Below, piece by piece: positions 1 to 64,000 of a stretch of 64,000 nt of DNA (positions are counted from its first letter, which is position 1; each line of letters begins with the position of its first letter). Below the pieces are notes generated by a model. It was not told the origin of the DNA. It worked only from the letters and a program-made list of their open reading frames with translations, and made no database searches. Source of the stretch: Myxococcota bacterium (GTDB lineage: Bacteria > Myxococcota_A > Bradymonadia > UBA4248 > JAVFAO01); assembly GCA_034002465.1 (NCBI GenBank), contig JAVFAO010000001.1, forward strand, positions 1,086-65,085, in the 5' to 3' direction. The position numbers and the translations under genes are program-made.

Positions 1-794
1 GCAAAGACGGGTTGTGAGAAGAAGCTGCGGGCCTGGATGTAGACCTCGTAGTCGAGCTTGTTGGAGAGGTAGCGCCGGATGTTGAAGCCAGTGATGGCGA
101 TGTTGCCCGTTTCTTCGCCCACCTTGAAATGCTCGAAGTGGATGTCGGGGCGGATGAGCTTCTCGGGTAACGCGAAGTCTTGGCCGAAGGCGCCATCGGA
201 GATGAAGTAGAGGGTGGGGTCGCGCCGCTCACTGAGGGTATCGACGGCAGTGCGCAGGCCATCGATGATTCTAGCTTCTGTCGCTGAAGGGCGGAGTTGC
301 TGCAGGGCATCGTTGAGCACCGCGACGTTGTCGGTGAAGTCACCTGTGAGGCTGCGGATTTGGCCGTCGACGGCCATGAGCATCATTTTGTCGTGGGGGC
401 CGAGCGTATCGATGAGCTCATCGACTTTTCGTTTGGCGAGGCCGAAGCGGCTCATACCTTTTTCGGAGGGTTCTTTGGCGTCCATGGAGGCGCTGGTGTC
501 GATGAGCACGAGGATGTTGCGACCGCGCTCGAGCTCTTTTTCAGGGCGAGGGTCGAGCAGCGCGATGATGAGCAGCAACATGATGCCGATCCAGAGCAAC
601 AAGCTGAGGAGGCGCTTGAGGCGCTGGATCCAGTTGCTTGCGTTCTTGTCGACGAGCACCCGAGCCCACAGCGGCGTGAAGGGCACGGTAATGCGGCGGC
701 GCCTGAGCTTGAGAAGGTAGAGGATCGCGAGGGCGCCTGCCAACGCTCCTGCGAGCGGCAGTGCCTCGCTCAGGAGTATTCCATTGAGATTCAT
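1..794 (-). CDS. VWA-domain membrane protein, BatA-like (3' end runs off the window)
   Basis: Reverse-strand translation starts MNLNGILLSEALPLAGALAGALAILYLLKLRRRR (N-terminal TM helix) and contains the VWA MIDAS motif LIDTSASM. It is the last gene of a MoxR-DUF58-VWA arrangement on the minus strand. Confidence 0.8.
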   Translation of the reverse strand, partial: MNLNGILLSEALPLAGALAGALAILYLLKLRRRRITVPFTPLWARVLVDKNASNWIQRLKRLLSLLLWIGIMLLLIIALLDPRPEKELERGRNILVLIDTSASMDAKEPSEKGMSRFGLAKRKVDELIDTLGPHDKMMLMAVDGQIRSLTGDFTDNVAVLNDALQQLRPSATEARIIDGLRTAVDTLSERRDPTLYFISDGAFGQDFALPEKLIRPDIHFEHFKVGEETGNIAITGFNIRRYLSNKLDYEVYIQARSFFSQPVF

Positions 795-867
795 CGGGCG
801 TTCACCGAGCGGGTGTGACGGTCAGCCAACGAGGCGATGCGACGAGTTTCGGGGTGCAGCGTAGGCG

Positions 868-1776
868 TCACTTGAGGAAGCCTCCGGCGCGGAAGACCCG
901 CAGGATGAGCTCCTCGAAGGGGAGCTGGATGGGGGTTCGGAAGTAGAGGAGCTGGCGTTTGACGCAGTATTCCTCGAGTTCCTCGCAGAACTCGCGGTGG
1001 GCGCGTCGGTAGCGTTCGAGCAGCGCCGGAGTGACGGTGATCGAGCGGCGCTCGCCGGTTTCGCAGTCCACCAGCTCGAGATCGCCGCGCAGGTTGGGCT
1101 CGAGCTCGTACTCGTCGTAGACATGCACCAGGTAGGTGTCGAACTGCTGATAGCGCAGCATGTTGAGGCACTCTTCGTAGCCGCGTGGATCGTAGAAGTC
1201 AGAGACCACCACGGCGATGCCGCGGCGTTTGTTCTGGGCGACGAAGCTCTTGAAGGCGTCCACCATCAGCGTCTGCTGCCCCTCCTCGGCCTTCTCCAAG
1301 AAGTCGAAGACCTTGAAGATTTGCGCCTTTCCGCGGCTGGGCGGCAGGCGTCCAACGAGGCGAGCGTTGAAGGGGATGATGCTGACTCGGTCCATGTTGG
1401 AGAGACCGATGTACGAGAGGGCGGCGACCACGCGCTTGGCGTAGTCGAGCTTGGGTGGTGAGCCAAGCAGCATGCTCGCGCTCGTGTCGAGCAAGAAGTA
1501 GATGTAGAGGTCTTCCTCTTCCTCGAAGAGGCGAACGAGGAGCTTCTCGGTGCGGGAATAGACGTTCCAGTCGAGGTATCGAAAGTCGTCGCCAGGAGAG
1601 TAGTTGCGGTGATCGGCAAATTCGATACCGCTCGCGACCTTACGGGTCTTGCGCTCGGCGCGCAGCTTGCCCGCGAAGACCTTCTTGGAGACGATATACA
1701 AGTATTCGATTTTCTTTAGGAACGCGTCGTCGAAGAGTTTGCTGCCTCGCGCCGCGGTGGCCTTGATCTTTGCCAT
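868..1776 (-). CDS. DUF58 family protein (MoxR-associated)
   Basis: 302-aa ORF with the DUF58 signature region FADHRNYSPGDDFRYLDW, immediately downstream of the MoxR ATPase gene. Confidence 0.85.
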   Translation of the reverse strand: MAKIKATAARGSKLFDDAFLKKIEYLYIVSKKVFAGKLRAERKTRKVASGIEFADHRNYSPGDDFRYLDWNVYSRTEKLLVRLFEEEEDLYIYFLLDTSASMLLGSPPKLDYAKRVVAALSYIGLSNMDRVSIIPFNARLVGRLPPSRGKAQIFKVFDFLEKAEEGQQTLMVDAFKSFVAQNKRRGIAVVVSDFYDPRGYEECLNMLRYQQFDTYLVHVYDEYELEPNLRGDLELVDCETGERRSITVTPALLERYRRAHREFCEELEEYCVKRQLLYFRTPIQLPFEELILRVFRAGGFLK

Positions 1777-1807
1777 CTCGTCTTCTCACTCGTGGCGTAG
1801 CTGCGAC

Positions 1808-2935
<1,128 letters not shown>

Positions 2936-3061
2936 GTTCTCTCCAATGCGATCGGTTGCTCTGCGTCGAGGCCGTGTGGTCCACGTCGCGGGTGGGACTT
3001 AGTGTACGACGTTTGCGCAGGGGAAGTCGAGCCAACGCGTGTCGAAGGGGCGATGTCCGAC

Positions 3062-5254
3062 TCAGCGGTCCTGCGGTCGAATGAAGTCAAAGTAGCGCTC
3101 GACATAGTGGCGATAGCCAGGTGGCACCTTCTCCTGCTCGAGCACGGCTTCGACGGCTTTCTCATAGTCCTCATAGACTTCGCGGTAATCACGGGACGCG
3201 AAGCCCTGCTGGCTCGACTTCTTGACGGTCTCGGAGCGGGACGGACCGGCACCCTTCTCCCCTTTGACCTTGGTGTCTTCGCGCTGACCGGCGAGGTCGG
3301 CGGTGGGGTCGCCCATGCCATCGGCGGTTCCCTTTCCGGCTTGGTTTCCGCCCTTTTCTTTGCCCTCGCCTTCGCCCTCGCCTTTCTGGGTGCCTTTCTG
3401 GCCGCCCTTCTCACCAGGCTTGTCACCCTTCTGGCCGTCCTGGGGGTCGCCCGCCTTGCCTTGTTGACCCTTGGCTCGCTTGAGGTAGTCGTCGATGCGA
3501 TTGCTGCGTTCGTCCTGCGTGCCCTCCTCGCCCTTCTTCTTTTGGGAGCCTTGGCTGCGTTGGGCGTCCTCTTTGAGTCGCTCGCTGGCCTCCTGAAGAT
3601 CCTCCTCAGCCTGCTCACCTTGCTGATCTTGCTTGAGCTTGCGCAGCTCATCGGCGGCCCGCTCGAGTTCGGGCTTCTGACCGTCTTCCCCCTGTTCTCC
3701 CTTCTCGCCTTGCTCTCCTTTCTCCCCCTGTTCGCCCGGCTTGCCTTTCTTCTTTTCGGAGGCTTGCTTGCGAATCTCGTCCGCGGCGCCCTTGGTCTGC
3801 TTGGTGAGCCGCTCGAGACGCCGCTTTTCTTCACCGCGCTCGTTTTTTTGTGCCTCACGCTGCAGCCGCTCGAGCTGCTTCTTCGCGTCTTGGAGCTGCT
3901 TTTGCTCCTTGTTGCTGAGCGAACCCGATTTCTCCATCTTCTTTTCCAGCTTGCTCGCCAAGTCCTTGTACTTGTTTATTTCCTTTTGCAGCGCTGGATC
4001 GTTGAGGTCGAGTGCTTTAGCAAAGTTCTCGAGGGTCTTGGCGAGGGAGTCGAGTTTCTTCGCGTCCAGTTCGCCGCTCTGCACTTGTTTGGATAGCTCT
4101 TCGAGGGCTTCTGCAGCAGCTTCTGCATCGTTCTTCTTGAGCGCGTCGGCGAGGTCTTTGGTGAGCTCGTTCTTGTCCAGCTCCGAAGCTGCTTTGCGCA
4201 GGTCCTGGCTGACCTTTTCGAGCTCCTCGGCAGTGCACAGCAATCGCTCCTCCATGACCCTGTCGAGTTGGACGAAGAAGGTGTCAAAGGCCAAACCGTC
4301 GGACCAGGCCTTCTCATTGGCAATGGCGTCGGCGAGGATGTCGAGCTGATCTGCTGCTTCACTAAAGTGCCCACTCTGGATTCGCTCGACCATCGGAGCC
4401 ACGAAAGCTTGGTCCTTGAACCGAGGGCTGAGCGGCGCGAGGTCGGCCAGTAGGGCGTCGAGATCAACCGCCTTGCAGTTGGACTTCAGGCGCTGGCTGA
4501 TGGCAGCGAGGCGCTCGTTGAACTCCTCTGGGCTGAGCTCTCCTTTCTGGTCTTGTTCGAGCAGCTCTCGCAGCTCCTCCGCGGCCTCCCTGGCTTCATC
4601 ATTGCCTGCTGCTTCGGCGTCGCGGAGCAGCTCCTCGATCTGGTCTTGGCGGAAGAGGGCGATACCGGGGTCGAGGTTGGTGCGCACCAGCTCGTCCTCG
4701 TTGACGACCCGATGCTCACGGGCAGGGGGGAGCTTGGCTTCGCCCTTTGGGGGCTCAGGGAACTGGATGGCCCAGACGAGCAGCGCGGCGGCGGCAAAGA
4801 CAGCCACGGCACCCAGGTCCTTCGGGCGACGGAATTGATGGGCCTTGCGCGGATCGACCTGCTCGATGCGGCGCATGGTGTCTGCGATTTGAGCCTGCAT
4901 GAAGGCGCTGCGCTCGGGCTCCTGGCAGAACTGGTAGGCGCTGGAGATGCGGTCGTCGAAATCGTTGGACTGATCAATGGCTGCGGCGATACGCACTGGG
5001 TCGAGGCGGCGAAGGAATGCCCAAATGATGGCAGCGATGGGAGCGATGGCGGTGCTTCCAAGCGCCACACCGAGCTGCGCATCCTCGACTTGTCCCGATT
5101 TGTGCAGCGCCAAGACCACGGCGACGCCAAAGAGGCCCACCGCCACGCCCAAGCTCAACCCGTCGAGAAGGTATTGGGCTCGGATACGGCGTCGCGCACG
5201 GCCAATGAGACGCTCGATGCGTTGCAGTTCCGACATGAGATGCTCCCGATGCAA
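3062..5254 (-). CDS. DUF4175-like membrane-anchored coiled-coil/low-complexity protein
   Basis: 730 aa. Two N-terminal hydrophobic helices, a long charged coiled-coil region with KGEQGE-type low complexity, and the C-terminal motif VPPGYRHYVERYFDFI. It lies directly upstream of the MoxR gene. Confidence 0.6.
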   Translation of the reverse strand: MHREHLMSELQRIERLIGRARRRIRAQYLLDGLSLGVAVGLFGVAVVLALHKSGQVEDAQLGVALGSTAIAPIAAIIWAFLRRLDPVRIAAAIDQSNDFDDRISSAYQFCQEPERSAFMQAQIADTMRRIEQVDPRKAHQFRRPKDLGAVAVFAAAALLVWAIQFPEPPKGEAKLPPAREHRVVNEDELVRTNLDPGIALFRQDQIEELLRDAEAAGNDEAREAAEELRELLEQDQKGELSPEEFNERLAAISQRLKSNCKAVDLDALLADLAPLSPRFKDQAFVAPMVERIQSGHFSEAADQLDILADAIANEKAWSDGLAFDTFFVQLDRVMEERLLCTAEELEKVSQDLRKAASELDKNELTKDLADALKKNDAEAAAEALEELSKQVQSGELDAKKLDSLAKTLENFAKALDLNDPALQKEINKYKDLASKLEKKMEKSGSLSNKEQKQLQDAKKQLERLQREAQKNERGEEKRRLERLTKQTKGAADEIRKQASEKKKGKPGEQGEKGEQGEKGEQGEDGQKPELERAADELRKLKQDQQGEQAEEDLQEASERLKEDAQRSQGSQKKKGEEGTQDERSNRIDDYLKRAKGQQGKAGDPQDGQKGDKPGEKGGQKGTQKGEGEGEGKEKGGNQAGKGTADGMGDPTADLAGQREDTKVKGEKGAGPSRSETVKKSSQQGFASRDYREVYEDYEKAVEAVLEQEKVPPGYRHYVERYFDFIRPQDR

Positions 5255-5502
5255 AGACCGCGCAGGCTGCGGTCAATGATACACTATACTCGGTTCGCGC
5301 CGAGGGTACGAGCTTGACGCAGGCGGCGCCGCCTCCCGCCATCCGCGAGCAGGAAACGCTCAGCTTCGACGCAGCATACAGAAAAAAGTTCTGCTGCCCG
5401 TCGTGCGCTGGGCAATAGGTGAGCAAGCCACAGGCAAGCCGAACTATTCCAAGCTCGTCGCCGAGAAGCTGTGCGACTCACTTGCGCTGAAGGTCGCTGC
5501 GA

Positions 5503-8500
5503 TCATTCGGGCATGGGGAGCTCAGTGAGCACGGGTTCTTCGAACGCTTCTTCCGTTTCTTCGAAGAAAGCACAACTGGGTGCTGCGTTGCTGTCCAAGC
5601 GCTGCCCGCGCTCATCGTAGAGCTCGGGTCGGTAGGGCGGCTCGAATTCGGCGGGACGGTAGAACTGCAGGGGCTCGCTCTGCAGCGCTTCGAGGGTGCT
5701 TGGCGAGGGGCAACAATACTGGAACGGCGCAGCCCGGCCCTGCTTCTCATACTTGCGCTGCAGCTTGGCGAGGCGCTCTGGGTCACACTTGCGGCGGTAC
5801 ATCTCTCGAATGTACCAAGACATCAGCTTGTCGAGGCGAGGGCTCAGCTCCCCTCTGAGGCGATGTCCTTCTCCGTTTCGTGGGTTCGGGATGATGGCGA
5901 CCAGGAAGGCCACCTCTCGCAGGCTCAAGTCTGCGGGTTGCTTGCCGAAGTAGTAGCGGGCAGCTTCGCGGATGCCGTAGATTTCGGGTCCGAACTCGAT
6001 GACGTTGAAGTAAATTTCGAGAATACGCTTTTTGGGGACCTTGACGACGCTCTCCATCAACCAGGTCAAGAAGAACTCTTGGAGCTTGCGGGCGATGGTT
6101 TTTTGCCGTCCCAGGAAGACATTCTTGACGAGTTGCATGCTGATGGTCGAGGCGCCTCGCTTGAACTCTCCCTTGTCGACGTTACTGGCGAGGGCTTCTT
6201 TGAGCTGGAAGGTGCTGAAGCCTTGGTGAGAGAAGAAGCTGCCGTCCTCGGTGGTGGTGATCATTTGTACCATCCAAGGGCTTAGGTCGGAATACAGCGT
6301 CCAATGCTCGTAGTGTTCGCGGATTTGGGCATCGTCGTGGCTTGGCACAAAGCTGACGCCGTCGTCGGAGGGGTGGCTCGAGGGGGGGATTACGATGCGG
6401 TGCTCGTGCAATGCCTTCGGATCGCGGACTCGCATGCTCATCCCGGTGTTCAGGGCGCTCACGTCGCAGTCGGCGGGCCAGTCCTCGACGTTGAAGTCTT
6501 GGAGCTGAACCTGAGTGTCGAGCTGCATGTCGGAGAGCGCGTTGAGCGCTCCTGCGGCGGTCAGCTCAAAACCCCATTCGCCGCCGAGGCGCATACCCGT
6601 GAGCGCGGGTCGCATGGCATAGGGGAGCGCTTCGAAGAGGCGCTGCGCAGGCTGTGGTGGGATGGAAAGGGATAAGTTGAAAGCGCTTTCGTCGCTGGTC
6701 TTCAGGCCAAAGGAGGGGTCGAGCTGTGCGACGATGGGCTGGATATCGAACGCCATTTGCAGCTCCGCTTCGTCGAGTCCAAGCTTGAAGCGCTTGAGCT
6801 GCAGGCTTTCTCGTTTGTGGTCATAGGTGCTTTCGAAATCGAGGTCGAGGTCGAGAGCGTCGATGGGCATGCTGCTCAGGCTAGGTGCGAGGATCTCGAG
6901 CTGGTTGAGTGCGAGTCGTCCGCCGACGCGGTAGCGCTGCTTCTCGAACTCCAAGCGGAACTTCAGCTTGGAGTCGATGGACGCGTCATCGAGCTTGACT
7001 GAGGAGAGCAGTAGAGCGAGCGCCAAGTCGGCGTAGGAGCTGCTTTGGTCTGCGTGGGAGAGCGCCTGAAGGTTGGCCTCGAGGTGGCGGTAGATGGGCC
7101 TCAGCAGCAGCTCTTCGAGCTCGACGACGATGTCGATGCGGTTGTAGAGCATCGAGTAGGTGGCGCTGGTGTAGAAGCGGCCCCCGGCACCTCCGTTGAC
7201 GTCGAAGGATAGTTCACCCTCGACGCGCTTCCGGATGCCGCGGTAGCCGAAGCCGAAGTCGAGCTTGTCGAGTCGCAGCAGGCCGACGCCATTGGGGCGG
7301 CGGTCGTCGATGAGCAGGTCGGCGTCGGTCAGGTAGAGGCGTTGGGTGACGAAGTAGTCTCGCACCCCCTTGGGCTTCACCTTTTTGGGTGGTAAGCCTG
7401 CTCCTGCGCGGGCTCCACTCTCGAGTTTGTTCCCGACCCGTGAGGCCAGGGCTTGGAACGGCGTCTTCTTGCCGCTGAGCTTATCAATGATGTCGGCGAT
7501 GGCCAACTCGCCGTCATCCTGGATGACGAGCTTGGCGCGCAGCCCGTAGAGCTCGGTTTCCTTGACGTAGACGCCGCCCTTTTTCTTAGGGGGGATGGCG
7601 GTGAGCAGGGCGCGTCCACGGTCGAGGGTGAGGACGGCGTCATCGAAGCCGTGCTCACCTGCGATCCAGAGATCCTCGACGAGCACTGTGGTCGGCAGTT
7701 CGAGCTGCACCACCCCAACCCGCACGGCGCGCCCCAAGGCCTGCTCGGCAAAGGGCAGCACCAGCCCTCCATCGAAGCTGAGTCGCAGGGTCCCGTCGCT
7801 CTTGCTCTTGATGCCCCCGGTGACGCTGAGGGCTTGGCTAAACTGTTGACCACTCACGACATAGGTCGCGACAGCGTGGGCATCGAATTCGACCCGACTT
7901 TGTAGGTCGGGCTGGTGTAGCTGCAGGCGGATCTGTTTCAGGGATTCGAAGCGATGCTGTGTGTTTGCTGCGGCGTTGGCGTCGAAGTCAGGGCTCTGGA
8001 GGCTAATGCTGGCATTTCGAAGCTCGACGGGGGGCAGCGGTTTGAAATAGCGGGCATAGGGCGAGGGCTTCTTAGGTTTCCCGCTGGGCGTTTTCTTCTC
8101 GAAGATCTTCTCGAATTTCTCTTGCAAGTCTGCGTAATTGGTGCTTCCGTCAGGGTTCTGCCGTAGCTCTATTTGCAGCCCATCCACCAGGATCGAACTG
8201 AGCTGAAAATCCATCCCAAAGAGTGGGCTGTGGCTCAGGTCGACGCGCAGGGTGTCGCAGCGGGCGAAGACCGTGTCTCCTTGCTTGTCGTAGAGCACCA
8301 CATCATGCAGGCTCAACCCAGAGATGCCGTGCAACTCGAGGGAGCCGAAGTCCATGCGGCGCCCGAGCTCTTTTTCGATTCGGGGCAATTCGTTGCGCAG
8401 CAGGTGTGCCCCGATGAAAGGGGCTGAGAGGTAGGCAAAAAAGAGCAGCGAGACCAGCAGTAGGGCGCTGATGCCGAGCACCTTCTTGAGTCGCCCCCTG

Positions 8501-9207
8501 CGCCGCGGCTTGGGTTGCGCCTTGGCTTTGGGAGGTGCTGGCAGGAAGACGGGAGAGTCCGGCAGTTTGTTGTCGATTGGGCTCTTCTCCTGTTCCCCCA
8601 AGTTTTGGTCGATTGGGCGCTTGGCCTGTTCCCCCAAGTTTTGGTCGATTGGGCTCTTCTCCTGTTCCCCCAAGTTTTGGTCGATTGGGCGCTTGGCCTG
8701 TTCCCCCAAGGTGGTGGCGGGGGTGACTGGGCTGCTTGGGGCTTCGTCAGCAGGAGAAGCCATCACGTCGGGGGGCTCAGGTGGGGATGCTAGCGCCTGC
8801 TCTGCGGTCTCCTCGAGAGCCGTCTCAACGAAAGGTGCCTCAGCGAAGCCTTCCTGTCGATCGGGCGCTTGGCCTGTTTCCCCAACTTTCTTGTTGAATG
8901 GGCGCTCGGCCTGTTGTCCCAACTTGTTGGGCTTCTCGTCTGCTTTGGGCATCGGGTGCAGCCGTGCACTTCCTGAGGCGCTCGCCAGCTTTTCATCGTC
9001 CGCCTGAAGTGCTGGGTCATCGACGATGGTGTCGAGGTCGTCGTGTTCGCTCCTGTCGGACATGGGCGCTCCGCGCTGTCGAGATGGACGATGGGGTCGG
9101 GGCTGAGCGTTGCGGGCTTTGGCGAGTATCGAGGGCTTGCCGCTGCGACGCTTCCGGATGCCGAGCTGCACCAAGAAGCCGGCGAACCATGATGCTTTGT
9201 GTACCAC
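5503..9207 (-). CDS. AsmA-like periplasmic domain fused to a GT51 peptidoglycan transglycosylase domain; cytoplasmic tail carries in-frame 36-bp repeats
   Basis: 1234 aa. C-terminal GT51 motifs EDGSFFSHQGFS, GASTISMQLVKN, EIYFNVIEFGPEIYGIREAARYYFGK and IIPNP. The central region is AsmA-like (ELPRIEKEL...GISGLSLHDVVLYD). There is one TM segment. The N-terminal tail has (LGEQ[AE]K[RS]PIDQN)n encoded by the repeat family. An alternative start is ATG at 9062. Confidence 0.8.
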   Translation of the reverse strand: MVHKASWFAGFLVQLGIRKRRSGKPSILAKARNAQPRPHRPSRQRGAPMSDRSEHDDLDTIVDDPALQADDEKLASASGSARLHPMPKADEKPNKLGQQAERPFNKKVGETGQAPDRQEGFAEAPFVETALEETAEQALASPPEPPDVMASPADEAPSSPVTPATTLGEQAKRPIDQNLGEQEKSPIDQNLGEQAKRPIDQNLGEQEKSPIDNKLPDSPVFLPAPPKAKAQPKPRRRGRLKKVLGISALLLVSLLFFAYLSAPFIGAHLLRNELPRIEKELGRRMDFGSLELHGISGLSLHDVVLYDKQGDTVFARCDTLRVDLSHSPLFGMDFQLSSILVDGLQIELRQNPDGSTNYADLQEKFEKIFEKKTPSGKPKKPSPYARYFKPLPPVELRNASISLQSPDFDANAAANTQHRFESLKQIRLQLHQPDLQSRVEFDAHAVATYVVSGQQFSQALSVTGGIKSKSDGTLRLSFDGGLVLPFAEQALGRAVRVGVVQLELPTTVLVEDLWIAGEHGFDDAVLTLDRGRALLTAIPPKKKGGVYVKETELYGLRAKLVIQDDGELAIADIIDKLSGKKTPFQALASRVGNKLESGARAGAGLPPKKVKPKGVRDYFVTQRLYLTDADLLIDDRRPNGVGLLRLDKLDFGFGYRGIRKRVEGELSFDVNGGAGGRFYTSATYSMLYNRIDIVVELEELLLRPIYRHLEANLQALSHADQSSSYADLALALLLSSVKLDDASIDSKLKFRLEFEKQRYRVGGRLALNQLEILAPSLSSMPIDALDLDLDFESTYDHKRESLQLKRFKLGLDEAELQMAFDIQPIVAQLDPSFGLKTSDESAFNLSLSIPPQPAQRLFEALPYAMRPALTGMRLGGEWGFELTAAGALNALSDMQLDTQVQLQDFNVEDWPADCDVSALNTGMSMRVRDPKALHEHRIVIPPSSHPSDDGVSFVPSHDDAQIREHYEHWTLYSDLSPWMVQMITTTEDGSFFSHQGFSTFQLKEALASNVDKGEFKRGASTISMQLVKNVFLGRQKTIARKLQEFFLTWLMESVVKVPKKRILEIYFNVIEFGPEIYGIREAARYYFGKQPADLSLREVAFLVAIIPNPRNGEGHRLRGELSPRLDKLMSWYIREMYRRKCDPERLAKLQRKYEKQGRAAPFQYCCPSPSTLEALQSEPLQFYRPAEFEPPYRPELYDERGQRLDSNAAPSCAFFEETEEAFEEPVLTELPMPE
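8566..8712 (-). repeat. 36-bp tandem repeat array, 4 units (family 1), inside the transglycosylase CDS
   Basis: Units TTGTCGATTGGGC[GT]CTT[GC][GT]CCTGTTCCCCCAAGTTT, period 36. The units alternate between two variants (ggcgcttggcc and ggctcttctcc). Confidence 0.9.
8854..8927 (-). repeat. Two degenerate family-1 units
   Basis: ctgtcgatcgggcgcttggcctgtttccccaac and ttgttgaatgggcgctcggcctgttgtcccaac; same orientation as the 8566 array. Confidence 0.7.
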
Positions 9208-9488
9208 ACTCGGCGCTTGTCAACCAAGCTGAGCGTGTGTGAACTTCGACAACGGCTCGTTTCGAGCAGTGCTTGGCGTCGGGAAGGGCGACGCCGAAGT
9301 GAGCCGAGCATTGAAGCTGCGGAATGGTCAATTGCGACAACGAGATCTGGCGCTGGGTGCAGTGAGTCTAGGGGCGATGGGCGAGATAGTGGCCGATTGG
9401 CGTAGAGGGGAGTAGAAGCGAGTCAGGGCCGCGATTGAGCTGCCGGATGGAGGACGCAATGGACAGCGCTGAGGGAACTTGGGCAGAA

Positions 9489-9562
9489 CATGGGGGAACA
9501 GGCCGAGCGCCCAATCGACAGGAACTCGGGGGACCAGGACAAGTGCCCAATCGACAAAGAAG
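9489..9562 (+). repeat. Family-1 repeat, 2 units, opposite orientation
   Basis: tgggggaacaggccgagcgcccaatcgacaggaac followed by tcgggggaccaggacaagtgcccaatcgacaaagaa. It lies in the divergent intergenic region between the transglycosylase and FGE genes. Confidence 0.85.
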
Positions 9563-9569
9563 TTTGGCG

Positions 9570-10673
9570 ATGGGCAGCAGCGCTCTGTTGAGCATTCTGG
9601 CGTTGCTATCACTGTTGGGTTGTACGCCTTCGACGCCTGCTCCGTCCCCAGCCTCACCTCAGACCGCGCGCGTTGAGAGTGTTCCAGAGGAAACACTGGC
9701 AGCTCAGGATGCTGAGCAGCCCGAGACGACTCCGATTGTGGCAGAAGCTGCCGATGTGCACGCTGAAGTGCCTCCGGAGGAGGTCGCGCCGCCGGAGCCG
9801 CCCGAGTTGATCGCGCCCACAGGCGAGCGCATCGTGGACTGCGAAGCTGCTCCCCAGGGGATGGCGTGTGTGCCCGGTGGGCCATTCATTCGCGGCATGG
9901 ACAATGACCCGCACGAGCATTGCGACCAACCGAGTTACAACAAGAAAGACCAGGTCAACACCAACCCTGCGGAAACAATCTGGATGCAGACCTACTACAT
10001 GGACCTCACCGAGGTGAGCACCGAGGCTTTTCAGGCCTGCATCAAGGCCAAGAAGTGTGAGAAGGCAGGGCCCAAGTACAACGATTTCAGTCGTCCGCTG
10101 CAGCCGGTGACGGGGATCAGCTGGTTCGATGCCTACAACTTCTGCAAAGCGCAGGGAAAGCACCTGCCGAGCGAGGCCGAGTGGGAGAAGGCCGCGCGTG
10201 GGCCCGATGGCGAGCTCTATCCGTGGGGAAACGAACCGGCTCCGAGCTGCGAGAACGCGGTGATCATGAACGAGAAAAAGGAGCGCTCCTGCGGTGTGCA
10301 GAAGAAGGGGGCGCATCCGGAAAAGGGGCGCGTGCTCGAGGTTTGCTCGCGTGAGCCTGGGCGCTACGGCTTGTGCGACATGGTGGGCAACGCGGAAGAG
10401 TGGGTCGCCGATTGGTACAGTGCGAACTACACGGCATGTGGAGAGGGGTGTCAGGGCTTCCATCCGCTCGGGCCGTGTGGTGGTGGCCCCGATGATTGCC
10501 AGGGGCACCGCTACAAGTTGGTGCGTGGTGGCTCTTGGTATTGGCCAGCCGAGCATGCGACCGGTATCCATCGCCGAAGCCATGTGGCCAGCAACGACCC
10601 TTATCACCACTTCGGTTTCCGCTGCGCTGCGAGCCCCGATGAGGCTGCCGCGCTGCGCCCTGCTGAGGAATAG
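9570..10673 (+). CDS. FGE-sulfatase (SUMF1/EgtB/PvdO-type) domain lipoprotein
   Basis: Lipobox LSLLGC after MGSSALLSILAL. Motifs GGPFIRGMDNDPHE, ISWFDAYNFCKAQGKHLPSEAEWEKAARG, GNAEEWVADWY, RGGSWY and FGFRCA. Confidence 0.85.
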   Translation: MGSSALLSILALLSLLGCTPSTPAPSPASPQTARVESVPEETLAAQDAEQPETTPIVAEAADVHAEVPPEEVAPPEPPELIAPTGERIVDCEAAPQGMACVPGGPFIRGMDNDPHEHCDQPSYNKKDQVNTNPAETIWMQTYYMDLTEVSTEAFQACIKAKKCEKAGPKYNDFSRPLQPVTGISWFDAYNFCKAQGKHLPSEAEWEKAARGPDGELYPWGNEPAPSCENAVIMNEKKERSCGVQKKGAHPEKGRVLEVCSREPGRYGLCDMVGNAEEWVADWYSANYTACGEGCQGFHPLGPCGGGPDDCQGHRYKLVRGGSWYWPAEHATGIHRRSHVASNDPYHHFGFRCAASPDEAAALRPAEE

Positions 10674-10700
10674 CGAGGCACAGCGTCCAAGCGCGGCTTC

Positions 10701-10805
10701 TTGTCGATTGGGCGCTTGGCCTGTTCCCCAGCTTCCTGTCGATTGGGCGCTTGGCCTGTTCCCCAGCTTCTTGTCGATTGGGCGCTTGGCCTGTTCCCCA
10801 GCTTC
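10701..10805 (-). repeat. Family-1 repeat array, 3 units (period 35)
   Basis: Three copies of ttgtcgattgggcgcttggcctgttccccagcttc, intergenic. Confidence 0.9.
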
Positions 10806-10957
10806 TTGTGCTCATCGTCCTCGTTGCTGGTGTCGAGCCGAGGAACGTGAGATGCTGAGGTCGGCTCGCCAGGGGCCGCGAGCACCTTCGAAGGCTCTCT
10901 TGGTTGAAGCTTGGTGTGCAGCTCAGCGCGTTCAACGAGAGCGTTCGCCCATCGATG

Positions 10958-11017
10958 CAAAAAGAGAAGGGATTCCAAAGGGTTCGCCCTTTGGTGGGGT
11001 GTGGGGCCGCGCCCCAC
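10958..11017 (-). repeat. Family-2 double-hairpin element (inverted orientation)
   Basis: caaaaagagaagggattCCAAAGGGttcGCCCTTTGGtggggtGTGGGGccgcGCCCCAC. Same element as at 41383, 26303 and 20962. Confidence 0.75.
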
Positions 11018-11117
11018 GAAGAGCAATCAAGCCTCTTGCAGGGGTAGCGTTTTGGAACAAGGCTCTGTCGTCAGCAGCGCAGGAACACGGGGCACTCAGT
11101 ACCCCAGCCAAGAGGAA

Positions 11118-11154
11118 CTGGGGGGAACAGGCCAAGCGCCCCATCGACAAGAAC
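11118..11154 (+). repeat. Family-1 repeat, single unit
   Basis: ctggggggaacaggccaagcgccccatcgacaagaac, 15 bp upstream of the rhomboid start. Confidence 0.85.
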
Positions 11155-11168
11155 TCATCGACGAAGGC

Positions 11169-12002
11169 ATGACACCTCGATTGCGTCGTTGGGACGACGA
11201 CGCCTTGCGCAGCTACGCCATGGAGATGGGCTTTGCGCGCCTCTTACAGCAGAAGGTGCCCGTAACCCACGCCTTGCTCGGCGCCTTGGCGGTGCTTTTC
11301 ATCGCAGGCATTTTTTTCTCCGATCTCTGGGTCGCACCTCGCTTTGGAGCACCAGAGGAGAGTGTCGAGGCGATGGTGGTGGTGGGGGCGAAGCTCAACG
11401 CCGAGATCAGTGCAGGGGCGTATTGGCGCTTGCTCACCCATACCTTTCTGCACGGCAGTTGGCTTCATCTTTTCTTCAATGGTTATGCTTTGTTGGTGCT
11501 TGGTTCAATCGTCGAGCGCCTCTTTGGCTCTCGTCGCTTCGTGATCATTTATGGTGGCGCGGCGCTCGCTGGTGCCTTCAGTTCATACTTCTTCAATGAT
11601 GTCGCCAGCGTCGGGGCGAGCGGCGCAATCTTCGGGGTTTTTGGAGCGGCGATTGTGTTTGGGTTCAAGCATCGCGCGAGTTTGCCGCCGCGCATTGGCA
11701 AGGCACTGACCACGCGTCTCTTGCCTTGGCTCCTTCTGAGCTTGGCTTTTGGGCTGCTCCCAATGATCGACAACGCTGCGCACTTTGGCGGTTTGGCGAT
11801 GGGGAGCCTGCTCGCCCTGGGCTTCGGAACGCCCTGGAAGCGCGAACCCAGTCCTCTGGTGATGCGCTTGCAGTTGGTGCTTGCAGCGCTCTTGGTCGCT
11901 GCGACCCTGGCGTCGTTTGCCTTCGGCCTGCGCCACGCCCGTGACTGCGTCTCTTCTGCCGATGCTTGGAAGCGATGCCAAAGCAGCCTGCGGGAACCGT
12001 GA
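11169..12002 (+). CDS. Rhomboid-family intramembrane serine protease
   Basis: Multi-TM protein with the GASGAIFG serine motif and a downstream AAHFGG histidine motif. Start chosen at ATG 11169, after the repeat unit. Confidence 0.8.
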   Translation: MTPRLRRWDDDALRSYAMEMGFARLLQQKVPVTHALLGALAVLFIAGIFFSDLWVAPRFGAPEESVEAMVVVGAKLNAEISAGAYWRLLTHTFLHGSWLHLFFNGYALLVLGSIVERLFGSRRFVIIYGGAALAGAFSSYFFNDVASVGASGAIFGVFGAAIVFGFKHRASLPPRIGKALTTRLLPWLLLSLAFGLLPMIDNAAHFGGLAMGSLLALGFGTPWKREPSPLVMRLQLVLAALLVAATLASFAFGLRHARDCVSSADAWKRCQSSLREP

Positions 12003-12883
12003 AGCAGCTCAGTCTCGATTTCCCAGCCGAGCAGAGCGACAGCGCTCCACGCTCCAAGAGGCGCCGTGAATGGCTGCCAAAGGCTCAACCTTTCCTGAAG
12101 TGGGCCGGCGGGAAGCGTGCGCTGCTGCCTGAGTTGCGCAAGCGGGTTGGCAAGTTCCCGGGGCGATACTTCGAGGCGTTTCTTGGTGGCGCAGCGCTCT
12201 TCTTCGAGCTCGCACCTCGGAAAGCGGTTTTGAGCGACGTCAACCTTCGGCTCGTGCGCTGCTACCGCGCGCTGCGCGATGACGTGGAGGGGCTGATTGG
12301 GCTATTGACCGAGCATGCTCAGCAGCATTGCAAGGAACACTACTACGCGGTGCGGGCGCTCGACGTGGATCGCTGCAGCGACGTCGAGCTCGCCGCTTGG
12401 TTGATCTACCTCAATCACACGTGTTTCAATGGTCTCTACCGGGTCAATAAGTCGAACCGATTCAACGTCCCGATGGGGCGCTATGTCAATCCGACGATCT
12501 GCAACGCGCCGCTCTTGCGTGCTTGCTCGACAGCGCTGAAGCATTGCGAGATTGAGCACCTCGACTTTCAGAGCCTCAGTGAACGACCAAGGGCTGGCGA
12601 CGTGGTCTACTTCGATCCGCCGTATGTTCCATTGAGCGCATCGTCCTCCTTCACCAGCTATTCGCAGGAAGGCTTCACTGACGCTGACCAGGTTCGTCTG
12701 CGCGACACCGCGCTGGAGCTGAAGCGGCGCGGTGTCCGGGTCATCCTGTCGAACGCTTGGGCGCCTCGTGTGCTCGAGCTCTACGCGCCTCCCGCCTTCC
12801 GCGTCAGCCAAGTCATGGTCCCGCGAATGGTCAACAGCAAAGCTTCGGGGAGAGCACCGGTGCCCGAGGCCCTCATCGTCTGA
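11966..12883 (+). CDS. dam: DNA adenine methyltransferase, Dam family
   Basis: Motifs FLKWAGGKRALL (SAM binding) and VVYFDPPY (DPPY catalytic motif). Overlaps the rhomboid 3' end by 37 bp. Confidence 0.75.
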   Translation: MEAMPKQPAGTVKQLSLDFPAEQSDSAPRSKRRREWLPKAQPFLKWAGGKRALLPELRKRVGKFPGRYFEAFLGGAALFFELAPRKAVLSDVNLRLVRCYRALRDDVEGLIGLLTEHAQQHCKEHYYAVRALDVDRCSDVELAAWLIYLNHTCFNGLYRVNKSNRFNVPMGRYVNPTICNAPLLRACSTALKHCEIEHLDFQSLSERPRAGDVVYFDPPYVPLSASSSFTSYSQEGFTDADQVRLRDTALELKRRGVRVILSNAWAPRVLELYAPPAFRVSQVMVPRMVNSKASGRAPVPEALIV

Positions 12884-13115
12884 TGCTCGTTGGGTCGCGA
12901 CGGTTGAGCTGTTGCTTGGCGAAGACGCGCGAAGGCGCGCCACTGCGGACCCATCTGGACCATCCGGTTCCGCGCAGGGTTGCCAAGCTTGGTCTGGAAG
13001 GCTAGGCTATGCCACGCTCGGGACGCCTCAGCCCCATCTGCGGAGGCCCTCCGAACAGCCGTGAGCGCGAATCCTGGCGCTCGCTCTCCAACAACGACAC
13101 GAACTCGGAGATAGC

Positions 13116-13658
<543 letters not shown>

Positions 13659-13801
13659 GCATCTCAACCAACGGCGGTCTTGAAGGGAAATGCCTCGAAG
13701 GGGGCTGCCCCTGGTCGGGCACCAGGAACCGCGCCAAGACGAATGCCCGAGCGCATGTACCTCCAGTTTCCAGATTTCGCTCGCTTTCAAAGGGCGCGCA
13801 T

Positions 13802-14749
13802 ATGTTTGCTTTGCTCTGCTCGCTGAGCTCCACAACAACTTGGGGGAGCAGGCCAAGTGCCCAATCGACAAGAACTTGGGGGAGCAGGCCAAGGGCCCAA
13901 TCGACAAGAAATTGGGGGAGCAGGCCAAGTGCCCAATCGACAAGAAATTGGGGGAGCAGGCCAAGTGCCCAATCGACAAGAAGTCGAAGGCTGCCACTGC
14001 GACTGCTGAGCGCCGTCTCAGCCGTCGTGTTGTGCGCGTTGCTCGGGTCCAACGCCTGGTGCGAAGAGCTGCCTGCATCGGAGCAGCCTCCGCTACCCGT
14101 CTCAGAAGCCTTCGAGGAGCGCCTGGCACTGGGCTTCGTCGTCGGCCTCAACCGCTCCATCCTCACTGCGCCCGAGGACGCTGTGGGTGAAGCGCAGTTC
14201 ATGAGCGGCACCGCGTTCAATGGCTTTGGCGTCTCTTTTGGGCCCAGCGCGCGCTTCGGCATCCTCCCTTTCCTGGCCTTGCGCCTGGAGCTGCTCTTCT
14301 CGCTCGATCGCGCGACGGGCTACGAGAAGCTGGGTGAACAATCCCGCGAGCTCGAGCTCTCGACTTGGCGTCTACGCGTGCCCGTGCAGATCCTTGGCGG
14401 CTATGACTTCGGCTTTCTCCGACTCGACCTGGGGCTTGGCCCCGAGTTGGCGCTACCGCTCACCGTCGACGCCACACTCGAGGAGAAGAACATCCCCATC
14501 GAGGCGAGTTTTCCGCTGAGCGTGAGCGCTGGCGCTAGTTTTGGTTTGCGAATGAGCGCTGGCGTTGCCGTCGAGCTGGGAGAAGGGCTTTTTCTGCCAA
14601 GCAATGTTCATCTAAGCTGGTTTCCGGGAGTGCCCGATACTAGCCGAGAGCGCTTCGAGGGCTTCCAGTCTATGACTCAGCCTGGAAAGCTGCGGGTCGA
14701 GTACCAGTGGTGTGTTCTCTGGGATATCGGAATCAGCTACGAGCTGTGA
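13802..14749 (+). CDS. Putative outer-membrane beta-barrel-like secreted protein (start uncertain)
   Basis: ORF ends ..WDIGISYEL with alternating beta-strand-like segments. The signal-like segment LPLRLLSAVSAVVLCALLGSNAWC lies after the repeat array and has no in-frame ATG, so the true start is probably non-ATG near 13985. Confidence 0.5.
   Translation: MFALLCSLSSTTTWGSRPSAQSTRTWGSRPRAQSTRNWGSRPSAQSTRNWGSRPSAQSTRSRRLPLRLLSAVSAVVLCALLGSNAWCEELPASEQPPLPVSEAFEERLALGFVVGLNRSILTAPEDAVGEAQFMSGTAFNGFGVSFGPSARFGILPFLALRLELLFSLDRATGYEKLGEQSRELELSTWRLRVPVQILGGYDFGFLRLDLGLGPELALPLTVDATLEEKNIPIEASFPLSVSAGASFGLRMSAGVAVELGEGLFLPSNVHLSWFPGVPDTSRERFEGFQSMTQPGKLRVEYQWCVLWDIGISYEL
13840..13983 (+). repeat. 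Family-1 repeat array, 4 units
   Basis: ttgggggagcaggccaag[tg]gcccaatcgacaagaa[ac], period 36. Overlaps the 5' part of the longest ORF of the next gene. Confidence 0.9.
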
Positions 14750-17166
14750 ACCCATCGGGCAAGCAGTGGACGTCGTCCAGAAGCTGCCATTTCTGGCTTT
14801 CGAATCGCTGTACGGTCCTGCTCGCGTTGGCTGTAACTGTATTCTTATTTCCATCAATTGCGCTTGCCGATGAGGGCGTTCGCTTCATCGAAGCTGGGCA
14901 GCGTCTCGAAGAGGTCGACAGCCTGGGGGGCTGGAGCGAAGAGGATGGGGCCGTCTCGGCCCAGCCGACCCGAGAGAGCAAGAGTGGCTACTGGCTGCCC
15001 CGCAGCATCTGGATCCCTGCGCCGCGTCATGTCTCTGTGCGGCTGGATGACCATAAACACCTCGAGCTCGGGGTCTTGCTCGATGCTCGGCTCGAGGATG
15101 GTGCGCTGCTTGGCCACAATGTTCGGATCAGCGGCAAGCAGCTCCTGATCGAGCGCCTCGAACGAAACGAGGTGGTCGTTCTTGGCGAAGCCGACATCAA
15201 GGGGCTGGGCAAGAAGGGAGGCAGCGTCGAGCTGCACATCTGGGCGAGTGAGGATTGGATCGTGGCGCAGCTGCAGGGCAAGCGGGTTGCTGCGGTGCTG
15301 ACGGTTGGCGCAAAGGTGCAGGCCAGGTCGCGGCTAGGGCTGCGTCGTCAGGCTGGCGTGCGGGCGCGGGGAAGTGTGCGCGAGCTCTCGATGCGCCCCC
15401 TGTGCCCCATCGAACAGTCGAGCGCTATGCCACGTAGCTTCTTCGCCACCGTGCGAAGCAGTGATTGGAACGCCGTGATTGATGGCTTGCCTTTGATCGA
15501 GCCCATGGAGCAGCTTGCAGACCAGACGGTGCTCAAAGTGCAGCTCGAAACCCTGGGAGCGCTGTATTGCGCTGGCGTGGAGCCAGTGGAGTTGTTCACC
15601 GAGACCCCTCTCAAGTATGTGGATCCGGCGTTTCTCAGTGAACGTCGTCGAACGCCTCGGCGCAGCGCAAGTGGTTTCGTGATCGACGCTTCGTACAAAG
15701 ACAGCAGCATGGTGCGGGCCATCTTGCGGGGATACCAGCAGCGTTTTCCCGAGCTGAGCGAGCTCGTGGAGCTCGGCCGCAGCCACCAGGGGCGCCCAAT
15801 CTTGGCGCTCGCGATTGGCCGTGAGCGTTCTGGCACCAAACCCAGCATCCTGCTCAATGGCAGTCATCACGGCGACGAGCCGCTTTCGACGGAGATCGTT
15901 CTCGACGCGGTGCAGCAGCTCTTGGAGTGTTCAGAGGATCCCGAAATTTCTGCATTTCTCGATGAGTTCGTGATCTGGTGCGTGCCCTTGGTGAACCCAG
16001 ATGGCAACGCCATGCACGTCGAGCGGAGCCTGCGCCGAGGACGCAAGAACGGCAGGGACCTTGATGATGACGGTATCATTGGCTTGGACGAAGGCGTGGA
16101 TCTGAACCGGAACTATCCCTTCCGATGGGGGGAGACTGGCGAGGAGGGGAGCCGCTCCAAACCGACGCACCCGTGGTTTCGTGGGCCTTCCGCAGCTTCC
16201 GAGCCAGAGACCAAAGCCATGATGGCCCTTGCCGAACAAGAGCGCTTCGTCGCGTCGATATCCTATCACACGGGGACGGTGGCGGTGCTCGCCCCCTACA
16301 CCATCAATGAGGTTCCCAATCCCGAGCCCAACGAGGCCTGGGTGGTTGCCGAGGAGCTCATCAGTCGCCTGCCCTCTCCCGTGAAGGGGCGGGACTTTCC
16401 TTTGCGTCGACAGCTCTACTCGGTAGATGGGACCGATCAGGATTGGCATCGCTATACCCATGGCACGTTGGCGCTGCTGGTCGAGGCCTCGCCGGACAGT
16501 CCGATTGACCTAGAGAAACGCCAACGGGCCATTGTCGCCAATCGTGCTTCTTGGATGGGATTGCTGCAGCGATGGGTGGATGGACCAGGCCTCGTCGTCC
16601 AGGTGCTCAACGACCGTGGAGAGGCGGTGCAGGCGGAGCTCAGTATCGACGAGCTGCCGGTTTTCGCGGGTGAGAAGTGGCGAACACGCTGTCGAGATGG
16701 CCGCTTCTTTCGCTACCTGCCGGCGCGTGGACGCTACACCGTGCGGGCGCGAGTCGCAGGCGCAGAGGCCACCAAGGAAGTCGATGTGCGCAATTTCGAT
16801 GGTGAAGTCGTCATCATCCTGGAGGGCGCAGAGGGTGGAGGGAGGTCTTGTGAATCCCGGGTTCTGCGTCAGGATTTGATTATCGCCCAGCAATTCGTGC
16901 GGGCAAGCTGGGCTGGACTGGTGGCCAACTGGCTGGCCCCACCGCCTGCTGCTGAAGACGGCGTCGTTCGGGAGCCAGCCCCTATGGCTGTGGAGGCAGA
17001 AGCGCCGCAGCCTCTTGTCGAGCCAACGGACTCAGGCTGCGGCTGCCGTCAGACCTCGCCATTGCGTTGGAGTTGGTGGGCGTGGCTCTTGGTGGCGCTC
17101 ACGCTCAGATGGGGATCTCGAGCAGCTCGCCTTGCAGATCGACGAAGTACTCGGCGGTCCCACTGA
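14707..17166 (+). CDS. M14-family zinc carboxypeptidase with a MYXO-CTERM-like C-terminal tail
   Basis: NGSHHGDEPLS (HxxE), VPLVNPDG, DLNRNYPF and ISYHTGTVAV motifs; an N-terminal signal-like helix; C-terminal DSGCGCRQ..WLLVALTLRWGSRAARL. Confidence 0.8.
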   Translation: MVCSLGYRNQLRAVNPSGKQWTSSRSCHFWLSNRCTVLLALAVTVFLFPSIALADEGVRFIEAGQRLEEVDSLGGWSEEDGAVSAQPTRESKSGYWLPRSIWIPAPRHVSVRLDDHKHLELGVLLDARLEDGALLGHNVRISGKQLLIERLERNEVVVLGEADIKGLGKKGGSVELHIWASEDWIVAQLQGKRVAAVLTVGAKVQARSRLGLRRQAGVRARGSVRELSMRPLCPIEQSSAMPRSFFATVRSSDWNAVIDGLPLIEPMEQLADQTVLKVQLETLGALYCAGVEPVELFTETPLKYVDPAFLSERRRTPRRSASGFVIDASYKDSSMVRAILRGYQQRFPELSELVELGRSHQGRPILALAIGRERSGTKPSILLNGSHHGDEPLSTEIVLDAVQQLLECSEDPEISAFLDEFVIWCVPLVNPDGNAMHVERSLRRGRKNGRDLDDDGIIGLDEGVDLNRNYPFRWGETGEEGSRSKPTHPWFRGPSAASEPETKAMMALAEQERFVASISYHTGTVAVLAPYTINEVPNPEPNEAWVVAEELISRLPSPVKGRDFPLRRQLYSVDGTDQDWHRYTHGTLALLVEASPDSPIDLEKRQRAIVANRASWMGLLQRWVDGPGLVVQVLNDRGEAVQAELSIDELPVFAGEKWRTRCRDGRFFRYLPARGRYTVRARVAGAEATKEVDVRNFDGEVVIILEGAEGGGRSCESRVLRQDLIIAQQFVRASWAGLVANWLAPPPAAEDGVVREPAPMAVEAEAPQPLVEPTDSGCGCRQTSPLRWSWWAWLLVALTLRWGSRAARLADRRSTRRSH

Positions 17167-18316
17167 AGATCTTCTCGATGGTCTTCTCGTTGACGCCGAG
17201 CTTTTCGTAGAAGGCCTTGTCGGTTTTGCCTTCGAGGTTGAAGAGCCACACTGCCTCGAGGCCGGGGAAGTAGACCAGCTTGGGCGGTGCGAGCTCAGCG
17301 TCGGCGGGCATCTCCGCAGTGAAGATGAACTGGGCGCAGTCGATGGTGGTGGCGTCGACGTCGGGTTTGAGCTTGGGCGCAGCAGCAAGGACGGCGTCAC
17401 ACTCACCCTTGGCCTCGTACTTGACGAGCACTTTCCCAGGCGAAACCTCGGCGAGCGCCACAGCGGGTTTGCTCTTGATGAAGGTGTCGAGGGGCCCGAG
17501 GTCGGTGGGGAGGGTCATGTCGGTGGCGTCCTCGGCGAGCTTGAAGGCAAAGGCGAGCTGCCAATTGGGGGCGAGCTCGAGGTTGGCGATGCCGAGCAGG
17601 GTCTTGCAGCTTTCGTTGCCGCCCTCTTGGTTACAGGCAAACTTGGCATCGAGTAGGTTGCGGCTCCCAATTAAGGCTTTCATGGCGGGTGCAGCTTTGG
17701 CTTTGGCCATCATCGCCACATCGGGAGCGTCCTGCGCGGTGCTACCCTTTGGCACTTCCTTTCCTTCGCCGAGGAAGAACTGGTGTGCCTTGAGCTGGGA
17801 CTCTTTGAGGTATTCAGCGGCGACGAGCTTGAGCAATGGCTCGACGGCCTGACCGATGGCGCCGTTGAGTTGTACGTAGAGCTTGCCGTCGATCACGACG
17901 TTCCAGGGCAAGCGGTGCTCACAGCGGGAAGCCGTGAAGAGCTCGGCGCGACCTTCTTTGTAGGGCAGGCTGATACGCAGTGTGGGTTCGCTTTCTGCGG
18001 GTCGACAGGTCTTGACGCCATCCGAGGGGATGAGCTGGTCGATAGCCGCTGTCAGGGCGGGAATGAGGGCCTCGTCGATGGTCTCCTCGTCGTATTCGTA
18101 GACGTCGTCATAGGACTGCAGAGAAATGCGTCGAGTCTTGTGACCCTTGGGGGCTGGGTATTCAATCGAAATCTCGACACGCTTGGATTCGTCCTCACTG
18201 CGCTTTGCAGGTGCCGGCTTTGCGGCTTCCTCCTCTTTGGATGAGTCGCAGGCGCTGAGTGGGAGCAGGAGGCTCAGTATGAGGACGGCAGAAATGGGGT
18301 AGTGTTGACGGCTCAT
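17105..18316 (-). CDS. Hypothetical lipoprotein
   Basis: Start at the internal ATG gives MSRQHYPISAVLILSLLLPLSAC (lipobox). The ORF is otherwise coherent. It overlaps the carboxypeptidase 3' end convergently. Confidence 0.6.
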   Translation of the reverse strand: MSRQHYPISAVLILSLLLPLSACDSSKEEEAAKPAPAKRSEDESKRVEISIEYPAPKGHKTRRISLQSYDDVYEYDEETIDEALIPALTAAIDQLIPSDGVKTCRPAESEPTLRISLPYKEGRAELFTASRCEHRLPWNVVIDGKLYVQLNGAIGQAVEPLLKLVAAEYLKESQLKAHQFFLGEGKEVPKGSTAQDAPDVAMMAKAKAAPAMKALIGSRNLLDAKFACNQEGGNESCKTLLGIANLELAPNWQLAFAFKLAEDATDMTLPTDLGPLDTFIKSKPAVALAEVSPGKVLVKYEAKGECDAVLAAAPKLKPDVDATTIDCAQFIFTAEMPADAELAPPKLVYFPGLEAVWLFNLEGKTDKAFYEKLGVNEKTIEKIFSGTAEYFVDLQGELLEIPI

Positions 18317-18530
18317 CTTCGTTTCCTCCTGTGCTTCAGCGCTCGTCCTGGGTCTTTGTCGACGAGCGCTCACGATTCAACCATCAAGATACCTGGGTGC
18401 CCAGCAAACACAAGCGTCGAGTCCCTTGCTCGCTGGTCGTGCTCCGCTGGGGCCGAAGAGCTGGCAAACTCGGGACCGTCGCGCTGCTCGTGTTATTGTG
18501 CAGCAGCGCGCTCGTGGCTCTGAGCTTTGC

Positions 18531-19517
18531 TCAAGTTGATGCTGTGCGCTCCCGGCTTGCCGACTCAGGTGCACAGAGAGGATCCTGTCCGTCGCTATGC
18601 TCCGCGCTGAGCACGCAGCCTCCAGAGCAGTGTCCGCTGACGTGGAGGCTGCGCTTGCGACGCTGGGTTTGATGCGCAAGCAAGACCTCATTCCACGATT
18701 GTGTGCGAAGATCGCCGAGGATTTCTGCAGAGAGGGCGCAGTTTCGAACTCGACCGATGGGGTCGATGCAGAATCCTGGGTTTGGGGACATGGCGGCGCA
18801 AGTGCCGCCCGCGAGCCCGAGGGCGTGTGGCCGGAGGTCAGCAGGGATGGCGATGGCAAGCTCGATTCGCAGACCGAGAAGGGTCTGGCACCGAACGGCG
18901 ATATCGAGCGCCTCCACGACCTGGGCGCGACTTGGATGCAGTCGTCGCAGCGTTTCATCGGTCGAGCTGAGAGCGAGCCGAGAGAAGGCGACGCGCTCAA
19001 TGCCCATGCCAATGGCCAACTCGAGCACGGGCAGCCACTGCTCTGCGTTCTCGGAGGTGCAGACAAAGCTCAGTGAAATCGGCACCTTGGCGCGGAGCAG
19101 TGCCTCCATTCCGCGCAGTGTTGCAGCAAAGCTGCCCTCACCCTTCAAGCGGTCATGCCGGCCGGCATCGGCCGCGAGCAGGGTGGGTTGCAGCATCCAG
19201 ATGCCGAGTCGTGCGAGCTCGCGGGCCTCGGCGTCAGAGATGGACTCGGCGTCGCTGATCAGCGCGACGCCGAGCTGCTGTGCGCGCAGCTCCGCGATGA
19301 CGTCGAAGCAGTCGGGGTGCAGCAGCGGCTCACCACCGGAGAGCATGATCCCGGCAAACGCGCCGGCCCGCGCGGCGCCGATGGCGAGGGCGCAGAGCTC
19401 GCCGCTTGGCAGCGCAGTGTGGGGGCGCAGTGCCTTGGGGAGGGCGCGGTAGTAACAGTAGCGGCACTGCCGCAGGCTGCGGCTGTGCAGCTCGAGGATG
19501 AGGGCGCGCGCGCTCAC
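18531..19517 (-). CDS. Radical SAM/SPASM-like protein with a non-canonical SxxxCxxC cluster motif
   Basis: N-terminus ..[18 protein letters not shown] aligns to the canonical ..TSACNLRCKYCYY motif but has Ser in place of the first Cys. Also has the GGEPLL SAM motif and a C-terminal Cys-rich SPASM-like segment ([21 protein letters not shown]...HCSGGC). The GTG start overlaps the stop of the upstream gene (GTGA). Confidence 0.7.
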
Positions 19518-20584
19518 GCGTGGCGCTCGAGGTAGCGGGAGCGCAGGGCCTGACGTGCGGCTTGCAGGCGCTGATCAAGGTTCCAAGAGCAGCCTTGCAC
19601 GAAGTCGAGTACGGAGATGCGAGCATGGCGCAAATCTTCGAGGCGCGCAGCATCGGCACGCCGCTGGTTGAGGTCTTGTAGCACGGCGCTTTGTCGGCAG
19701 GCGTCTCCGATGCCATCGCCGTCTCGGTCCCACTGCTTGGGGTTGGGAACCTCAGGGCAGTTGTCGCAGACATCGCCAATGCCATCGTCGTCCTGGTCGG
19801 CTTGGTCGGGGTTGGCGTGGCGTGGGCAGTTATCAGGACCAGTGAGGGATGGACAGGGACTATTCTGAGGATAGCCACCGATGATGCCGTCGGCGTCAGC
19901 GTCATAGCTGCACCAGGGTCCGCACGGCGACATGCAGGTCATCTCACTGGCGCAGGCGCTGCCCATGTCGCCGAAGAAATCACAGGCCACCGCCTGCTCT
20001 GGGTTCGGGGCGAAGGGGCAGTTGTCGGTAGCGTCAGCGATGCCGTCGCCATCTCGGTCGTCGTTGTCATCGCAGAGGTCGCCGAAGCCATCGGCGTCTT
20101 GGTCGGTCTGCTCGGGGTTTGCGATGTAGGGACAGTTGTCGAAGACGTCAGGGACGGCGTCGGCGTCGCTGTCGAGTCGGCAGCGGTCATCACAGCAGTC
20201 GAGGGAGTTAGGGTCGAAGCTACAGGCATCTCCGATGCCATCACCATCTTGATCCTGCTGGTCTGGGTTGGCTGCGAATGGGCAGTTGTCGCTGCGATTG
20301 GGGATGCCGTCAGCGTCGTGGTCGGGGTTGCCGGTGGTGTCAAGGCTGGTGTCGACTTCGACGCTATCGGCATCGGCGGGCAGCTCCGCATTGGGCTCGA
20401 GCTCGGTGACCCGGACATGGTCTCGACAACCGACGAGGCTCGCTCCCAGGGCCAGCAGCAGGCCAATGAAGGGGAGCAGCGCCGAGAGCTGGGCTTGGCA
20501 TCCGAGAAGCGAGACGCTGAGTGCGAAGCAGATGCTGCACAGGAGCAGAAGGGAGCGCCACTGAGCTTGGCTGTGTCGCAGCAT
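19514..20584 (-). CDS. Thrombospondin type 3 repeat (TSP3) lipoprotein
   Basis: About 8 calcium-binding TSP3 repeats (DNCPxxxNPDQxDxDxDGxGDxCD), two lipobox-like segments (SLLGC, SLVGC) and a Cys-rich insert. Confidence 0.8.
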
Positions 20585-20961
20585 GTTGTCCTCGTGTTGT
20601 CGGAATGCCTCGGTTCTTTCAAGCTACGCAGATTGGAGGCTGTGCTAGGTGGACCTGGGCCTCGCATTCGGCCGCGCGCTGCTGCTGCCTGGACCGATGC
20701 TGTGTTTCGATGGCGTCGATGCAGACGAAGTCGTTGCAGGGAGCCAGCACGAAGAGCATAGGGAGTTTTGGGGTTGGAATCCAGATGTATTCGCTCGCTC
20801 TCGGAAACCGAGCCCATTGCAGCAGCAATTCTCCTGGGATACCAGGAGGACGTGAGTCTTTCGCGCAGTTGCGACTGCGCTCCACTGTACGTTCCTGAGC
20901 CATCCACAACGGCCTACGGGCTCTCCGAGCGACTTCGGGGCGTGTCGCTCTCCACTCCTCG

Positions 20962-20998
20962 CCAGAAGGGCTAGCCCTTAGGAATCCTTTTCTTTCTC
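20962..20998 (+). repeat. Family-2 element, partial copy
   Basis: ccagAAGGGCTAGCCCTTaggaatccttttctttctc; hairpin 2 and the T-rich tail only. Confidence 0.65.
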
Positions 20999-21105
20999 GA
21001 GTCGATACAGGAGCGGTTTTGATGCTATCGCAAGGTTGACGCTTCGCTACCTTGGCCACTAGAAGCGTTGGCTGCTGGCAGGTGCACCGGCGCGCGGAGG
21101 CAAGC

Positions 21106-21828
21106 ATGAGAGCAGCGAGGGTTCTGGGGGTGATATTTGGCATCTTGGCTTGGACGGGAGTGGAGGCGAAGGACCTTGATTTTTCGGAGCTCGAGCCGCT
21201 GCGTTTGGCAGCGCCAAGTCGGACACCAGATGTGGAGGTGCTGGCGACGCGGATGAAGATGGACTCGGGTGCGTTGTTGTTTCCTGAGCATGTGGGTCAG
21301 GATCGCTTCGTCACGCTGGGTGCACAGTGCACGGCTGAGGCCTGTGTGGTGAAGCTGGTGTTGGCGGATGTCGACGCCAAGTTGCTGACCCAGATTGTGT
21401 TGGTGGAGCAGGATGTGTATACGGGAGCCGATGTCAGCGCTTCATCCGTCGCGCTCGTGGAGCTGTTTGCTTCGGGTTCGCCGGTGGTACTTGCAGAGTA
21501 TGAGCGATGCGGCGAGCCACAGCCTGCCGTTGGCCCGCAGTGCGAGCGCTATCGTGCGCTCTTCGATGTGGAGCGTGGGGTGTTGCTGTGGCATGAGCGG
21601 GTTTCGGCGAGCGGCGCTGGTGGTCTTCAGGACTGCAGTTCGACGATGAAAGCGAGTGTCGGGGAGAAGGGGGTGGTCCTCAGTCTGAGCATGGATTGTT
21701 GGGATGCCATCTGCCGCGATGATCCGTCGTACTGCACGGACGCTCCGAGCAAGACTGAGCGGACCTGGCGCTGGGATGAAGGGGCCCGAGAATTCAAACC
21801 TGGAGGGCAGCCCTCGACCGGTAAGTAG
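21106..21828 (+). CDS. Hypothetical secreted protein
   Basis: Start MRAARVLGVIFGILAWTGVEA (signal peptide); coherent high-GC3 ORF. No domain recognised. Confidence 0.5.
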   Translation: MRAARVLGVIFGILAWTGVEAKDLDFSELEPLRLAAPSRTPDVEVLATRMKMDSGALLFPEHVGQDRFVTLGAQCTAEACVVKLVLADVDAKLLTQIVLVEQDVYTGADVSASSVALVELFASGSPVVLAEYERCGEPQPAVGPQCERYRALFDVERGVLLWHERVSASGAGGLQDCSSTMKASVGEKGVVLSLSMDCWDAICRDDPSYCTDAPSKTERTWRWDEGAREFKPGGQPSTGK

Positions 21829-21922
21829 AATACAGACGTGAGGCTGCATCAGCGCTCGCAGGGGCAGAGCGTTCCGGTTTGCCCATTGACTCGAGCCGCT
21901 CACCGAATTTGGAAATGCGACT

Positions 21923-23437
21923 TCAGTTGAGGATGAAGTAGGCTGCGACAGTGCCAGCGCCGCCGAGCAGCAGGATGATCAGGATGATCCAGAGCAGGGT
22001 GTTGCTAGGGGGGGCGACGGGCTCACCGAGGTTGTAGCCGGGGTCGGGGTAGGCTGGCCCTTGGGGACCGTTTTGCCCGTAGGCGCGGCGCATCTGGTCG
22101 ACGTTGATGGGCACGGTCGACTGCTCTGCGAGCTCTCGTTGTGGACCCTGCTGTTGATATCCCTGCTGTTGGTACCCCTGCTGTTGTTGGTACCCCTGCT
22201 GTTGTGGGTACCCCTGTTGTTGTGGGTACCCCTGCTGTGGGTAGGCTTGCTGAGCCTGTTGCTGTTGGTACCCTTGTTGAGGGTACCCTTGCTGTTGCGG
22301 CTGCCCCTGCTGCTGTGCGGGAGGAGCGTTTCTCGGGCCTGGTTGAGGCGGAGGAGGGGGGGCGCCGCCGACGGACTGGAGGGGCAGGGTTTTGGGCTTC
22401 TTGGCGGGGTTGGCGCGGCTGACGGCAAGAAACTTGTTGAGGTCGATGGCGCTGGTTTTTTCTTCGTAGGCGGTGGAGACGCCTTGTCCAGTGGCGAGAT
22501 AGTTGCGGAAGTCCATCCCTAGCTCTGGGGCGTTGCGCTGTCTTTGCTTGGGGTCGCAGCGCAGAGCTTTGGCGATGATGGTCCAGAGGGGGTAGGGGAT
22601 GGTGGGGGGGCCAACGAGATCCTCGTCGAGCTGTTGGGTCCTCATCTTGAGGTAGTCGAGGAGGCTACGTGCGTATTCCGCTTGTGATGAAGTGTTTGGC
22701 TGGAAGGGGAACAGTTTGGCACCGGTGAACATCTCGAAGGCGATCAGGCCGAGGCTGTAGACGTCTGTCCAAGTGTCTGTTTGCGCAAGACTTTCGTCTT
22801 CGATTGAGGGGTCGGAGAACTGCTCTGGGGCCATATATTCGGGAGTTCCCGCAAGTACGCCCTTGTCCAGGTTCTCTGCGAAGTCGCGTCCCGAGACGAT
22901 GTCCTCGGATTCGAAGAGCTTGAGCAGGCCTTGGGCGTCCTTGACGAGGCCGAGGTCCATCAGCTTCACCTGCCAGTTGCGGTTGAGCATGATGTTGTCG
23001 GGTTTGACGTCGCGGTGCACGAGACCAAGCTCGTGCAGACCACCGAAGGCGTCGCAGAGCTGGACCATGAACTGACAGCCCTCAGTGGCTCCCCAGACGG
23101 GACGATGCTTGAGGGTGTCCTTGAGGGTGGCCCCGTCTACGTATTCCATTGCCAGGAAGGGGAACCCTTCCTGTGTGTAGCCATCTCCGTAATACTGAAT
23201 ACAGAACTGGTTCGCCGGAAGCTGCTTGAGAACCTTGATCTCGCGGCTGAACCGTTTGCGAGCATCGTCTGTGGAGTTGTACTGAACCTTGACGGCGACG
23301 GGATATTCGTTGGCCATCGTGGCGTAGTACACGTAAGCGAAGGCACCCGCCCCAACGAAGTGTCGGATCGTATAGCCCCCGGGCAGCGTCTTGTTCAGGA
23401 AGTAGCTACGATCGGGTTTCATTCGCTTGCTGACCAC
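21923..23437 (-). CDS. Ser/Thr protein kinase with a Pro/Gln-rich linker and C-terminal TM anchor
   Basis: Kinase motifs VAVK, HRDVKPDNIML, DLGL and APE. A long PQ/QGY low-complexity region. C-terminal TM helix LLWIILIILLLGGAGTVAAYFIL. Confidence 0.9.
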   Translation of the reverse strand: MVSKRMKPDRSYFLNKTLPGGYTIRHFVGAGAFAYVYYATMANEYPVAVKVQYNSTDDARKRFSREIKVLKQLPANQFCIQYYGDGYTQEGFPFLAMEYVDGATLKDTLKHRPVWGATEGCQFMVQLCDAFGGLHELGLVHRDVKPDNIMLNRNWQVKLMDLGLVKDAQGLLKLFESEDIVSGRDFAENLDKGVLAGTPEYMAPEQFSDPSIEDESLAQTDTWTDVYSLGLIAFEMFTGAKLFPFQPNTSSQAEYARSLLDYLKMRTQQLDEDLVGPPTIPYPLWTIIAKALRCDPKQRQRNAPELGMDFRNYLATGQGVSTAYEEKTSAIDLNKFLAVSRANPAKKPKTLPLQSVGGAPPPPPQPGPRNAPPAQQQGQPQQQGYPQQGYQQQQAQQAYPQQGYPQQQGYPQQQGYQQQQGYQQQGYQQQGPQRELAEQSTVPINVDQMRRAYGQNGPQGPAYPDPGYNLGEPVAPPSNTLLWIILIILLLGGAGTVAAYFILN

Positions 23438-23608
23438 GCTTCGTCAGTGGGCACCCTTCAACACGGAATGCCAGCCACATTCTGCACACAGACGGCTCGA
23501 ATTCGCAAGTTTACAATGCATCTGCTTCGTGAGCTCTTTGCGCCCCTCAGCGCGTCTGCAAGCTGTCTCGCGCTTCGATGGGGCAGCGCCCAAAGCACAA
23601 AGAGACGA

Positions 23609-24073
23609 TCAGTCCGCTGCACCTGCGAAATCGCATTGCCGCCACGCTTCATACAGCGCACAGCTCACGGCGCAAGCCAAATTGATGCTGCGCACCCCTG
23701 TGCGACGAATCGGTATCCATCGAAGGCGATCTTCGAAACGCAGGCGCAGCTCGCTGTCCAATCCCTTCGTCTCACGTCCGAAAACCAGAACGTCTCCGGG
23801 CTGATACGCACATTCTGCGTAGCACTGCCGCGCGTGAGTGGAGAAGAGGTGCAGTTTCGTGCGGGCAAAGATGGCTTCCACCTGCGCGAAATCTTGGTGT
23901 AGCGTCAAACCCACATTGGGCCAGTAGTCCAGCCCCGCGCGCTTGAGTTGACTGTCATCCAACTGAAATCCCAGAGGTTCGACCAAGTGGAGGTGCGCGC
24001 CTGTGGCGGCGCACAGCCGCGCGATGGTGCCAGTGTTCGGGGGAATCTCTGGGCTGACCAAGACGACGTGCAA
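23609..24073 (-). CDS. trmL: tRNA (cytidine/uridine-2'-O)-methyltransferase TrmL (SpoU family)
   Basis: (M)HVVLVSPEIPPNTGTIARLCAATGAHLHLVEPLGF matches the TrmL N-terminus. A TTG start at 24073 is proposed; the longest ORF extends to 24286. Confidence 0.7.
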   Translation of the reverse strand: MHVVLVSPEIPPNTGTIARLCAATGAHLHLVEPLGFQLDDSQLKRAGLDYWPNVGLTLHQDFAQVEAIFARTKLHLFSTHARQCYAECAYQPGDVLVFGRETKGLDSELRLRFEDRLRWIPIRRTGVRSINLACAVSCALYEAWRQCDFAGAAD

Positions 24074-24186
24074 GCTCTGGTCGGCCGCTGTGCCCCAGAG
24101 CGGCGAAGGAGGAGTCAAAGGTAGTTTTGCCAAGCCAGCCTCCAACGTAGACGACAAGCGCCAATCCCCTTGCCAGATTCTGTGCT

Positions 24187-24675
24187 TTGGTGCAACACAA
24201 GACTCGGTCCGAGCGATGTGCTCGGCCGCTGGAGGCTGCTGTGGTCTTCTGGACGAGTCTGCTTCTCGCTGCTTGCGCTTTCTCACAGCTCGACGATGAC
24301 GCTCAGCTTCAGTGGTCGGTTCACCTCCACAGCCCTGAGCTGGGGCTGGCCGATAGTGACCTGAACTTGCTCTTCGATGGGAAGAGCTGTTTCGAGGCGC
24401 AAGTTGATGGCGCGAGTTGCAAGCCGCTCCCTGCCCAAGCCCGAGCTGGGTGGCGTCGTTCGACCTGCTCAGTGCTGCCCTCGCCTCTCTCGGCTTCGCT
24501 CGACGTGTGTCAGGAGGTGGTCGCCGTGCACTGTGAGTTTGGCGCCGGAAGTCTGCGCTATGAGGCTTGGAGAGAGGGTTCGAGCATCAGGCTCTTGCAG
24601 CGTGAGCGCGACCCCGACGGGCAGCACGGCGAGCGGGTCCAGATGCGTGTGCTAGCACCCCTGGAGCATCCATGA
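24187..24675 (+). CDS. Hypothetical small protein, translationally coupled to the downstream radical SAM gene
   Basis: 162-aa ORF with a hydrophobic N-terminal segment (VVFWTSLLLAACAF). Its stop overlaps the ATG of the next gene (ATGA). Confidence 0.4.
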   Translation: MVQHKTRSERCARPLEAAVVFWTSLLLAACAFSQLDDDAQLQWSVHLHSPELGLADSDLNLLFDGKSCFEAQVDGASCKPLPAQARAGWRRSTCSVLPSPLSASLDVCQEVVAVHCEFGAGSLRYEAWREGSSIRLLQRERDPDGQHGERVQMRVLAPLEHP

Positions 24676-26144
24676 GCAAGCGCCGTGCTCCGCGGGAGCT
24701 TCCCAGTCGGGCCCGCTTGCTCGCCGCAGAACGCGGGGCTCCGATCACCCGAGGGGCCCATGCCGTCGCGCTGCTCGCCCCCGTTCCCTATGCCACTGCC
24801 ATGAGCTCGCTCGGTTTCCAGACCGTGCATCGGCTGCTCGCCGAGCTGCCTGAGCTCTGTATCGAGCGCTTCTTCCTTCCTGAGACAGGGGAGAGCCTGC
24901 TCAGCTTCGAGAGCGCGCGCAGCGTCCATGAGTTCGCGCTGATCGCTGTTTCGCTCGCTTGGGAGAATGAGCTCATCGGCCTGATGAGTTGTTTACAAGC
25001 TGCCGGTATCGCGCCGTGGGCGGCGGAGCGCGCTCCCGACAGCCCACCCATCCTCTTGGGAGGCCCCATCACCTATGCCAATCCGTTGGCGTTTGCTCCG
25101 TTCTGCGATGTCATGCTCATGGGGGAGGCCGAGGGCTTGCTCGAGCGGATGCTGCACGCCCAGCTCGAGGCGCCAGACAAGGCGACTTGGCTCGCCCGCA
25201 TCGGCGACTGGGATGGTGTCTATGTGCCGGCACTTCATGGCGAATGTCTGCGTCCATTGAACTGTGCTCCAGACACTGCCCTGCCTGCACGCTCGCTGAT
25301 CTACTCGCCCTACGCCGAGTTCGCCGACATGCATCTGGTGGAGCTGGCCCGCGGTTGTTCGCGACGATGTGCTTTCTGCGTGATGCGCCGACAGACCGGG
25401 CGCAGCATGCGCGTGCTCAGCGCCGAGAGAGTGCTCGCTGCGGCAGACGTCGAGCTGGAGCGTGTTGGGCTGGTTGGTGCTGCGGTCAGCGATCATCCCC
25501 AGCTTCTCGAGGTGCTCGAAGCTCTGCTCGCCCGAGGGCAGCACTGCAGTCTTTCGAGTGTGCGGGCTGACCGGGTCAGCGAGCCGTTGGTGGCGCTGCT
25601 GCGTGCAGGTGGTGCGCGACGTTTGACCGTGGGGGTGGATGGGGCGAGTCAGCGTTTGCGTGATGCGCTGTTCAAGGGGATACGCCTCTCCGACATCGAG
25701 CGTTGCATCGACATTGCGCGCTCACACGCGATGGCGCTGAAGTTCTATTTGATGATTGGGGTTCCCGGCGAACTCGATGAAGACCTGAGCGACTTCGCCA
25801 CCTGGCTCGCGAGCGCCGTCCGCGGTACGCGAAGCAGCCTGGCGGTGTCACCCTTCGTGCCCAAAGCGCATACGCCTTTGGAGAGAGAGGGGTTTGCGCC
25901 GGCTGCTGAGCTCGAGCGCCGTTTGGGCATTCTGCGCAAGCTCTTGGGAGGCAAAGTGGAGCTGCGAGCCACCAGCGTTCGATGGGCACGGGTCGAAGCT
26001 GCCATCGCTGGCGCTCCCTGGTCTCTGGCCGAGCGGGCTTGGCGAGCACACTGCGCTGGGGGGAGCTTTGCCGCCTGGCGCGATGAGGTGCTCACTTGGA
26101 GCGAGCAGCAGGATCCCGCTTCACGTCCTTGGCTGGAGAGCTGA
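24672..26144 (+). CDS. B12-binding-domain radical SAM protein (TIGR03960-like)
   Basis: CxxxCxxC motif ELARGCSRRCAFCVMRR, an N-terminal B12-binding-like region, and a C-terminal alpha/beta region typical of this rSAM subfamily. Confidence 0.8.
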   Translation: MSKRRAPRELPSRARLLAAERGAPITRGAHAVALLAPVPYATAMSSLGFQTVHRLLAELPELCIERFFLPETGESLLSFESARSVHEFALIAVSLAWENELIGLMSCLQAAGIAPWAAERAPDSPPILLGGPITYANPLAFAPFCDVMLMGEAEGLLERMLHAQLEAPDKATWLARIGDWDGVYVPALHGECLRPLNCAPDTALPARSLIYSPYAEFADMHLVELARGCSRRCAFCVMRRQTGRSMRVLSAERVLAAADVELERVGLVGAAVSDHPQLLEVLEALLARGQHCSLSSVRADRVSEPLVALLRAGGARRLTVGVDGASQRLRDALFKGIRLSDIERCIDIARSHAMALKFYLMIGVPGELDEDLSDFATWLASAVRGTRSSLAVSPFVPKAHTPLEREGFAPAAELERRLGILRKLLGGKVELRATSVRWARVEAAIAGAPWSLAERAWRAHCAGGSFAAWRDEVLTWSEQQDPASRPWLES

Positions 26145-26189
26145 GCGTCACTCGTTGCTGCTCTGGGCCCTTTTGGGGTGATGGATTTC

Positions 26190-26226
26190 GTGTCGATTGG
26201 GCGCTTGTCCTGTTCCCCCAAGTTGT
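26190..26226 (-). repeat. Family-1 repeat, single unit
   Basis: gtgtcgattgggcgcttgtcctgttcccccaagttg. Confidence 0.85.
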
Positions 26227-26302
26227 TGTGTGCCATCCCTGGCACGCATTCTTCGGGCTGCCATCGCAGCGAGTCTCTGCCTCCTGGCTTCGACTTGTCT
26301 TG

Positions 26303-26352
26303 GTGGGGCGCTGCCGCCTAAGGTCTAGCCTTTGGAATCCCTTCTCTTTTTG
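26303..26352 (+). repeat. Family-2 double-hairpin element (degenerate)
   Basis: ggtggggcgctgccgcctaaggtctagcctttggaatcccttctctttttg, between convergent genes. Confidence 0.65.
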
Positions 26353-26366
26353 ATGTCGAGATGGGG

Positions 26367-27179
26367 TTAGCGGGCTCGAGCCAAGCCTCCCGAGCCGCTC
26401 AAGGGGCTCTTGCCCTTGCTGACGGAGCGGTCTTTGTCGCGGCCCAAGTACAGCAGAAGGAGCAGGTAGGCGGGCACACCGAGCAAGGCAAGGGCGAGGT
26501 AGCTGTGCAGGTAGAAGGCACCGAGGGCACAGCCGAGCAGGCCGAAGAAGCCGAGCGCAAAGCCCAGGCGGGGGGCGGCTGGCGAGTGATCGAAGAAGAG
26601 TAGCGCGAGCACACCGGCGAGCACCGCGAGCAGCAGCGCCGAGAGAATGGCAATGGCGGAGGAGATGTCGACAAGCCGTGCGGAATACAATTGATGGAGC
26701 GCGAAAGCGGCAGCAGCGATGCTCACGAGCCCGCATAAGACCGAGGCAATCAGCCATTGGCGGGGCCGCGGCCGCTTCTCCTGCTCCCCGCGTCGACGCA
26801 AGAGCAGTCCGATGCGGAAGCGGGTCCAGGTTTGATGGGCTGCGAGCATCGATACGCCGCCAAAGGGCAGTAGCGCGAGGCCTGCTACAAAGAGCAGCCG
26901 CACCCCGAGCTTCACTTGGTCCCGTTGTAGCTGCCAGGCTCCGAAGAGAGAGGCGGCGCACCACACTGTGGCCCACACGCCGACGAGTGTTGCCCAAGCT
27001 GGCCAAGCGTAGGCCAGACCCAAGATGGCGAACAAGCTGCCTGCAACGTTGAGGAGAACGCCAATTTTGACCAGTCCGCTCACTTTGTCTCCCCACGGGT
27101 TGACCATTCTCGAGCTGAGCTCGAGCGACGCGAGGCCAGATGCTTCCTTGGTGTGAAGCAAAGCTGTCGCCTCTGGCAT
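26367..27179 (-). CDS. Hypothetical polytopic membrane protein
   Basis: 6-7 predicted hydrophobic helices (e.g. IGVLLNVAGSLFAILGLAYAW, LLFVAGLALLPFGGVSMLAA). No known motif. Alternative start at 27107. Confidence 0.5.
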   Translation of the reverse strand: MPEATALLHTKEASGLASLELSSRMVNPWGDKVSGLVKIGVLLNVAGSLFAILGLAYAWPAWATLVGVWATVWCAASLFGAWQLQRDQVKLGVRLLFVAGLALLPFGGVSMLAAHQTWTRFRIGLLLRRRGEQEKRPRPRQWLIASVLCGLVSIAAAAFALHQLYSARLVDISSAIAILSALLLAVLAGVLALLFFDHSPAAPRLGFALGFFGLLGCALGAFYLHSYLALALLGVPAYLLLLLYLGRDKDRSVSKGKSPLSGSGGLARAR

Positions 27180-27321
27180 GGATGTCAGGGCGTGTGCAGA
27201 GGCCTCGTGTCAGCGCCTGCTGACGGCAAAGAGCATGGACAATCGCATTTTCCCTGTCAATCGTCATTCGCGCGAGCGTTGGAACGCGCCGTCGAGGAGC
27301 CTTCGGCGTGTCGGCGCGCGG

Positions 27322-28557
27322 TCAGTGCCACAGGCCTAGGGAGAGGAGCAAATTGAAGTAGTTGGGGGCGAGGTCGGCACCTGCGGTGAAGCGCCAAGGC
27401 CAAATGAAATCGGGGAGGTGGAGGTCGACGGAGGTGGTCACGTGCAAGCGACCGTCGATATCATCGTAACGCGAGGGTTCCCAGTAGCTTCCGATGCGTG
27501 CGCGCATGACGTCCGGCCAAAACTCCGCTTCGGCTCCCAGGCGCAGGCTGAGCGAGAGCTGGCGACCTGCAGGTTGAAGCGTCTGCTCGAACCAGGCTGC
27601 AAGTGAGGATGCGTGTTTGCTGGCGCCGAAGAGCAGGAGATCGGCAGCGATGAGCCAGTATTCTCGAAACATGGGAGCGCTGTATTGGTCTCGAGCCCAG
27701 CTCCGTTCGTCGCCGAAGCTAGGACGCGGGTTGAGTCGCCGAGGACCAAAAGAGTAGACGGCACCGACACCCAGCTCCCAGGGGGCAAGCACTCTGTTCG
27801 GCATCAGCATGGGGGTGTTCTCGACTTGCGCGGAAATGACCTCCTGATGTGCAGGTAAGCGTGCGACCAAGCCTACTCGGAACTGCTCTTTCTGAGGGCG
27901 CCAGAGCAGTCCACTGTTGAGCTGCACTGTGTTCAGCGCGAGCTTGGGGTTGGCGTCACCATCGTTTCCGACGAGCGAGATGTCCGTCCTTGGAAAGCTG
28001 AGCTCCGTGGCGAGCATGAGCTCGCCGTCGGCGAGGGCGTAGCCGAAGACGAAACCTCCGTTGATGGTGGAGGCAGTGGCTGAGGCGAAGTCACAGGAGG
28101 GTTCATGGCACTGCACTTCGAAGCTGCTTCCATAGAGGCTGAGGGCGATGCCGAAGCGGCCGAAGTTCAATGAGAAACTCGCGTTGATCAGGGAATCCAT
28201 TCCCCGTTCGAAGACGCTTGGGCCGCGGTTGTCGACATCGGTCCAGTCTCCAAGGTTGACGTTGAGCCAGTCGAGGGTCCAGTCCCAGTCGAAGAACTCT
28301 CCACCATTTCGGGCGTTGCGGTTGACCACGGCGGCGGGTTGGCAGAAGAGCGAAGAAGCTCCCTCTGCGATGGCGAGGCAGCTGCCGCCCCTTCCGACGA
28401 TGTCGGCGGCACCGACCACTGGGCCACGGAACGCTTCGAGGGACCAGCTCGGTTCGTAGTCCTGCGCGTGACAAGGCTGCCAGAGCCAGCACAGCAGTGG
28501 CAGCACCAGTGCCAGGTGAGTCACAATGGCGATGGGATGGCACACACGTGAGCGCAT
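27322..28557 (-). CDS. Putative outer-membrane beta-barrel protein
   Basis: Start MRSRVCHPIAIVTHLALVLPLLCWLWQPCHA (signal). Alternating amphipathic strands. C-terminal ..LLLSLGLWH. The longest ORF extends to 28710. Confidence 0.55.
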   Translation of the reverse strand: MRSRVCHPIAIVTHLALVLPLLCWLWQPCHAQDYEPSWSLEAFRGPVVGAADIVGRGGSCLAIAEGASSLFCQPAAVVNRNARNGGEFFDWDWTLDWLNVNLGDWTDVDNRGPSVFERGMDSLINASFSLNFGRFGIALSLYGSSFEVQCHEPSCDFASATASTINGGFVFGYALADGELMLATELSFPRTDISLVGNDGDANPKLALNTVQLNSGLLWRPQKEQFRVGLVARLPAHQEVISAQVENTPMLMPNRVLAPWELGVGAVYSFGPRRLNPRPSFGDERSWARDQYSAPMFREYWLIAADLLLFGASKHASSLAAWFEQTLQPAGRQLSLSLRLGAEAEFWPDVMRARIGSYWEPSRYDDIDGRLHVTTSVDLHLPDFIWPWRFTAGADLAPNYFNLLLSLGLWH

Positions 28558-28984
28558 GAGAAAGCAGGCGGGGCTCGAGGGCGGGCAGTGCTGTGCTTTT
28601 TGCCTCAGACTTGGCCAAAAGCAACGAAGAAAAGGGGCAGGCGCTGCGTCGAGGGACGCGGCGGACCCAGCATAGCGAAAAACACGGTGGAACACCGCAG
28701 AACACTGCAACCCCCCGAATTTAACCGTGGCTGTAGGTGGTTATACTATTGGGATCGTCCAGGCATCCTGGGCTGAGCGTGGTACAGTCCTTGCTCAGAT
28801 GTTGGGATGCGAGGGCCGAGGAGCCCTGGCCAAGACGACCCGCAACCAGTTGTCGCGTTTGAAGGGTTGCGAGTGCAGACGGTCGGGGTTGGCTCGAGTC
28901 ACACCGCCTCAATGAGGCGCAACCGGTCTGCACGAGGCTCGTGGGGTTCGCCCTGAGAACGAGCGCACCGAACAGGGAGGTTCG

Positions 28985-29479
28985 GTGATGGCAGAACGCT
29001 CTCGACGGCTTCCGACCCTAATGGAGGTGAACATGAGCTCGCAACGCGCAATCATCTTCGCGCTCGATTCGATCATCACCGTGGCTGAGGACGAGCGCGG
29101 TTATCACTGGCGTTTTGACCCTCAACTCCCTGGATTGCTTAGGGATTACAAGGCGCTGGGTTATCGGCTCATCGGCATTTTCGATCCGATGGCGTTCGCC
29201 GTCGACCTGGACGATCCTGCCGATGGCATCGAGATCATGGCGTACATCAATGCCTTGCTGCGCGCGGCTGGGGCCCCGGAGTTCGAGGCGATTCATCTGG
29301 CCGAGGATCCCAGTGATCCGCGGCCCATCTGGGATCTCCGGCGGCGTTTCGGGTTTTCCTTGGCCCACTCGATCCTGGTGGCCGTTGATGAGCAGTATGA
29401 GGCGCTGCGAAACAATGCAGGAATTGGGCGCTTCGAATGGGCGCCGGCTCTGCTGGGTCCGGTGGCGGCTGTTGGCTGA
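28985..29479 (+). CDS. Hypothetical protein
   Basis: 164-aa ORF with coding-like GC3. No recognisable motif. Confidence 0.4.
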   Translation: MMAERSRRLPTLMEVNMSSQRAIIFALDSIITVAEDERGYHWRFDPQLPGLLRDYKALGYRLIGIFDPMAFAVDLDDPADGIEIMAYINALLRAAGAPEFEAIHLAEDPSDPRPIWDLRRRFGFSLAHSILVAVDEQYEALRNNAGIGRFEWAPALLGPVAAVG

Positions 29480-29573
29480 CTCGGTCGGATGACAATTTTC
29501 CCAGTGTTCTCCGATGTTTTTCGCCTGAATCAGAGCGCACGCTTGGTCGGCGAGATGGCTGTTTCCCGAGGGC

Positions 29574-31196
29574 TTGCGCGCTGTTTTTTCCAGATGCAGG
29601 GTGGTCTCGTCTTTGGTGGGAGTTCATTTTCCTTTGTGTTTTCGAGCGCTTTACGGTAGGGTTGGTCTGCTTCTTGCGGCGCTGGCCCTCGTTTTGTTGG
29701 GGGCATGTCAGTCCGAAACGACCCAGCGTCCTGAGCCTGTTGAGCCGTCCAACGAGCAGGCTCAGCCGTCCGACACTGCAGCGGCCGTCATCGCGCAGGC
29801 TGACGGCGCGACGGTGGTTGCGCGAGCTGCTGCGCTGACGCTGAGCTTGGATGACTACCGTTTGGCCATTGCAAAGCTGCAGTTGCTTGGCTATGCGCCA
29901 AGCCCCCAGCAACTGGCCGATCCGGTTTTCCAGCAAGCGACAGCGCTTCGAGCGTTGCGTGTGCTGGCAGCGCGACAGCTTGCTGTGGAGCGTGAACTTC
30001 AGCTCAACGACGGGGCGCTGTTGGCGGTGTTGCGGGAGCATCCGAAGCTTCGTGAGCAGAGCGAGGCGAAGAGCCTGAGCGAGGCGCTGGCGGTGGTGTC
30101 TGAGGCGAGCGCAGTTCCTGTGGATGAAGTAAAGAGAATTATTGAGGATTTTGCTGTAGAGCAGGTGCTGCTGGCGAGGCTTCGCGAAGATGTCGATGAT
30201 GCGACGCTATGGAGCGCGTACCAGGCACAGCAGCGGCGCTTGAGCCTGCGTGTGGTGCGCCTGCTGAATGTGCCGAGCTCTGCGGAGATCAGTGACCGTG
30301 TGGAGCAGCAGCCGGAGCAGATTGCGCAGTACTATCGGTCGCATCTGCAGCGATACCAGCAAGCCGAGCGGCTCGAGCTGCGTCGACTGTTGTTGCCTTT
30401 GGCCACGGATGCCACTGAGCCGGAGCAGCTCGCCTGTTTGCAACGTGCGCAGGAGCTGGCTCAGCGAGCGCGGAGTGGGGAAGACTTCTTGAGCTTGGTG
30501 CGGGCGCACTCGGTCGATCCTGCGCGCGTGGCCAAGGATGGTTTGATGCCACCCATCGAAGGCAGCCGCTTTTCAGCCTACTCGCCCTTTGCGCCTGGGG
30601 AGATTCTGGGGCCGCAGCGAGAGGCGGAGTCGGTGGTGTTGTACCGGGTCGAACGAGTATTGCCGGCGCTAGAGCGTGAGCTGGATGCGTCACTGCAGAG
30701 GGAGATAGCGAGTCTGTTGATTCAGGCTGAGGGGCCTGCACCCAGTGTGCTGGCGTTGGCGAAGGATGTGGCGTTTGCGCTGCAGGCGGGGGATGAGCGG
30801 CAAGTCGATGTACTGATTGCGAATCATCCTTCGGATCGCTTTGAGTTCGAGAAGCTGCAGCTCCCAGGTCCTGGCCGCTTGCCCGAGTTAGGCTATGTGC
30901 CTCGACTGCGAGCGCTGCTCGATGCGGCAACGAGCGCTCCTGTGGTGCTTGCTCCGCTGCTTGATGGTGAGCATGTCTATGTGGCGCAGCTGCTTGCTGT
31001 CGACGAAGCCAGTCGGCAGCGCTACGCGTCGGAGCGCGAGCTTTTTCGCCGTCGCTGGTTGGAGCAGGAAGAAGGGCGACTCTTGGATGCATTGCTTGCT
31101 CAGCGCACTGGCGCGCAGGTGAGTTTTCAGCTTCGACCAGTGCAAATGGTCTATGGCGTGCTTCGCAAGGACGGTACGGTGATGCGCTTGGATTGA
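29574..31196 (+). CDS. SurA/PpiC-like (parvulin-type) periplasmic chaperone lipoprotein
   Basis: Lipobox LVLLGAC. Parvulin-like segment GEDFLSLVRAHSVDPARVAKDGLMPPIEGSRFSAYSPFAPGEI; the flanks are long helical chaperone-like regions. Confidence 0.55.
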   Translation: MRAVFSRCRVVSSLVGVHFPLCFRALYGRVGLLLAALALVLLGACQSETTQRPEPVEPSNEQAQPSDTAAAVIAQADGATVVARAAALTLSLDDYRLAIAKLQLLGYAPSPQQLADPVFQQATALRALRVLAARQLAVERELQLNDGALLAVLREHPKLREQSEAKSLSEALAVVSEASAVPVDEVKRIIEDFAVEQVLLARLREDVDDATLWSAYQAQQRRLSLRVVRLLNVPSSAEISDRVEQQPEQIAQYYRSHLQRYQQAERLELRRLLLPLATDATEPEQLACLQRAQELAQRARSGEDFLSLVRAHSVDPARVAKDGLMPPIEGSRFSAYSPFAPGEILGPQREAESVVLYRVERVLPALERELDASLQREIASLLIQAEGPAPSVLALAKDVAFALQAGDERQVDVLIANHPSDRFEFEKLQLPGPGRLPELGYVPRLRALLDAATSAPVVLAPLLDGEHVYVAQLLAVDEASRQRYASERELFRRRWLEQEEGRLLDALLAQRTGAQVSFQLRPVQMVYGVLRKDGTVMRLD

Positions 31197-31360
31197 GGCC
31201 ATGCAAAGAGGCAGCGAAGGTGCATACCCGGTCATGAAGCGGGGGCATAGCTCGAGAGCGGGCGACTGCATTGACGAGGACGGAGCAGCGGGGCATTGAG
31301 GTGATGGGCTCTGAACGCGGACGGTGTGGCTCTTGGTGAGCGGCGTTCGATGGACAAAGC

Positions 31361-34300
31361 ATGCAGGACCTGGTTGCGATACGAGCTTTGCTATTCTTGG
31401 TCCGACGCGAGCTGCTGCGGCGACGGGCGTTGGAGGTGGGCGCGTATAGTTTTCTAGCGCTCGCGGCGAGCCTTACGCTGTGGTGGTTGTCGAGTCCAAG
31501 CGGCTTGGTGTGGGGGCTGCTGGCGTGGGCGAGCCTGCTTGTGGCGGTTTTGGTGCCGAGTTGGCTGTTGTTGTGGCCAGCTTGGTGGCGCACGCGCAGT
31601 GAGCAGGGCACGGCTCGTGAGCTGGAGCGCTTTGAGCCAGCGTTTCGCGATGACTTGTCAACGAGCTTGCAGTTTTCGGCGCTGTTGCAGCAGCAGCCCG
31701 AGTCGGCTCAGGTCCTTGGGGCGAGGGCGGAGCTGGCGCGAGCCCAGATTCGACATAGCGCGCAGCGTGCTCGACGCTATGCAATGCAAGCGTCGACGCT
31801 TTTCGTTCGGCACAAGCTGGTGGGGGTGAGCGCGGCTGGGTTGACGCTGAGCGTTGTGCTGCTATTTGGCTCTGCGCTCTATCCGTCTCGCAGTTCGGAG
31901 CTGCTCTCGCTCTTCCTGGGGAACGCCGAGCGAGCATTACAGATTGTCGGTTTTCACAGCGTGGATGAGCCGCCCACCGAGCGGCCGCTGGTCGGGCAAC
32001 TTCACATCGAGCTGATTCCGCCCGCATACAGTGGTCTGCACAGTCGTCAGTTCTTCAACAGCACGGGTGATTTCGAGCTGCTCAAAGGGACGGAGCTGCG
32101 TTTCGAGGGCAAGCTGCTTGAGGACGCGGACGCGGTGACTTTGGTGTTCGAGGGCAACGACGGGACGCAGCTCGAACAGGCGATGCTGTGCGAGGGAAGC
32201 TCGGTGAGCGGCAGCTTCGTGGCCTTGCACTCGGGGTGGTATCGTTTTCGTTTGCGGTCCTCATCGTCAGGAATACTCGAACACGATCTTCGACGGCGTC
32301 TCGATGTGGTGCCCGATATGGCGCCGAGCGTGGTGATCGATGCAGCAGCGAGCTCGGTGGAGGTGACTGCGGATGAGATGCTTGCTTTTCGCATTCGGGC
32401 TTTCGATGACTATGGCCTGTCTGCCATCGAGCTCGAGCTTGCGATAGAGGGGGCGCAGACGCCTGCCAAGGTGGTGAAGGTGGCCCGTCTGTCGCGTCAG
32501 TCGAATTGGGCTGACGAGGTGCAGCTCGAGCTATCAGAGATGGCGCTGCAGCCCAAGGACGTGTTGGTGGTGCATGCGTTGGCTTGGGACAACGATGAGG
32601 TGTCGTCTCCGAAGTCGTCGCGCAGCGCGCCCGTGTATTTGCGGGTGTCGAGTCCCGAGGATCGGCACGAGGCATTGTTGCGTGCCGAGGAGTCGATGCT
32701 CGACGACTTGTTGTTGCTGCTTGCCGATGAGCTGGAGGCGCCGTTGCAGGCGGACGAGCCGGGTCAGGCGCCGAGCGAGGGGCAGCGTGTGGCGGAGCAG
32801 GAGCTTGGAGAGCGCTTGGCATCGGCCAGTTTCTTGAGTGACCGTCGGGCCGAGGTGCTGCGGGCGATGGCGAGCTTGGGGGAGATGCTCGCTGCGGACG
32901 GTCTGATGCTGCGGCGCGATGTGGAGCTTTTCGAGCATTTGCGGCAGGTGATGAGCCAGATGCAGTCGAAGGCAGGATTGCAGCTGGAGCGATTGGCGCT
33001 TTTGCATGCGGCGGGTCAGCTGCATGAGGAGGAGCTCCGTGTGTATACACGAATGCATCGTCTCCCTCAGATTGAGCAGACCGAGCGGGCGCTCATTTTG
33101 CTCAAGGAGATGGTGCTTAGCCAGTGGATGGATGCTGCGCAGTTGACCGTCAACAGTATTCACGAGCGGATAGAGCGTTTGCGAGCTTTGGCCTTGCAAC
33201 TGGAGACGGTCAATGACCCTCGGCTGCGGGCGGAGATGGAAGCGGAGATGGCGCGCTTGCAGCGAGAGCTTGATGAGCTGCTTGGTCGGCTCGCGCAGCA
33301 GTCCGAGAAGCTGCCGAGCGAGCATGTCAACGCGGAGGCGATGAAGGCTTCGGATGCGCGCAAGCTGGCGTCGCGTGCTGAGGAGATGCGCCAACTCTTG
33401 GATGAGGGGCGGATTGAAGATGTGTTGTCGATGCTCGACGAGCTCGACGCAGAGCTGCAGTCGATGTTGGCGGTCGCGGATCAGTATACCAGCGCAGGCG
33501 GGAGCGCGACGTCTCGGATGGATGAGCAGGCGAGTGCATTCTTGGATAGCGTCAACGATCTGGCCGAGGCGCAGGCTGGTCTGGAGAAGCGTGGCCAGCG
33601 CTTGCGGGATGCGATGCGAGAGCGTATTCGAGCCGAGCACAGTGTTGAGCTGGACGGCTTGTCGCAGCGTCAGTCGCGGCGCTTGGCTGCGTTGGGGCGT
33701 CAGCTTCACGCATTGGATGCTCAAGTGCCTGGAGATATGGCGGTTTCTTCTGCTCGCCGAGTGTTGGAGCAGGCACAGCAGCTCAACGAAGCGGGCGATC
33801 TTGATGGATTGAGGCAGGCCATCGAGCGTTTTCGAGAGCGTCAAAGCGAGGCGCAGGCAGAGGCTTTGGATGCGTATTTCGACGCGGAGCCCGGTTCGCC
33901 AGAGCGGGTGGCGGCGCGTGAGCGAGAGTCGGCTTGGAGGCAGATGGACGAGCTTTCCCAAATGATCGAGGGCGAGCTCGATTCGGCGTCGCGAGCGCTG
34001 CAGGTCGAGCCCAGTCCTGACGATCACGACGAGATGCTCGAGCAGCAGCAGGTGCAGCGGGCTCTGCGTGACTCTGCAGGGGAATTGGGGGAGCAGCTTG
34101 GGCAGATGGCGGACGCGTTTCCGGCGATGGCTGAGCAGTTGCAGCCCCACTTCGAAGAAGCGGTGGGTTTCATGCGCTCAGCGGAGGAGGAGCTTGGGGA
34201 AGCAACGCTCGGGGAGGCGCTGGAGGCGGAGCGGCAAGCGTTGCGTTCGTTGCAGGCGATGAAGCGTCAGCTTCAGCAGAATCTTCAGAAGGAGCGAATG

Positions 34301-34468
34301 GCAGATTCGCGACGCAAGCCCTCGCCGGTGGAGCGTGTTGCGATACCCGAAGCGGATCGGAGTGCTCCTCGCGCGTTTCGTGAGGACATTCTCGAGGCGA
34401 TGAAGCAGCAGGCCATACCTGGATACGAAGATGAAGCCAAGCTCTACTATCAATCCCTCATTGAGTAG
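31361..34468 (+). CDS. DUF4175-like large membrane-anchored coiled-coil protein (paralog of 3062-5254)
   Basis: 1035 aa. Two N-terminal TM helices, IELIPPAYSG, long coiled-coil segments, and the C-terminal motif IPGYEDEAKLYYQSLIE resembling VPPGYRHYVERYFDFI of the first paralog. Confidence 0.65.
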   Translation: MQDLVAIRALLFLVRRELLRRRALEVGAYSFLALAASLTLWWLSSPSGLVWGLLAWASLLVAVLVPSWLLLWPAWWRTRSEQGTARELERFEPAFRDDLSTSLQFSALLQQQPESAQVLGARAELARAQIRHSAQRARRYAMQASTLFVRHKLVGVSAAGLTLSVVLLFGSALYPSRSSELLSLFLGNAERALQIVGFHSVDEPPTERPLVGQLHIELIPPAYSGLHSRQFFNSTGDFELLKGTELRFEGKLLEDADAVTLVFEGNDGTQLEQAMLCEGSSVSGSFVALHSGWYRFRLRSSSSGILEHDLRRRLDVVPDMAPSVVIDAAASSVEVTADEMLAFRIRAFDDYGLSAIELELAIEGAQTPAKVVKVARLSRQSNWADEVQLELSEMALQPKDVLVVHALAWDNDEVSSPKSSRSAPVYLRVSSPEDRHEALLRAEESMLDDLLLLLADELEAPLQADEPGQAPSEGQRVAEQELGERLASASFLSDRRAEVLRAMASLGEMLAADGLMLRRDVELFEHLRQVMSQMQSKAGLQLERLALLHAAGQLHEEELRVYTRMHRLPQIEQTERALILLKEMVLSQWMDAAQLTVNSIHERIERLRALALQLETVNDPRLRAEMEAEMARLQRELDELLGRLAQQSEKLPSEHVNAEAMKASDARKLASRAEEMRQLLDEGRIEDVLSMLDELDAELQSMLAVADQYTSAGGSATSRMDEQASAFLDSVNDLAEAQAGLEKRGQRLRDAMRERIRAEHSVELDGLSQRQSRRLAALGRQLHALDAQVPGDMAVSSARRVLEQAQQLNEAGDLDGLRQAIERFRERQSEAQAEALDAYFDAEPGSPERVAARERESAWRQMDELSQMIEGELDSASRALQVEPSPDDHDEMLEQQQVQRALRDSAGELGEQLGQMADAFPAMAEQLQPHFEEAVGFMRSAEEELGEATLGEALEAERQALRSLQAMKRQLQQNLQKERMADSRRKPSPVERVAIPEADRSAPRAFREDILEAMKQQAIPGYEDEAKLYYQSLIE

Positions 34469-36044
34469 CCTCTCGGTCGGGGTGCTCTTGTGCGCGAGTG
34501 TGCTGTGCGCTGTTGGTAGCGCTCAGTCGGCTGAGGATGCGTTCTTTGTCCGGGCGCAGGACGCATTGGAGTCGCTCGACTTGGCGCAGGTCCGGCAGAT
34601 GCTCGAGGAGGTCGAGGGCGACGATGACTTTCGTGTGGAGCTCTTACGAGGGCGCTTGCGCTTCTATGAGGGGGACTATGCGGAGGCGGTGACGCTGATG
34701 AAGCAGGCCATCGAGCGAGGGGGTGCGGCGGCTCGGGCGTATGAGCCCGAGCTCAGCTTGGTGGAGGCCACCGAGGCGTTGACCCGGGAGCATGTGCGTG
34801 TGCGCAGCAACGATGGTCGTTTCGAACTGAGCTATCCCCCTGGCAAGGATGCGGTCTTGGTCGACTTTACTTTCAGTGCGATGGCTGCGGCGTACGAGGC
34901 CTTCGGCGAGGATTTTGGTGTGCGTCCGAGCGAGCCGATACGCATTGAGGTGTATTCTTCTCCTGATGATCTGGCCAAGGTGTCCAGCTTGACGGAGAGT
35001 GATGTGGCGACCACCTCCACGATCGCGCTCAGTAAGTACAACCGGATCATGCTGACAAGTCCGTTGGCGTTGATGCGTGGCTATGCTTGGCTCGACACGT
35101 TGGTGCATGAGTATTGCCACATGATCATTGCTCAGGCGGGTGGTCCGGGCGTTCCCATTTGGGTACACGAGGGGCTGGCGAAGTTTTCGGAGCGGCGATG
35201 GCGGGGGGGCGATGAGCAGCGCTTGTTGCCGGCGCAGCTTGATTATCTCTTGTATACAAGGGCAAAGCAAGGGCGGTTGGTGAGTTTTGCCCAGATGCAC
35301 CCATCGATCGCCAAATTGCCTGATCAGGAAGACGCCTCAATGGCATACGCCGAGGTCTTTGCTGCGATGGAGTTGGTGTATTCTAAGCATGGAATGATCG
35401 GTTTGCGTGAGATGCTTGGGCTGATCGCCGAAGGGCAGCGTGCCGAGGCAGCATTCGAGACTGTGCTCGCCTCCTCCTTTTCAGACTTCGAGCGTTCTTG
35501 GAAAGCGCACATGCTGCAGCGGGAGCGGCGCTATGAAGGGGAGGAGCCTCCCGATGTGTTCGAGCAGATAGCCTTTCGAAAGGATGCATCGGTGGGAGAG
35601 GACGATGATGTCTCACTGATTGGCGAGGAAGGTGCTCGTCGTCTGGTCTATCTTGGGGATCTATTGCTCTCGAAGCAGCGTCCGAAGGCGGCGGCGGTGG
35701 AGTATCGCAAGGCGGCAGCGCTGATTGGCGGGAGCAATCCGGTGTTGCAGGCACGTTTGGGGCGAGCCTTGCTCGAGCAAGGGGAGTCGGCCCAGGCTGT
35801 GGAGGTGCTGCAGTCGGCACTCATCGAGGGGGAGCACTACATGACGCTCTTTGTGTATCTTGGGCGGGCGCTGAATCGTGAAGGGCGCTATGAGGAGGCG
35901 GAGCGGGCGCTTTGGGAAGCGGCGGCGATCAATCCTTTCGATCCCGCTATTCACGAGGAGTGGGCGCTGAGCTATCGTGCCCGTGGCGATGCGGAAGGGG
36001 AGCGGCGAGCCAAGGAGATGGTCGAGCTCTTGGCTGGTCACTAG
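34431..36044 (+). CDS. Secreted HExxH zinc-peptidase-like (peptidase MA-type) protein with C-terminal TPR repeats
   Basis: Signal peptide SVGVLLCASVLCAVGSA, LVHEYCHMII..VHEGLAKF (HExxH plus a downstream E), and TPR-like C-terminal helices. Overlaps the upstream gene by 38 bp. Confidence 0.6.
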   Translation: MKPSSTINPSLSSLSVGVLLCASVLCAVGSAQSAEDAFFVRAQDALESLDLAQVRQMLEEVEGDDDFRVELLRGRLRFYEGDYAEAVTLMKQAIERGGAAARAYEPELSLVEATEALTREHVRVRSNDGRFELSYPPGKDAVLVDFTFSAMAAAYEAFGEDFGVRPSEPIRIEVYSSPDDLAKVSSLTESDVATTSTIALSKYNRIMLTSPLALMRGYAWLDTLVHEYCHMIIAQAGGPGVPIWVHEGLAKFSERRWRGGDEQRLLPAQLDYLLYTRAKQGRLVSFAQMHPSIAKLPDQEDASMAYAEVFAAMELVYSKHGMIGLREMLGLIAEGQRAEAAFETVLASSFSDFERSWKAHMLQRERRYEGEEPPDVFEQIAFRKDASVGEDDDVSLIGEEGARRLVYLGDLLLSKQRPKAAAVEYRKAAALIGGSNPVLQARLGRALLEQGESAQAVEVLQSALIEGEHYMTLFVYLGRALNREGRYEEAERALWEAAAINPFDPAIHEEWALSYRARGDAEGERRAKEMVELLAGH

Positions 36045-36178
36045 TGAAGGGCGCCCATCCTTGCGCCATTCCGAAGGCGTGCAGCTTTCGAGCGCATGCG
36101 CTTCGACGTCTGCAAACAGAAGCCTGTCTTTCGCTAGCTTCGGTGGTGTCCCGATAACAAGCCGTTTGGGAGAGCGAT

Positions 36179-36436
36179 GTGGATGCGGAGTTGACGCTCG
36201 AGCTGTTTCGACACGCTCTGGTTTTGACCTTGCTTCTGGCCTTACCACCGCTGCTGGCGATTTGGTTGTTGGCGTGGCTCGTTGGGGCGCTGCAGGCGGT
36301 GCTTGGGATTCCCGATGCTTCCTTGGGGATGGTGCCGCGCTTCGTTTTGGCGCTCTTGGCTTGGGCGGCATCGCTGCCCTGGATCATGGCGGAGTTGTCG
36401 GCCTTTTCGCTGCTTCTCTTCGACTATGCGCTGTAA
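36179..36436 (+). CDS. FliQ/SctS-like two-helix membrane mini-protein (orphan)
   Basis: 85 aa. ALPPLLAIWLLAWLVGALQAVLGIPDASLGMVPRFVLALLAWAASLPWIMAEL parallels FliQ (..APLLL..LQAATQI.E.TL.FIPK...PWM..) in length and topology. Codon usage is coding-like. Confidence 0.45.
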   Translation: MDAELTLELFRHALVLTLLLALPPLLAIWLLAWLVGALQAVLGIPDASLGMVPRFVLALLAWAASLPWIMAELSAFSLLLFDYAL

Positions 36437-36439
36437 GCT

Positions 36440-38356
36440 TCAGGGGAGCTCGTCACAGCCTTCGGGGATGGCGAGCTCTCGGCGGAAGCTGTGCTGGTTG
36501 AGGGTGGATTTCTTTTCGATTGGGCGCTTGTCCTGTTCCCCCAGGTTGTTTGCACGCAGCCAGGTCCAGGTTCCGGATTCGGTGCAGGCATCTGCTTCGA
36601 GGCCGTAAGTTTCGACGCTGATACGGCGGCTCGCGACGAGTTGGAGCGCGTCGAGGCCACGGGGGCGAACCTTGAGCTCGACGTGGATGGAGACCTTGGT
36701 GGGGTCGGTGAAGTAGCGATCGCAGGCTTCGAAGTTGTGTTCGAAGATGGGCTGAGGGCCGGTCTCGCTGAGGACGATACGATTCCAGGAGAGGCGGACC
36801 TTGTGCTTCGACTTGCCGGTGGCGAGCAGGTCGGCTTCGAAGTCTTGGCTGAGGGCCCGAATGTCGTTTGCGTTTGGGAATTCGAGCTCCTTGTCGAGCT
36901 TGAAGCTTTGTTCTGCTCCGCTCGAGTCGGTGCGGCTGAGCAGCAGGGGCTTGTGTTCTGCGGTGCTGTAGTACCAGCGGCGGATGACGCGTCGGTCGCG
37001 TTGTTCGCTCTCGAGACGGCCCATGACGTTACAGGGTTTCTCTTTGTATATTGCGTTCTTGGCGTACGCGGGTTGGCGATCGCGCGTCAGGCTCGCCTGG
37101 GTCTCTTCGACCACATAGAGCTCGCCCTTGGGGCTTGGCCAGTGTTGGACTGCAACGCGTTGCTCACTTTGTTCGCGTTGCTCTGGCTTTCCGCTTTGGC
37201 TCCAAAGCTTGGTTTCACTTTGACGTTCGAAGAAGCCGTGCGCGTTGAGCTCGAGCAGGTGCTGACGAGATTCGCCGCTCAGCGCTTGGTCGCCATCGGG
37301 TTCTAGCTGTTTGCCGTAGTCGAGCTGGATGTGGAGTCGTGGAGCGGTGGTCTCGGGGAACAGGCGAAGCTGCCCGGTGCGCAGGTCATCATCGTTGTTT
37401 TCGAATCGAAATCGCGCGATGGGGGCGAGCTCTGGCCAGGGCTCGTCGCTCTGTGGGTCGAGCTTGGTCTTGGGCGTGGGCAGGCCGAGGGGAGCGTCGA
37501 GCAGCTGGCGTTGGGCCAGTTGGGGATTGTTGGAGAGGGCGTTGAGCGGGTCGATGCGCAGGCCTTGCGTCGAGAGGGTGAGCAGCTCGCTGCCTTCGAG
37601 CTCGGGATAGAGGTCCCACTCGATGAACAGGGGCGAGGTGGCGTTGATGGTTTGGACCAGCTTGGGCTCGGCGGCGGGTGGGAGCGGTGAGAAGGGAGGC
37701 AGCTCAACGAAGCATGCTTGGGTTTCAGAGAAAGCGTAGAGGATGGGTTGTGTAGAGAGAACCAGAAGCACTGGAGGATCGCTGGGGAAAAGCCAACTGT
37801 CCCCCTCGGATGGGGCCACGCAGGGGGAGCCCTCTGGCAGCGGTGGCACAGGCATGAAGGGTCTTGACTCTGGCAAGGCGAGCCAACGTTCTTGTCGATT
37901 GGGCGCTTGGCCTGTTCCCCCAAGTTCTTGTTGATTGGGCACTTGGCCTGTTCCCCCAAGTTCTTGTTGATTGGGCACTTGGCCTGTTCCCCCAAGTTCT
38001 TGTTGATTGGGCACTTGGCCTGTTCCCCCAATGACTTCGCCGAGCTCACCGGGCTGCACGAAGCGTTCGGCGAGGGCTTGGTTGCAGGCGGCCCAGGCAG
38101 GGCTGGCGGGTGGATAGATGAGGGTGAACGCAGGGGCTGGTGGTGCTTCGGCGAGGTCTTCGGTGGCTGGCTCAGGAGGTGGAGCTTGGACGGTGTCTGT
38201 GAGGGGCTGCTCGGCAGTGGTATCTGTTTGGGGAGCGTTCTGCTCTGGGGGCGGTGTTGGGGCTTGTTCCTTGGGTGTGCATCCGAGGACGGTGGCAATG
38301 CCAAGGGTGACGGCGAGGCTCACGGCAACGCGGCGGGGGTGAGGGGAGCTAGACAT
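36440..38356 (-). CDS. Hypothetical lipoprotein carrying in-frame family-1 repeat insertions
   Basis: Start MSSSPHPRRVAVSLAVTLGIATVLGC (lipobox). Contains (GTGQVPNQQELG)x4 from the array at 37891-38030 and NLGEQDKRPIEKK from the unit at 36514. The longest ORF extends to 38692. Confidence 0.6.
   Translation of the reverse strand: MSSSPHPRRVAVSLAVTLGIATVLGCTPKEQAPTPPPEQNAPQTDTTAEQPLTDTVQAPPPEPATEDLAEAPPAPAFTLIYPPASPAWAACNQALAERFVQPGELGEVIGGTGQVPNQQELGGTGQVPNQQELGGTGQVPNQQELGGTGQAPNRQERWLALPESRPFMPVPPLPEGSPCVAPSEGDSWLFPSDPPVLLVLSTQPILYAFSETQACFVELPPFSPLPPAAEPKLVQTINATSPLFIEWDLYPELEGSELLTLSTQGLRIDPLNALSNNPQLAQRQLLDAPLGLPTPKTKLDPQSDEPWPELAPIARFRFENNDDDLRTGQLRLFPETTAPRLHIQLDYGKQLEPDGDQALSGESRQHLLELNAHGFFERQSETKLWSQSGKPEQREQSEQRVAVQHWPSPKGELYVVEETQASLTRDRQPAYAKNAIYKEKPCNVMGRLESEQRDRRVIRRWYYSTAEHKPLLLSRTDSSGAEQSFKLDKELEFPNANDIRALSQDFEADLLATGKSKHKVRLSWNRIVLSETGPQPIFEHNFEACDRYFTDPTKVSIHVELKVRPRGLDALQLVASRRISVETYGLEADACTESGTWTWLRANNLGEQDKRPIEKKSTLNQHSFRRELAIPEGCDELP
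36514..36549 (-). repeat. Family-1 repeat, single unit
   Basis: ttttcgattgggcgcttgtcctgttcccccaggttg. Confidence 0.85.
37891..38030 (-). repeat. Family-1 repeat array, 4 units
   Basis: ttgt[ct]gattgggc[ga]cttggcctgttcccccaagttc, period 36; the last unit is truncated. Confidence 0.9.
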
Positions 38357-38752
38357 GGCGTCTTTCCTTGGAGCAAGGGCAGAACGGCGGAGTGTCAATG
38401 GTTTGCTGGCTGGCAGCGAGCGTGCGGCACTTCCAATTCTGAGCGAGCTTTGGGTTGGATGGCATCGCATTGGCGTGCCACGCGACGAACCGCCGATGGG
38501 CGGCGTGCAAATCAAAGTTCTAGCACGGAAAGCCGAGTGGGTGGACCGTGCATGAGCGAATAGGCTTGCAATTCTTGCGAGTGAATGAGCAGAATGGAGC
38601 TGCGACGGGGTTGGAAGCCGGTTGTGGTGTTGTGCGCGTCGACTTGGCGCGTTCGGTACGTTGTCCAACAGAGGCGAAGAAGGGGCCGTCATCGAAGCGC
38701 ATCATCGGCTTCGATTTCTGCTCTGGAAGCGCGAGCAACAAGGAGGGAAGCG

Positions 38753-40102
38753 ATGGCCATTGCCGTTGGGGCTGCGGTCTTGATCCTGGTCTTTGTGTAC
38801 TTGGCGTATGTGAAGAAATTCCTGTATATTTGCCGTCCACACGAGATGTTGGTGTTCACTGGTCGTAACCAGCGCATCATTTTTGGAGGGCGGGCGTACA
38901 AGATGCCGATTGTGGAGCAGGTTGCGCGGATGGATCTGCGTCTGTTCGCGGTCCATATTCGTATTCAAGGTGCGTTCTCGAAAGGAAACATTCCGCTCAG
39001 CGTACACGCCATCGCCAACGTGAAGATCTCGAGTGACGAGCGCTTCGCGATCAAGGCGGTCGAGCGCTTCCTCGGACAACCGAACGAGGAGATCAAGCGG
39101 GTTGCGAAAGAGACCTTGGAGGGCACGCTGCGTGGGATCTTGGCGACGATGACGCCCGAGGAGGTCAACGAGGACCGACTCAAGTTTGCCGATCGGACCA
39201 AGGAGGACGCCGAGGCGGATCTGCAGAAGCTCGGACTTCACCTGGACACCTTCAAGATTCAGCATGTTTCGGACGAGATGCAGTACCTCGACTCGATTGG
39301 TCGCAAGCGTATTGCCGAGGTCATTCGCGACGCTGAGATCGCCGAGTCCGATGCGAAGCGTGAAGCGGACATGGCTGTGGCCGAGGCTCAGGCCCGAGGA
39401 AACGTGGCGGGTGAGCGCGCTGATGACCAGGTGCAGCAGAAGGAGAATGAGCTGCGGCAGTTGAAGGCCGATCTCAACGCTCAAGTGAAGGCTGCTGAGG
39501 AGAAGGCGAAGGGTGAGGCTGAGGCAGCGCGGTCCCAAGCAGCGCAGGAGCTCGAAGCGGTGCGCATCGAACTCGAGAAGCTTCGCCTGCAGGCCGAGAA
39601 GGTCATTCCAGCCGAGGTTGCTCGTGATGCGCGCAAGCTCTTTGCAGCGGGAGAGGCCGCGCCCATCGAAGCGCAAGCCAAGGCGACGGCAGAGGCGATG
39701 GCGATGCTGGATGAGTCCTGGCGAGAGGCGGGCTGTGATGCGGTGGATATCTATGTGGTTCAGCAGATTGAGCTTCTCATGCAGAAGGTTGCAGCTGCAG
39801 CGGCGAACGTGAAGATCGCCGATGTTGCGCTGATTGATGCGGGCGATGGGCAGACGCTTCCCAACTACGTCGCTTCCTATCCACGCATCGTCTCGGCTCT
39901 GCTTGGCGAGATCAAGAACAGCATCGGTTTGGATATCGCGGAGTCGATGAGTGGTCGTTCGCAGTCGTCTTCGGCGGGCGGTGGAGGGGCTCCTGGTGGG
40001 GGCGGCAAGGGTTCAACGAAGCCTTTCGAGTTTCGTCCCTCTGATGAGCACACCCGAACGCAAACGCAGCTTCCGAAGGTTGATCCCTTCGCCCAGTTGT
40101 AG
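38753..40102 (+). CDS. Flotillin-like SPFH/band-7 protein
   Basis: SD aaggagggaagcgATG. N-terminal TM. SPFH domain (IPLSVHAIANVKISSDERFAIKAVERFLG .. LEGTLRGILATMTPEEVNEDR) followed by a long coiled-coil region. Confidence 0.85.
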   Translation: MAIAVGAAVLILVFVYLAYVKKFLYICRPHEMLVFTGRNQRIIFGGRAYKMPIVEQVARMDLRLFAVHIRIQGAFSKGNIPLSVHAIANVKISSDERFAIKAVERFLGQPNEEIKRVAKETLEGTLRGILATMTPEEVNEDRLKFADRTKEDAEADLQKLGLHLDTFKIQHVSDEMQYLDSIGRKRIAEVIRDAEIAESDAKREADMAVAEAQARGNVAGERADDQVQQKENELRQLKADLNAQVKAAEEKAKGEAEAARSQAAQELEAVRIELEKLRLQAEKVIPAEVARDARKLFAAGEAAPIEAQAKATAEAMAMLDESWREAGCDAVDIYVVQQIELLMQKVAAAAANVKIADVALIDAGDGQTLPNYVASYPRIVSALLGEIKNSIGLDIAESMSGRSQSSSAGGGGAPGGGGKGSTKPFEFRPSDEHTRTQTQLPKVDPFAQL

Positions 40103-40116
40103 TCGAGGAGGAAGGC

Positions 40117-41373
40117 ATGGATCCTATTGTCATTATCGTGGGCGTGGTCGTAATTGCCGTTCTCTTTGCTGCAATGGCGATTCGCAACGTGATCTTCATT
40201 TGTCCACCCAACAAGGCCATTATCTTCAGTGGCTCCCGAAGCGTTGGTCCTGACGGCAGGAAGTTGGGCTACCGGATTGTCCAGGGCGGTCGTGGGATTC
40301 GTATCCCGCTCTTCGAGAGCTTCGATGAAATCGATCTGAGCAACATGATCATCGACGTGAGCACGAACAACGCCTATTCACGAGGCGGGATCTCGCTCAC
40401 CGTGCATGCGGTGGCAAACATCAAGGTTGCGGGTATGCAGCCGAGGCTCGACAACGCCATTCAGCGCTTGTTGGGCAAGAGTCGGCAGGAGATCATGGGC
40501 ATTGCACGCGAGACCCTGGAGGGCAACCTGCGTGGGGTGTTGGCCAAGCTCACGCCGGAAGAAGTGAACGAAGACCGTGTCAGCTTCGAAAAGAACCTTC
40601 TCGAGGAGGTCGATCACGATCTGTCGATGCTTGGGCTTGCCTTGGACACACTGACCATTCAGAGTGTCTCGGATGAGTCGGGTTACTTGGCTTCCATTGG
40701 ACGTCAGCGCAATTCTCAGCTCATGCGCGACGCGCGCATTGCAGAGGCGAAGGCGCAAGCGCAGGCGGCAGTGCGGGATGCCAAGAACCGAGAAGACCGA
40801 TTGATCGCGCAGTTCGAGGCGGACATGCGGATAGCTCAGGCCCAGGCAGAGCGCAGGATTTCCGAAGCGCAAGCCAAGGGACGCGCGATGGTGGCCGAAG
40901 CCAATGCGGATATCGCCGCGCAGAAAGCGCGCGCCGAGGCAGAGCTGAGCGTTCAGGTTCAGCGCATCGAGCAGGTTCGCCGCCGCCTGATGGCGGACGT
41001 GCTCGAGCCAGCTCAGGCCGCGCTGAGCACCATGCAGGCCGACGCGATTGGTCAGTCATCCTCGATTCTCGAGGACGGTCGGGCGAAGGCAGAGGCCTTC
41101 CGGCAGTTGGTGAAGACCTGGAAGAACGCAGGTCCCCATGCCAGGGAGATCTTCCTCGGCCACAAGCTCAACGTGCTCTTGGATACGATCATGAGCACTG
41201 TGCAGCACATCGAGATCGAGAAGATGACCGTCATCGACGCGCGGCTTTCCGCGGTTGATGTGAACGGCTCCTTGCCGATGAAGACCCTGAGCGCAGTGGA
41301 ACAGCTCAAGCAGACCATCGGCTTGGATTTGGCAGACTTGGTTCAGACTTGGAGCGCAGCCAAGAAGGCCTAG
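40117..41373 (+). CDS. Flotillin-like SPFH/band-7 protein (second paralog)
   Basis: SD gaggaggaaggcATG. N-terminal TM. ISLTVHAVANIKVAGMQPRLDNAIQRLLG .. LEGNLRGVLAKLTPEEVNEDR, with a coiled-coil C-terminus. Paralogous to the preceding gene. Confidence 0.85.
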   Translation: MDPIVIIVGVVVIAVLFAAMAIRNVIFICPPNKAIIFSGSRSVGPDGRKLGYRIVQGGRGIRIPLFESFDEIDLSNMIIDVSTNNAYSRGGISLTVHAVANIKVAGMQPRLDNAIQRLLGKSRQEIMGIARETLEGNLRGVLAKLTPEEVNEDRVSFEKNLLEEVDHDLSMLGLALDTLTIQSVSDESGYLASIGRQRNSQLMRDARIAEAKAQAQAAVRDAKNREDRLIAQFEADMRIAQAQAERRISEAQAKGRAMVAEANADIAAQKARAEAELSVQVQRIEQVRRRLMADVLEPAQAALSTMQADAIGQSSSILEDGRAKAEAFRQLVKTWKNAGPHAREIFLGHKLNVLLDTIMSTVQHIEIEKMTVIDARLSAVDVNGSLPMKTLSAVEQLKQTIGLDLADLVQTWSAAKKA

Positions 41374-41382
41374 ACGTCGATT

Positions 41383-41442
41383 GTGGGGCTCTGCCCCACG
41401 CCCCGCCAAAGGGCTAGCCCTTTGGAATCCCTTCTCTTTTTC
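41383..41442 (+). terminator. Family-2 double-hairpin element; candidate bidirectional terminator between convergent genes
   Basis: GTGGGGCtctGCCCCAC gccccg CCAAAGGGCtaGCCCTTTGG aatcccttctctttttc. Two perfect hairpins followed by a T-rich run. Confidence 0.5.
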
Positions 41443-41496
41443 GTATCGCTCGGCGACTCCTCTTGGGTCCCACGCCTCGACATTAGTGAGACTGCG

Positions 41497-42780
41497 CTAG
41501 TGAGACTGCGCTGGCGCTGCGGCCTTGGCCACTGGCATGGGCGGTGGTGGCGGTGGCACGAGCAGCTCGGAGTTGGGGCTTTGGGCCCGACTCTCTTCGA
41601 TTTCGCGCACTTGCCTGCTCCACTCGGCGATAGCCTGCTCCTCCTGGCGCAGTGCGCTTTCATCGTCCATGTACTGCCGCAATCGTTGCAGTCGCTCGTC
41701 ACTGGCAGTGGCCCATTCGTTCTCGATGCCCAGTCTGACGCTGGTCTTGGCCGTTGTTTCGTAGGCGATCAGGGCTTCGTCGAGCAGTGGTCTGAAATCC
41801 TCTCTGAGCGCCAGGAAGTAGTCCCTGAGCTCCTCGCCCTCAAGCTCTGGCGGGACCTCGGCGGTGAGCAGATCGTAATAGAAATCCTCGAATAGTTTTC
41901 CGACCATGTACCCAGAGAGTATTCCCCAGAAGTGATTCCTCTGGTTGACTGTGTCGATGTAGGCGGAATACGCCGATTTGGCGAGTGAGCGCTTGACCTC
42001 GAGGTCTTCCTTCATGCGCTCTTCGGGCAGTCGGAAGCGGATGCGCGAGAAGCGCAGGTGGTAGGCGAGGGCGATGCCGTAGTAGGCACCGGAGACGAAG
42101 TAGTGGGTGTTGGCGATGCGCGCGGTGCCTGCGAGTCGGTTGCGCTTGAGACTTGCTCGGAAGCTCTGTTCGGCGTCGTCGTACTGACCCAAGGCGATTT
42201 GGGCCATCCCGAGTCGGTAGGATGCCTCGGTCTTGTCGAGATGGCGCAGGTCTTCGCGCTCGAGCAAGCGCTGCATGTGGGTGGCGACCCGTTCCCAGTT
42301 GCTGCTGTTGGCGTCACATTCGGCGAGTCGGAAGGTGGCGTCGAGGGCGTCACGGGAATTGGCTTGCAGCGCGAGCAAGCGGAGGTAGCGCTCGGCTGCG
42401 AGCTCCCAGTTAGCGAGCTGCTCGTGGCAAAGGCCCGCGTTGTAGATGCTGGCGATTTCGTATTCGGAGCCTGGAAGGTTTTGCCAAAGGGTGTCGAAAT
42501 TTCGGGCACAATCCTGGTAGGCTGCGTCGTCGAGTTCTTGTCGTGCTTGGGCGAAGAGCTGGTCGGCGTTGACAGTGCGCACCTCATCATTGACGCGAAT
42601 GAGGAATTCGGCGTCGAGGGCCATCTTCTGGACGGGCACAGGGGCGGAAGCGCAGCCGAATGCAGCGAGGGAGATGGCGAAGCTGAGGCGCAGCAGCGCC
42701 ACTCGAGCAGCGTTGGAGCACGGGCTGCAGCCGGGTGTTGGAGGGATGCGTGTCCAACGGTGGACTTCGCGTTGTTGCAT
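41497..42780 (-). CDS. TPR-repeat lipoprotein
   Basis: Start MQQREVHRW.. with lipobox ISLAAFGC. Several TPR-like helix pairs. Pro-rich C-terminus. Confidence 0.6.
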   Translation of the reverse strand: MQQREVHRWTRIPPTPGCSPCSNAARVALLRLSFAISLAAFGCASAPVPVQKMALDAEFLIRVNDEVRTVNADQLFAQARQELDDAAYQDCARNFDTLWQNLPGSEYEIASIYNAGLCHEQLANWELAAERYLRLLALQANSRDALDATFRLAECDANSSNWERVATHMQRLLEREDLRHLDKTEASYRLGMAQIALGQYDDAEQSFRASLKRNRLAGTARIANTHYFVSGAYYGIALAYHLRFSRIRFRLPEERMKEDLEVKRSLAKSAYSAYIDTVNQRNHFWGILSGYMVGKLFEDFYYDLLTAEVPPELEGEELRDYFLALREDFRPLLDEALIAYETTAKTSVRLGIENEWATASDERLQRLRQYMDDESALRQEEQAIAEWSRQVREIEESRAQSPNSELLVPPPPPPMPVAKAAAPAQSH

Positions 42781-42803
42781 GGCTTCCTCAGTGGGACATT
42801 TTT

Positions 42804-42910
42804 TGTTGATTGGGCGCTTGGCCTGTTTCCCCAAGTTTTTGTCGATTGGGCGCTTGGCCTATTCCCCAAGTTTTTGTCGATTGGGCGCTTGGCCTGTGTT
42901 CCCAGCTTCT
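42804..42910 (-). repeat. Family-1 repeat array, 3 units
   Basis: ttgt[tc]gattgggcgcttggcct[ga]tt[tc]ccccaagttt, period 35-36. It overlaps the stop region of the 42859-44898 gene and sits 24 bp upstream of the 41497-42780 gene start. Confidence 0.9.
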
Positions 42911-44898
42911 TTTTCGTCGCGGGCCAAGGTGAGTGCTTCGATTTCGAGGAGTCGCTGTTGGAGCCGCTTCCATGCAAAGAGGAGAGTGTCGATGGGTACC
43001 GGCGCCTCACCCTCTCGATCGATGAACCGGGCGAAATCGATGCTTAGTTCCACCAAGCGACGTTGTTCTTCGAGCAGGGCTTGGAGGGTGGGCGAACGTT
43101 CGGGCTTGAGCGCGCGTGCGAACTCCTCGACTTGGAAGATGATTTGGCCCATTGCGCGCAAGAGGTTGAGGTAGCTGCCGTTTCGGTGCGCGTAGAGATC
43201 CCAGGTTCGCTCCCAGTGTGGGAGCTGAGGCCAGTCCAAGGACGCGCTGGAGAGCTCGGCAAACCAGGCGTGCATGGCAGCGAGTCGCTGGACCTGTCGA
43301 GCGACGTGCAAGCGGCTGAGCTCGAGGATGACGAGGTTGTGTCCTAGGCTTCGTTCTGCGACTGGAATACTCCGCCATCCTTCGATCCATTGGGATTGTT
43401 TCGGGGAGTCTTCGACGATGGGAGAGGGGACGCTGCGGCAGCGGTCGTCACCGCAGGCTTGGGCGATGCTTTGGTGCATGCGTTCGAGGGTGGCATCGAT
43501 TTCGGAGATGGCGAGCAGGACCTGTTCAACCTCAGCGATGCGTGCTGGAGAACGAATGGGGTCGAGGACCTCGCTGACGAAGGGGGTGAGGAGCTTTCCT
43601 CGTTTGCTGAGCCGGAGTGCCTCGGCTTGGAGGCGCTCCTTGCTGGGTGTGATGGCGAAGAACGCGGCGCGCCAGGCGACGCGGTCTTCGAGGACGGGAG
43701 GGGTGTCGTGTCCTTCGGAATCGAGGATCTCGGCGAAGCTTTGCCAGAGCAGGGCGTTGCCTTCATCCCAGTGGTGGAGGATGGCGAATTCGAGACCGAT
43801 CAGTTCGGCGACACGGAGGTCGACGGCGTTTTGGGTGGCGCTGAGTTCAGCGAGTATTTCTCCGGGTGTTTCTTCGTTTTTTCCGAGCGTGACGAGCAGG
43901 GCGCGCATCCCTTGCTGGGCGCGTTGCAAGGCCACTTGCATTTTCAGGCAGTAGTCGAGGCTGCTTGCAGCTCTGCTGACGGTTCGTACGCGCGCGGCGA
44001 TGCATTCTGCTGAGGGCGAGCCCTCTTGGGCAGAGACCAGACGTTCGAGGACTTTGCTCTCGGTGCTGTACTCAGAGACGGCGTCGGAGAGCGCCTCGCT
44101 CTGAGCGAGCCAGGCTTCAATGGCGAGCAGAGGGCCAGTGACGGAGCCTGCAGCATAGCTCCATCGGGCGTCGGTTTCGGTTCTGCTACGCCAGTCGAGC
44201 AAGGCTTCGTGTAAGCGCAGCATCAGCGCGAGTGCCGGCCGATGTCTGGCGAAGCGTGTGACCATTTTGGCATGTAGCCAGTCGCCGTCGAGTCGGCTTG
44301 CGTGCGAGTCGAGCTTTTCGAAGTTCTGGCGTTCGCGTTCGAGGTGACTGAGCAAGGGTTCATCTGCATGTTGCAGCTTGTCGGCGCTGAAGGCTTCGCG
44401 CAGTTTGTCGAGGGAGTCGACGAATGAGCGCGCAGCGAGCTCGAGTCGGCCCAGGGCCCAGAGAACGTTGCGATGCTGCTGCACGAGTTGATGCGCGCCC
44501 AAGGTCCAGGTGTGTGGATGGTGCCACTGCGGATCGACGCTGCATTGTAGAGTTGGTCGTGGTGTGGTGGCGAGAATGAGGGCTGATTCGGCGAGGGTAT
44601 GGTATTCTTCAAAGGCGTCGAGGACGGTTCGCCATTGCTGTCGCGCCTCAGGCTCGAGGCGCGTCTCAAGTGCTTCCGGTATGGCGATACTCTGTTTGAG
44701 TGCTTCGACCCCCGTTCTCCATGCGTGTTCTGGTGTTCCGACTTCATCGTAGCCAACCAGGTGTACGCTGGGGACGCGCAGTTCGGGCATGGGGTGGTCG
44801 ATTCGGTCTGCCGGGGTTTGGCATTGCGAGCAGGCGCCGAGCGACGCGCAGAGCGCGCTCAGGGCGAGTAAGCGCAGGCTTCCTGCAAACGTATGCAT
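42859..44898 (-). CDS. Large hypothetical lipoprotein, preceded by conserved leader element A
   Basis: Start MHTFAGSLRLLALSALCASLGAC (lipobox). Mostly helical, no known motif. The C-terminus is encoded by repeat units (..GNTGQAPNRQKLGE). The longest ORF extends to 45174. Confidence 0.6.
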   Translation of the reverse strand: MHTFAGSLRLLALSALCASLGACSQCQTPADRIDHPMPELRVPSVHLVGYDEVGTPEHAWRTGVEALKQSIAIPEALETRLEPEARQQWRTVLDAFEEYHTLAESALILATTPRPTLQCSVDPQWHHPHTWTLGAHQLVQQHRNVLWALGRLELAARSFVDSLDKLREAFSADKLQHADEPLLSHLERERQNFEKLDSHASRLDGDWLHAKMVTRFARHRPALALMLRLHEALLDWRSRTETDARWSYAAGSVTGPLLAIEAWLAQSEALSDAVSEYSTESKVLERLVSAQEGSPSAECIAARVRTVSRAASSLDYCLKMQVALQRAQQGMRALLVTLGKNEETPGEILAELSATQNAVDLRVAELIGLEFAILHHWDEGNALLWQSFAEILDSEGHDTPPVLEDRVAWRAAFFAITPSKERLQAEALRLSKRGKLLTPFVSEVLDPIRSPARIAEVEQVLLAISEIDATLERMHQSIAQACGDDRCRSVPSPIVEDSPKQSQWIEGWRSIPVAERSLGHNLVILELSRLHVARQVQRLAAMHAWFAELSSASLDWPQLPHWERTWDLYAHRNGSYLNLLRAMGQIIFQVEEFARALKPERSPTLQALLEEQRRLVELSIDFARFIDREGEAPVPIDTLLFAWKRLQQRLLEIEALTLARDEKEAGNTGQAPNRQKLGE

Positions 44899-44981
44899 TC
44901 GTTCGCTCGAGGGCACCGACCTCTCGACAACGACAATTCCTCCGGTATATCGAGAGGATGCGCTCCCCTCGCTCACTTTCG
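44896..44981 (-). promoter_or_regulatory. Conserved 5' leader element, copy A (includes the start codon)
   Basis: Reverse complement reads CGAAAGTGAGCGAGGGGagcgcATCCTCTCGAtataccggaggaattgtcgttGTCGAGAGGTCGGTGCCCtcGAGCGAACGAATG. Homologous to 58409-58479 and 60838-60995. Confidence 0.6.
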
Positions 44982-45366
44982 CTTGCAAGATGCCTCTGGT
45001 TGGTCGTTTCGGGGGCCGAGTCCGAACGAGAGCGGAGCGAATTGGGTCGCGATTTCGCTTGCGCTCGCTCGGTCTTCGCGGTGCTTGGGCGGGCATTGGA
45101 TGTGCACCTCCAGATGCCGACTCAGATGCGCGGCGCGTGCTTCCTGTGCTGGCTGGGCGAAGTAGAGGGAACATGTGGAATCGACTCGCTTGAGCTCAGT
45201 GGGTGGTGACCCGGTTGCTTGTGGGAGTGCGAAGCAGAACCAAAAGAAAAAAAGGTGCACTGAAGGGCACTTCACGGCTTGCCGCGGGAGTGACCTAATC
45301 GGTAGTGTATACCCCCCTGCTTGTGCTTTCCACACAGGCATCTTGGAGAACGTCGAGGACACGTCG

Positions 45367-48300
45367 ATGGCGAACGAGCCCAAAGATCCTTCGCAAGCCC
45401 GCCCTCCACTTCCGCCTACCGCGCGGGCATCGTCGTCGAGCGGTAAAGCGCCGCCGCCGCTCCCGGTGCTGAAGCCGCCCTCACTGCCCAGACCGACCGG
45501 AGCGCCACCAGCACCGCCTTTGCCACCTCTTCCCAGGCCCTCGGGCGATGCCAACGAGGAAGTGATCGAGCTCTTCGATTTGAGCGATGCGGAGCCGGTG
45601 ACCAGTCAGGTCCGCATGGAGGAGCTGAGCAAGCTCGCCTCTCACGGTTCTGCTCGAACCGCAGCACCGCCTCCGCAGCTTCCGCAGTTCAAGTTGCCGC
45701 AACGAGCCGAAGGAGACGCGTCGAGTGACGAAGCGGTCTTGAGTGATAGCCTGGAGGACTTGGAGCAAAGCGAGGGGGGAGGCCACCGGCGCGACACCGA
45801 GGCGATGTCGGTCGCCGACATTTTCGGGCATCGCAAACTGGTGACTGAGGAGCGACGTGCCACGGAGAAAATGGAGGCGGTCGGGGCGCAGTCCGAGAAG
45901 GGGGCGCTGGAGCCGCTCGAGTCAGGGATCGTGGCGTCCGTGCTGGACGAGTTGTCAGATTTGCCGTCGCTCTCTGCGGTCGATTTCGAGGTCAGCAGCC
46001 TTTCTGATCCGCTCGCTTCAGCATCGCTCGCTGTTGCCGACCTCGATCCAGCGCGGCCGACTGTGGATTTGGCCGCGGTCTTACAAGCCCCGGTACGACC
46101 ACAAAGCGCGGTGAGCAGCGCGCCATTGCCTGCGTTATGGGGATTGCGCAACGCGACGCGGGTGGCCCGTCGGGCGAGCGCCAACCAGAGTCGCTTGGGT
46201 GTCGAGCCGACCTTGACCTCCGGCATGTTGCGCATGCGAACGGGGGTCGAAGGAGAGTTCGAGAAGCTCTATTTGCCTGGATTGGCTGTGAGGATGAGCT
46301 CGGAGCTCTTGGCTGAGGTCAGTCAGGTCGAGCCAGCGTTGCAGTCGGCTTATCTGCACTTGGTCGCAACGGCGTGTCGGCAGTCGGTGGTGTCGGAAGC
46401 GAGTACTCTCGCCCGCCAACTCGACACCGAGGCTGTGGAGCTGGATCCGAACCTGCTGTTGGCGCACCTGTGGTTGGTCTTGGGGGCGTGGCGCGAGAGC
46501 GACTGGGAGGATTGTGCCTTGGCGCTGGGGCGCATGGCCACTCAGCTCGATGAAATCGCGCATGTTCGCAAGGAGTTGACGACTCAGCTCCCATTGCTCT
46601 ACACGCTGCTCGAGCTGATGATGGAGTGGCGGCTTTCGGAAAGCAGCGAGACCTTGCTTGCCCTCTGTCAGCACGCCCTCAGCATCGAGGGCAATCGCTT
46701 GGTTGCGTTGCTCAACTTCACGCGCCAGGCCCTCGCTCGGCGCGATGAGCTGGACACGGGCCGGGGTTACCGGGCAGTGATTTCGTCGGCTCCTCCGATT
46801 GTCGCTGAGGCATTTGCCATTGATTGGATGAATCAGCTCTGGCTCGAGCGGGCCGATCCGCGCGCTGCGCTCGGCTTTTGGGAAGAGTTGGGCGAGCTCG
46901 AGGTGCGCGATCCCTATCATTTGGCCTGCGTACAGATGCTGGCTTGGGCCAATCTGTCTGCGTCGCTCGAGATCGTGGCTTTGCGGGGTTGGAGCGCTTT
47001 TGACGAGATGGCTGCATACCAGCCGCGCTCGTCTGACGAGGGCGCGTTGTTGGCGTCGCGTCGGGCTGCGTTCCGCCATCGTATCAGCCTGCTTGCGGCA
47101 CAGCAGGGGGAGCAGCGGGTGCGGGAGATGGAGCTGCACGAGGCCATTGGCCTGGACCCTCTCTGTCCCCTGTACGTCTACGAGTGGGCGGCCGAGTCTC
47201 TTGCTGCGGGCAAACTGAACGCCTATGAGAGCGCCTGCAGCGCGCAGTTGGCCCTGGCGCAAGCGCAGTCTCGTCGTCATGCCATTGCTTTTGCGGCGCT
47301 GAGTCGTGGCGTCGACCTGGATGCGCTCAGCGAAGAGCAGCGCGTTGAGTTGGGTTCCATTGACGAGCCGGCGGCGAAGATGCTGTATGCACGTCATCTG
47401 CGCAAGCTTGGTGAGTCCGAGGCGGCGGCTCGGGTCGAGAGTGCGCTGTGTGCAGAGACCTTGCCGTGGATGGCTGGCGTGTTGGCCGAGCTCGAGCTGG
47501 GAGATTTCGAGCTTGCATCGTCGATTTACCGAGAAGGGCTCGCCAACGGGGCGTCTGACCCCATTCTGCGGGCGAGTCTTCGCCGTTGCGCGCGTGCTCT
47601 GGGGCTCGAGCTCGAGGAGCCTGGGTTTGGCGGGCAGGGGCGAGACAGCAAGTGGCGCATGGCGCTGCAGGCCCAGGGTTTGGACGAGCAGGTCGAGAAG
47701 CTGGGCGAGCTGGTGCGTGAAGACGCCTCAGAGCTGCTGGCTTGGCAGTATCTGATCGAGCGTTTGGTCGAGCAGGGAGATTATCGTCGTCTCGATGCTT
47801 CTTGCCAGAAGCTCTCGTCACTCGCGGGTGGTGACGACTTTCTGAGTCGGTGGGCGCTCGAGTATCGGGTGTTGGTTTTGTCGGCGCAGCCACCAGCTGC
47901 GGGCATCGCGCGGGCGCTCAAGGATCTGGCGACCGCTTACCCCGATTCTGTGATGTTGTGGCAGGGAGAGTACCAGCAGCTCGTTCGGGTGGGGAAGTGG
48001 CAAGACCTGGTTCAGCATTGCGAGATTGAGGCGCGGCGTCATCAGCAGCTTCGGAGCTGGCTGCAGCTTCGAAGTGCGTGGATTGAGCGGACGCTTTTGG
48101 GCAACGCACAGCGTGCTTTGGAGCTGATAGCCGATCTGTGTGTGGAGGAGGAGGCAGCGCCAGTTGTGCGTCAGGCCTTCTGGATGCTGCTCGCCGAGAC
48201 AGGGGATTGGGAGCGTCTGTCCAACGCCTTCGAGCGCATGCTGCAGAGCTGTGGCCCCTCGCCGCGGTCGGCTCTGCTCCAACATTTGGGCTCTTTGCGT

Positions 48301-51300
48301 CAAGATCGGTTGTCGGAAATCGATGCTGCAGAGCGCGCCTATCGGTCAGCGCTCGCGCTCGATCCCGATGCGGCAGGTGCGTGGCGTGAGTTGATCGGCG
48401 CGGCTTGGCGTCGTCGAGATTGGGAGGCGCTCAGTCGCACCCTCAAGGAGCGTCTCGAGCGCGAGCTCAGCCCCATGGTTCGTCGAACCCATTTGCGGGA
48501 ACGCGGGTTCGTGACGGCAGTGCTGCTGAACCAGTTGCAGCTTGCCGAACAGAGCTACTTGCAGTTGCTCGAGTTGGATCGGGATGTCTTTGCGCTACGC
48601 GGGCTGTCGCGACTGGCGCGGGTCTTGGGAAACAACCCGGCGCTGATTCGGCTCTTGGGTGAGATGGTCGAGGAGATTGATGATCCCTTCGACCAGCTTT
48701 ACGCGTTGGCCGAGCAGGGGCGTTGTTTGCAGCGGGTCAATGGAGTGGTATCGGCCGAGTGGATGTCGAGCCTGGCCGAGCTCATGCCAGGTCATCCCTT
48801 GTTCGAGTTCTTCTTCTTTACGATGCTCGAAGAGAAGGCCATTGCGCCTCAGCAGCTCTTGGCGCTGAGCGAGCTGCTGATCGGCTCCGAGCACCGAGCC
48901 CGATCAGCCCTGGATCGGCTGATGTTGGCCAGGTTACTGCGGGCTGCCGATGAGCATGAGCAAGCACAGGCCCGTCTTCGGGGGCTTTGGGAGGAAGATC
49001 CCGACTGTATTCCTGCGCTGCTCGAGTTGCTTGCCAATGCACAGCGAGCAGGTCAGCATGAGGAAGCGCTCGCGTGCTTCGCCGAGCTGCGTGGGCTCTT
49101 TGTCCCGCTCCCGATGCCGCGAGCGGCCTTATTGGCTGCTCGAGCTCACGCTCAGGCCTGTGGCAAGGCGGAGGTGCTCAGTGCCATCGAGGCCGAGCTG
49201 GGGCTGCTCGAGGATCAGGGCGAAGTCGAGTTGGAACTGAGTGATCCTAGCCAATTCCTTGCCTTGTGCGAGGAATTGCTGGGCGTTCAGAACAGCCCTC
49301 TGCGCCGTGGCTATTTGCTGGTGAACATGGCGCGCTTGCAGGAGTCCATCCAGCTCGAGCGCAGTGAAGCCTCCTATGCGCTCTGGCTGGCGGCGGCGCG
49401 TCTGGTGCCGGCGAGTCGCGAGGTGCATCAAGCGCTGATGCGCTATGCCATTTACGATGAGCTCGGCACTGAGCAACGTGCGGAGCTGCGCCGCTATCTC
49501 TTGGGTCTGTTGCAGTCTGATGAATACGTCGAGATGTGGCTTCAGATTGCAAACGTGCACGAAAACAGAGATGACGCCGACGGGGCGAGGGAGGCATTGG
49601 ATACGGTCTTGTCATGCAATCCAGGGGAGCGGCGCGCTCTCCAGCGGCTGGCAGAGCTGGCCTGGGAGCGAGGGGAGATCGACATCGCAACGAGCTGGCT
49701 GCAGAAACTCGCGCACATCACCACCCATCGCGGCCTGCGGGCTGCCATCGAGCTCGAGATTGGGCTCATTCTCGAGACCCTCTTCGAGCGTCCCTTGGAG
49801 AGCTTCGATCACTATTCTCGCGCGCTCGAGGCTTTGCCCTCCGATGCCTCACTGCTCTATTTCGGGGCGCGTGCGATGGAGAGCCTGGAAGAGTGGGGAA
49901 CCGCTGCCCAGATGCGGCTGCAGGAGGCTTCGGCACATCGATTTGGTTCCGAGTATCAAGCCATCATTTGGTCCGCGGCACGGATCTTTGGGCGGCGTCT
50001 GAATTCCTACGATGTGTTGCGGGGCTTGGTGGATCGCAATCAGCACCCAAGCATCGCTTTCGATCCCAAGCTGCTGCTCGTGGTTCACGAGCTTGCATCA
50101 CTCTTCGGAGACAACGACACCCTGCTCTTGCAGCGCCTTCTCGAAAGCGTGGAAGGTTCTTCCCTGCGGGCAGCGCTGTGTTGGCAGGGCAGCGAGTGGT
50201 CGACGGATGCCAATGAACAGGTCGCATGGTTGCAGCGCTCATTAGAATGCGACCCGTGTTTCATTTTGGCAGCCTATCCTCTTGAGTTTGGAGCTGCAGA
50301 GTTGGTATCCACCGAGGCGCTTGCCCACGCGTTGGCGGCGCAGGGGAGGTGTGAGCGCAATGCGATGCTGCTCTCCCGAGCTGCCGAGCTGGCGAACAAC
50401 GCTGGAGCAGCGTCGTTTGCGTTGGAGCTGCTCGAAGTAGCAGTGGAGCTTCTCGACGATCACGCGCTCTTGTTGCCATGGGGGCCCGGTTCGGTGTTGA
50501 TGCGGGTCGTCGAGCCCTGCGTCCAGGGGCGCGTTGCTGCGCTGCGCGAGGCCTTGCGTGCACGCCATCTCAGCGATTCATCTCGGATGTTCATGGAGTA
50601 CCAGTTTGCTTGTGCTGGCAGTGGCGAAGAGGCGCTGCGGTCCTGGCGTTGGATCGTCGAGCGTCGTAGTCGTGACGGTTATGCCAAGGAGCGGCTGGAG
50701 CTCTTACTCGGCAAGGACAGCGACCGCCGCGCGTTGCTGGCTCAGCGTCGTCACCGCCTCGACAGCCTTCGTGCCCGAGTTGCTGCAGACACTCTGGACA
50801 AGAGCGCGAAAGTTGAGGGAAATCAGCAGTCTCGCCAACAAGAATCGCAGACCAACAGTGAGCAGATTCGGTTGGCGAGCTGGGAGTTGGCGCTGATGCT
50901 GTGCACTGAGCGAGACGCTCTTGCGGAGTTGCGTGAGCTCCTTGATGAGCAGCTCCAGCGTTCACCTCGCGATCTCGCTTTCTGGATGCTGCGCAGCATG
51001 ATTGAGCGTCGCTGGTCGCTGGATGAGCTGCTCGATGCGGTCTTGAGCGCGGCCATCTCTGCGATGGGTGAAGATGCGCCTGCACAGTGGTGGCTGGAGA
51101 AGGGCTTGCTTGCGCATTTTTCCCTCGACCGCAAACAGGATGCCATTGCGGCATACCAGATGCTTTTGGCTGCGCAGCCTAGCTGTCTGATCGCGCACGA
51201 TGCGCTCGGCGAATTGCTACCTCCAGACTCAGCAGAGTGGCTCTCTGCTTTGGAATCCCGTATCGCAGCGGAGGTAGATGAGTCTTACCGAGCGGTTCTC

Positions 51301-53934
51301 CTCTTCCAGCTCGGGGTGCGTTTGGAGGGAGTCGACGCCGAGCGAGCCTACCGTTGCTATGAACAAGCCCTCGAGTCAGCGCCAGACCTGCAGGCTGCGC
51401 AGATTGCTCTCGAGCGCCTGTTGTTCATGGCCGGTCGCAGTGAGCAGTGTCTGGATCTGTATGCTCGGATAGGCGAGCACGCTCCTGCCCCCATCGCGGC
51501 CCAGTATCTCGCCCAGTACGCTGTGCTCTGCGATGAGGAGCGCCGCTCGGACCTGCTCGCTCAGCTCTCCCCCGAGGGTCAGCACCCTGCGATGTTGCTG
51601 CAGCGTTTTCGAATCGCTTCGACGACACAGAGCCCTGAGGCGGTGGCCGAGGTGTGCCATGCCTTTGCACATTGGGTGAAGGAGAGCAGCGCAGCGCGTT
51701 TGTTGCTGGAATCAGCGGTGGCGTTTGCATCGGCGACGGACTGGGCGGTATCCGAGGACTTGCTGTGGCATCTTCATGAGGCGGAGCCATCGAATCGCGG
51801 TCTCCTGCTGCAGTTGGGAGCGACCATAGATTTTGCTGGCGAGCGGGCCGAGGTCATGCGAGGGCTGGAGGCGCTGGCGCGGGCTGCTGGCAGCAGTCGC
51901 GAGAAGGCCTTGGTCGCACTGGACCAGGCCATCTATTTGCTCTCTGTGTCCGAGCTTGGTCAGGCAGCAGGGGTGCTCGAGGAGGCAGGCAATCACTGGC
52001 CGCGCTTCTTGCCGGTGCTCAAGTTACGCCGATACCTGGCAGAGGCCGAGGGGGATCCAGAGCGTATCGCGGTGCTCGCCGAGGAAGAGGCGGGCTTGGC
52101 CCGGGAGTCCTCGAACGTGCTGCGCTGTCTAATGCAGGCCGCGAGCATGCGGCAGGTCCGTCTGCAGGATATGCAGGGCGCAAAACGCCTCTTCATGCGC
52201 ATTCTCGAGATTGATCCTCTGCATGAGGGTGCGTTCATCTCTCTGGACTCGCTGCTTGCCGGGGAGCAGGCCTTTGATGCACAGCGGGCGCTGCTTCGGC
52301 GCCGGGCCGAGTTGGTGACCGATGAAGAGACGCGCAAGCGTTTGTTGGCGCGAGCGGCTCAGATTGCTGCATCCTCAGACAACGTAGAGGCTGCCATCGA
52401 TGACTACGAGCAGCAGCTCGCGGTGGACCCCAATGACACGGGGACTTATGAGAAGCTGGCCCAGCTCTGTATTCGAAACGAGCGCTGGGAACAAGCGGTT
52501 CATGCGTTGGAACGGCTGGTTCAGCGAGCGCGTGATCATGCACTTCTGCACAACAGCTACCGCCAACTCGGGATGCTGCTCTCGGAGAAGCTCTCCTCCG
52601 ATTCGCGGGCGCTGTCCGTGTTGCGCAATGCGCTCAAGCTGGTGCCCGATGATTTGCAGAGTCTGCACCAATTGGCCGTGATCTACGAGCGCAGCGGTGC
52701 TCACGACGAGTGTTTGGACACGTTGCAGCGGATCGTCGAGCTCGAGATTGACTTCAACAAGAAGAAGGGTGCTTTGACGCGTTTGTGCCTGGGTTTGCTC
52801 CAGTGGCGCCGTGATCATGCTGCGGCAGAGCAGCGTCTTCTCGAGATGCGTCAGCTCGATGCGCAGGATTTGTCGCTGCTCGAGCAAGTGGCAGGCGTTC
52901 TCGCGGAGCAGGGGCTTGGTCCCTATCGTGAGGGTTTGCTGCATGGCGCGTTTTCGACGCTTCGGGAGCAGTATCAATACGACACGAGCCGCACGGACCT
53001 GATGCATCCGCTGCATCGTCTCTGTCACATGCTCGAGTGGCAGGATCGGGCGTTCGTGTTCAGCGCTTTGCTCTACGGCGAGGGGATGGCCAACGATGAG
53101 GAGACGCAGTTTTATGAACAGAGCGTCTCGTCGCGGAGCGCCTCACGGGTGGTCAAGCCGCCACCGCAGCTCTTGGCGATGGTCGCCGCGCCGGGATTGA
53201 GCCGAGGGTTGCTGGAGCTGATGTGTCTGACCGAGCGTGCGATGTCGAGGGTTTCCCCGCAGAATGTACACATGAAGGCGCTTGCTTGGCGTTACAAGAT
53301 GCGTCCATCGTCGCGTACAGAGCTGTCGATCCTGGCCTCTTTCATGGAGTCCTTTGGCATCGGTGAGATTCCGTTTTACGTCTTGCCGGAGCGCGCGGAC
53401 ACGCCCTTCTTCATGGTCGGAAGGGAGACAGCTTTTGCTTTCACGGAAGAGGACTTACGGCACGAGCAATTGGCACAGACCCGCTTCCGGGTGGCTGCGG
53501 CCTGTGCCTCGGTGAGCTTGGGGGTGGCCGCGTTTTCTGCGCTGACGTTTTCGGAGTTTCACGCCATGATCTTGGCCTTGGCCAAGTCCTGCGCGCCCGA
53601 GCTGCAGACTTCGGCAGAGATCACCGCGTACGGTGATGCTTTCGCCAAGGTCTTGCCCAAGAAGACGCGCGAGCAGTTCCGGCCGTGGATGCTGCAGGCC
53701 ATCGAGAGCTTGACCGAGTCGCATCTGGTTGGAGAGTACCAGGCACTACAATTGACGTTGTTCCGGCAAGCGACCTTGGCCCTGATCGATCCATCGGGTG
53801 TGGTGCCCGCGCTGATGCGCGCCGAGGTGGACGGGACCTTGCCTGTGCGTGGAGCCACGCGAGACATGCAGGTCTTCTTGACGGGCGACCAATACGCGGA
53901 GTGGCGAAAGGAGAGCGGCGCCAGCATTACATGA
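45367..53934 (+). CDS. Giant (~2855 aa) alpha-helical TPR-like protein with an N-terminal polyproline module
   Basis: Start MANEPKDP. Residues 20-90 are PPLPP/APPPLP-rich. The rest is continuous helical repeat sequence of TPR/HEAT-like character. Single uninterrupted ORF with coding-like GC3. Confidence 0.75.
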   Translation: MANEPKDPSQARPPLPPTARASSSSGKAPPPLPVLKPPSLPRPTGAPPAPPLPPLPRPSGDANEEVIELFDLSDAEPVTSQVRMEELSKLASHGSARTAAPPPQLPQFKLPQRAEGDASSDEAVLSDSLEDLEQSEGGGHRRDTEAMSVADIFGHRKLVTEERRATEKMEAVGAQSEKGALEPLESGIVASVLDELSDLPSLSAVDFEVSSLSDPLASASLAVADLDPARPTVDLAAVLQAPVRPQSAVSSAPLPALWGLRNATRVARRASANQSRLGVEPTLTSGMLRMRTGVEGEFEKLYLPGLAVRMSSELLAEVSQVEPALQSAYLHLVATACRQSVVSEASTLARQLDTEAVELDPNLLLAHLWLVLGAWRESDWEDCALALGRMATQLDEIAHVRKELTTQLPLLYTLLELMMEWRLSESSETLLALCQHALSIEGNRLVALLNFTRQALARRDELDTGRGYRAVISSAPPIVAEAFAIDWMNQLWLERADPRAALGFWEELGELEVRDPYHLACVQMLAWANLSASLEIVALRGWSAFDEMAAYQPRSSDEGALLASRRAAFRHRISLLAAQQGEQRVREMELHEAIGLDPLCPLYVYEWAAESLAAGKLNAYESACSAQLALAQAQSRRHAIAFAALSRGVDLDALSEEQRVELGSIDEPAAKMLYARHLRKLGESEAAARVESALCAETLPWMAGVLAELELGDFELASSIYREGLANGASDPILRASLRRCARALGLELEEPGFGGQGRDSKWRMALQAQGLDEQVEKLGELVREDASELLAWQYLIERLVEQGDYRRLDASCQKLSSLAGGDDFLSRWALEYRVLVLSAQPPAAGIARALKDLATAYPDSVMLWQGEYQQLVRVGKWQDLVQHCEIEARRHQQLRSWLQLRSAWIERTLLGNAQRALELIADLCVEEEAAPVVRQAFWMLLAETGDWERLSNAFERMLQSCGPSPRSALLQHLGSLRQDRLSEIDAAERAYRSALALDPDAAGAWRELIGAAWRRRDWEALSRTLKERLERELSPMVRRTHLRERGFVTAVLLNQLQLAEQSYLQLLELDRDVFALRGLSRLARVLGNNPALIRLLGEMVEEIDDPFDQLYALAEQGRCLQRVNGVVSAEWMSSLAELMPGHPLFEFFFFTMLEEKAIAPQQLLALSELLIGSEHRARSALDRLMLARLLRAADEHEQAQARLRGLWEEDPDCIPALLELLANAQRAGQHEEALACFAELRGLFVPLPMPRAALLAARAHAQACGKAEVLSAIEAELGLLEDQGEVELELSDPSQFLALCEELLGVQNSPLRRGYLLVNMARLQESIQLERSEASYALWLAAARLVPASREVHQALMRYAIYDELGTEQRAELRRYLLGLLQSDEYVEMWLQIANVHENRDDADGAREALDTVLSCNPGERRALQRLAELAWERGEIDIATSWLQKLAHITTHRGLRAAIELEIGLILETLFERPLESFDHYSRALEALPSDASLLYFGARAMESLEEWGTAAQMRLQEASAHRFGSEYQAIIWSAARIFGRRLNSYDVLRGLVDRNQHPSIAFDPKLLLVVHELASLFGDNDTLLLQRLLESVEGSSLRAALCWQGSEWSTDANEQVAWLQRSLECDPCFILAAYPLEFGAAELVSTEALAHALAAQGRCERNAMLLSRAAELANNAGAASFALELLEVAVELLDDHALLLPWGPGSVLMRVVEPCVQGRVAALREALRARHLSDSSRMFMEYQFACAGSGEEALRSWRWIVERRSRDGYAKERLELLLGKDSDRRALLAQRRHRLDSLRARVAADTLDKSAKVEGNQQSRQQESQTNSEQIRLASWELALMLCTERDALAELRELLDEQLQRSPRDLAFWMLRSMIERRWSLDELLDAVLSAAISAMGEDAPAQWWLEKGLLAHFSLDRKQDAIAAYQMLLAAQPSCLIAHDALGELLPPDSAEWLSALESRIAAEVDESYRAVLLFQLGVRLEGVDAERAYRCYEQALESAPDLQAAQIALERLLFMAGRSEQCLDLYARIGEHAPAPIAAQYLAQYAVLCDEERRSDLLAQLSPEGQHPAMLLQRFRIASTTQSPEAVAEVCHAFAHWVKESSAARLLLESAVAFASATDWAVSEDLLWHLHEAEPSNRGLLLQLGATIDFAGERAEVMRGLEALARAAGSSREKALVALDQAIYLLSVSELGQAAGVLEEAGNHWPRFLPVLKLRRYLAEAEGDPERIAVLAEEEAGLARESSNVLRCLMQAASMRQVRLQDMQGAKRLFMRILEIDPLHEGAFISLDSLLAGEQAFDAQRALLRRRAELVTDEETRKRLLARAAQIAASSDNVEAAIDDYEQQLAVDPNDTGTYEKLAQLCIRNERWEQAVHALERLVQRARDHALLHNSYRQLGMLLSEKLSSDSRALSVLRNALKLVPDDLQSLHQLAVIYERSGAHDECLDTLQRIVELEIDFNKKKGALTRLCLGLLQWRRDHAAAEQRLLEMRQLDAQDLSLLEQVAGVLAEQGLGPYREGLLHGAFSTLREQYQYDTSRTDLMHPLHRLCHMLEWQDRAFVFSALLYGEGMANDEETQFYEQSVSSRSASRVVKPPPQLLAMVAAPGLSRGLLELMCLTERAMSRVSPQNVHMKALAWRYKMRPSSRTELSILASFMESFGIGEIPFYVLPERADTPFFMVGRETAFAFTEEDLRHEQLAQTRFRVAAACASVSLGVAAFSALTFSEFHAMILALAKSCAPELQTSAEITAYGDAFAKVLPKKTREQFRPWMLQAIESLTESHLVGEYQALQLTLFRQATLALIDPSGVVPALMRAEVDGTLPVRGATRDMQVFLTGDQYAEWRKESGASIT

Positions 53935-53992
53935 GCGAGCTCAGGGGCGGCGCACGTCTGTTTCGAGGAAGTCACGCGTCTTGCTTGCGCGC

Positions 53993-54598
<606 letters not shown>

Positions 54599-54775
54599 GT
54601 ATTCCTCCTCGTCGTCGTCGTCCCAGCCACTGCACGTAGCTGCGTCCGAGGCTAACAAAGTGGTGAGGTCGCTCAGACTCTGTGGACGCAGAGGGAGCGA
54701 AGAGATGTCGGTGGCAGAGAGAAGCATGGCACGGGGCTCCGGAGCCCGTCGTGAGCAACGGCGGGCGGTCAGCAG

Positions 54776-56110
54776 CTATTCGCCTTCGCTGGGAGCGTCT
54801 TGAGCATCCTCGGAGGACTCAGGTGCCTTGGGCTCGACGAGCTTGGCGTTGGCGATGAGGAACTTGAGGGTCGCCTCGCGCTTGGTTTCGGCACCAAGCT
54901 GCTCCTGCATGTGAGGAGCGCGGTAGATGCGCCGGATTTTGTCGATGCTGGTGTTGTGCTGCGCGGCGAGGTTGCGCAGGTATTGCTCTTGGTCGGTGGG
55001 GTTGGCCTCGATGCCCTCACGCTCGGCGATGGCGTCGATGATGATCTGATTTTGGAAGGTGCGGGTGACTTCGGCGTAGACCGAGGGAACGGAACCCTGC
55101 ACCAGCTCTTGGATGGTTTCTTGCGGCAGTCCGCTCTGTGCCCAGAAGCGAGCGGTGTTTTCAATCTGTTCCTGAGTGCGCTGTTGCAGCCAGCCATGGG
55201 GCAGGTCGAAGGGATGGGCATCGCGGAGGCGCTGTAGCAGCAGCTCACGCAGCTGCTCTTCGTGCTGGCTCCTGAGCCGCTCAGCGAGGCGATTGCGCAA
55301 GGATTCTCGCAGGTCCGCCAAGGTCTCGGCGATTCCGGTGTCGCGTGCAAACTCGTCGTCGAGCTCGGGCAGGAGCTTGCTTTTGATTTGCCGAACCGTG
55401 ACTTCGAGCTTGAAGCTCTGGCCAGCGAGGTGGGGAAAGTGGGGGTAGGGCTCTGGTGCAGTGACCTCGACCTCTCGGGCTTCGTCGATGGTCGCTCCGA
55501 TGAGTCCATTTTCGAGGCCGGTTGGGACGATGCCCTCTCGGACCTCAATGAGCTGTCCTTCATTTCGGAATTCTTCGAGGGCACCACCACCGATGCCTCT
55601 GAAGTCGAAGATGACGAAGTCGCCAAGCTCGGCGACCCGGCGATCTTCGACAGGTTCGAGGGAGCGGTGTTTCTCCCGTAGGGCTTCGAGCTCCTGATCG
55701 ATCATCTGCTCGTCGAGCTTGGGAGCGCTGCTCTCGAGCTCGACACCCAGGTAGTCCTGAACTTCGAGCTGGGGCTTCACCTCGGCGTGGAAGCTGACCA
55801 CCACATCGCTGTTCTTCTTCCCTTCATCCTGGATATTCGGAGGAGAGATGAAGATCAGGCCAGGCAGCTCTTGGTTGAGCTTTCGCAGGCGTTGGACCAC
55901 GAGGGTATCGACGGCCTCAGCTCTGACCCGTTTTCCGTAGAGATTGTTGAGCACGTCACGCGGCACCTTGCCGGCTCGGAAACCCTTGACCTGCGCCTTC
56001 TTTCGCAGCGCAGCGAAGCCGCGCTCCTCTTCCTTGCTGAGGTCTTCTTTGGGCAGCGTAATGGTGATGTGTCGCTCGACCCCATTGCGTTCTTCGATCT
56101 GCAAGTCCAT
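54776..56110 (-). CDS. tig: Trigger factor
   Basis: MDLQIEERNGVERHITITLPKE.. with an N-terminal ribosome-binding domain, a central PPIase-like domain and a C-terminal domain. Adjacent to clpP in the conserved tig-clpP order. Confidence 0.9.
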   Translation of the reverse strand: MDLQIEERNGVERHITITLPKEDLSKEEERGFAALRKKAQVKGFRAGKVPRDVLNNLYGKRVRAEAVDTLVVQRLRKLNQELPGLIFISPPNIQDEGKKNSDVVVSFHAEVKPQLEVQDYLGVELESSAPKLDEQMIDQELEALREKHRSLEPVEDRRVAELGDFVIFDFRGIGGGALEEFRNEGQLIEVREGIVPTGLENGLIGATIDEAREVEVTAPEPYPHFPHLAGQSFKLEVTVRQIKSKLLPELDDEFARDTGIAETLADLRESLRNRLAERLRSQHEEQLRELLLQRLRDAHPFDLPHGWLQQRTQEQIENTARFWAQSGLPQETIQELVQGSVPSVYAEVTRTFQNQIIIDAIAEREGIEANPTDQEQYLRNLAAQHNTSIDKIRRIYRAPHMQEQLGAETKREATLKFLIANAKLVEPKAPESSEDAQDAPSEGE

Positions 56111-56336
56111 TTGCTTCTTGCATCCTGCTGGCTATCCGGGCGCCGCGCGACCGGAATGTGAACCAAGCCCTGGAGCTGGCCCTGTCACGACCTCGAGCTC
56201 GAATCGCCGTCAGCGTACACTTAAGAGCGCTGCAGCGGCTCGAACTCGGGCCGGGCGACACTAAAAGGATTTGTCATCGCTCGTCAAGGCAGGAAAAGCG
56301 TCTTCGGCCTTGAGCCGTGGGCTTGGCGAGGCTCGC

Positions 56337-58151
56337 TCAGCTCGGGCGGTCGACCATCAGTCGTTGTCTGCCGATGAGGATGGTGTCACCATGGCTGAGC
56401 TCGGTTTCGCTCCGCAAAGCGAGGAATACACCGGTGTTGGAGGCGAGGTCGATGAGCATGTAGCTCGAGCGGCCATCGAACTGGATCTGGACGTGCTTGT
56501 CCGTGAGGAGGTCGTCTTCGGGGAAGCAGAGGTTGCATCCGGCACGACCGATGGTGAGCACATCGCGAATGATCACTTGGTCTGCGACCTCTCCGGACTC
56601 GGTCATGACCATGATGCGGGCGGCCATGGAAGGGTTGGCCGCCCCCATCGCCCGTGTGCCTTGCGAGTCGGGCTGAGGAGCTGCCCAGCCTTGCCGGAAC
56701 TTGATCACCTGCCGGCCCATGCAGAAGCGATCGCCGTCTTGGAGCAAGGCCTGGCGCGAGATGCGTAGGAAGATGCCATTGAGGCTGTACATGTCCTTGA
56801 TCAGCAGTCCTGAGCGGCGCACGGCGAGCTGAGCGTGCCAAGGGCTGACGCAGGGGTCATTGGTGAGCAGCACGTCGCCTTCTGTGCGGCCAATAATGGT
56901 TTTTCCTGGACGCAGGGGCAGTCGCTCCTTGGCTCGCCCATACTCATCGACGAAGAGCAGGGAAGTCTCGCTGGCACCGGCACGCGCCGAAGGTTCCTCC
57001 CGAGCTCTGCTGGGCTCCTCGCGAATCGGGGCCTCTCCACTCATGGGACGCGCCAAATCTTGGCCGCCGGAGAAGCGTCGCTCGGGTTCACGGGCGGGGC
57101 TAGGGTTGAGCTGGGGGTGCTGGATGAACTGGCCACCGTAGCTCGGGGCATTGCCAAAGCCTGGTGCTGCCGCGGCGGCGGCAGGTGCCTGTGGCGAAGC
57201 GGGCACTTGTACGGGGTATGCGCCGGCGGAGACAGGCCCCGCAGCAGGAGCCGGTGTGTGCTGCGCGTAGTGTGGTGGACTGGTCTGCTGTGCGTACTGA
57301 GGAGCTGGCGTCTGCTGGACGTAATGAGGCTGCGCTTCGGCGAACTGCGGTGCTGGTGCCGGTGCGTGACGAGAGGGCGGCGGTGCAGGCATGCCCCGTG
57401 AAGACCGGGGTGGCGGGGCAGGCATGCTGCGTTGTCGAGGTCCGGAGAAGGACTGCACCGAGGCGTTGGGGTCACTGCTGGTGGATGCGGCGAGAGCAAG
57501 CCCCGTCTCCTCGGCGCTGGGGACGGAGAGCTGTTGTGCTTGCCAAGCAGCGGCTTGTGCGCTGGTCATTCCGGGGGTGTTCCCGTGGCTGGCTGACACG
57601 GCGACAGGGCGCGAAGGGGGGGGCGCGTGCATGTTGAGCGCCTGTGAGGCGTCGGTGCTTGCTGATGCCGAGAGGGCTTGCTCGGTTTGGACGCGGTCCG
57701 GTCCGGTGCCATGCTGGGCTTCCCAGGCCGCGCGGTCTGTGTAGAGTGGGGCCGCAACAGCGCTTCGTCCGAGCTGCTCTTGATAGCGATTCTGGTCGAG
57801 CAGCGCCCTCCCACCGTCGGCCCTGGCTGCGGTCGCTTGCGTGGGTGGCGGCCCGTAGCGGTCGGCGGGAGAATAGCCTGAGATCCCCGTGTCGCGGGCT
57901 TGGATGGGCCCTCGCAAAGAGCCAATGTCTGCTTTGCGACCGATCAGGTCCTCTTTCCCCTTGTGAACCGTTTGGCCTCGCTCTTGCCGGTGTACCTTGT
58001 CATCATCCTTGAATGCCGCCGCCTTCTCCTGTTCCTTCTTCGGGACCATTGCCTTCTGTCGAAGGGCAAACGGAATACGTGCGTTGCACTTGTGACAGCG
58101 CTCGCGATCGGCATCGTTGGGGGTATCACAGTTTGGACAGCGGACGACCAT
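56337..58151 (-). CDS. Zinc-ribbon / double-FHA domain protein
   Basis: N-terminal CPNCD..CHKC zinc ribbon, a P/Q/A-rich linker, and two FHA domains (TIIGRTEGDVLL..NGIFL and LTIGRAGCNLCF..NTGVFL). Confidence 0.8.
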   Translation of the reverse strand: MVVRCPNCDTPNDADRERCHKCNARIPFALRQKAMVPKKEQEKAAAFKDDDKVHRQERGQTVHKGKEDLIGRKADIGSLRGPIQARDTGISGYSPADRYGPPPTQATAARADGGRALLDQNRYQEQLGRSAVAAPLYTDRAAWEAQHGTGPDRVQTEQALSASASTDASQALNMHAPPPSRPVAVSASHGNTPGMTSAQAAAWQAQQLSVPSAEETGLALAASTSSDPNASVQSFSGPRQRSMPAPPPRSSRGMPAPPPSRHAPAPAPQFAEAQPHYVQQTPAPQYAQQTSPPHYAQHTPAPAAGPVSAGAYPVQVPASPQAPAAAAAAPGFGNAPSYGGQFIQHPQLNPSPAREPERRFSGGQDLARPMSGEAPIREEPSRAREEPSARAGASETSLLFVDEYGRAKERLPLRPGKTIIGRTEGDVLLTNDPCVSPWHAQLAVRRSGLLIKDMYSLNGIFLRISRQALLQDGDRFCMGRQVIKFRQGWAAPQPDSQGTRAMGAANPSMAARIMVMTESGEVADQVIIRDVLTIGRAGCNLCFPEDDLLTDKHVQIQFDGRSSYMLIDLASNTGVFLALRSETELSHGDTILIGRQRLMVDRPS

Positions 58152-58408
58152 GCAAAACTCCCAAGCTGGTTCCTGGTGTACTATTTCAGAGTCGGTGAGC
58201 GAGCTGGTATCTCTGGACAGAGCGCGTGCTCAGCGCGCTGCAGCAGCAACACCGCTCGCGAGATGCCCTCTCCTTGACTCCATATCATTGCCCCCCATTG
58301 GATGCAATCAGCTGCACGCGCCAACGCCAGACGGGCTTTTCTCTGTCGGGCTCATGACGCTCAGCAGCATTCTTGCTATGCTCAGAGGCGGGAGTGCTGG
58401 ATTGCAAT

Positions 58409-58479
58409 CGAAAGCGAGCGAAGGGTGCTCCATTCTCGCGAGTCATCGAGCGAGGTCGGTACCCGAGAGCGAGCGAATG
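58409..58479 (+). promoter_or_regulatory. Conserved 5' leader element, copy B (minimal form)
   Basis: CGAAAGCGAGCGAAGGGtgctccATTCTCGCGAgtcaTCGAGCGAGGTCGGTACCCGAGAGCGAGCGAATG, 17 bp upstream of the CRTAC1-like gene start. Confidence 0.6.
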
Positions 58480-58495
58480 CAAAGGTGAGGTGGGC

Positions 58496-60703
58496 ATGAG
58501 GCAAGCTTGGCTGATCGTTTGTTGTGGGCTCGCACTGTGCAGCTATGGCTGCGATGACGAGAAGAAGACGCCTCCCCCCGATGAGGTCGACAGTGGCGAT
58601 ATCCAGGGCGATATCCAGGTCGATGCAGAGCTCGATGAAGAGCTCGCTCCAGACGAGCACGACGCGGAAGCTGACGACACCCAGCACGACGACGCTGCGA
58701 GTTGTCCCCTCGAGGTCCCTCTGAGCGTGAGCATCGAGGGGCTGCCCGAGCTGCTGCCGCAGAACACGCGAGAGCTGAGCGTGACGCTACGCTTCTCACG
58801 CGAGCTCTCGGCCTTTCCGCCCGAGAGCGTGCAGCTCGATGGGGGAGCTCAGCTCAATCTGACGGGGGCTGGCGCCGAGTACCATCTGGCCATCTCAGGT
58901 CTCCAGCTCAATGGCGCCTATGCGCTTCGTATTCTCGGTGCTGCGCAAGGGCCCCTCGATCAGTGCGGTGACGGTTTGCCCGATGCGCTCGAGCAAGCAT
59001 TCTACGTCGATGGATGGTCCCTGCGCGAGCCCTGGCAGAGCGCGGCCCTTGCCGAGCGCAGCGCTCCGCTCTTCGCCAACATCAACGAAGAGGCTGGTTT
59101 GAACGGCAAAACCAGCGGGGACTCACGGGCTCAGATCGCCGATGTCGACGGCGACGGGCAGGAAGACCTGGTCGTATGGCCCACGAGTCGCACGCCAATG
59201 CACCCCAAGATCTTCCGTCGTCTTGGCCGTGGTACCCAGATCAGCTTCATGGAGGTCGCGACGTTGCTGGGGATCGGTGCCGCCGATGCGGCCATCTTCG
59301 TCTTCGGAGATGTCGACAACGATGGTGACCTCGACGCGTTCACAGGCACGGCGTACCAAAATCCGGGGACGGAGCTGGGCATCTGGCTCAACGACGGGCG
59401 CGGGGTCTTCTCACGCGTCGAAGACCCCGGTTTTGCTGGCGCCTTCGATCGGCGCTCGGCTGGTCACGATTACTACAAGACCATGTCCGCTGCCTCCTTT
59501 GCTGACTTCGATGGAGATGGCTGGCTCGACCTCTACATCGGGACCTGGTACTCCGGCTCAGCAAGCTCAGGTGGTCAGCTCTATCCCCCCGACGATGAGC
59601 TCTATCGCGGTGATGGCACGGGACATTTCACCCTCGTCGAGCTGCCGTCCCAGCACAACCCTCTCAGCGATACCCACAACCCAGAGCTGGTCGACATCAG
59701 TCGCGCCGCCTACGGCATCGCCGTCGCCGACTACGACGATGACGGAGACCTCGATATCTTCGTCAACAATTATGGCGCTGGGCGCCCTGCCTTTAACCCA
59801 CCGAGCCCACCGCTGTATATCGATCACAACTTCCTCTGGCGAAACGATGGTGACATGAGCTTCACCGATGTGGGCATCGAGGCGGGTGTCGCAGCCACCA
59901 TGCGTGGCATTGGCGGTGTTCAGGAGGAGAGTCCCGTGGTCATCGCGGGTGTCACCTATCCCTCGCCCATTGGCGGAAACGGCTTCGGTTGTCAGTGGTC
60001 CGATTTCGACAATGATGGAGATCTCGATCTCATTGTTGGCACCATTGCCCACCCAGATTATCCTCAGAGCGACAGGACGATGCTTCACGTCAACCAGGGT
60101 GATGGACGCTTCAGCGAAGAGAGCGCCGAGAGAGGACTCGAATACTACGAGGACGAGCTTCATCCAGTCTGGGTCGATGTCGATAACGACGGGCGACTCG
60201 ATCTCGTCGTGTCGCGTTTGCGGGGTGGCTCCAAGTGGGAGTTCTACTTCCAAGACGAGCAAGGCCACTTCGTCAAGCAGAGCTACGCCTTCACTGGGGT
60301 CGACATTCAACGACCCGGTCCGAGTGTCTGGTTCGATGTGGACGAGGACGGGGATCTCGACTTCTACCTGGCGCGAGATGGCGAGGGGATTCTCTACCGC
60401 AACCTCCTCGGTCAGGAGAACAACTGGCTGGTGTTCGAGCTCCACGCCAGTGCTCCGCGTGACGCCACTGGTGCCATGCTCAGCCTCGAGACCAGCACGG
60501 GGACGCAGCGCAGAGACATCAGCTCCGGAAATGGCCACTTCAACACCCAAAGCTCGCGACGGCTCCACTTTGGGCTGGGCGGCGACAATGGTGCCAAGAA
60601 TGTGAGCATTCGCTGGCCCAACGGTGAGATTCAAGAGTTGGGGGCGCTCAAGGCGAACCGGCGTTTGCGCGTGACCCAGGGCGGAAGCATCGAGATGTTT
60701 TAG
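58496..60703 (+). CDS. CRTAC1-family lipoprotein (FG-GAP/VCBS repeats plus ASPIC/UnbV C-terminal domain)
   Basis: Lipobox GLALCSYGC; an acidic linker; about 7 calcium-binding DxDxDG repeats (FGDVDNDGDLD etc.); C-terminal GNGHFNTQSSRRLHFGLG..VSIRWPNGEIQ. Confidence 0.8.
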   Translation: MRQAWLIVCCGLALCSYGCDDEKKTPPPDEVDSGDIQGDIQVDAELDEELAPDEHDAEADDTQHDDAASCPLEVPLSVSIEGLPELLPQNTRELSVTLRFSRELSAFPPESVQLDGGAQLNLTGAGAEYHLAISGLQLNGAYALRILGAAQGPLDQCGDGLPDALEQAFYVDGWSLREPWQSAALAERSAPLFANINEEAGLNGKTSGDSRAQIADVDGDGQEDLVVWPTSRTPMHPKIFRRLGRGTQISFMEVATLLGIGAADAAIFVFGDVDNDGDLDAFTGTAYQNPGTELGIWLNDGRGVFSRVEDPGFAGAFDRRSAGHDYYKTMSAASFADFDGDGWLDLYIGTWYSGSASSGGQLYPPDDELYRGDGTGHFTLVELPSQHNPLSDTHNPELVDISRAAYGIAVADYDDDGDLDIFVNNYGAGRPAFNPPSPPLYIDHNFLWRNDGDMSFTDVGIEAGVAATMRGIGGVQEESPVVIAGVTYPSPIGGNGFGCQWSDFDNDGDLDLIVGTIAHPDYPQSDRTMLHVNQGDGRFSEESAERGLEYYEDELHPVWVDVDNDGRLDLVVSRLRGGSKWEFYFQDEQGHFVKQSYAFTGVDIQRPGPSVWFDVDEDGDLDFYLARDGEGILYRNLLGQENNWLVFELHASAPRDATGAMLSLETSTGTQRRDISSGNGHFNTQSSRRLHFGLGGDNGAKNVSIRWPNGEIQELGALKANRRLRVTQGGSIEMF

Positions 60704-60837
60704 CTGCTTCCAGCCTGCGTGACGAGCTCGAGAGTGTTGCTCCATGTTCTCGGCAGGAATGCGGATTTCACTGGGTTCCTTCGTTGTTCTGGGCTGTGAC
60801 CAACTTCGACAAGCCTGCAAGTGGAGTCGAAGACCAC

Positions 60838-60995
60838 CGAAAGTGAGCGAAGGGCACGTATCCTCTCGACATTCCGCAGGAACTCGGAGCCAGAGGGCGG
60901 AGAGTCGCTGCGAAGCAAGCCCGAAGGGTGCCCGCCAGAGAACGCGGGCGACAATAGTAGCTGTCGAGAGGTCGGTGCCCGAGAGCGAACGAATG
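60838..60995 (+). promoter_or_regulatory. Conserved 5' leader element, copy C (extended loop)
   Basis: CGAAAGTGAGCGAAGGGcacgtATCCTCTCGAcattccgcaggaactcgg..(88-nt loop in total)..GTCGAGAGGTCGGTGCCCGAGAGCGAACGAATG. An SD gaggaggg and the ATG at 61014 follow. Confidence 0.6.
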
Positions 60996-61013
60996 CGAAA
61001 GAGGAGGGCAGCA

Positions 61014-63518
61014 ATGCAGTGCATCAAACGAGGGGATGTTCGACAGACTTGGCGCAGCGCGCTCGCAGCGCGCGCTTTGCTCTTGGTATCGATGCTATTT
61101 GCATTTGTGCCGCTGGGCTGTGGCACCCTGAGCGAGCTCTCTCTCGATCTGAAGAGCTGTGCGGTCGACGCTGACTGTCCTGACACCCAGCACTGCGTGA
61201 TGGGGTACTGCGTGGAGCAGGCGGATCTCGCTGCCGAGCTGGATCAGGAGCAGCTCTGCGGCGCCATGAGCTGCCCTGAAGGCTATGATTGTTGTGGCAC
61301 GGTCTGCGTCGATCTTGCGAGCTCTTGTTCGATGGGCGAAGGGGGCGAGCAGAATTGTCGTAATCTCGACAACTGTGGACTCTGCGGCCGGGCCTGTGAG
61401 TCTGGTGAAACCTGTGTGGATGGCGCTTGCCTCTGCGGTGCTGTGGAGTGTCCTGCGTCCCAGGGGTGCTGTGACGAGCGCTGCGTCGATCTCTTCGAGG
61501 ATCTCGAGAATTGTGGTGCTTGCGGTCGCGTTTGTGAGGGGCAGACCGACTGCTTCTTGGGACGTTGCGAGTGCTTGTCCTTCACTGGGGGAAGTGAGCC
61601 GTGTGGCCCGGAGCAGAGTTGCTGTCCCAGCAATGGCTGTTTCCGTCTGGACGACGATCCGCGGGCTTGCGGTGCCTGTGGGAGTGAGTGTCAACCGGGG
61701 GAACGCTGCGTCGAAGGGCAATGCGTCTGCGGCGAGGACGGGAATGAGACGCAGTGCACGGGTGGGCAGAGCTGTTGTCAAGGCAGCTGTGTGGCGTCGA
61801 ACGCTCCGGCTTGCGTTTGTGGTGACGCAGGCTTGTGTGGCGTGGGCGAGGGCTGTTGTCTGGGCAGCGACGGTGAGCCGAGTTGCGTCGACCTCGCCAC
61901 GTCCAGTGAGCATTGCGGCGCGTGTGGCGTCGTGTGTGCTGAGGGAAGCCGCTGCGAGGACCGGCGCTGTGTCGCCTATTGTCCGCCAGGGCGCGAGCGC
62001 TGCGATGAGCGCTGCGTGGAGCTCAACAGCGATCCGGAGCATTGCGGCGCTTGCGCGAATGCTTGCCCGGAAGGTGCAGTCTGTGCCGCAGGCGTTTGTG
62101 TGTCGACCTGCCCCGTAGGCTTTGTCGATTGTGATGGTGCCTGCGTCCAGACAGGGCAAGACGTCGAGCACTGTGGGGGCTGCGGGCTCGCCTGCGACGG
62201 TAGTGAGGTCTGTAGTCAAGGGCTGTGCAAGAGCAGCTGTGAGCCGGGGGAGTCCAATTGTGGGGGCGACTGTATCGACTTGGTGTCGAATCGGCTCCAC
62301 TGCGGTACCTGTTTCAACTCATGTGTAGGCGGATTGCTGTGCCAGGGGGGCAAATGTAGCTCCACCTGTGACCCCAACTGGTTCAACTGCGGTGGCTCCT
62401 GCGTGCAGCTCGATCGTGACCGAAACCACTGTGGAAGCTGCGGAAACCAATGCGCTTCAGGTGAGATTTGTCAGGGAGGAGTGTGCCGCTTGAGCTGCCC
62501 GAGTGGACAGCTGATCTGTGGCGGGAGCTGCGTGGATCCCCTGAGCGACAGTCGATTCTGCGGTGCCCGCAGTCCCTGTGACACCGCAAACCGAGGTGAG
62601 GAGTGCGAGGAAGGTGAACTCTGCTTACTCGGGCGATGTGAGGCCAACTGTGGAGGCGGGCTCATCAATTGTGGAGGACTCTGCGTCGATGTCCAGAACA
62701 ACCCATCGCACTGCGGTACCTGCGGGACCGACTGTTCGGAGCTGCCGCATGCACCCAACTCCTACTGCTCTGCTGGCGCGTGCAAGCTTAGATGTGCGGC
62801 GGGCTTTGGAAACTGTAACCAGCAGCTTGCAGACGGTTGTGAGAGCAGCTTGTCGAGCATGAGCCACTGCGGTGCTTGCGGCAAGAGCTGCCCGACGGCC
62901 AGCGGTGTGTCGTGCTCGGGCGGACAATGTGTGTTGAGCTGCTCCTCGAGCACGGTTGACTGCAATGACAACCTAGCGGATGGCTGTGAGACCAACAGCT
63001 CTATCAGCCTCAACAACTGTGGTGGCTGTGGCCGTGTTTGTGCGTCCTATCCCAACGCTTCGCGTTCGTGTGACGCGGGGCAGTGCACCGCCGCCTGTCT
63101 GTCCGGTTTCGCCAACTGCGACTCATCCTTCGAAACGGGCTGCGAGACCGAGCTGTCGACTTCGGCGGCCCACTGTGGGCAGTGTCATCGTCCCTGTACC
63201 AACGAACACGGTGAGTCGGCCTGTGTCAACGGTGAGTGCGTACTCACGTTGCCCTGTGAAGAGGGTTGGGACGATTGTGATGGCGATCCGTGGAATGGCT
63301 GTGAGACTGCGCTCAATACGCCTGAGGATTGCGGAGCGTGCGGGCTGCAATGTGGCCTGGGCGCAAACTGTGAGGCGCAGCTCTGCGTCTGTCCAGACAC
63401 CTCGGGCAGTGGTGAGCTCTGTCCTGTTGGTCACCATTGCATAGGTGATAGCTGTTTTTGCGGGTTCGGAGAGGCCTGCTCTGATGGGGAACCCTGTGTG
63501 GGCGGGCTTTGCCGGTGA
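61014..63518 (+). CDS. Tandem cysteine-rich repeat lipoprotein (Myxococcus-type Cys-rich repeat-like)
   Basis: Lipobox AFVPLGC followed by more than 15 modules of about 38-40 aa with the pattern ..HCGACGxxCxxGxxCxxGxCxxxC.. The element ATG at 60993 is in frame as an alternative start. Confidence 0.75.
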   Translation: MQCIKRGDVRQTWRSALAARALLLVSMLFAFVPLGCGTLSELSLDLKSCAVDADCPDTQHCVMGYCVEQADLAAELDQEQLCGAMSCPEGYDCCGTVCVDLASSCSMGEGGEQNCRNLDNCGLCGRACESGETCVDGACLCGAVECPASQGCCDERCVDLFEDLENCGACGRVCEGQTDCFLGRCECLSFTGGSEPCGPEQSCCPSNGCFRLDDDPRACGACGSECQPGERCVEGQCVCGEDGNETQCTGGQSCCQGSCVASNAPACVCGDAGLCGVGEGCCLGSDGEPSCVDLATSSEHCGACGVVCAEGSRCEDRRCVAYCPPGRERCDERCVELNSDPEHCGACANACPEGAVCAAGVCVSTCPVGFVDCDGACVQTGQDVEHCGGCGLACDGSEVCSQGLCKSSCEPGESNCGGDCIDLVSNRLHCGTCFNSCVGGLLCQGGKCSSTCDPNWFNCGGSCVQLDRDRNHCGSCGNQCASGEICQGGVCRLSCPSGQLICGGSCVDPLSDSRFCGARSPCDTANRGEECEEGELCLLGRCEANCGGGLINCGGLCVDVQNNPSHCGTCGTDCSELPHAPNSYCSAGACKLRCAAGFGNCNQQLADGCESSLSSMSHCGACGKSCPTASGVSCSGGQCVLSCSSSTVDCNDNLADGCETNSSISLNNCGGCGRVCASYPNASRSCDAGQCTAACLSGFANCDSSFETGCETELSTSAAHCGQCHRPCTNEHGESACVNGECVLTLPCEEGWDDCDGDPWNGCETALNTPEDCGACGLQCGLGANCEAQLCVCPDTSGSGELCPVGHHCIGDSCFCGFGEACSDGEPCVGGLCR

Positions 63519-63828
63519 AACGAGCTCTGGGGTGGCGTTGCCGGTTGACATCGCTGCTTCCCAACGAGCCTGCGATGCTTCGGTCGGCAGCGAGCGAAGA
63601 CGCTTCTTGCCAACGGCCTTGCGCCCACAGCAGCGCGTCGATACTCTGTGAGCGGGCGAAATGGGCGTTGAGATTTGACAGCGTTCTGAGCCCATCCTGT
63701 TGGCTTGGCTTGTGCGCAGAGGGAACGCGGAGAGACTACCCCCACGCCTTGAACAAGCACGACAAGGCCGACGTCAGACTGCCTGTATCCTTTCGGGGAT
63801 GCTTTTGGGGAGCGAGTGGAGGTGGCGC

Positions 63829-64000
63829 ATGATGAGACGGGGTTTAGGACTGGGGCTGTTTTTGTGGCTTCTGGGTCTTGCCGCGATTGCTGGAGCCGAA
63901 GAGCTGAAGCTCGAGCTGCTCGATGTGGGGCAGGGTGACTCCATCCTCATCAGCGTGGGTGAGAAGCACGTGCTCATCGATGCCGGTGAGAAGAAGGCCG
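63829..64000 (+). CDS. MBL-fold metallo-hydrolase (ComEC/beta-lactamase-like), N-terminal fragment
   Basis: SD ggagg, MMRRGLGLGLFLWLLGLAAIAG signal, then LELLDVGQGDSILISVGEKHVLIDAGEKK typical of MBL-fold proteins. Runs off the window. Confidence 0.5.
   Translation, partial: MMRRGLGLGLFLWLLGLAAIAGAEELKLELLDVGQGDSILISVGEKHVLIDAGEKKA

What the first reader, a model, noticed from the sequence alone, without database searches (positions are those of the whole stretch)
8566..42910. Interspersed 35-36 bp head-to-tail repeat family (about 28 units at 11 loci, both orientations)
Consensus is TTGGGGGAACAGGCCAAGCGCCCAATCGACAAGAAC (or its reverse complement TTGTCGATTGGGCGCTTGGCCTGTTCCCCCAAG). It occurs at 8566-8712 (4 units), 8854-8927 (2 degenerate), 9489-9562 (2), 10701-10805 (3), 11118-11154 (1), 13840-13983 (4), 26190-26226 (1), 36514-36549 (1), 37891-38030 (4) and 42804-42910 (3). 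Units are contiguous with no spacers, so this is not CRISPR. The period is exactly 36 in most arrays and 35 at 10701 and 42840. Each unit contains a short internal inverted repeat (TTGGG..CCCAA) and a TTGGCC-type palindrome. Copies lie in intergenic regions, at gene 5' and 3' boundaries, and inside ORFs. About 1.5 percent of the window is this element, which is far above chance. I cannot assign it to a described repeat family from memory. It behaves like a REP/MITE-like or protein-bound repeat that expands by unit duplication.
Basis: seen in the sequence. Interest (0 to 1): 0.8.

Follow-up and report, generated by a model that had tools for sequence, protein, structure and literature searches.

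The report
Twelve-codon repeat inserted into genes
An uncultured Myxococcota genome is peppered with a 36-base repeat that multiplies head-to-tail and sits, nearly always in the sense direction, in front of genes and in frame inside them, adding 12-amino-acid blocks even to loops of kinases.

Summary
There are 25 units at 10 loci (8.5-43 kb), against none in shuffles. The window is a contig of the MAG "Myxococcota bacterium" RBU37. The same unit recurs on its other contigs, about one locus per 8 kb, in roughly 80 of its predicted proteins, and on a few contigs from other metagenomes. I found it in no phage, plasmid, viral or reference-genome collection.

It is a DNA-level element, not a protein motif. 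It is read in three frames, also lies in non-coding DNA, and has 35- and 37-bp periods.

It is not REP- or MITE-like. It forms no significant hairpin and has no terminal inverted repeats or target duplications.

Units have fixed ends (TTGGGGG...ACAAGAAN). Units within an array are more alike than units between arrays, which indicates local amplification. Fifteen of 16 unambiguous loci are sense to the host gene.

A homologue of one host gene has clean 44-aa and 12-aa gaps exactly at the arrays. Removing arrays in silico restores contiguous kinase and HisKA domain matches.

Best reading: a lineage-specific, probably selfish, tandemly amplifying insertion module, tolerated because its sense frames encode hydrophilic peptides. 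It resembles MIRU (dispersed minisatellite) and RPE (in-frame insertion) but belongs to neither.

The parts
8566..8709 (-). Four units of period 36, translated in frame 1 (LGEQAKRPIDQN / LGEQEKSPIDQN). They lie in the N-terminal cytoplasmic tail of the 1186-aa transglycosylase/DUF748 protein (CDS 5503-9063, minus strand).
   Evidence: Both NCBI and JGI call the CDS from ATG 9063. The region upstream of the arrays has coding-type GC1/2/3 of 0.68/0.40/0.72 in the same frame.
8850..8922 (-). Two degenerate units with 37-bp spacing in the same N-terminal tail. The first is read in frame 1 (LGQQAERPFNKK) and the second in frame 3 (GETGQAPDRQE).
9490..9561 (+). Two units in sense orientation, ending 8 nt before ATG 9570 of an FGE-sulfatase-type lipoprotein. 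NCBI includes them in the CDS (404 aa); JGI does not (367 aa).
   Evidence: The array is reproduced in Logan contig L008.
10697..10802 (-). Three units of period 35 in the intergenic region between two plus-strand genes. This is the only locus antisense to both neighbours.
11119..11154 (+). A single unit in sense orientation, 14 nt upstream of ATG 11169 of a rhomboid protease. NCBI's 316-aa model reads through it; JGI's 277-aa model starts after it.
13840..13983 (+). Four units read in frame 2 (WGSRPSAQSTRT). They lie between the only upstream start codons (ATG 13802, TTG 13811) and the signal-peptide region of an unknown secreted protein.
   Evidence: The 43%-identical homologue P0170 has an ordinary N-terminal signal peptide and no repeat.
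26186..26221 (-). A single unit in the gap between convergent genes. It is sense to the minus-strand gene 26367-27179.
26222..26296 (-). Module X, a structured module of about 75 nt with two hairpins (GCTGC-GATG-GCAGC and GTGCCA-GGGA-TGGCAC). It abuts the 5' end of the unit here. It also abuts units at four other loci (L001, L005, L006, L009); in four of the five loci it lies directly 5' of a unit in the same orientation, and in L005 it abuts the 3' end of the array in inverted orientation.
   Evidence: It folds with z = -2.3 (sense) and -3.5 (antisense).
36509..36544 (-). A single unit read in frame 1, forming a 12-codon in-frame insertion near the C-terminus of lipoprotein gene E (36440-38356, minus strand).
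   Evidence: Homologue P0171 has a 12-residue gap exactly here, with conserved residues on both sides. The unit is reproduced in Logan contig L007.
37888..38031 (-). Four units read in frame 3 (GGTGQVPNQQEL), forming an in-frame insertion in the region after the lipobox of gene E.
   Evidence: Homologue P0171 has a 44-residue gap exactly opposite the array, with alignable sequence on both sides.
42799..42905 (-). Three units (spacings 35 and 36) bridging two co-directional genes. The upstream gene (42859-44898) reads into the array and stops at a TAG inside it. The TPR gene's ATG (42780) lies 19 nt after the array.

Best explanation
The 36-bp unit is a discrete DNA module, 5'-TTGGGGGAACAGGCCAAGCGCCCAATCGACAAGAAN-3'. 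It belongs to a lineage-specific, high-copy family of dispersed repeats in one uncultured Myxococcota lineage, with an extrapolated several hundred loci.

Shown: the module arrives at new sites as whole units with a constant phase. It then multiplies locally head-to-tail. It is found almost only in the sense orientation of the host gene, and many copies are clean in-frame insertions into coding sequence.

Inferred: copies land preferentially next to ACAAGAAC-like sequence, through microhomology or target preference. Arrays grow and shrink by slipped-strand mispairing or unequal recombination. The element is essentially selfish or neutral. It survives where it does no harm, namely 5' leaders, gene junctions, N- and C-terminal tails, linkers and surface loops. 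The likely reason is that all three sense frames are open and encode hydrophilic, Gly/Pro/Gln/Lys-rich peptides (LGEQAKRPIDKN, WGNRPSAQSTRT, GGTGQAPNRQEL), whereas the three antisense frames encode hydrophobic ones.

Side effects are remodelled protein termini and loops, displaced or ambiguous start codons, and broken short-read assemblies. The enzyme or process that disperses units is unknown.
For: Real and non-random.

Same genome, many contigs: the window is a contig of MAG RBU37. Eleven more loci lie in 68 kb of its other contigs. About 34 proteins carry the unit, and about 45 more; all ten of the latter that were looked up, bar one, belong to this MAG.

Other samples: contigs L001 and L002 of metagenome Ga0116164, ENA contigs carrying P0029 and P0031, and a 1.2-kb JGI contig carrying P0177.

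DNA-level, not peptide-level: the three sense frames are all used in real CDSs. Periods of 35, 37 and 52 bp occur, the 35- and 52-bp ones only in non-coding arrays and the single 37-bp spacing inside a CDS, where it simply switches the reading frame.

Discrete unit: all 24 arrays start at TTGGGGG and end at ACAAGAAN. The left flank resembles the unit's 3' octamer, at 5.1/8 matches against a 1.9/8 background, with 0 of 20000 resamples as high.

Local amplification: units within an array differ by 2.9/36 and units between arrays by 5.6/36, with 0 of 5000 permutations as extreme.

Sense bias: 15 of 16 loci that lie inside a CDS or between co-directional genes are sense. My binomial calculation gives p of about 5e-4.

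Insertions relative to homologues: P0171 shows 44-aa and 12-aa gaps exactly at the two arrays of gene E. P0170 lacks the array of gene D.

Insertions into folded domains: deleting 48 aa from kinase P0182 changes its Pkinase match from profile positions 22-256 (73.5 bits) to 1-256 (89.0 bits). Deleting 60 aa from histidine kinase P0177 changes its HisKA match from 2-36 to 2-58. CheW, Maf and tRNA-synt_2 domains are cut mid-domain by arrays at contig ends.

No structure or known family: fold z-scores run from +0.2 to -1.8, and Rfam gives nothing even at E<=1.
Against: No mobilising enzyme was identified, and no recent, polymorphic insertion was seen, so mobility is inferred from distribution only.

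All genome-scale evidence comes from one short-read MAG, so copy numbers of long arrays may be wrong.

Sense bias also holds for non-coding copies between co-directional genes. By my count from the gene tables that is 5 sense and 1 antisense among the counted loci, or 7 to 1 if the two Ga0116164 loci L001 and L002 are added. Peptide-level selection does not obviously explain this. Clustering within about 50 nt of start codons could point to a function in mRNA rather than neutrality.

In two divergent intergenic regions (L005 10067-10210, L006 10001-10144) the array is antisense to the nearest gene.

The dominance of frame 3 among protein hits is partly an ascertainment effect, because the query was frame 3.
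Confidence: 0.6

Rival explanations
1. The unit is a cis-acting mRNA element. Sense-oriented arrays in 5' leaders and early coding regions would modulate translation or mRNA fate, for example through the Shine-Dalgarno-like GGGGGAA repeated in tandem as a ribosome standby or sequestering site, or as a binding platform for an RNA-binding protein.
For: Sense bias holds for non-coding copies too. Many arrays end 5-40 nt before a start codon or lie just after it. Examples are the genes at 9570, 11169, 13802 and 42780, plus L002, the L006 UDG and M48 genes, and L004 10294. Each unit carries GGGGGAA, and the common AAGTG variant even creates a GTG start that JGI used for the UDG gene.
Against: The RNA has no significant secondary structure and no Rfam match. 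Equally many copies sit deep inside CDSs, at C-termini, in 3' regions and between convergent genes. The native SD-like sequence usually lies in the flank downstream of the array rather than in the unit. The element is absent from homologues in other lineages.
Confidence: 0.12
2. The arrays are contingency (VNTR) loci kept by selection. Rapid gain and loss of 12-codon units would tune linker length in surface and signalling proteins, and 35-bp units would shift frames to switch genes or start codons on and off.
For: Within-array homogenisation implies ongoing slippage. Hosts are enriched in lipoproteins, kinases, histidine kinases, CheA/CheW and a TonB receptor. Arrays sit exactly where start codons are chosen. 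MIRU loci behave this way in mycobacteria (PMC3635867).
Against: No copy-number polymorphism could be examined, because the Logan contigs come from the same data. Hosts also include housekeeping proteins such as Era, RNase E/G, UvrD-like helicase and Maf. Most loci have 1-4 units only.
Confidence: 0.1
3. The unit is a binding site on DNA for a lineage-specific DNA-binding protein, such as a nucleoid-associated protein or transcription factor, with arrays acting as multi-site platforms.
For: The 19-nt core CAGGCCAAGCGCCCAATCG is very well conserved, with several invariant positions across 57 units. The units occur in tandem.
Against: Orientation tracks gene direction rather than replication. 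Four plus-strand and six minus-strand loci lie in a window with uniformly positive GC skew. Many sites are deep inside CDSs. No dyad symmetry was found. No candidate protein lies nearby.
Confidence: 0.05
4. It is a protein-level repeat or short linear motif, conserved because the peptide is functional.
For: Frame 3 (GGTGQAPNRQEL) dominates in large proteins.
Against: The same DNA is read in three frames, sometimes within one protein (P0174, P0176, P0201 and the gene at 5503-9063). Copies lie in non-coding DNA and in 35-bp periods. Nucleotide identity is the same whatever the frame.
Confidence: 0.03
5. It is an assembly or contamination artefact.
For: Contigs often end in arrays. Five of 24 arrays have exactly 4 units, about 144 nt and close to read or k-mer length.
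Against: The short arrays are reproduced by a second assembler. Units are diverged and array-specific. Arrays of 5-9 units are assembled elsewhere. The unit is present in other metagenomes. Insertions keep reading frames.
Confidence: 0.02

Closest known systems
MIRU (mycobacterial interspersed repetitive units; dispersed bacterial minisatellites)
   Same: Both are short units found as head-to-tail arrays of one to several copies at many dispersed loci. Both lie between genes of operons and overlap neighbouring ORF ends, and both are thought to be co-transcribed (PMC3184786 section 9; PMC3635867). From my own knowledge of Supply et al. 1997, not checked here, MIRUs are also co-oriented with flanking genes. 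Here 15 of 16 loci are sense, and the array at 42799-42905 bridges two genes and supplies the upstream gene's stop codon.
   Different: The unit here is 36 bp, against 40-100 bp for MIRU, and there is no sequence relationship. The density is far higher, about one locus per 8 kb against about 40-50 per genome. There is no imperfect TIR and there are no flanking tetranucleotide direct repeats. Many copies are in-frame inside conserved protein domains. The phylum is different.
RPE (Rickettsia palindromic elements)
   Same: Both are selfish-looking repeats inserted in frame into unrelated protein-coding genes. Both add a peptide segment at positions compatible with the fold (PMC10969869 section 4.2; PMC3184786 section 15). 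Here this is shown by homologue gaps and by domain restoration after in-silico excision.
   Different: RPEs are about 100-150 bp, palindromic, single-copy per site, and read in one frame per family. This unit is 36 bp, not palindromic, amplifies in tandem, and is used in all three sense frames.
REP/BIME elements of proteobacteria
   Same: Both are of similar unit size (about 35 bp), occur in hundreds of copies, and show mosaic association with other short modules. Here those are module X, a terminator-like module Y and a 99-nt module.
   Different: REPs are extragenic imperfect palindromes tied to RAYT transposases. This unit has no significant hairpin and is frequently intragenic, and no RAYT was seen in the window.
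Neisseria REP2 and other repeats fused to ORF ends
   Same: Both are located immediately upstream of genes or fused to the 5' or 3' ends of ORFs, and both confound start-codon annotation (PMC3184786 sections 11, 15).
   Different: REP2 carries a promoter, an RBS and an ATG. Here a sigma-70 scan finds no promoter in the units, and the start codons and SD sequences mostly belong to the flanks.

Membership tests
REP / BIME | Imperfect palindrome forming a stable stem-loop | tested here: not met
   A single unit folds with z = -0.4 (sense) and -0.2 (antisense). Arrays give z from +0.2 to -1.8 against dinucleotide shuffles.
REP / BIME | Extragenic location | tested here: not met
   Many copies lie inside CDSs in frame.
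REP / BIME | Associated RAYT (IS200/IS605-like Y1 transposase) in the genome | tested here: inconclusive
   Pfam scans of the window's ORFs found none. The rest of the MAG could not be scanned.
MITE | Terminal inverted repeats | tested here: not met
   The unit ends, TTGGGGG and ACAAGAAN, are not complementary. The inverted-repeat search returns only copies in opposite orientation.
MITE | Target-site duplications flanking each insertion | tested here: not met
   The left flank and right end are not identical at any of 24 arrays. The right end always matches the consensus, and the left flank only resembles it.
MIRU-type dispersed minisatellite | Tandem arrays of one short unit at many dispersed loci | tested here: met
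   There are 24 arrays of 1-6 units in 132 kb, and up to 9 units in P0001.
MIRU-type dispersed minisatellite | Same orientation as adjacent genes; intergenic within operons with ORF overlap | tested here: met
   Fifteen of 16 loci are sense. The array at 42799-42905 bridges two genes. In L004 the ORF through the array ends 4 nt into the next gene.
MIRU-type dispersed minisatellite | Sequence homology to mycobacterial MIRU classes; occurrence in Mycobacterium | not tested
   No MIRU sequence was compared here. The host genome is a Myxococcota MAG. I treat the element as an analogue of MIRU, not a member.
MIRU-type dispersed minisatellite | Copy-number polymorphism between strains | not testable with these tools
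   Only one dataset was available. The Logan contigs are identical to the window.
RPE | In-frame insertion into unrelated protein-coding genes | tested here: met
   Homologue gaps of 44 and 12 aa fall at the arrays. Pkinase and HisKA matches are restored by in-silico excision.
RPE | Palindromic element of about 100-150 bp with a family-specific conserved peptide in one frame | tested here: not met
   The unit is 36 bp, has no palindrome and uses three frames.
CRISPR | Repeats separated by unique spacers | tested here: not met
   Start-to-start spacing equals unit length, 35-37 bp.
Protein tandem-repeat domain | Copies confined to coding sequence in one reading frame | tested here: not met
   Three frames are used, and copies also lie in non-coding DNA and in 35-bp periods.

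The most novel reading that the evidence does not exclude
The unit may be the payload of a so far undescribed, transcription-oriented copy-and-paste process. A candidate is an RNA or single-stranded DNA intermediate templated by 'master' copies in which the structured module X directly precedes the units. Such a process would insert exact 12-codon blocks into expressed genes. The element would then act as a natural linker-insertion engine that has remodelled more than 1% of this organism's proteome, including loops of kinase and histidine-kinase domains.
Probability: 0.15. Interest if true: 0.8.

Novelty: new variant of a known kind. Interest (0 to 1): 0.6.

Why it matters
If confirmed in a closed genome, this would be a second clear case, after the Rickettsia RPEs, of repeated DNA colonising protein-coding genes on a large scale. 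It would also differ from RPEs in that the insert is a 12-codon block that amplifies in tandem and is read in any of three frames.

It would give a natural map of insertion-tolerant sites in kinases, histidine kinases, transporters and housekeeping enzymes.

It raises a mechanistic question that can be tested: why nearly all copies are sense to transcription, and what disperses them.

There are practical consequences too. The element breaks short-read assemblies of this lineage. It makes NCBI and JGI disagree on start codons for several genes in this window, and it generates dozens of spurious 'hypothetical proteins'.

Tried and rejected
- **Reference genomes.** I treat these as uninformative rather than as proof of absence.
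- **Metagenome scan.** It gave only two small contigs. Viral contigs, plasmids and phages gave nothing.
- **Rfam.** No match at gathering thresholds or at E<=1.
- **Exact-protein look-ups.** Five of the twelve found no gene on record: two for the window's rhomboid protein (the window translation and its JGI entry P0035) and three for NCBI-annotated repeat proteins of the MAG. The Logan contigs that were retrieved turned out to be the same data as the window. No strain comparison or copy-number polymorphism test was therefore possible.
- **Target-site-duplication model** (8-bp linker as duplicated target). Rejected, because left and right flanks are never identical.
- **Sigma-54 and sigma-70 promoter readings.** Rejected. 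By inspection, the spacing of the sigma-54-like TGGCAC...TTGG at the junction of module X and the first unit is wrong. The sigma-70 scan found no sites in 8400-14100.
- **All six frames open as evidence of design.** Rejected. By my estimate about 11% of random 36-mers at this GC content would have no stop codon in any frame.
- **Replication-strand bias** (IS200/IS605-like behaviour). Rejected, because both orientations occur within one uniformly GC-skewed window.
- **Literature strings.** The unit DNA and peptides appear in no paper of the searched library.

Full report
**Observation**

The consensus TTGGGGGAACAGGCCAAGCGCCCAATCGACAAGAAC matches 13 times with up to 3 mismatches, against 0 in 100 shuffles. 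Tandem Repeats Finder reports period-36 arrays at 8564-8710, 13832-13982 and 37883-38031. It reports period-35 arrays at 10696-10809 and 42800-42903. A looser core scan gives 25 units at 10 loci between 8.5 and 43 kb, and none elsewhere in the window. The units total 900 nt, 1.4% of the window. Units are contiguous, with 35-37 bp start-to-start spacing, so this is not CRISPR.

**Source**

Exact-sequence look-ups show that the window is part of a 77,906-bp contig of the MAG "Myxococcota bacterium". Its locus tags are RBU37_, its GenBank proteins are MDX97191xx, and it is also held as JGI 3300044603 and Logan SRR25572339. Two Logan contigs are 100% identical to window 8856-10724 and 26440-37916. 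They reproduce the one- and two-unit loci and end inside the longer arrays. The repeats are therefore real, but copy numbers of long arrays are less certain.

The gene content is ordinary chromosomal. It includes MoxR/DUF58, a GT51 transglycosylase, an FGE-type lipoprotein, a rhomboid protease, a Dam-type methylase, a cyclophilin, an M14 peptidase, radical SAM enzymes, kinases, ClpP and trigger factor. There is no transposase, RAYT or integrase.

**Distribution**

A query made of the three sense-frame translations found 34 proteins among 5.8 billion. Nearly all are from this MAG, and two are from ENA contigs.

An exhaustive phmmer search with the lipoprotein gene at 36440-38356 returned about 45 further proteins that match only through the array. 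All ten that I looked up, bar one, belong to this MAG.

Four other contigs of the MAG (68 kb) carry 11 more loci. Leaving out the four loci that were the reason for fetching those contigs, the density is about 17 loci in 132 kb. That is roughly one per 8 kb, which extrapolates to several hundred per genome.

A different JGI metagenome (Ga0116164) has the unit on two small contigs.

Scans of viral contigs, plasmids and phages found nothing. No paper in the searched library contains the sequence.

**Anatomy**

Across 57 units the 19-nt core CAGGCCAAGCGCCCAATCG is nearly invariant. Variation is concentrated at positions 19 (C/T), 28 (G/A), 33 and 36.

All 24 arrays begin at TTGGGGG and end at ACAAGAAN, so they share one phase. 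That indicates a discrete module rather than repeats that arose in place.

The 8 nt to the left of each array resemble the unit's own 3' octamer ACAAGAAC. The mean is 5.1 of 8 matches against a background of 1.9, with 0 of 20000 resamples as high. Left flank and right end are never identical, so these are not target-site duplications.

Units within an array differ by 2.9/36 on average and units from different arrays by 5.6/36. None of 5000 permutations is as extreme, which is the signature of local amplification.

Neither strand folds better than shuffled sequence. A single unit gives z = -0.4 and -0.2, and arrays give z from +0.2 to -1.8. Rfam has no match even at E<=1. A sigma-70 scan finds no promoter-like site in 8400-14100.

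The unit is sometimes joined to other short modules:
- Module X is a structured module of about 75 nt that abuts units at five loci, including window 26222-26296. At four of them it lies directly 5' of a unit in the same orientation; at L005 it abuts the 3' end of the array in inverted orientation. It folds with z = -2.3 to -3.5.
- A terminator-like module also recurs (see Noticed in passing).
- A module of about 99 nt encodes VSEARHESASVAGASDAPAQRCEGLARANECKP when translated.

**Relation to genes**

All six frames of the unit are open. The sense frames encode LGEQAKRPIDKN, WGNRPSAQSTRT and GGTGQAPNRQEL. The antisense frames encode hydrophobic peptides such as FLSIGRLACSPK.

In the window:
- The arrays at 8566-8709 and 8850-8922 lie in the N-terminal tail of the transglycosylase. 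They are read in frames 1 and 3. The region upstream has coding-type GC3 in the same frame, and both annotation pipelines include them.
- 9490-9561 ends 8 nt before a lipoprotein ATG, and 11119-11154 ends 14 nt before the rhomboid ATG. NCBI includes each in the CDS and JGI does not.
- 13840-13983, read in frame 2, separates the only available start codons from a signal peptide. The 43%-identical homologue P0170 has a normal N-terminal signal peptide and no repeat.
- 37888-38031 (frame 3) and 36509-36544 (frame 1) lie inside one lipoprotein gene.
- 42799-42905 links two co-directional genes and supplies the stop codon of the upstream one.
- 10697-10802, with period 35, is the only locus antisense to both neighbours.

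Counting only loci inside a CDS or between co-directional genes, in the window and in L004-L006 and L009, 15 are sense and 1 is antisense. My binomial calculation gives a two-sided p of about 5e-4.

Orientation does not follow replication. GC skew is positive across the whole window, while four loci are on the plus strand and six on the minus strand.

Periods of 35 and 52 bp occur only in non-coding arrays. The single 37-bp spacing lies inside a CDS and simply switches the reading frame.

**Proof of in-frame insertion**

Aligning the lipoprotein with its 30%-identical homologue P0171, which comes from other organisms, gives two clean gaps in P0171. One is a 44-residue gap exactly opposite the four-unit array, with alignable sequence on both sides. 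The other is a 12-residue gap, one unit long, opposite the single C-terminal unit. The conserved C-terminus resumes after it.

Elsewhere in the MAG:
- Kinase P0182 has four units between its GxGxxGxVY motif and its VAIK motif. Deleting those 48 residues changes the Pkinase match from profile positions 22-256 (73.5 bits) to 1-256 (89.0 bits).
- Histidine kinase P0177 has five units after its H-box helix. Deleting 60 residues extends the HisKA match from positions 2-36 to 2-58.
- CheW, Maf and a class II tRNA-synthetase-like domain are cut mid-domain by arrays at contig ends.

Other hosts include Era, RNase E/G, a UvrD-type helicase, a TonB-dependent receptor, CheA, a DsbD-like protein, methyltransferases and many kinases. 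The arrays are usually in tails or linkers. Sometimes two arrays in different frames sit in one protein.

**Interpretation**

The data show a lineage-specific DNA module with four properties. It is dispersed as whole units and amplified locally. It is almost always in the sense orientation. It is frequently a clean in-frame insertion.

My preferred model is inference. Dispersal would be by an unidentified copy-and-paste process that favours ACAAGAAC-like sites. Growth would be by slippage or unequal recombination. Survival would be limited to places where the encoded hydrophilic peptide or the extra leader sequence is harmless. I put this at about 0.6.

Its weakest point is that sense bias and proximity to start codons also hold for non-coding copies. 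That keeps two rivals alive: an mRNA-level role (0.12) and a selected contingency-locus role (0.10). A DNA-binding platform (0.05), a protein motif (0.03) and an artefact (0.02) are poorly supported.

**Comparison with known elements**

The element behaves like MIRUs in four ways. It is a dispersed minisatellite, it is co-oriented with genes, it lies within operons, and it overlaps ORF ends (PMC3184786 section 9; PMC3635867; the co-orientation of MIRUs is from my own knowledge of Supply et al. 1997). It behaves like Rickettsia RPEs in making large-scale in-frame insertions into unrelated genes (PMC10969869; PMC3184786 section 15).

It is a member of neither family. It has no palindrome, TIR or direct-repeat flanks. 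Its unit is 36 bp. It amplifies in tandem inside genes, uses three frames, and comes from a different phylum.

It fails the defining tests for REP/BIME, MITE and CRISPR.

I rate it a new variant of a known kind, of moderate-to-good interest. The rating is limited because the evidence rests on one short-read MAG and no mechanism has been shown.

Noticed in passing
window 41383-41441 (+), 10959-11017 (-), 26300-26352 (+, partial), 20966-21004 (+, partial); L005 1810-1861 and 14380-14405; L006 6907-6955: A second interspersed family, about 59 nt long. It has two GC-rich hairpins (GTGGGGC..GCCCCAC and CCAAAGGG..CCCTTTGG) followed by AATCCCTTCTCTTTTT, so it looks like an intrinsic terminator. The copy at 41383 sits right after the stop of the gene at 40117-41373. 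The copy at 10959-11017 is in the wrong orientation for both of its neighbours.
   Followed up: partly
window 26222-26296 (-); L001 168-246; L005 10210-10283; L006 5947-6021; L009 2316-2395: Module X is a structured repeat of about 75 nt with a sharp 5' boundary, and it contains AGCCAGGAGGCG. It is always adjacent to 36-bp units. At L005 it is inverted relative to the array. It could be a 'master' form of the element or a separate module.
   Followed up: partly
L006 15127-15330; L005 about 4790 onward; proteins P0009, P0031, P0186, P0193, P0196: A third module of about 99 nt translates as VSEARHESASVAGASDAPAQRCEGLARANECKP. It is often next to the 36-bp units and is tandemly duplicated inside an FHA-domain protein. 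It also forms N-terminal extensions of Era GTPase and a UvrD-like helicase.
   Followed up: partly
window 9447-9570, 11052-11169, 13802-14039, 38356 vs 37770: NCBI and JGI choose different start codons for at least five genes next to arrays: the FGE-type lipoprotein, the rhomboid protease, the gene at 13802, the lipoprotein at 36440 and the TPR gene at 41497. Many short 'hypothetical proteins' of this MAG are just ORFs running through arrays.
   Followed up: yes
window 22145-22312: These are imperfect 15/18-bp tandem repeats (CTGTTGTGGGTACCCCTG). They encode a QQGYPQ-type low-complexity tract in the C-terminal part of the Ser/Thr kinase gene 21923-23437 (minus strand). They are unrelated to the 36-bp family.
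   Followed up: partly
window 3358-3750: Repeats of 9, 12 and 27 bp lie inside the 730-aa ORF 3062-5254 (minus strand), which has no Pfam match. They encode a GEKGEQGEKGEQ / Lys-Glu-rich tract.
   Followed up: partly
L009 168-12696: Module X plus a 6-unit array with a higher-order 88/124-bp structure sits between tube and sheath genes of a contractile-injection-system (phage-tail-like) operon. It is in the sense orientation.
   Followed up: no
L002 1-1975 (metagenome Ga0116164): A single unit lies at the very 5' end of a ParB-like gene, which appears to be followed by an integrase-like gene. Both identifications are from my reading of the translated sequence and were not checked against Pfam. 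This is the only place where the unit was seen next to a possible mobile-element gene pair.
   Followed up: no
window 45175-53934 and 60744-63518: There is a 2919-aa TPR-rich giant protein, and a 924-aa protein with five STIG1-like cysteine-rich repeats (internal 531-bp duplication at 61468/61999). Neither carries the 36-bp unit.
   Followed up: no
Absence from reference genomes is therefore not established.
   Followed up: no

Follow-up and report, generated by a model that had tools for sequence, protein, structure and literature searches.

A conserved pair of a TSP3-repeat protein gene and a PqqE-like radical SAM/SPASM gene, with a degenerate enzyme copy in one Myxococcota genome

In the stretch of 64,000 nucleotides from a Myxococcota bacterium that was analysed here (the window), the gene for a thrombospondin type 3 (TSP3) repeat protein directly precedes the gene for a PqqE-like radical SAM/SPASM-family protein. 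These two genes are a real functional pair: a TSP3 ortholog lies directly upstream of an ortholog of the enzyme, with order and strand preserved, in all informative loci of the relatives (n = 24), and the adjacency is far beyond chance. The occurrence of the two-gene unit in every relative examined suggests that the enzyme modifies the TSP3 protein, a candidate substrate on account of the adjacency. The reading that we prefer, with a confidence somewhat above even, is that the pair is a self-contained cassette conserved in Myxococcota-like bacteria, in which the enzyme would act on the TSP3 protein, and that the enzyme of the window is an impaired member of its family. The features on which the analysis is based are listed in Table 1.

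Table 1. Features of the gene pair in the window (positions are those of the window; residues are those of the respective protein).
Feature	Position	Strand	Remarks
TSP3-repeat protein gene, candidate substrate or partner	19514..20584	-	356-aa ORF, ATG start
N-terminal module, residues 1-53	20426..20584	-	conserved in 19/19 orthologs
Lipobox-like LLGC, residues 26-29	20498..20509	-
Lipobox-like LVGC, residues 50-53	20426..20437	-
Cys-rich insert 1 (13 residues), residues 130-142	20159..20197	-	consensus CC...C.LDSD.D
Cys-rich insert 2 (29 residues), residues 209-237	19874..19960	-	consensus GD.CD....C..PCG..C.YDADGDG..GG
C-terminal helical tail, residues 294-356	19517..19705	-	ends in a conserved helix right before the enzyme start codon
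GTGA overlap, TSP3 stop/enzyme start	19514..19517	-	sequence; tcac on the + strand
PqqE-like radical SAM/SPASM-family protein gene, degenerate copy	18531..19517	-	328-aa ORF, GTG start
Degenerate cluster motif S14-LRQ-C18-RY-C21 (CxxxCxxC in relatives)	19455..19478	-	alignment
GGEPLL, SAM-binding glycine-rich motif, retained	19320..19337	-	DNA checked
SPASM-region remnant, residues 240-301	18615..18800	-	C240, C260, C297, C301 kept, C250 gained

The arrangement of the two ORFs and the overlap of the TSP3 stop codon with the enzyme start codon, both pointed out by the first-pass annotation of this DNA, were confirmed on the minus strand, where the GTG start (19517-19515) overlaps the TGA stop (19516-19514). 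The GTG at 19517 is the sole possible start of the enzyme, as no other start codon occurs upstream before an in-frame stop, and the conserved first strand of the enzyme (E9) starts 8 residues downstream of it. In the relatives, the genes overlap by 14, 8 or 4 nt, or are separated by gaps of 3-100 nt. A promoter and terminator scan yielded no candidates between both genes and none above chance.

The pairing was observed for all enzyme homologs looked up (6 of 6), in all lookups begun from TSP3 orthologs (3 of 3), and in all family loci on metagenome contigs (15 of 15), the latter count taking only loci having upstream DNA. The genomic contexts of the 24 informative loci are otherwise unrelated: among ORFs of 25 aa or longer that lie up to 2 kb from the pair, none is common to more than two loci, and none of the neighbour genes in the window recurs in the family loci. 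The pairwise identities of the TSP3 protein and of the enzyme co-vary (r = 0.76). Four-base overlaps are common among unrelated neighbouring genes, and the adjacency together with the 4-nt overlap might have been accidental in a gene-dense, GC-rich genome; the neighbourhood data, with the same order and strand retained in unrelated contexts throughout, refute this, and we regard an accident as extremely improbable. The conservation of the neighbourhood, which had been set beforehand as a test of the pairing, was thus seen in every relative checked. The pairing had also been proposed not to be a described system, and indeed no curated family or paper covers both genes: Pfam and NCBIfam hold no model specific to either the TSP3 gene or the enzyme gene, and in the literature we found no paper connecting the TSP3 protein family with a radical SAM gene.

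We defined the cassette by the presence, in the TSP3 protein, of the tandem lipobox, the CC...C.LDSD and C..PCG..C.YDADGDG..GG inserts and the C-terminal helix, and by an enzyme gene that directly follows on the same strand and encodes the VQPTLLAA motif. The window pair has every one of these features, the enzyme motif being LQPTLLAA. A scan of the contigs with the full enzyme alignment picked the generic motif [TS]GGEPLLRxD, and as all radical SAM genes that it retrieved were unrelated (identity 32% or lower), it was uninformative on the neighbourhood; a second enzyme alignment lacking this motif (A2) worked on the metagenome contigs. Proteins of about 731-742 aa are encoded beside the pair in several loci, as would be expected for a third conserved gene; only those of L081 and L087, two close relatives, are related to each other. 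The enzyme homolog P0046 (30% identity) was left outside the cassette family because of its different genomic context. Finally, PADLOC reported only a generic viperin-like radical SAM similarity, and therefore the pair is not a known defence system.

The TSP3 protein matches the Pfam TSP_3 model (PF02412) in four stretches (110 bits against the cutoff of 25, E = 4e-32), its calcium-binding motif D-x-D-x-D-G-x-x-D-x-x-D-x-C-P was located by a regular-expression scan, and the protein is identical to 'thrombospondin type 3 repeat-containing protein [Myxococcota bacterium]'. The homology search was swamped by generic repeat proteins: true orthologs made up 9 of the best 120 matches, and only these 9 have the tandem lipobox, the Cys-rich inserts and the C-terminal helix, which hence are family-specific. 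The window protein retains almost every residue conserved in the family.

Both the duplicated lipobox and the Cys-rich insert noticed earlier in this protein were found, and both proved to be conserved family features. The N-terminal module consists of a positively charged start, a hydrophobic segment, LLGC, a second hydrophobic segment, and LVGC. The two lipobox-like sites, each after its hydrophobic segment, are kept in all 19 orthologs; the criterion for a bacterial lipoprotein was a signal peptide with the lipobox [LVI][ASTVI][GAS]C, lipidated and cleaved at the Cys. The spacing between the two lipobox cysteines is 21-27, the region between them is nearly uncharged (one K/R in one of the 19 orthologs), and the 60 residues that follow carry a net charge of -9 to -18 in the orthologs. 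The AlphaFold2 model (mean pLDDT 59, pTM 0.26) is confident for the N-terminal helices and the C-terminal tail only; here it predicts helices 3-28 and 33-51 at the N-terminus, and 294-319, 325-331 and 336-355, with pLDDT above 90, in the tail. The last helix, AL..LR.RF...G[VI]L, of which 11 residues immediately precede the enzyme start, is present in most orthologs, L085, L089 and L097 stopping short of it.

Both Cys-rich inserts sit just before a D-x-D-G-D calcium-binding loop. In insert 1, C130, C131, C135, L137, D138, S139, D140 and D142 are invariant in alignment A3 and are kept at 90% or more in the 19 orthologs. Insert 2, the first 19 residues of which (209-227; 19904-19960) are the insert noticed in the first pass, has C221, C225, Y227, D228, A229, D230, D232, G233, G236 and G237 invariant in A3. 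Neither the sulfatase formylglycine motif C-x-P-x-R nor the PqqA motif E-x3-Y is conserved in the inserts. The mature part of the protein has 18 conserved cysteines, an even number. Many relatives have CGPEC; the TSP3 protein of the window has CDDRC.

The enzyme of the window has about 45 homologs at 33-42% identity. It scores 52.2 bits with Pfam Radical_SAM (PF04055; cutoff 29.5), the intact relatives scoring 94-99 bits. Among solved structures, the family is best matched by PqqE (PDB 6c8v, E = 4.7e-34), the alignment being full-length and including the SPASM cysteines. With the PqqE model TIGR02109, the window enzyme scores 54.9 bits and the relative P0003, 127.4 bits, at a cutoff of 381; no pqq genes occur in any of the locus gene tables. 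Residues G61, G62, E63, P64 and L65 of the GGEPLL motif do not vary in alignment A1. The first conserved core strand is preceded there by only 8-25 residues, and since these leave no room for an RRE domain, the family lacks one. Signs of a RiPP-type maturase were looked for, and neither an N-terminal RRE nor a conserved small ORF within 2 kb was found.

The window enzyme departs from this family in its cysteines. Position 14 is Cys in 20 of 20 aligned homologs and in all complete metagenome relatives, and about 40 relatives whose N-terminus is complete have Cys there without exception; in the window, the codon is AGC instead of TGC, a change of a single base. Among the best 150 representatives, the window enzyme is the sole full-length protein without CxxxCxxC, the motif whose three cysteines ligate the [4Fe-4S] cluster of radical SAM proteins. 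Besides C14S, four other family-invariant cysteines, those of SRFC, PLC and CxxC, are lost, and overall 16 of the 69 family-invariant columns are changed, five of them being Cys. As the criterion for SPASM, we used the seven-cysteine motif C-x9-15-G-x4-C ... C-x2-C-x5-C-x3-C ... C, which holds two auxiliary clusters. The relatives have the complete motif, with all of them keeping the cysteines; in the window, the first half is present (C240 ... G-RVRN-C260), and of the second half only C297-x3-C301 is left, the CxxC being missing along with about 10 aa that were lost in frame. Pfam SPASM does not match the window enzyme even at E <= 10. A CxxC hidden by a compensated frameshift was looked for in the other reading frames, and none is present.

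The losses are accompanied by a general divergence. The mean identity of the window enzyme to the family is 36.5%, vs 55.2% among the relatives, which makes it the most divergent member, while the corresponding values for its TSP3 partner are 50.5% and 58.1%; relative to the partner, the enzyme has a residual of -12.6 points, about 2.4 standard deviations. Because of the cysteine losses and this divergence beyond that of the partner, normal radical chemistry is probably lost, and the window enzyme is probably catalytically impaired. The first-pass annotation had treated an rSAM pseudogene in the relatives as counter-evidence; the reverse was seen, the relatives being intact and the window copy degenerate, a degeneracy that had escaped the first pass. 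Its proposal that a SPASM enzyme modifies the product of the neighbouring gene agrees well with the relatives; for the window copy the proposal is doubtful, since C14 and four other invariant cysteines are gone.

There are other ways to interpret the degenerate copy. If codon 14 reflects a consensus error of the MAG or a strain variant, or if another residue serves as the cluster ligand, and if the SPASM region has been remodelled into a twitch-like one with a single auxiliary cluster, the window enzyme would still be an active radical SAM protein. Ser14 is one transversion from Cys and was read from a single MAG contig, the one carrying MDX9719109.1; GGEPLL and 27 columns invariant across A1 are retained, the frame and coding composition are normal, and the partner is well conserved. 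C240, C260 and C301 are kept, and the gained Cys250, situated between C240 and C260, could replace the lost PLC cysteine, which would mean remodelling rather than decay and would speak against the impairment that we propose. This is set against the presence of Cys at position 14 in all the relatives with complete N-termini, the loss of CxxC with about 10 aa, which cannot be a base-calling error, the changes at 16 of 69 invariant positions, and a divergence that is excessive relative to the partner. Thus, we hold continued activity to be possible, but rather unlikely.

Vice versa, the gene could be in decay, as a pseudogene left over from the cassette, with the TSP3 protein now working unmodified. 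The loss of five invariant cysteines, the longest branch in the family and the halved Pfam score are what such decay would leave. Nevertheless, its 328 codons contain no frameshift or stop, although its extra divergence amounts to about 19 identity points, the sole larger indel is in frame, GC by codon position (0.71/0.52/0.75) is typical of genes here, and the overlapping start is preserved; neutral decay to such a degree should have broken the frame. We therefore find a pseudogene unlikely. The intact frame and the normal coding composition suggest that the protein is kept as a partner without catalysis or that function was lost very recently, and speak against a gene long dead.

As a third alternative, the genes may be functionally linked while the substrate is a small molecule or another protein, the TSP3 protein being a membrane anchor, a scaffold or a calcium-dependent regulator. 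The nearest named families do include cofactor enzymes (PqqE, AhbD, NirJ) besides peptide maturases, and the enzyme has no RRE domain. However, nothing else is conserved near the pair, so no gene for another substrate or pathway travels along with it; tight coupling and one-to-one co-inheritance are what is typically seen for an enzyme and its substrate in this subfamily, and the family-specific Cys-rich inserts would have no alternative explanation. Accordingly, we give this possibility little credence.

In the preferred reading, with the TSP3 protein as the substrate, the first gene would encode a membrane-anchored, Asp- and Cys-rich protein built of TSP3 repeats. In the relatives, the two proteins would be produced at about 1:1, and the TSP3 protein would be modified, still unfolded, at the cytoplasmic face of the membrane. 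As to the chemistry, crosslinks within the molecule, located in the Cys-rich inserts or close to them, would be the likeliest; one candidate, by analogy with QhpD and PapB, is a Cys-to-Asp thioether. In the window, with the first cluster cysteine and four more lost, normal radical chemistry is improbable. Two further observations weigh against this reading. The near-full conservation of the window TSP3 protein is unexpected if its maturase is dead and the modification is essential, and the 18 cysteines could all pair as ordinary disulfides after export, leaving none for thioethers.

Radical SAM/SPASM enzymes are mainly maturases of short peptides (RiPPs) or of cofactors, and few of them, such as anSME and QhpD, act on whole proteins. 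If the preferred reading is true, the substrates of protein scale would gain a class, namely large calcium-binding repeat proteins that are anchored in the membrane and always accompanied by a dedicated enzyme; the cassette, having two genes only, would also be easy to use in experiments aimed at new crosslink chemistry. Separate questions, on the insertion or export route and on which cysteine is lipidated, follow from the conserved tandem lipobox, and the degenerate window copy is a natural experiment on whether the modification is essential and whether the enzyme has a non-catalytic role. A more specific scenario, which we put forward as speculative and improbable as a whole, is that the tandem-lipobox helical hairpin holds the TSP3 protein (350-440 aa) at the cytoplasmic membrane face, where the co-translated SPASM enzyme would staple it by non-disulfide crosslinks, e.g., Cys-Asp thioethers, beside the calcium loops; the stapled protein would then act at the membrane or be released to the cell surface, and the window maturase would be the first natural dead partner in such a new substrate class.

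Parts of the pair resemble several known systems. The TSP3 calcium-binding repeats are shared with MtsC and other bacterial TSP3 surface proteins, but the window protein reaches 133.5 bits with the MtsC model (NF047638; cutoff 350) through the repeats only, and instead of a MYXO-CTERM tail it has a soluble helical tail at the C-terminus. The pseudo-SAM/SPASM family TIGR04347, among the matches of the window protein, is a precedent for the persistence of homologs without the canonical cluster motif; the window enzyme is not its member, as it scores 53 bits against the cutoff of 525, and in its own family, otherwise intact, only one lineage is degenerate.

The maturases of ranthipeptides and sactipeptides (PapB, CteB, SkfB) are likewise SPASM or twitch enzymes that form thioether crosslinks, Cys-to-Asp/Glu ones in the case of PapB (PMC9413430), and SkfB is the second-best solved relative of the enzyme family. 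They differ in having short leader-containing substrates and an N-terminal RRE, where our family has no RRE and no conserved small ORF. PqqE, the best solved match and also the best NCBIfam match of the intact relative P0003, acts on a gene-encoded substrate located alongside; however, pqqA, B, C and D are absent from the vicinity here, the scores are far under the cutoff, and what PqqD delivers to PqqE as the substrate is a peptide of about 25 aa, in contrast to a partner of 350-440 aa. The third-best solved relative, anSME, belongs to the SPASM enzymes, has no RRE and modifies an exported protein in its full length, prior to export, but the match is limited to the radical SAM core, and its C/S-x-P-x-R target is not conserved in the TSP3 family.

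QhpD introduces Cys-to-Asp/Glu thioethers, in a single turnover, into a protein whose gene lies in the same operon (PMC7876137). Several thioethers are formed inside one acid-rich, periplasm-destined protein, QhpC, with which the enzyme makes a stoichiometric complex (PMC7876137). QhpC differs in being about 100 aa long with a 28-residue leader and in travelling with qhpA, B, E, F and G, none of which is present here, and the QhpD family is not among the best NCBIfam matches of the window enzyme or P0003. The single turnover and the stoichiometric complex of QhpD fit the translational coupling and the Cys/Asp-rich candidate substrate of the present pair.

The coding-strand reading of the sequence bears out the overlap claimed in the first-pass annotation between a gene for a protein with thrombospondin type 3 (TSP3) repeats and a radical SAM gene: positions 19514-19517 are tcac on the plus strand, that is, GTGA on the coding strand, hence the TGA stop and the GTG start share four bases. 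The GTG at 19517 is the sole usable start of the enzyme gene: going upstream, the frame reaches a stop before any other start codon, and the conserved first strand opens as early as residue 9. Pfam TSP_3 matches the upstream protein in four stretches (110 bits, cutoff 25), and Radical_SAM matches the enzyme (52.2 bits, cutoff 29.5). The TSP3 protein does contain the features ascribed to it, namely the Cys-rich insert at residues 209-227 and a lipobox-like site at each of 26-29 (LLGC) and 50-53 (LVGC). Proteins identical to this pair have been deposited from a Myxococcota MAG.

Gene pair and other features of the window
Feature	Position	Strand	Type
TSP3-repeat protein gene, 356 aa, ATG start	19514-20584	minus	ORF
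Radical SAM protein gene, 328 aa, GTG start	18531-19517	minus	ORF
36-bp unit (ACAAGAAATTGGGGGAGCAGGCCAAGTGCCCAATCG), 4.2 head-to-tail copies	13832-13982		
Related copies of the 36-bp unit, one single and one triple	8610-8640 and 37896-37998	minus, both	
M14 zinc carboxypeptidase, 819 aa; C-terminal GCGC, hydrophobic stretch and Arg-rich tail	14707-17166	plus	
422 aa, downstream of the enzyme gene; internal lipoprotein-like start (MSRQHYPISAVLILSLLLPLSAC)	17105-18373	minus	ORF
Ser/Thr protein kinase; long Gln/Tyr/Gly-rich repeat region (QQGYPQQ type), C-terminal hydrophobic segment	21923-23437	minus	
Tandem DNA repeats of the kinase repeat region	22145-22295		
Second radical SAM gene, Radical_SAM_N2 and Radical_SAM	24672-26144	plus	
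2919 aa	45175-53934	plus	ORF
776 aa, seven D-x-D-x-D-G-x-x-D calcium-loop-like motifs	58373-60703	plus	ORF

A protein search yielded about 45 enzyme homologs (identity 33-42%). In all six that were looked up on their contigs (P0003, P0034, P0012, P0021, P0023 and P0008), the enzyme gene is immediately preceded, on the same strand, by a gene of 348-442 aa; the two genes either overlap, by 14 or 4 nt, or stand 3-100 nt apart. P0046, a more distant homolog, was rejected as a family member (30% identity, different gene context). Scanning metagenomes with two patterns specific to the family, P[VI]QPTLLAA and C[GR]GGCR[EV]SA, gave 19 family loci; a TSP3 protein of the same kind is encoded upstream in all 15 for which upstream DNA was available. 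Three TSP3 orthologs from the protein search (P0099, P0165 and P0100) are each followed by a family enzyme with an intact CxxxCxxC motif. In total, the pair is kept in 24 of 24 informative loci, which answers in the affirmative the question of neighbourhood conservation raised by the first-pass annotation. None of the neighbour genes in the window recurs in the family loci, within 2 kb of the pair none of the ORFs of 25 aa or longer is common to more than two loci, and the pairwise identities of the TSP3 protein and the enzyme co-vary (r = 0.76). Thus, the pair forms a self-contained two-gene cassette.

Among the relatives' loci, very large proteins (1262-1339 aa; MopE copper-binding and TSP3 repeats) adjoin the cassette in L081 (1-4690), L083 (1-4366), L084 (611-4399) and L087 (1-4813), and a Peptidase_M3 gene lies beside it in L081, L082 and L087; neither occurs in the window or in every locus. 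The 422-aa ORF matches nothing in Pfam or NCBIfam, and relatives do not keep it beside the cassette. The C-terminus of the M14 carboxypeptidase has a weak similarity (E 0.0087) to the MYXO-CTERM end of NF045523, which fits a Myxococcota origin. The 36-bp unit has eight matches in the window, with none expected by chance; it does not form a CRISPR array, as spacers are absent, and may represent a dispersed intergenic repeat family.

Four features are common to the 19 TSP3 orthologs and absent from ordinary TSP3 proteins. The N-terminal tandem lipobox module consists of a positively charged start and two successive hydrophobic segments, each ending in L-x-G-C. Between the two cysteines, which are spaced 21-27 residues apart, the sequence is nearly uncharged (a single K/R, in one ortholog of 19), and the 60 residues after the module carry a net charge of -9 to -18. 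As the module is common to all 19 orthologs, the duplicated lipobox reported initially is a conserved family feature, not an accident of the window gene. The consensus is CC...C.LDSD.D for insert 1 and GD.CD....C..PCG..C.YDADGDG..GG for insert 2, and in both Cys-rich inserts the cysteines immediately precede a calcium-loop motif. The C-terminal tail is helical, its last helix (AL..LR.RF...G[VI]L) stopping just before the enzyme start. The AlphaFold2 model is confident only for this tail (pLDDT >90) and for the N-terminal helices, predicted at 3-28 and 33-51. Cassette-type features occur in 9 of the 120 best TSP3 matches in a large protein database. The 776-aa ORF of the window lacks the TSP3 Cys-Pro signature and is probably an FG-GAP/VCBS-type repeat protein unrelated to the cassette.

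The profile of the enzyme family can be aligned with PqqE (6c8v, E 4.7e-34) over the full length, the SPASM cysteines included; the next-best solved relatives are SkfB and anSME. NCBIfam gives sub-threshold matches only (for the intact relative P0003, 127 bits to PqqE, whose cutoff is 381, and 116 to GeoRSP, whose cutoff is 400), with no model specific to either cassette gene. As the first core strand starts after no more than 8-25 residues, there is no space for a leader-binding domain (RRE). Searched against 1.84 billion representatives, the profile finds 3,514 proteins at E<=1e-30, and since the cassette motif QPT[LIV]LA is found in only 5 of the best 150, the family is a small clade inside a broad PqqE-like group. 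The second radical SAM gene, 4 kb away (best NCBIfam match TIGR03960, 140 bits, cutoff 462; CxxxCxxC intact, GCSRRCAFC), is unrelated to the cassette enzyme and not a paralog of it.

Where every relative has CxxxCxxC, the window enzyme has S14-x3-C18-x2-C21, and among the best 150 representatives it is the sole full-length protein without the motif, nine others being N-terminal fragments. Also missing are the cysteines of SRFC and PLC and the CxxC of CxxCx5Cx3C, and about 10 residues have been lost in frame; no hidden CxxC was found in the other reading frames of the gene. The radical SAM assignment holds at the level of the Pfam match, but the window enzyme does not show the defining cysteine motifs of radical SAM and SPASM proteins. 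Of 69 positions that do not vary among 14 relatives, 16 are changed in it, five of them Cys; its Pfam score is half that of the relatives, and its divergence exceeds that of the partner: mean identity to relatives is 36.5% (55.2% among relatives) for the enzyme and 50.5% (58.1%) for the TSP3 protein, placing the enzyme 12.6 points (~2.4 sd) under the enzyme/partner identity trend. Several points speak against simple decay: all 328 codons read through without a break, GC by codon position is as usual for genes in the window, GGEPLL is retained, and a new Cys250 has appeared between C240 and C260. The Ser14 codon, observed on a single contig, is one base from Cys. Judging from the sequence, the window enzyme is degenerate and probably unable to perform the family chemistry. 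Its partner shows near-complete conservation of the family-conserved residues, hence the modification may be dispensable, or the enzyme may have kept a non-catalytic role, or it may still work in an altered way. In locus L091 (2050-2250) the enzyme gene is frameshifted between the CNRNCHYC motif and GGEPL, either by an assembly error or as a second case of inactivation.

We observe a conserved, often overlapping pair of a SPASM-type enzyme without RRE and a partner that combines family-specific Cys-rich inserts with a membrane module of two helices, and infer that the TSP3 partner is the substrate. Tight coupling would lead to near 1:1 production of the two proteins, a ratio that would serve a protein-modifying enzyme of low turnover. 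According to one report, QhpD is single-turnover, stays in a stoichiometric complex with its substrate and forms three Cys-to-Asp/Glu thioethers in a protein of the same operon (PMC7876137); PapB, too, joins Cys to Asp/Glu (PMC9413430). Crosslinks of the thioether type near the calcium loops could, by analogy, tentatively be regarded as the most plausible chemistry. With an even number of membrane helices, the repeats would face the cytoplasm, within reach of a radical SAM enzyme; the calcium-binding repeats and the 18 conserved cysteines, on the other hand, point to a protein that ends up outside the cytoplasm.

The literature search found no paper linking thrombospondin-type repeats to radical SAM enzymes in bacteria, and PADLOC matched the cassette to no known system; with no specific NCBIfam model either, the pairing is, as initially suggested, undescribed. 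The first-pass interpretation therefore stands as to a conserved, undescribed pair, but it overlooked the degeneracy of the window enzyme. The cassette family is small, but its tandem lipobox and the dead-looking maturase of the window are genuinely odd. Compared with known systems, the cassette enzyme is not a PqqE, the cassette falls outside the RRE-dependent RiPP maturases, its TSP3 protein is neither an anSME target nor an MtsC, and the window copy departs from radical SAM and SPASM proteins in both signatures. By analogy, the cassette would work in the manner of known systems in which a SPASM maturase is encoded beside its substrate.

Follow-up and report, generated by a model that had tools for sequence, protein, structure and literature searches.

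A TSP3-coupled radical SAM/SPASM protein of a Myxococcota bacterium lacks conserved cluster cysteines and is probably a catalytically dead maturase derivative

The 64,000-nucleotide stretch of Myxococcota DNA analyzed here (the window) contains an ORF of the radical SAM/SPASM family, located at 18531-19517 on the minus strand, which encodes a protein of 328 amino acids from a GTG start and in which four of ten otherwise conserved cysteines are missing. The protein probably (at about 0.6) derives from a TSP3-protein maturase and is catalytically dead, with its fold, reading frame and coupling with the partner gene preserved. Pfam matches, homologs and AF2 modelling identify the ORF as a radical SAM gene with a degenerate SPASM part, and its third-position GC content (GC3) is that of a coding sequence.

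Results

The N-terminus of the protein reads [23 protein letters not shown]. Residues 16-167 match the Pfam family Radical_SAM (PF04055) with 52.2 bits (E=1e-13; cutoff 29.5), and the Pfam search yielded no SPASM match for this ORF. The Pfam score and the presence of cysteine in 44/44 homologs at the column of Ser14 (see below) show that the homology is real and not a chance similarity. It runs from end to end in a single frame, all indels are in-frame, no frameshift was found across the 328 codons and the in-frame GC3 (0.754) is like that of the neighbouring genes. A second intact copy of the gene was not found within the window.

The AF2 model of the protein had a mean pLDDT of 90.3 and a pTM of 0.89; its weakest internal stretch, residues 291-300, adjoins a deletion described below. 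Foldseek returned a probability of 1.00 against many radical SAM structures, with SkfB, which we take to be a Twitch-type enzyme, as the best match, followed by SuiB, BlsE and anSME. Continued production of the protein is suggested by the intact frame, the coding-type GC3, the kept coupling and the confidently predicted fold.

Translation of the ORF showed SxxxCxxC in place of the three-cysteine CxxxCxxC motif (Ser14, Cys18 and Cys21; 19455-19478, minus strand). This had been claimed in a first-pass annotation covering codons 1-21 (19455-19517), with a quoted peptide two codons longer (to 19449), and it is borne out by the translation and by the alignment with 44 homologs, all of which have cysteine at the first position. 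Codon 14 is indeed AGC, one base away from TGC (19476-19478, minus strand; gct on the plus strand), and a cysteine codon would need an A at plus-strand position 19478. The codons of Cys18 (TGC, 19464-19466) and Cys21 (TGT, 19455-19457), also on the minus strand, are intact. No other frame and no upstream start gives back a cysteine at codon 14.

The surroundings of the motif are partly kept. The aromatic residue after Cys21 is present, as is the SAM-binding GGE motif (GGEP, residues 61-64; 19326-19337, minus strand), which occupies invariant columns. Three residues before the lost cysteine the protein has His11 (19485-19487, minus strand), where 43 of the 44 homologs have threonine, and the alignment places SDAE (residues 88-91; 19245-19256, minus strand) where the family has a near-invariant TDGG. 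In characterised radical SAM enzymes, replacing a cysteine of CxxxCxxC normally abolishes cluster binding or activity.

The losses extend to the C-terminal domain. Ten cysteine columns are conserved when the window protein is aligned with the 44 homologs: 439 of the 440 homolog cells are kept, and a single homolog is without one cysteine. Even outgroups only 27-30% identical have cysteine at the Ser14 column. The window protein keeps 6/10 of these cysteines, in the pattern SCCDCC-LCC. The first cysteine of the C-terminal domain, a predicted AuxI ligand present in 43/44 homologs, is replaced by Asp227 (GAC, two bases from TGC; 18837-18839, minus strand). The first cysteine of the CX2C pair has been removed by a 10-residue (30-nt) in-frame deletion at KRSL (residues 288-291; 18645-18656, minus strand), and the second is replaced by Leu291 (CTC, two bases from TGC). 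The alignment identifies as kept the pair Cys240 to Cys260, together with the conserved Gly255 (18738-18800, minus strand), and CSGGC (Cys297 and Cys301; 18615-18629, minus strand), the end of CX2CX5CX3C.

At least five substitutions and the 30-nt deletion are required for the four cysteine losses. A frameshift concealing the CX2C was rejected, as neither of the other two frames holds such a motif. The first-pass annotation had offered three explanations of Ser14, namely an error in sequencing, a mutation that recently inactivated the enzyme, or a variant that is non-canonical or non-catalytic. The last of these fits best: with three more invariant cluster cysteines missing, a single-base event is not the whole story.

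The family profile aligned best with PqqE (6C8V, E=3e-36), over nearly its full length and cysteine for cysteine. The general mapping of SPASM cysteines to clusters was reportedly laid out by Grell, Goldman and Drennan in 2015. In SPASM enzymes, upstream Cys and the last Cys of CX3C hold AuxI, and the cysteines of CX2CX5C together with a downstream ligand hold AuxII. On this mapping, the RS site of the window protein is predicted to consist of two cysteines and Ser14, the AuxI site of three cysteines and Asp227, and the AuxII site of one of its three conserved cysteines plus the lineage-specific Cys315.

SPASM domains are defined by seven to eight conserved cysteines including CX2CX5CX3C and by two auxiliary clusters (PMC10452713), a cysteine pattern absent from the window protein. 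Twitch domains are truncated SPASM domains with a single auxiliary cluster (PMC10452713; PMC9012708) and have three or four cysteines; Cys240, Cys260, Cys301 and Asp227 remain in the C-terminal domain of the window protein. An AuxI with three cysteines occurs in CteB and an Asp-ligated AuxII in PqqE (PMC10452713). The full SPASM motif is also missing from 55 of the 183 homologs with an intact CxxxCxxC, so that loss of AuxII alone does not imply inactivity. Since such a loss is compatible with activity, codon 14 is the deciding residue, and the earlier proposal that function turns on this codon is upheld.

The window protein also stands apart from its relatives at other invariant sites. In a leave-one-out count, which took in outgroups down to 27% identity, it deviates at 12 of 48 near-invariant columns, and the worst homolog at four. 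The eight non-cysteine changes are T11H, R67H, T88S, G90A, A170G, L171M, G185S and a conserved proline lost in the deletion; several of them adjoin the cluster loop, the GGE motif (R67H) and the end of the TDGG strand. The multi-site loss of ligands and this unique departure from invariant sites suggest that radical chemistry has probably been lost. Relative to the remaining near-invariant positions, cysteine losses were enriched (4/10 versus 2/26, p=0.04) at the strictest threshold only, the difference not being significant at looser thresholds.

These departures are not matched by a general decay of the gene. Family-conserved sites other than cysteines are kept at 65%, the same level as in the Cys-intact outgroups P0045 and P0046. 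In a neighbour-joining tree the root-to-tip distance of the window protein was 1.58, within the family range of 1.26-1.63, the branch being long and not exceptional. The identities of the window radical SAM protein and of its TSP3 partner resemble those of the deep-branching, Cys-intact pair at locus L031. Accelerated evolution of the whole gene is unsupported by this distance and these identities, and the window pair is a deep, poorly sampled lineage.

A different explanation is that the protein is an active radical SAM enzyme, with a SAM cluster held by Cys18, Cys21 and an oxygen or nitrogen ligand (Ser14 or His11) and with a Twitch-like domain working through Asp227, Cys240, Cys260 and Cys301. 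Auxiliary clusters held by three cysteines and an aspartate, or by three cysteines, are known (PMC10452713), and many intact-motif homologs lack the full SPASM motif (55/183, as above). The T11H change is lineage-specific and falls in the cluster loop at a position conserved in 43 of 44 homologs; the fold is confidently predicted, its best Foldseek match is SkfB, and both GGEP and the aromatic residue that follows Cys21 are retained. The window-specific cysteines Cys42, Cys70, Cys210, Cys250 and Cys315 could conceivably stand in for lost ligands. This explanation is nevertheless unlikely: the eight further changes at near-invariant residues lie around the predicted active site, serine at position 14 is found in none of the N-terminus-covering homologs among the 218 collected, and replacement of a cysteine of this motif has the general effect stated above.

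A word-index search of 5.8 billion proteins returned the window protein's own record (MDX9719109.1, from a Myxococcota MAG, on a contig of 77,906 bp) and a next match 42% identical. HMMER, run exhaustively on 1.84 billion representatives, gave a best non-self match at 41% identity, and no homolog is near enough to pass as an ortholog from the same lineage. No relative more than 42% identical was found in these two collections, in GTDB genomes or in JGI metagenome contigs, which were scanned by exact DNA with codon 14 masked and by peptide patterns. Among the 218 collected homologs, 22 do not match CxxxCxxC, and most of these are N-terminally truncated or start after the motif. P0054, P0107, P0200 and P0212 start after the cluster loop, and P0134, with CxxxCxxG and a deletion, looks decayed; these five may reflect wrongly called starts, may be fragments, or may be additional relatives that naturally lack the cluster. 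No NCBIfam model reached its cutoff for the enzyme, the partner or the neighbour. The PqqE model (TIGR02109) gave 127 bits for P0003 and 101 for P0070, both canonical relatives, and 55 (54.9) for the window protein.

The support for the sequence itself differs along the gene. The full protein is known from one assembly only, and its 90% cluster holds the same contig only, with a V/M difference at the start; the Ser14 codon is supported by that assembly alone. A Logan contig, SRR25572339_117914 (L043), located through the downstream orphan gene, is 100% identical to the window over 13958-19456. The KRSL deletion site is identical in this contig, so that Asp227, the deletion and Leu291 are confirmed by an assembly independent of the MAG. 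The contig ends inside the Cys21 codon (19456-19457), and 20 nt separate its end from codon 14. Contigs there are about 5 kb long, and if breaks are random, one so close to codon 14 has a chance of about 1%; a strain variant, a coverage dip or a graph tangle could explain it. A search with the partner sequence found no Logan fragment of the TSP3 partner.

Codon 14 lies at the apex of an imperfect, GC-rich hairpin of 13 bp (19460-19492; -17.9 kcal/mol and z=-2.86 when folded as DNA), whose loop is closed by pairing of the A of AGC with the T of the Leu15 codon. Sequence contexts of this type are prone to Illumina errors and coverage dips. Codon 14 might then truly be TGC, AGC being a base or consensus error or a minor allele, and the enzyme would be active and merely without its second auxiliary cluster. 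The single-base difference, the coverage of the codon by one assembly, its place in the hairpin and the nearby end of the Logan contig are in line with this possibility, and in the wider superfamily activity is compatible with the loss of AuxII alone. Per base, however, consensus errors are rare, and if the contig broke at 19456 for de Bruijn graph reasons, the variant would be expected at 19457, in the Cys21 codon, and not at 19478. In addition, the protein shows 11 other near-invariant departures, most of them confirmed by the second assembly, beside which a real loss at codon 14 is unsurprising. We consider an error or minor allele at this codon very unlikely.

The gene upstream (19514-20584, minus strand) encodes a TSP3-repeat partner of 356 amino acids with four Pfam TSP_3 stretches and two hydrophobic N-terminal stretches. 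Its TGA stop overlaps the GTG start of the radical SAM gene in the tetranucleotide GTGA (19514-19517, minus strand), an arrangement of translational coupling. From this overlap the two genes are coupled, in agreement with the first-pass annotation. At the N-terminus of the partner (20420-20584, minus strand), the tandem hydrophobic segments each end in a lipobox-like L-x-G-C (LLGC and LVGC), and such tandem segments are conserved in most partners of the family.

The same gene order is found in related genomes. In at least 15 homolog loci the radical SAM gene lies directly after a TSP3-repeat gene and overlaps it by 4 or 14 nt; the coupled loci are L001-L005, L007, L008, L010-L017, L031, L040 and L042, and they come from Myxococcales, Haliangium and Nannocystaceae MAGs. 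The conserved pair occupies, for example, 4851-7035 in L001, 4896-7044 in L003, 3877-6032 in L040, 4258-6062 in L042 and 18531-20584 in the window. L040 and L042 hold P0070, the nearest relative of the window protein, and P0044. The distant homologs P0042 and P0046 are not TSP3-coupled. The partners of the family share the L-x-G-C N-terminus, TSP3 repeats, a Cys-rich core (GDACDLC..C..PCG..CCYDADGDG..GG) and a helical tail.

The window partner aligns over its full length with these proteins and its gene stands in the order typical of the clade; by synteny and partner homology the window pair belongs to the Myxococcota TSP3/rSAM system. Among the clade members compared, the window protein is the only one with cluster cysteines missing, having six of the ten that characterise the TSP3-coupled clade. 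The partner itself deviates from the family at 8 of 79 near-invariant columns. Six of these lie in the Cys-rich core ([33 protein letters not shown]; 19886-19984, minus strand), which deviates from the family core and has five cysteines, not seven. These core deviations, with two cysteines lost, hint weakly at a target that is no longer modified. The partner at L012 shows similar core changes beside an intact enzyme, which makes the argument from co-degeneration a weak one.

The core loci of the family include a Peptidase_M3 gene upstream and a gene for a Pfam-less protein of 734-742 amino acids downstream, and neither neighbour is present at the window locus. This absence would agree with a functionless relic, that is, a young pseudogene caught before a frameshift or stop, which is a sub-case of the dead-derivative reading and not an additional one. 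The protein also has the most invariant-site departures of any family member, and in a window as rich in GC as this one, chance often leaves long frames open. On the other side stand the end-to-end homology in one frame with every indel in-frame, the non-cysteine conserved sites, kept as well as in functional and equally diverged outgroups, and the kept start/stop overlap with the partner gene. A relic appears rather unlikely on this evidence.

The radical SAM gene of the window has as neighbours the TSP3 protein, an orphan ORF, an M14 peptidase and a kinase. The orphan ORF (17105-18373, minus strand) lies downstream and has 422 amino acids as listed and 403 as annotated (RBU37_00065). It contains no Pfam domain and has no non-self homolog among 5.8 billion clusters; having no similarity to the 734-aa neighbour of the family, it was rejected as its counterpart. 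Its 3' end overlaps a convergent M14 carboxypeptidase ORF (14707-17166) by about 60 nt. A Ser/Thr protein kinase (21923-23437, minus strand) has a long low-complexity region rich in Q, G, Y and P, with repeated QQGYPQQGY, followed by a C-terminal transmembrane segment. A second radical SAM protein (24672-26144, plus strand) combines Radical_SAM_N2 and Radical_SAM with a canonical CSRRCAFC; it belongs to another family, not SPASM.

Discussion

We propose that the window protein has diverged within a family of PqqE-like rSAM/SPASM proteins of Myxococcota, in which the gene always follows and overlaps a TSP3 lipoprotein gene. The iron-sulfur machinery would then have been dismantled in the window lineage, leaving two of the three RS cysteines, one of three at AuxII, and three cysteines and an aspartate at AuxI. 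An improperly ligated SAM cluster would produce no 5'-deoxyadenosyl radical, and the ancestral modification of the TSP3 protein would as a result no longer be made. Because the ORF is intact, well-folding and translationally coupled, we mildly favour a protein that has kept a non-catalytic function, for instance as a binder or escort of the partner until its export, over a relic.

Several points speak against a dead enzyme. Ser14 or the nearby lineage-specific His11 might ligate the cluster. A protein that only binds would have no evident need of the GGE motif and the many core residues that have been kept. For Asp227, aspartate is an accepted type of Fe-S ligand, as in AuxII of PqqE (PMC10452713). 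It is possible, though doubtful, that the protein still functions in a manner without precedent, either with a SAM cluster held by two cysteines and Ser14 or His11, or as a pseudo-enzyme that only binds its substrate and serves as a chaperone or export escort for the TSP3 protein. Either functional reading, if true, would illustrate the evolution of a radical SAM maturase whose chemistry has become unneeded or been re-wired.

PqqE (TIGR02109; PDB 6C8V), a peptide cross-linker, shares with the window protein a partial TIM barrel and a C-terminal Fe-S domain, and it likewise has an aspartate as a cluster ligand. The window protein differs in scoring 54.9 bits against a cutoff of 381, in having no PqqA/PqqD context, in its partner, which is an exported repeat protein of 356 amino acids where PqqE has a short peptide, and in missing the first RS cysteine and the CX2C.

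Pseudo-radical-SAM proteins are already known, so the window case has precedent: TIGR04347, the curated pseudo-SAM/SPASM family of haloarchaea, is radical SAM-like without a functional cluster motif and thus of the same kind. The window protein scores 53.4 bits against its cutoff of 525 and canonical relatives score better (92 bits), so that this match reflects a shared fold only. The members of TIGR04347 presumably keep the SPASM cysteines and sit beside a true radical SAM enzyme, whereas in the window protein the SPASM part is also degraded and the window holds no second SPASM enzyme.

The Twitch enzymes (SkfB 6EFN, BtrN and MoaA) are similar in structure, SkfB being the top Foldseek match (E=1.5e-13). 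As in these enzymes, the C-terminal domain of the window protein is predicted to keep ligands for one auxiliary cluster only. Twitch enzymes, however, keep all three cysteines of CxxxCxxC, and the reduction seen here is no ancestral architecture but a recent loss inside a SPASM clade.

With regard to the partner, the nearest parallels are anSME, a cytoplasmic rSAM/SPASM enzyme that acts on an exported protein and is among the top structural matches, and QhpD, which we take to be a protein-maturing enzyme of the same type that also acts on an exported protein. In the window, similarly, the enzyme gene adjoins that of an exported protein rich in Cys and Asp, whose N-terminus is of the signal or lipoprotein type; the sulfatase and quinohemoprotein contexts are absent, and the window copy, judged by its sequence, is probably without chemistry. 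The closest relatives remain the members of the TSP3-coupled Myxococcota clade, with the same gene order and overlap, partners 36-50% and radical SAM proteins 32-41% identical to those of the window. The window pair differs from them in its missing cluster cysteines and in the absence of two neighbours found at core loci, Peptidase_M3 and the 734-aa protein.

Annotation pipelines label this ORF 'radical SAM protein', and mining for maturase-substrate pairs would count it as active. As a natural rSAM/SPASM maturase without 4/10 of its cluster ligands, it is useful for asking which non-chemical roles such proteins have. The TSP3 lipoprotein is presumed to be the substrate of the family's radical SAM enzyme. 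None of the papers searched combines 'thrombospondin type 3' with 'radical SAM', and the Myxococcota pair of a TSP3 lipoprotein and a PqqE-like radical SAM protein is apparently undescribed and uncurated. Radical SAM modification of an exported calcium-binding repeat protein of about 250-400 residues would, if true, be new biology, and the uncharacterised parent system may be a more valuable lead than the window copy.

Follow-up and report, generated by a model that had tools for sequence, protein, structure and literature searches.

A dispersed 36-bp repeat of one Myxococcota lineage is read in several frames inside protein-coding genes

A lipoprotein gene and a transglycosylase gene of one Myxococcota MAG (RBU37) carry the same repeat in the same orientation. 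In the lipoprotein gene the repeat is translated as GGTGQVPNQQEL (frame c), and in the transglycosylase gene as LGEQAKRPIDQN (frame a), as a sequence-only reading of this DNA had claimed. This raises the question of whether the repeat is kept for a peptide, as a DNA element, or is only tolerated. We addressed this in a 64-kb stretch of the MAG (the window, meaning the whole of the DNA analysed here) and in about 80 kb of further DNA from the MAG's metagenome (L003-L007).

The repeat is a dispersed DNA unit of 36 bp with the consensus TTGGGGGAACAGGCCAAGCGCCCAATCGACAAGAAC. Its 24-nt core, GATTGGGCRCTTGGCCTGTTCCCC, is well conserved across loci. With no more than 3 mismatches allowed it matches the window 24 times, whereas 100 dinucleotide shuffles yield 0 matches. 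When as many as 5 mismatches are allowed, 25 unit copies are found at 10 loci, where 0 are expected by chance. A locus occurs roughly every 6 kb and holds either a single unit or a short tandem array; both orientations are found, and about half of the window loci are intergenic (Table 1). Loci hold 1-4 units in the window and up to 9-10 elsewhere, all from short-read metagenome assemblies of one lineage, in which the counts of identical units are minimum values. Unit variants are locus-specific, with identities of 0.92 within arrays and 0.84 between them. The most frequent polymorphisms, C>T at column 18 and G>A at column 27, change the frame-c residue (A/V and R/Q). All six frames of the consensus are free of stop codons and its length is divisible by three, so coding sequences can accommodate a copy or an array without being truncated. 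Common unit variants introduce stops in frames b and f.

Protein searches covering 5.8 billion sequences returned unit matches essentially only from the RBU37 MAG and its metagenome, and a scan of metagenome DNA for the unit gave one 1.6-kb contig only. At least 40 annotated proteins of the MAG contain the unit, including kinases, HypF and a GDP-mannose enzyme. Full-text literature searches with the peptide and DNA strings of the unit found no match. The unit is a high-copy repeat of one uncultured Myxococcota lineage and is probably specific to it.

Table 1. Repeat copies, host genes and neighbouring modules in the 64-kb window.
Feature	Coordinates	Strand	Description	Basis
Lipoprotein gene	36440..38356	(-)	Host gene; 638-aa lipoprotein, function not assigned	Signal peptide and lipobox VLGC
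Array H	37883..38031	(-)	Four 36-bp units, GGTGQVPNQQEL x3 and GGTGQAPNRQE, frame c	TRF, translation, homolog gap
Unit G	36505..36550	(-)	One unit close to the lipoprotein gene's 3' end, read LGEQDKRPIEKK, frame a	
Transglycosylase gene	5503..9063	(-)	Host gene; DUF748/AsmA-like and transglycosylase protein, 1186 aa	Pfam, annotation
Array A	8564..8717	(-)	Four units, frame a, LGEQAKRPIDQN and LGEQEKSPIDQN, N-terminal cytoplasmic tail	
Array A2	8849..8922	(-)	Two diverged units 37 nt apart, LGQQAERPFNKK (frame a) then GETGQAPDRQE (frame c)	
Array B	9490..9562	(+)	Two units directly 5' of FGE-sulfatase lipoprotein ATG 9570	
Array C	10696..10809	(-)	Three units, 35-bp period, intergenic, antisense to both neighbours	
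Unit D	11119..11155	(+)	Single unit just 5' of rhomboid protease start (ATG 11169)	
Array E	13832..13982	(+)	Four units before the signal peptide of ORF 13802-14749, relative frame b (WGSRPSAQSTRT)	
Unit F	26182..26227	(-)	One unit in the intergenic space of two convergent genes, adjoining modules B and C	
Module B	26231..26292		Hairpin-rich, beside unit F	
Module C	26329..26358		Beside unit F	
Array I	42795..42911	(-)	Three units, periods 36 and 35, spanning a gene boundary	

The lipoprotein gene carries two insertions. Its product, starting at ATG 38356 (MSSSPHPRRVAVSLAVTLGIATVLGC...), is identical to NCBI MDX9719123.1 (RBU37_00140), and no Pfam family matched it. The translation of ORF 36440-38692(-) reads ...EVIGGTGQVPNQQELGGTGQVPNQQELGGTGQVPNQQELGGTGQAPNRQERWLAL... 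and, towards the end, ...RANNLGEQDKRPIEKKSTLNQ.... TRF reports array H as a 36-bp tandem array of 4.1 copies with 97% matches. In a database search with the lipoprotein, the repeat was responsible for all matches except P0001. Against the homologs P0046 and P0047, array H appears as a clean 44-residue gap with both flanks aligned. A fifth unit in this gene had been said to use another frame, and unit G bears this out: homolog P0046 lacks exactly 12 residues at this point, aligns on both sides and conserves the C-terminal tail that follows. Unit G is most closely related to copy F, which is intergenic (93% over 46 nt). Since these distant homologs lack both insertions and keep the flanking residues, a frameshift cannot explain the frames.

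The ORF of the transglycosylase gene, 5503-9207(-), contains TTLGEQAKRPIDQNLGEQEKSPIDQNLGEQAKRPIDQNLGEQEKSPIDNK, and both NCBI and JGI start the CDS at ATG 9063. Array A is a 72-bp higher-order repeat built from a pair of unit variants. The orthologs P0061 and P0062 have a shorter tail and keep SPVFLPAPP and the RRRGRLKK-plus-transmembrane segment in frame directly 3' of array A, with SPxxLPAPP conserved immediately after the array position. Together with P0046 and P0047, this in-frame conservation around the repeats excludes an undetected frameshift that would place both genes in one peptide frame. All units in the two genes have the same orientation relative to the gene, and the two frames are therefore real. 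Array A2 is read first in frame a and then in frame c, a switch of frame inside one gene.

The remaining copies in the window lie largely between genes or at their edges. Array B is within the CDS in the NCBI call (frame c) and outside it in the JGI call. The phase of array E corresponds to the third sense frame relative to the following ORF, and there is no canonical start between the array and the hydrophobic core of the signal peptide; its translation is only putative. At array I, a TAG within unit 2 terminates the upstream gene (42859-44898), whose product ends ...GNTGQAPNRQKLGE*, and the next gene begins about 15 nt past the array. Similar placements are found elsewhere, with a copy antisense between co-directional genes (L006:14434), like C, and one 3' of convergent genes (L005:2665), like F. 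Intergenic arrays C, I and L004:3233 have periods of 35 or 37-38 bp. The period of intragenic arrays is strictly 36 bp. The intergenic arrays are preserved as well as the coding ones.

The insertions had been placed in predicted linker regions. This description is right in part. Array A is in an N-terminal cytoplasmic tail that is not conserved, whereas H and G lie between homolog-conserved segments, H outside the Pro/Ala-rich tether and G near the C-terminus. An AlphaFold model of the lipoprotein from a 3-sequence alignment (mean pLDDT 40, pTM 0.28) was too poor for a linker-versus-domain call, and homolog alignments were used instead. Elsewhere in the genome arrays occupy loops of globular enzymes. 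In the conserved enzymes P0020 and P0019 the repeat is a clean insertion relative to solved structures. Residues 159-211 of P0020 (frame a, LGEQAKRPIDK) stand in place of a 6-residue loop of structure 2x5s, and residues 153-215 of P0019 (antisense frame, LLVDWALGLFPQ) form an insert between positions 155 and 157 of structure 4eht. The repeat-bearing Dam methylase P0032 was also compared with the Dam-like gene of the window as a candidate empty site, and was set aside as the two are not orthologs (E=0.001, short stretches).

We then asked how the frames are distributed. In the annotation of RBU37 proteins, the unit is translated in frames a to e, five of a possible six. Among the 18 protein-internal arrays, frame c (GGTGQAPNRQEL) accounts for 12, frame a (LGEQAKRPIDKN) for 3, frame b (WGNRPSAQSTRT) for 1 and the hydrophobic antisense frame d for 2, counts that rest on gene-caller annotation and on the sensitivity of phmmer to low-complexity peptides. 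The host ORF of the single frame-b array is probably spurious. Frame a opens each unit with TTG, and many of its N-terminal cases are therefore probably artefacts of gene calling. The frame-independent use that had been proposed does not hold: several frames are used, but unevenly, with sense frame c dominant. Of the intragenic copies in the window and the fetched loci, sense outnumber antisense by about 12 to 1. GRAVY values mark all three sense frames as hydrophilic (-1.3 to -1.7), whereas those of the antisense frames range from neutral to hydrophobic (0.0 to +1.2). This difference and the uneven frame use indicate that the peptide is under a negative filter. Selection would thus filter the peptide and require no particular one.

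These results support the view that the repeat is an element of the DNA rather than a conserved motif at the peptide level. Intergenic copies, both orientations, five frames and clean enzyme insertions all point this way, as do the arrays of 35-bp period, which cannot encode a periodic peptide. The sequence-only reading had offered two versions of this, that selection acts on the DNA element or simply tolerates it. Of the two, only tolerance is shown by the data.

We infer from this pattern that the unit probably behaves as selfish or neutral DNA that is tolerated in genes. The reading frame is set by the phase of the copy at its site, and a unit of 35 or 37 nt can shift it within a gene. Arrays may grow locally by replication slippage or unequal exchange, as the higher identity within arrays and the 72-bp two-variant repeat of array A suggest, perhaps aided by the direct repeat of about 9 nt (ACAAGAACT / ACAACAACT) that brackets even single-copy units. 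Copies with a harmful peptide would be removed by selection, while the peptide itself would not be needed. Such removal would explain the nearly exclusive purine-rich sense orientation of intragenic copies, with its hydrophilic peptides, their prevalent Gly/Gln/Pro/Asn-rich frame, and their sites in tails, loops or domain boundaries. The neighbourhood of hairpin modules hints that a trans-acting enzyme or a template-switch copy-and-paste process may seed new sites.

A more ambitious reading, possible but on the doubtful side, is that the unit and modules B and C form an active, non-autonomous mobile element system of Myxococcota, undescribed so far. Module B (three hairpins, z -3.0 to -3.5) and module C (a double hairpin) are frequently attached to the unit, at several loci, in a REP/BIME-like mosaic. 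A trans-acting enzyme or templated insertion would seed sites, even in essential enzymes, and growth would then proceed in 36-bp steps. The Pfam scan of about 27 window ORFs found no transposase, and there was no RAYT, the IS200/IS605-like transposase associated with REPs, in the DNA examined. The 36-bp unit copies examined showed no terminal inverted repeats and no clear target-site duplications. Copies are bracketed by similar A/C-rich 9-mers (ACAACAACT ... ACAAGAACT), and since these are similar from locus to locus they look like element sequence or a preferred target rather than a duplication. The idea that the P0019 array had brought a piece of module B along was dropped, as the similar stretch aligns to native enzyme residues. 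Were the mobile system real, the lineage would be performing natural insertion-scanning of its own proteome, with a source of linkers, tails and signal-peptide extensions.

The placement of copies B, D, E and I bears on whether the unit is instead a functional cis-element acting as DNA or RNA. It could be an array to which a regulator or a nucleoid protein binds, or a tuner of translation in 5'-UTRs or between cistrons, as proposed for MIRUs, with intragenic copies as spill-over. These four copies are sense-oriented and either precede a start codon by 10-25 nt or span a gene boundary. Each unit contains short inverted repeats (TTGGG/CCCAA, CTTGG/CCAAG) and, within a purine-rich stretch, a GGA, and the core is kept from locus to locus. 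Intergenic copies favour the sense orientation of neighbouring genes by about 5:2 and cluster just 5' of starts, numbers too few for significance; this could reflect an RNA-level or regulatory role. However, the fold of the unit is not significant (MFE -6.6 kcal/mol, z -0.4 against shuffles) and arrays fold weakly (z -1.0 to -2.3). Copies are also antisense (C and L006:14434), 3' of convergent genes (F and L005:2665) and deep in enzymes, and the unit is confined to one lineage, while its ordinary housekeeping host genes work without it in relatives. Rfam gave no family at the gathering threshold in the window and nothing meaningful at E<=1 in the repeat-rich stretches, the sole match being a human lncRNA model at E=0.67, which is noise. 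A structured RNA or CsrA-type sponge, prompted by the GGA in each unit, found no support from folding or database searches. We consider a cis-element unlikely.

The strong predominance of frame c in internal arrays could mean that its peptide is used positively, as a flexible linker. In its strong form, this idea makes (GGTGQAPNRQEL)n a selected linker or modification module spread by recombination, and the other frames and intergenic copies decayed or mis-annotated. The frame-c share of the internal arrays (12/18), a Gly/Gln/Pro/Asn-rich composition like that of natural linkers and the strict period of intragenic arrays fit it. Against this, frame-a arrays are intact in the conserved enzyme P0020 and in the window (A, and G as confirmed by a homolog), and an antisense array lies within the conserved enzyme P0019. 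Intergenic arrays are equally preserved, some with 35-bp periods, the commonest polymorphisms (columns 18 and 27) alter the frame-c amino acid, and homologs of the host proteins do without any such linker. A selected linker is thus highly improbable as the origin of the family.

An artefact of mis-assembly or library preparation, or an undetected frameshift aligning the frames of both genes, is scarcely credible, although short-read assemblers handle tandem repeats badly, many arrays (3-4 units, 108-144 bp) are near read length, gene callers differ on starts beside arrays, and the breaks in a separate assembly of this genome, from Logan, fall precisely within array H and within module B: the Logan contig is identical to the window over 11477/11477 bases, locus-specific unit variants recur in assemblies made independently of each other (NCBI/JGI, Logan, and L001 from a second metagenome), both flanks of each intragenic array belong to the same gene in one frame by comparison with homologs or solved structures, and neither the conserved C-terminal tail that follows unit G nor the conserved body that follows array H is broken.

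Tolerated DNA of this kind, with the frame set by where a copy lands and selection acting as a peptide filter, offers a clear natural example of repeat DNA residing in protein-coding genes. Dozens of conserved enzymes with 24-96 extra residues in different frames form a ready data set on insertion tolerance. There are also practical consequences. Arrays break short-read assemblies and produce spurious 'homology' among unrelated proteins in database searches. Gene callers are misled, as NCBI and JGI starts differ wherever an array lies at the 5' end and TTG starts are called within arrays.

Several known repeat systems share features with the unit. Like the intragenic VNTRs of bacterial surface proteins, it has a length that is a multiple of three, and slippage can alter copy number in frame. 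Those VNTRs are gene-specific and encode one peptide, whereas here one DNA family spans dozens of unrelated genes and intergenic DNA. REP/BIME elements of enterobacteria and pseudomonads are likewise high-copy short repeats in variable intergenic mosaics with other modules. REPs, imperfect palindromes of about 20-40 bp, are extragenic almost by definition, but many copies of our unit are intragenic, and it is non-palindromic and forms head-to-tail arrays instead of inverted pairs.

The closest analogues are mycobacterial MIRUs and Rickettsia palindromic elements (RPEs). Descriptions of MIRUs place them between genes or cistrons, with a defined coupling geometry (-4 nt). This geometry was not found among the unit loci examined. 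MIRUs are sited at gene boundaries and start codons, where their ORFs merge or couple with flanking genes (PMC12548453). Our unit resembles them in having units of tens of bp at many loci in short tandem arrays. B, D, E and I look similarly placed, next to two antisense intergenic arrays and many intragenic ones; unlike MIRUs, it is also common deep within coding sequences, and the sequences are unrelated. RPEs, in the summary of Ogata et al. (2000) given by PMC10969869, are palindromic single-copy insertions of about 100-150 bp with one conserved peptide per family. The unit described here is 36 bp, is not significantly palindromic (a 5-7 bp imperfect inverted repeat only) and forms tandem arrays that use at least three frames in the sense direction and one in the antisense direction, with two frames in single genes. 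In other respects the likeness seems close. Both are lineage-specific repeat families found in frame in many unrelated housekeeping genes, with non-coding copies too, and in both insertions are tolerated where the fold accommodates them.

The 36-bp unit belongs to a dispersed DNA family present in both coding and non-coding DNA. Read in the lipoprotein gene's coding direction, the canonical unit is TTGGGGGAACAGGCCAAGCGCCCAATCGACAAGAAC. The window contains 25 copies at up to 5 mismatches, spread over 10 loci. A 24-nt core gave 24 matches in the window at up to 3 mismatches, and 0 of 100 dinucleotide-preserving shuffles held a match. Loci A, A2, G, and H lie inside genes, I spans a gene boundary, and B, D, and E sit shortly upstream of start codons. 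Two loci are plainly intergenic: C, which has a 35-bp period and is antisense to both neighbors, and F, between convergent genes. The window comes from a 77.9-kb contig of a MAG labeled Myxococcota bacterium (locus tags RBU37_*). This stretch of chromosome is ordinary, with MoxR/DUF58/VWA genes, the transglycosylase, an FGE-type enzyme, a rhomboid, Dam, cyclophilin, kinases, flotillins, ClpP, and trigger factor, and no transposase among the ~27 ORFs scanned with Pfam.

Repeat features and one long ORF in the window, and repeats in other metagenome DNA stretches (L numbers); unit arrays in the window are from Tandem Repeats Finder
Feature	Position	Strand	Remark
Array H	37883-38031		36-bp period, 4.1 copies, 97% matches
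Unit array	8564-8717
Unit array	10696-10809		period 35
Unit array	13832-13982
Unit array	42800-42903
Four-unit array	L004:3233-3448		periods 37-38 bp; array end within a few bases of a tRNA-Gln gene (3378-3448, minus strand), at that gene's 3' end
Module B	26231-26292	-
Module B	60887-60950	+
Module B	L001:177-240; L005:7020-7074, 12198-12261; L006:10705-10765; L007:2324-2386
Module C	10965-11020	+
Module C	41395-41450	-
Module C	20975-21004	-
Module C	26329-26358	-	adjoins module B and unit F
15/18-bp tandem repeat (CTGTTGTGGGTACCCCTG)	22145-22312		in Ser/Thr kinase gene 21923-23443(-); encodes a Gln/Gly/Tyr/Pro-rich low-complexity tail; no relation to the 36-bp family
9-, 12-, and 27-bp tandem repeats	3358-3750		in ORF 3062-5272(-), 736 aa, without a Pfam family
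Very long ORF	45166-53934	+	2923 codons

The long ORF that ends at 36440 on the minus strand reads array H as GGTGQVPNQQEL three times, then GGTGQAPNRQE, and close to its C-terminus reads unit G as LGEQDKRPIEKK. The transglycosylase ORF reads array A as LGEQAKRPIDQN/LGEQEKSPIDQN, four times. All units in both genes share one orientation relative to their own gene. ORF translation bears out the sequence-only reading, which had these units in the same orientation and different frames. From ATG 38356 the lipoprotein begins MSSSPHPRRVAVSLAVTLGIATVLGC, a lipoprotein signal and lipobox. Its body 3' of array H has coding-type base composition (GC3 0.65-0.83), and the 638-aa product is identical to NCBI MDX9719123.1 (RBU37_00140). 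In 1.84 billion representative proteins, a full HMMER scan detected two homologs, both distant (~30% identity). In both, array H corresponds to a single gap of 44 residues with aligned sequence on either side (window ...QPGELGEVIG[array]ERWLAL; homologs ...RQGVVGRTAVG-EAWLAL and ...GGVARTDTG-EVWVTI). Unit G falls in an exact 12-residue gap in one of the two homologs, P0046, with matches on both flanks, and the C-terminal tail past this gap is conserved (IPEGCDEL vs IGEACDDL). Because homologs match across the H and G gaps, an undetected frameshift is excluded. Judged from sequence comparison, this shows array H and unit G to be insertions into an already existing lipoprotein gene.

The transglycosylase CDS starts at 9063 in both NCBI and JGI, and the stretch 5' of its arrays is coding-type in composition (0.69/0.42/0.73). 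Directly past array A come SPVFLPAPP, a basic stretch, and a membrane helix, conserved in frame in two orthologs; the N-terminal tails of these two are ~110 residues shorter. The tail of the window's transglycosylase also carries two diverged units 37 nt apart, the first in the LGEQ frame (frame a) and the second in the GTGQ frame (frame c). With respect to the ORF that comes next, array E occupies the third sense frame (WGSRPSAQSTRT). Canonical start codons are absent from the stretch that separates it from the hydrophobic core of the following signal peptide, so translation of array E in the third frame is possible, if unproven. At locus I, gene 42859-44898(-) terminates at a TAG within unit 2 of the array (42859-42911). 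There a 35-nt unit shifted the frame and CAG became TAG, so that the ~13 last residues of the product are repeat-derived.

The repeat is also found in the proteome. Against 5.8 billion proteins, the lipoprotein query found one true relative and 12 proteins from this MAG that are unrelated to it and share only the repeat, among them kinases, a corrinoid protein, an O-antigen ligase, a UvrD-type helicase, an AAA ATPase, and HypF. A query of the unit's six frames found 35 proteins. By automated gene calls, the arrays internal to proteins number 12 of 20 in frame c (GGTGQAPNRQEL), 3 of 13 in frame a (LGEQAKRPIDKN), 1 of 4 in frame b (WGNRPSAQSTRT), both of 2 in antisense frame d (VLVDWALGLFPQ), and 0 of 1 in antisense frame e (FLSIGRLACSPK); antisense frame f (SCRLGAWPVPPS) has no arrays. 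Use is thus not frame-independent, contrary to the sequence-only reading. N-terminal cases in frame a are suspect because this frame opens each unit with TTG; the database proteins P0014 and P0034 begin exactly at a unit. NCBI and JGI starts differ at every array at a 5' end (9435-9570, 11052-11169, 36440-38356), with lengths of 404 vs 367 aa for the FGE enzyme, 316 vs 277 aa for the rhomboid, and 638 vs 443 aa for the lipoprotein.

The unit consensus has no stop in any of six frames. Since it is also 36 bp long, a gene can carry it without truncation; units of 35 or 37 nt shift the frame within an array, and the frame is otherwise set by the site. Stops arise through common variants in frame f and, by TGG to TAG/TGA, in frame b. 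The canonical strand is purine-rich (A12 G12 C9 T3). GRAVY is -1.3 to -1.7 for the sense peptides, which are hydrophilic, and 0.0 to +1.2 for the antisense peptides, which are neutral to hydrophobic. Identity between units is 0.92 within an array vs 0.84 across arrays, and array A alternates two variants with a 72-bp period. Even single copies are preceded by ~9 nt (ACAACAACT) similar to the unit's own 3' end (ACAAGAACT). Local array growth would proceed via slippage between direct repeats, and purifying selection would remove harmful copies. Such removal would account for the sense bias of intragenic copies (~12:1 in the window and the L stretches), for the preponderance among internal arrays of the Gly/Gln/Pro/Asn-rich frame, and for the strict 36-bp period in genes (16 of 17 spacings). 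Periods vary in 5-6 of 9 intergenic arrays, a contrast with genic arrays that is only suggestive at these numbers. The sequence-only reading had offered selection on the DNA element or its tolerance; the data support tolerance and do not reach selection for the DNA. All data are short-read metagenome assemblies from one lineage, and counts of identical units are minimum values.

A role in cis-regulation or protein binding would agree with the arrays shortly upstream of starts and with the mild, non-significant sense bias of intergenic copies (~5 to 2). Against it stand the copies that are antisense, lie between convergent genes, or sit deep within genes, as well as the absence of the element in orthologs. 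The unit also lacks structure, folding no better than shuffled sequence (z -0.4), and no Rfam family matches it. That the frame-c peptide is a selected linker would explain the frame-c bias. Conserved enzymes that carry intact frame-a and frame-d arrays contradict it, as do 35-bp periods in intergenic arrays and polymorphisms that alter the residue. The proposal of a DNA element rather than a peptide motif is upheld. In P0020, a GDP-mannose pyrophosphorylase homolog, residues 159-211 are in frame a and take the place of a 6-residue loop in structure 2x5s. In P0019, a BcrAD-type ATPase, residues 153-215 are in antisense frame d, inserted between 155 and 157 of structure 4eht. The suggested placement in linkers holds only in part: array A lies in the non-conserved transglycosylase tail, H and G between homolog-matching segments, and the enzyme arrays in loops. 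The two commonest polymorphisms are CpG transitions, as expected from methylated-cytosine deamination, and alter the amino acid in both main frames: GCGC to GTGC at column 18 (13 of 66 units) and TCGA to TCAA at column 27 (11 of 66). The Cys that the former would give appears in 0 of 41 frame-a units of database proteins, a weak hint of filtering at the peptide level. That the pattern is an artefact of assembly or of a frameshift is contradicted by the homolog and structure alignments and by the agreement of independent assemblies, with 11477 of 11477 compared bases of a Logan assembly (SRR25572339) equal to the window (26440-37916).

By its record coordinates the Logan contig spans 26267-37916, ending within module B and within the first unit of array H, as expected because both are high-copy repeats. 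Units are often joined to such other modules. Module B (~70 nt, GTCGGAGCCAGGAGGCGGAGACTCGCTGCGAAGGCAGCCCGAAGGGTGCGTGCCAGGGATGGCACGCAACAACT) has three hairpins (z -3.0 to -3.5) and no Rfam match, and frequently lies directly 5' of 36-bp units or between them. Module C (AAAAAGAGAAGGGATTCCAAAGGG-CTAG-CCCTTTGG...GTGGGGC-AGA-GCCCCAC) is an intergenic, REP-like double hairpin. For the unit itself we found no terminal inverted repeats, no convincing target-site duplication, and, in the window ORFs scanned, no transposase. The mosaic of units and hairpin modules recalls REP/BIME and may offer a lead to the seeding mechanism.

Full-text literature searches for the unit or its peptides returned no paper. 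The principle was recognized in 2000; the present case is an unusually clear and rich one, with several frames in use. In practice, the arrays matter for assembly, gene calling, and homology searches. REP/BIME mobilization needs a dedicated transposase. REP/BIME shares its mosaic organization with the unit, but not the unit's form and intragenic habit. MIRUs, of mycobacteria, are described as intergenic. As dispersed short tandem arrays at gene boundaries, the unit has its closest analog in MIRU, which is described as inserting at start codons, where its own ORF couples to the gene (PMC12548453). As selfish DNA read as protein, it most resembles the Rickettsia palindromic elements (RPEs; review PMC10969869). 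Unlike the unit, RPEs are longer and palindromic, occur as one copy per site, and are bound to one peptide (PMC10969869).
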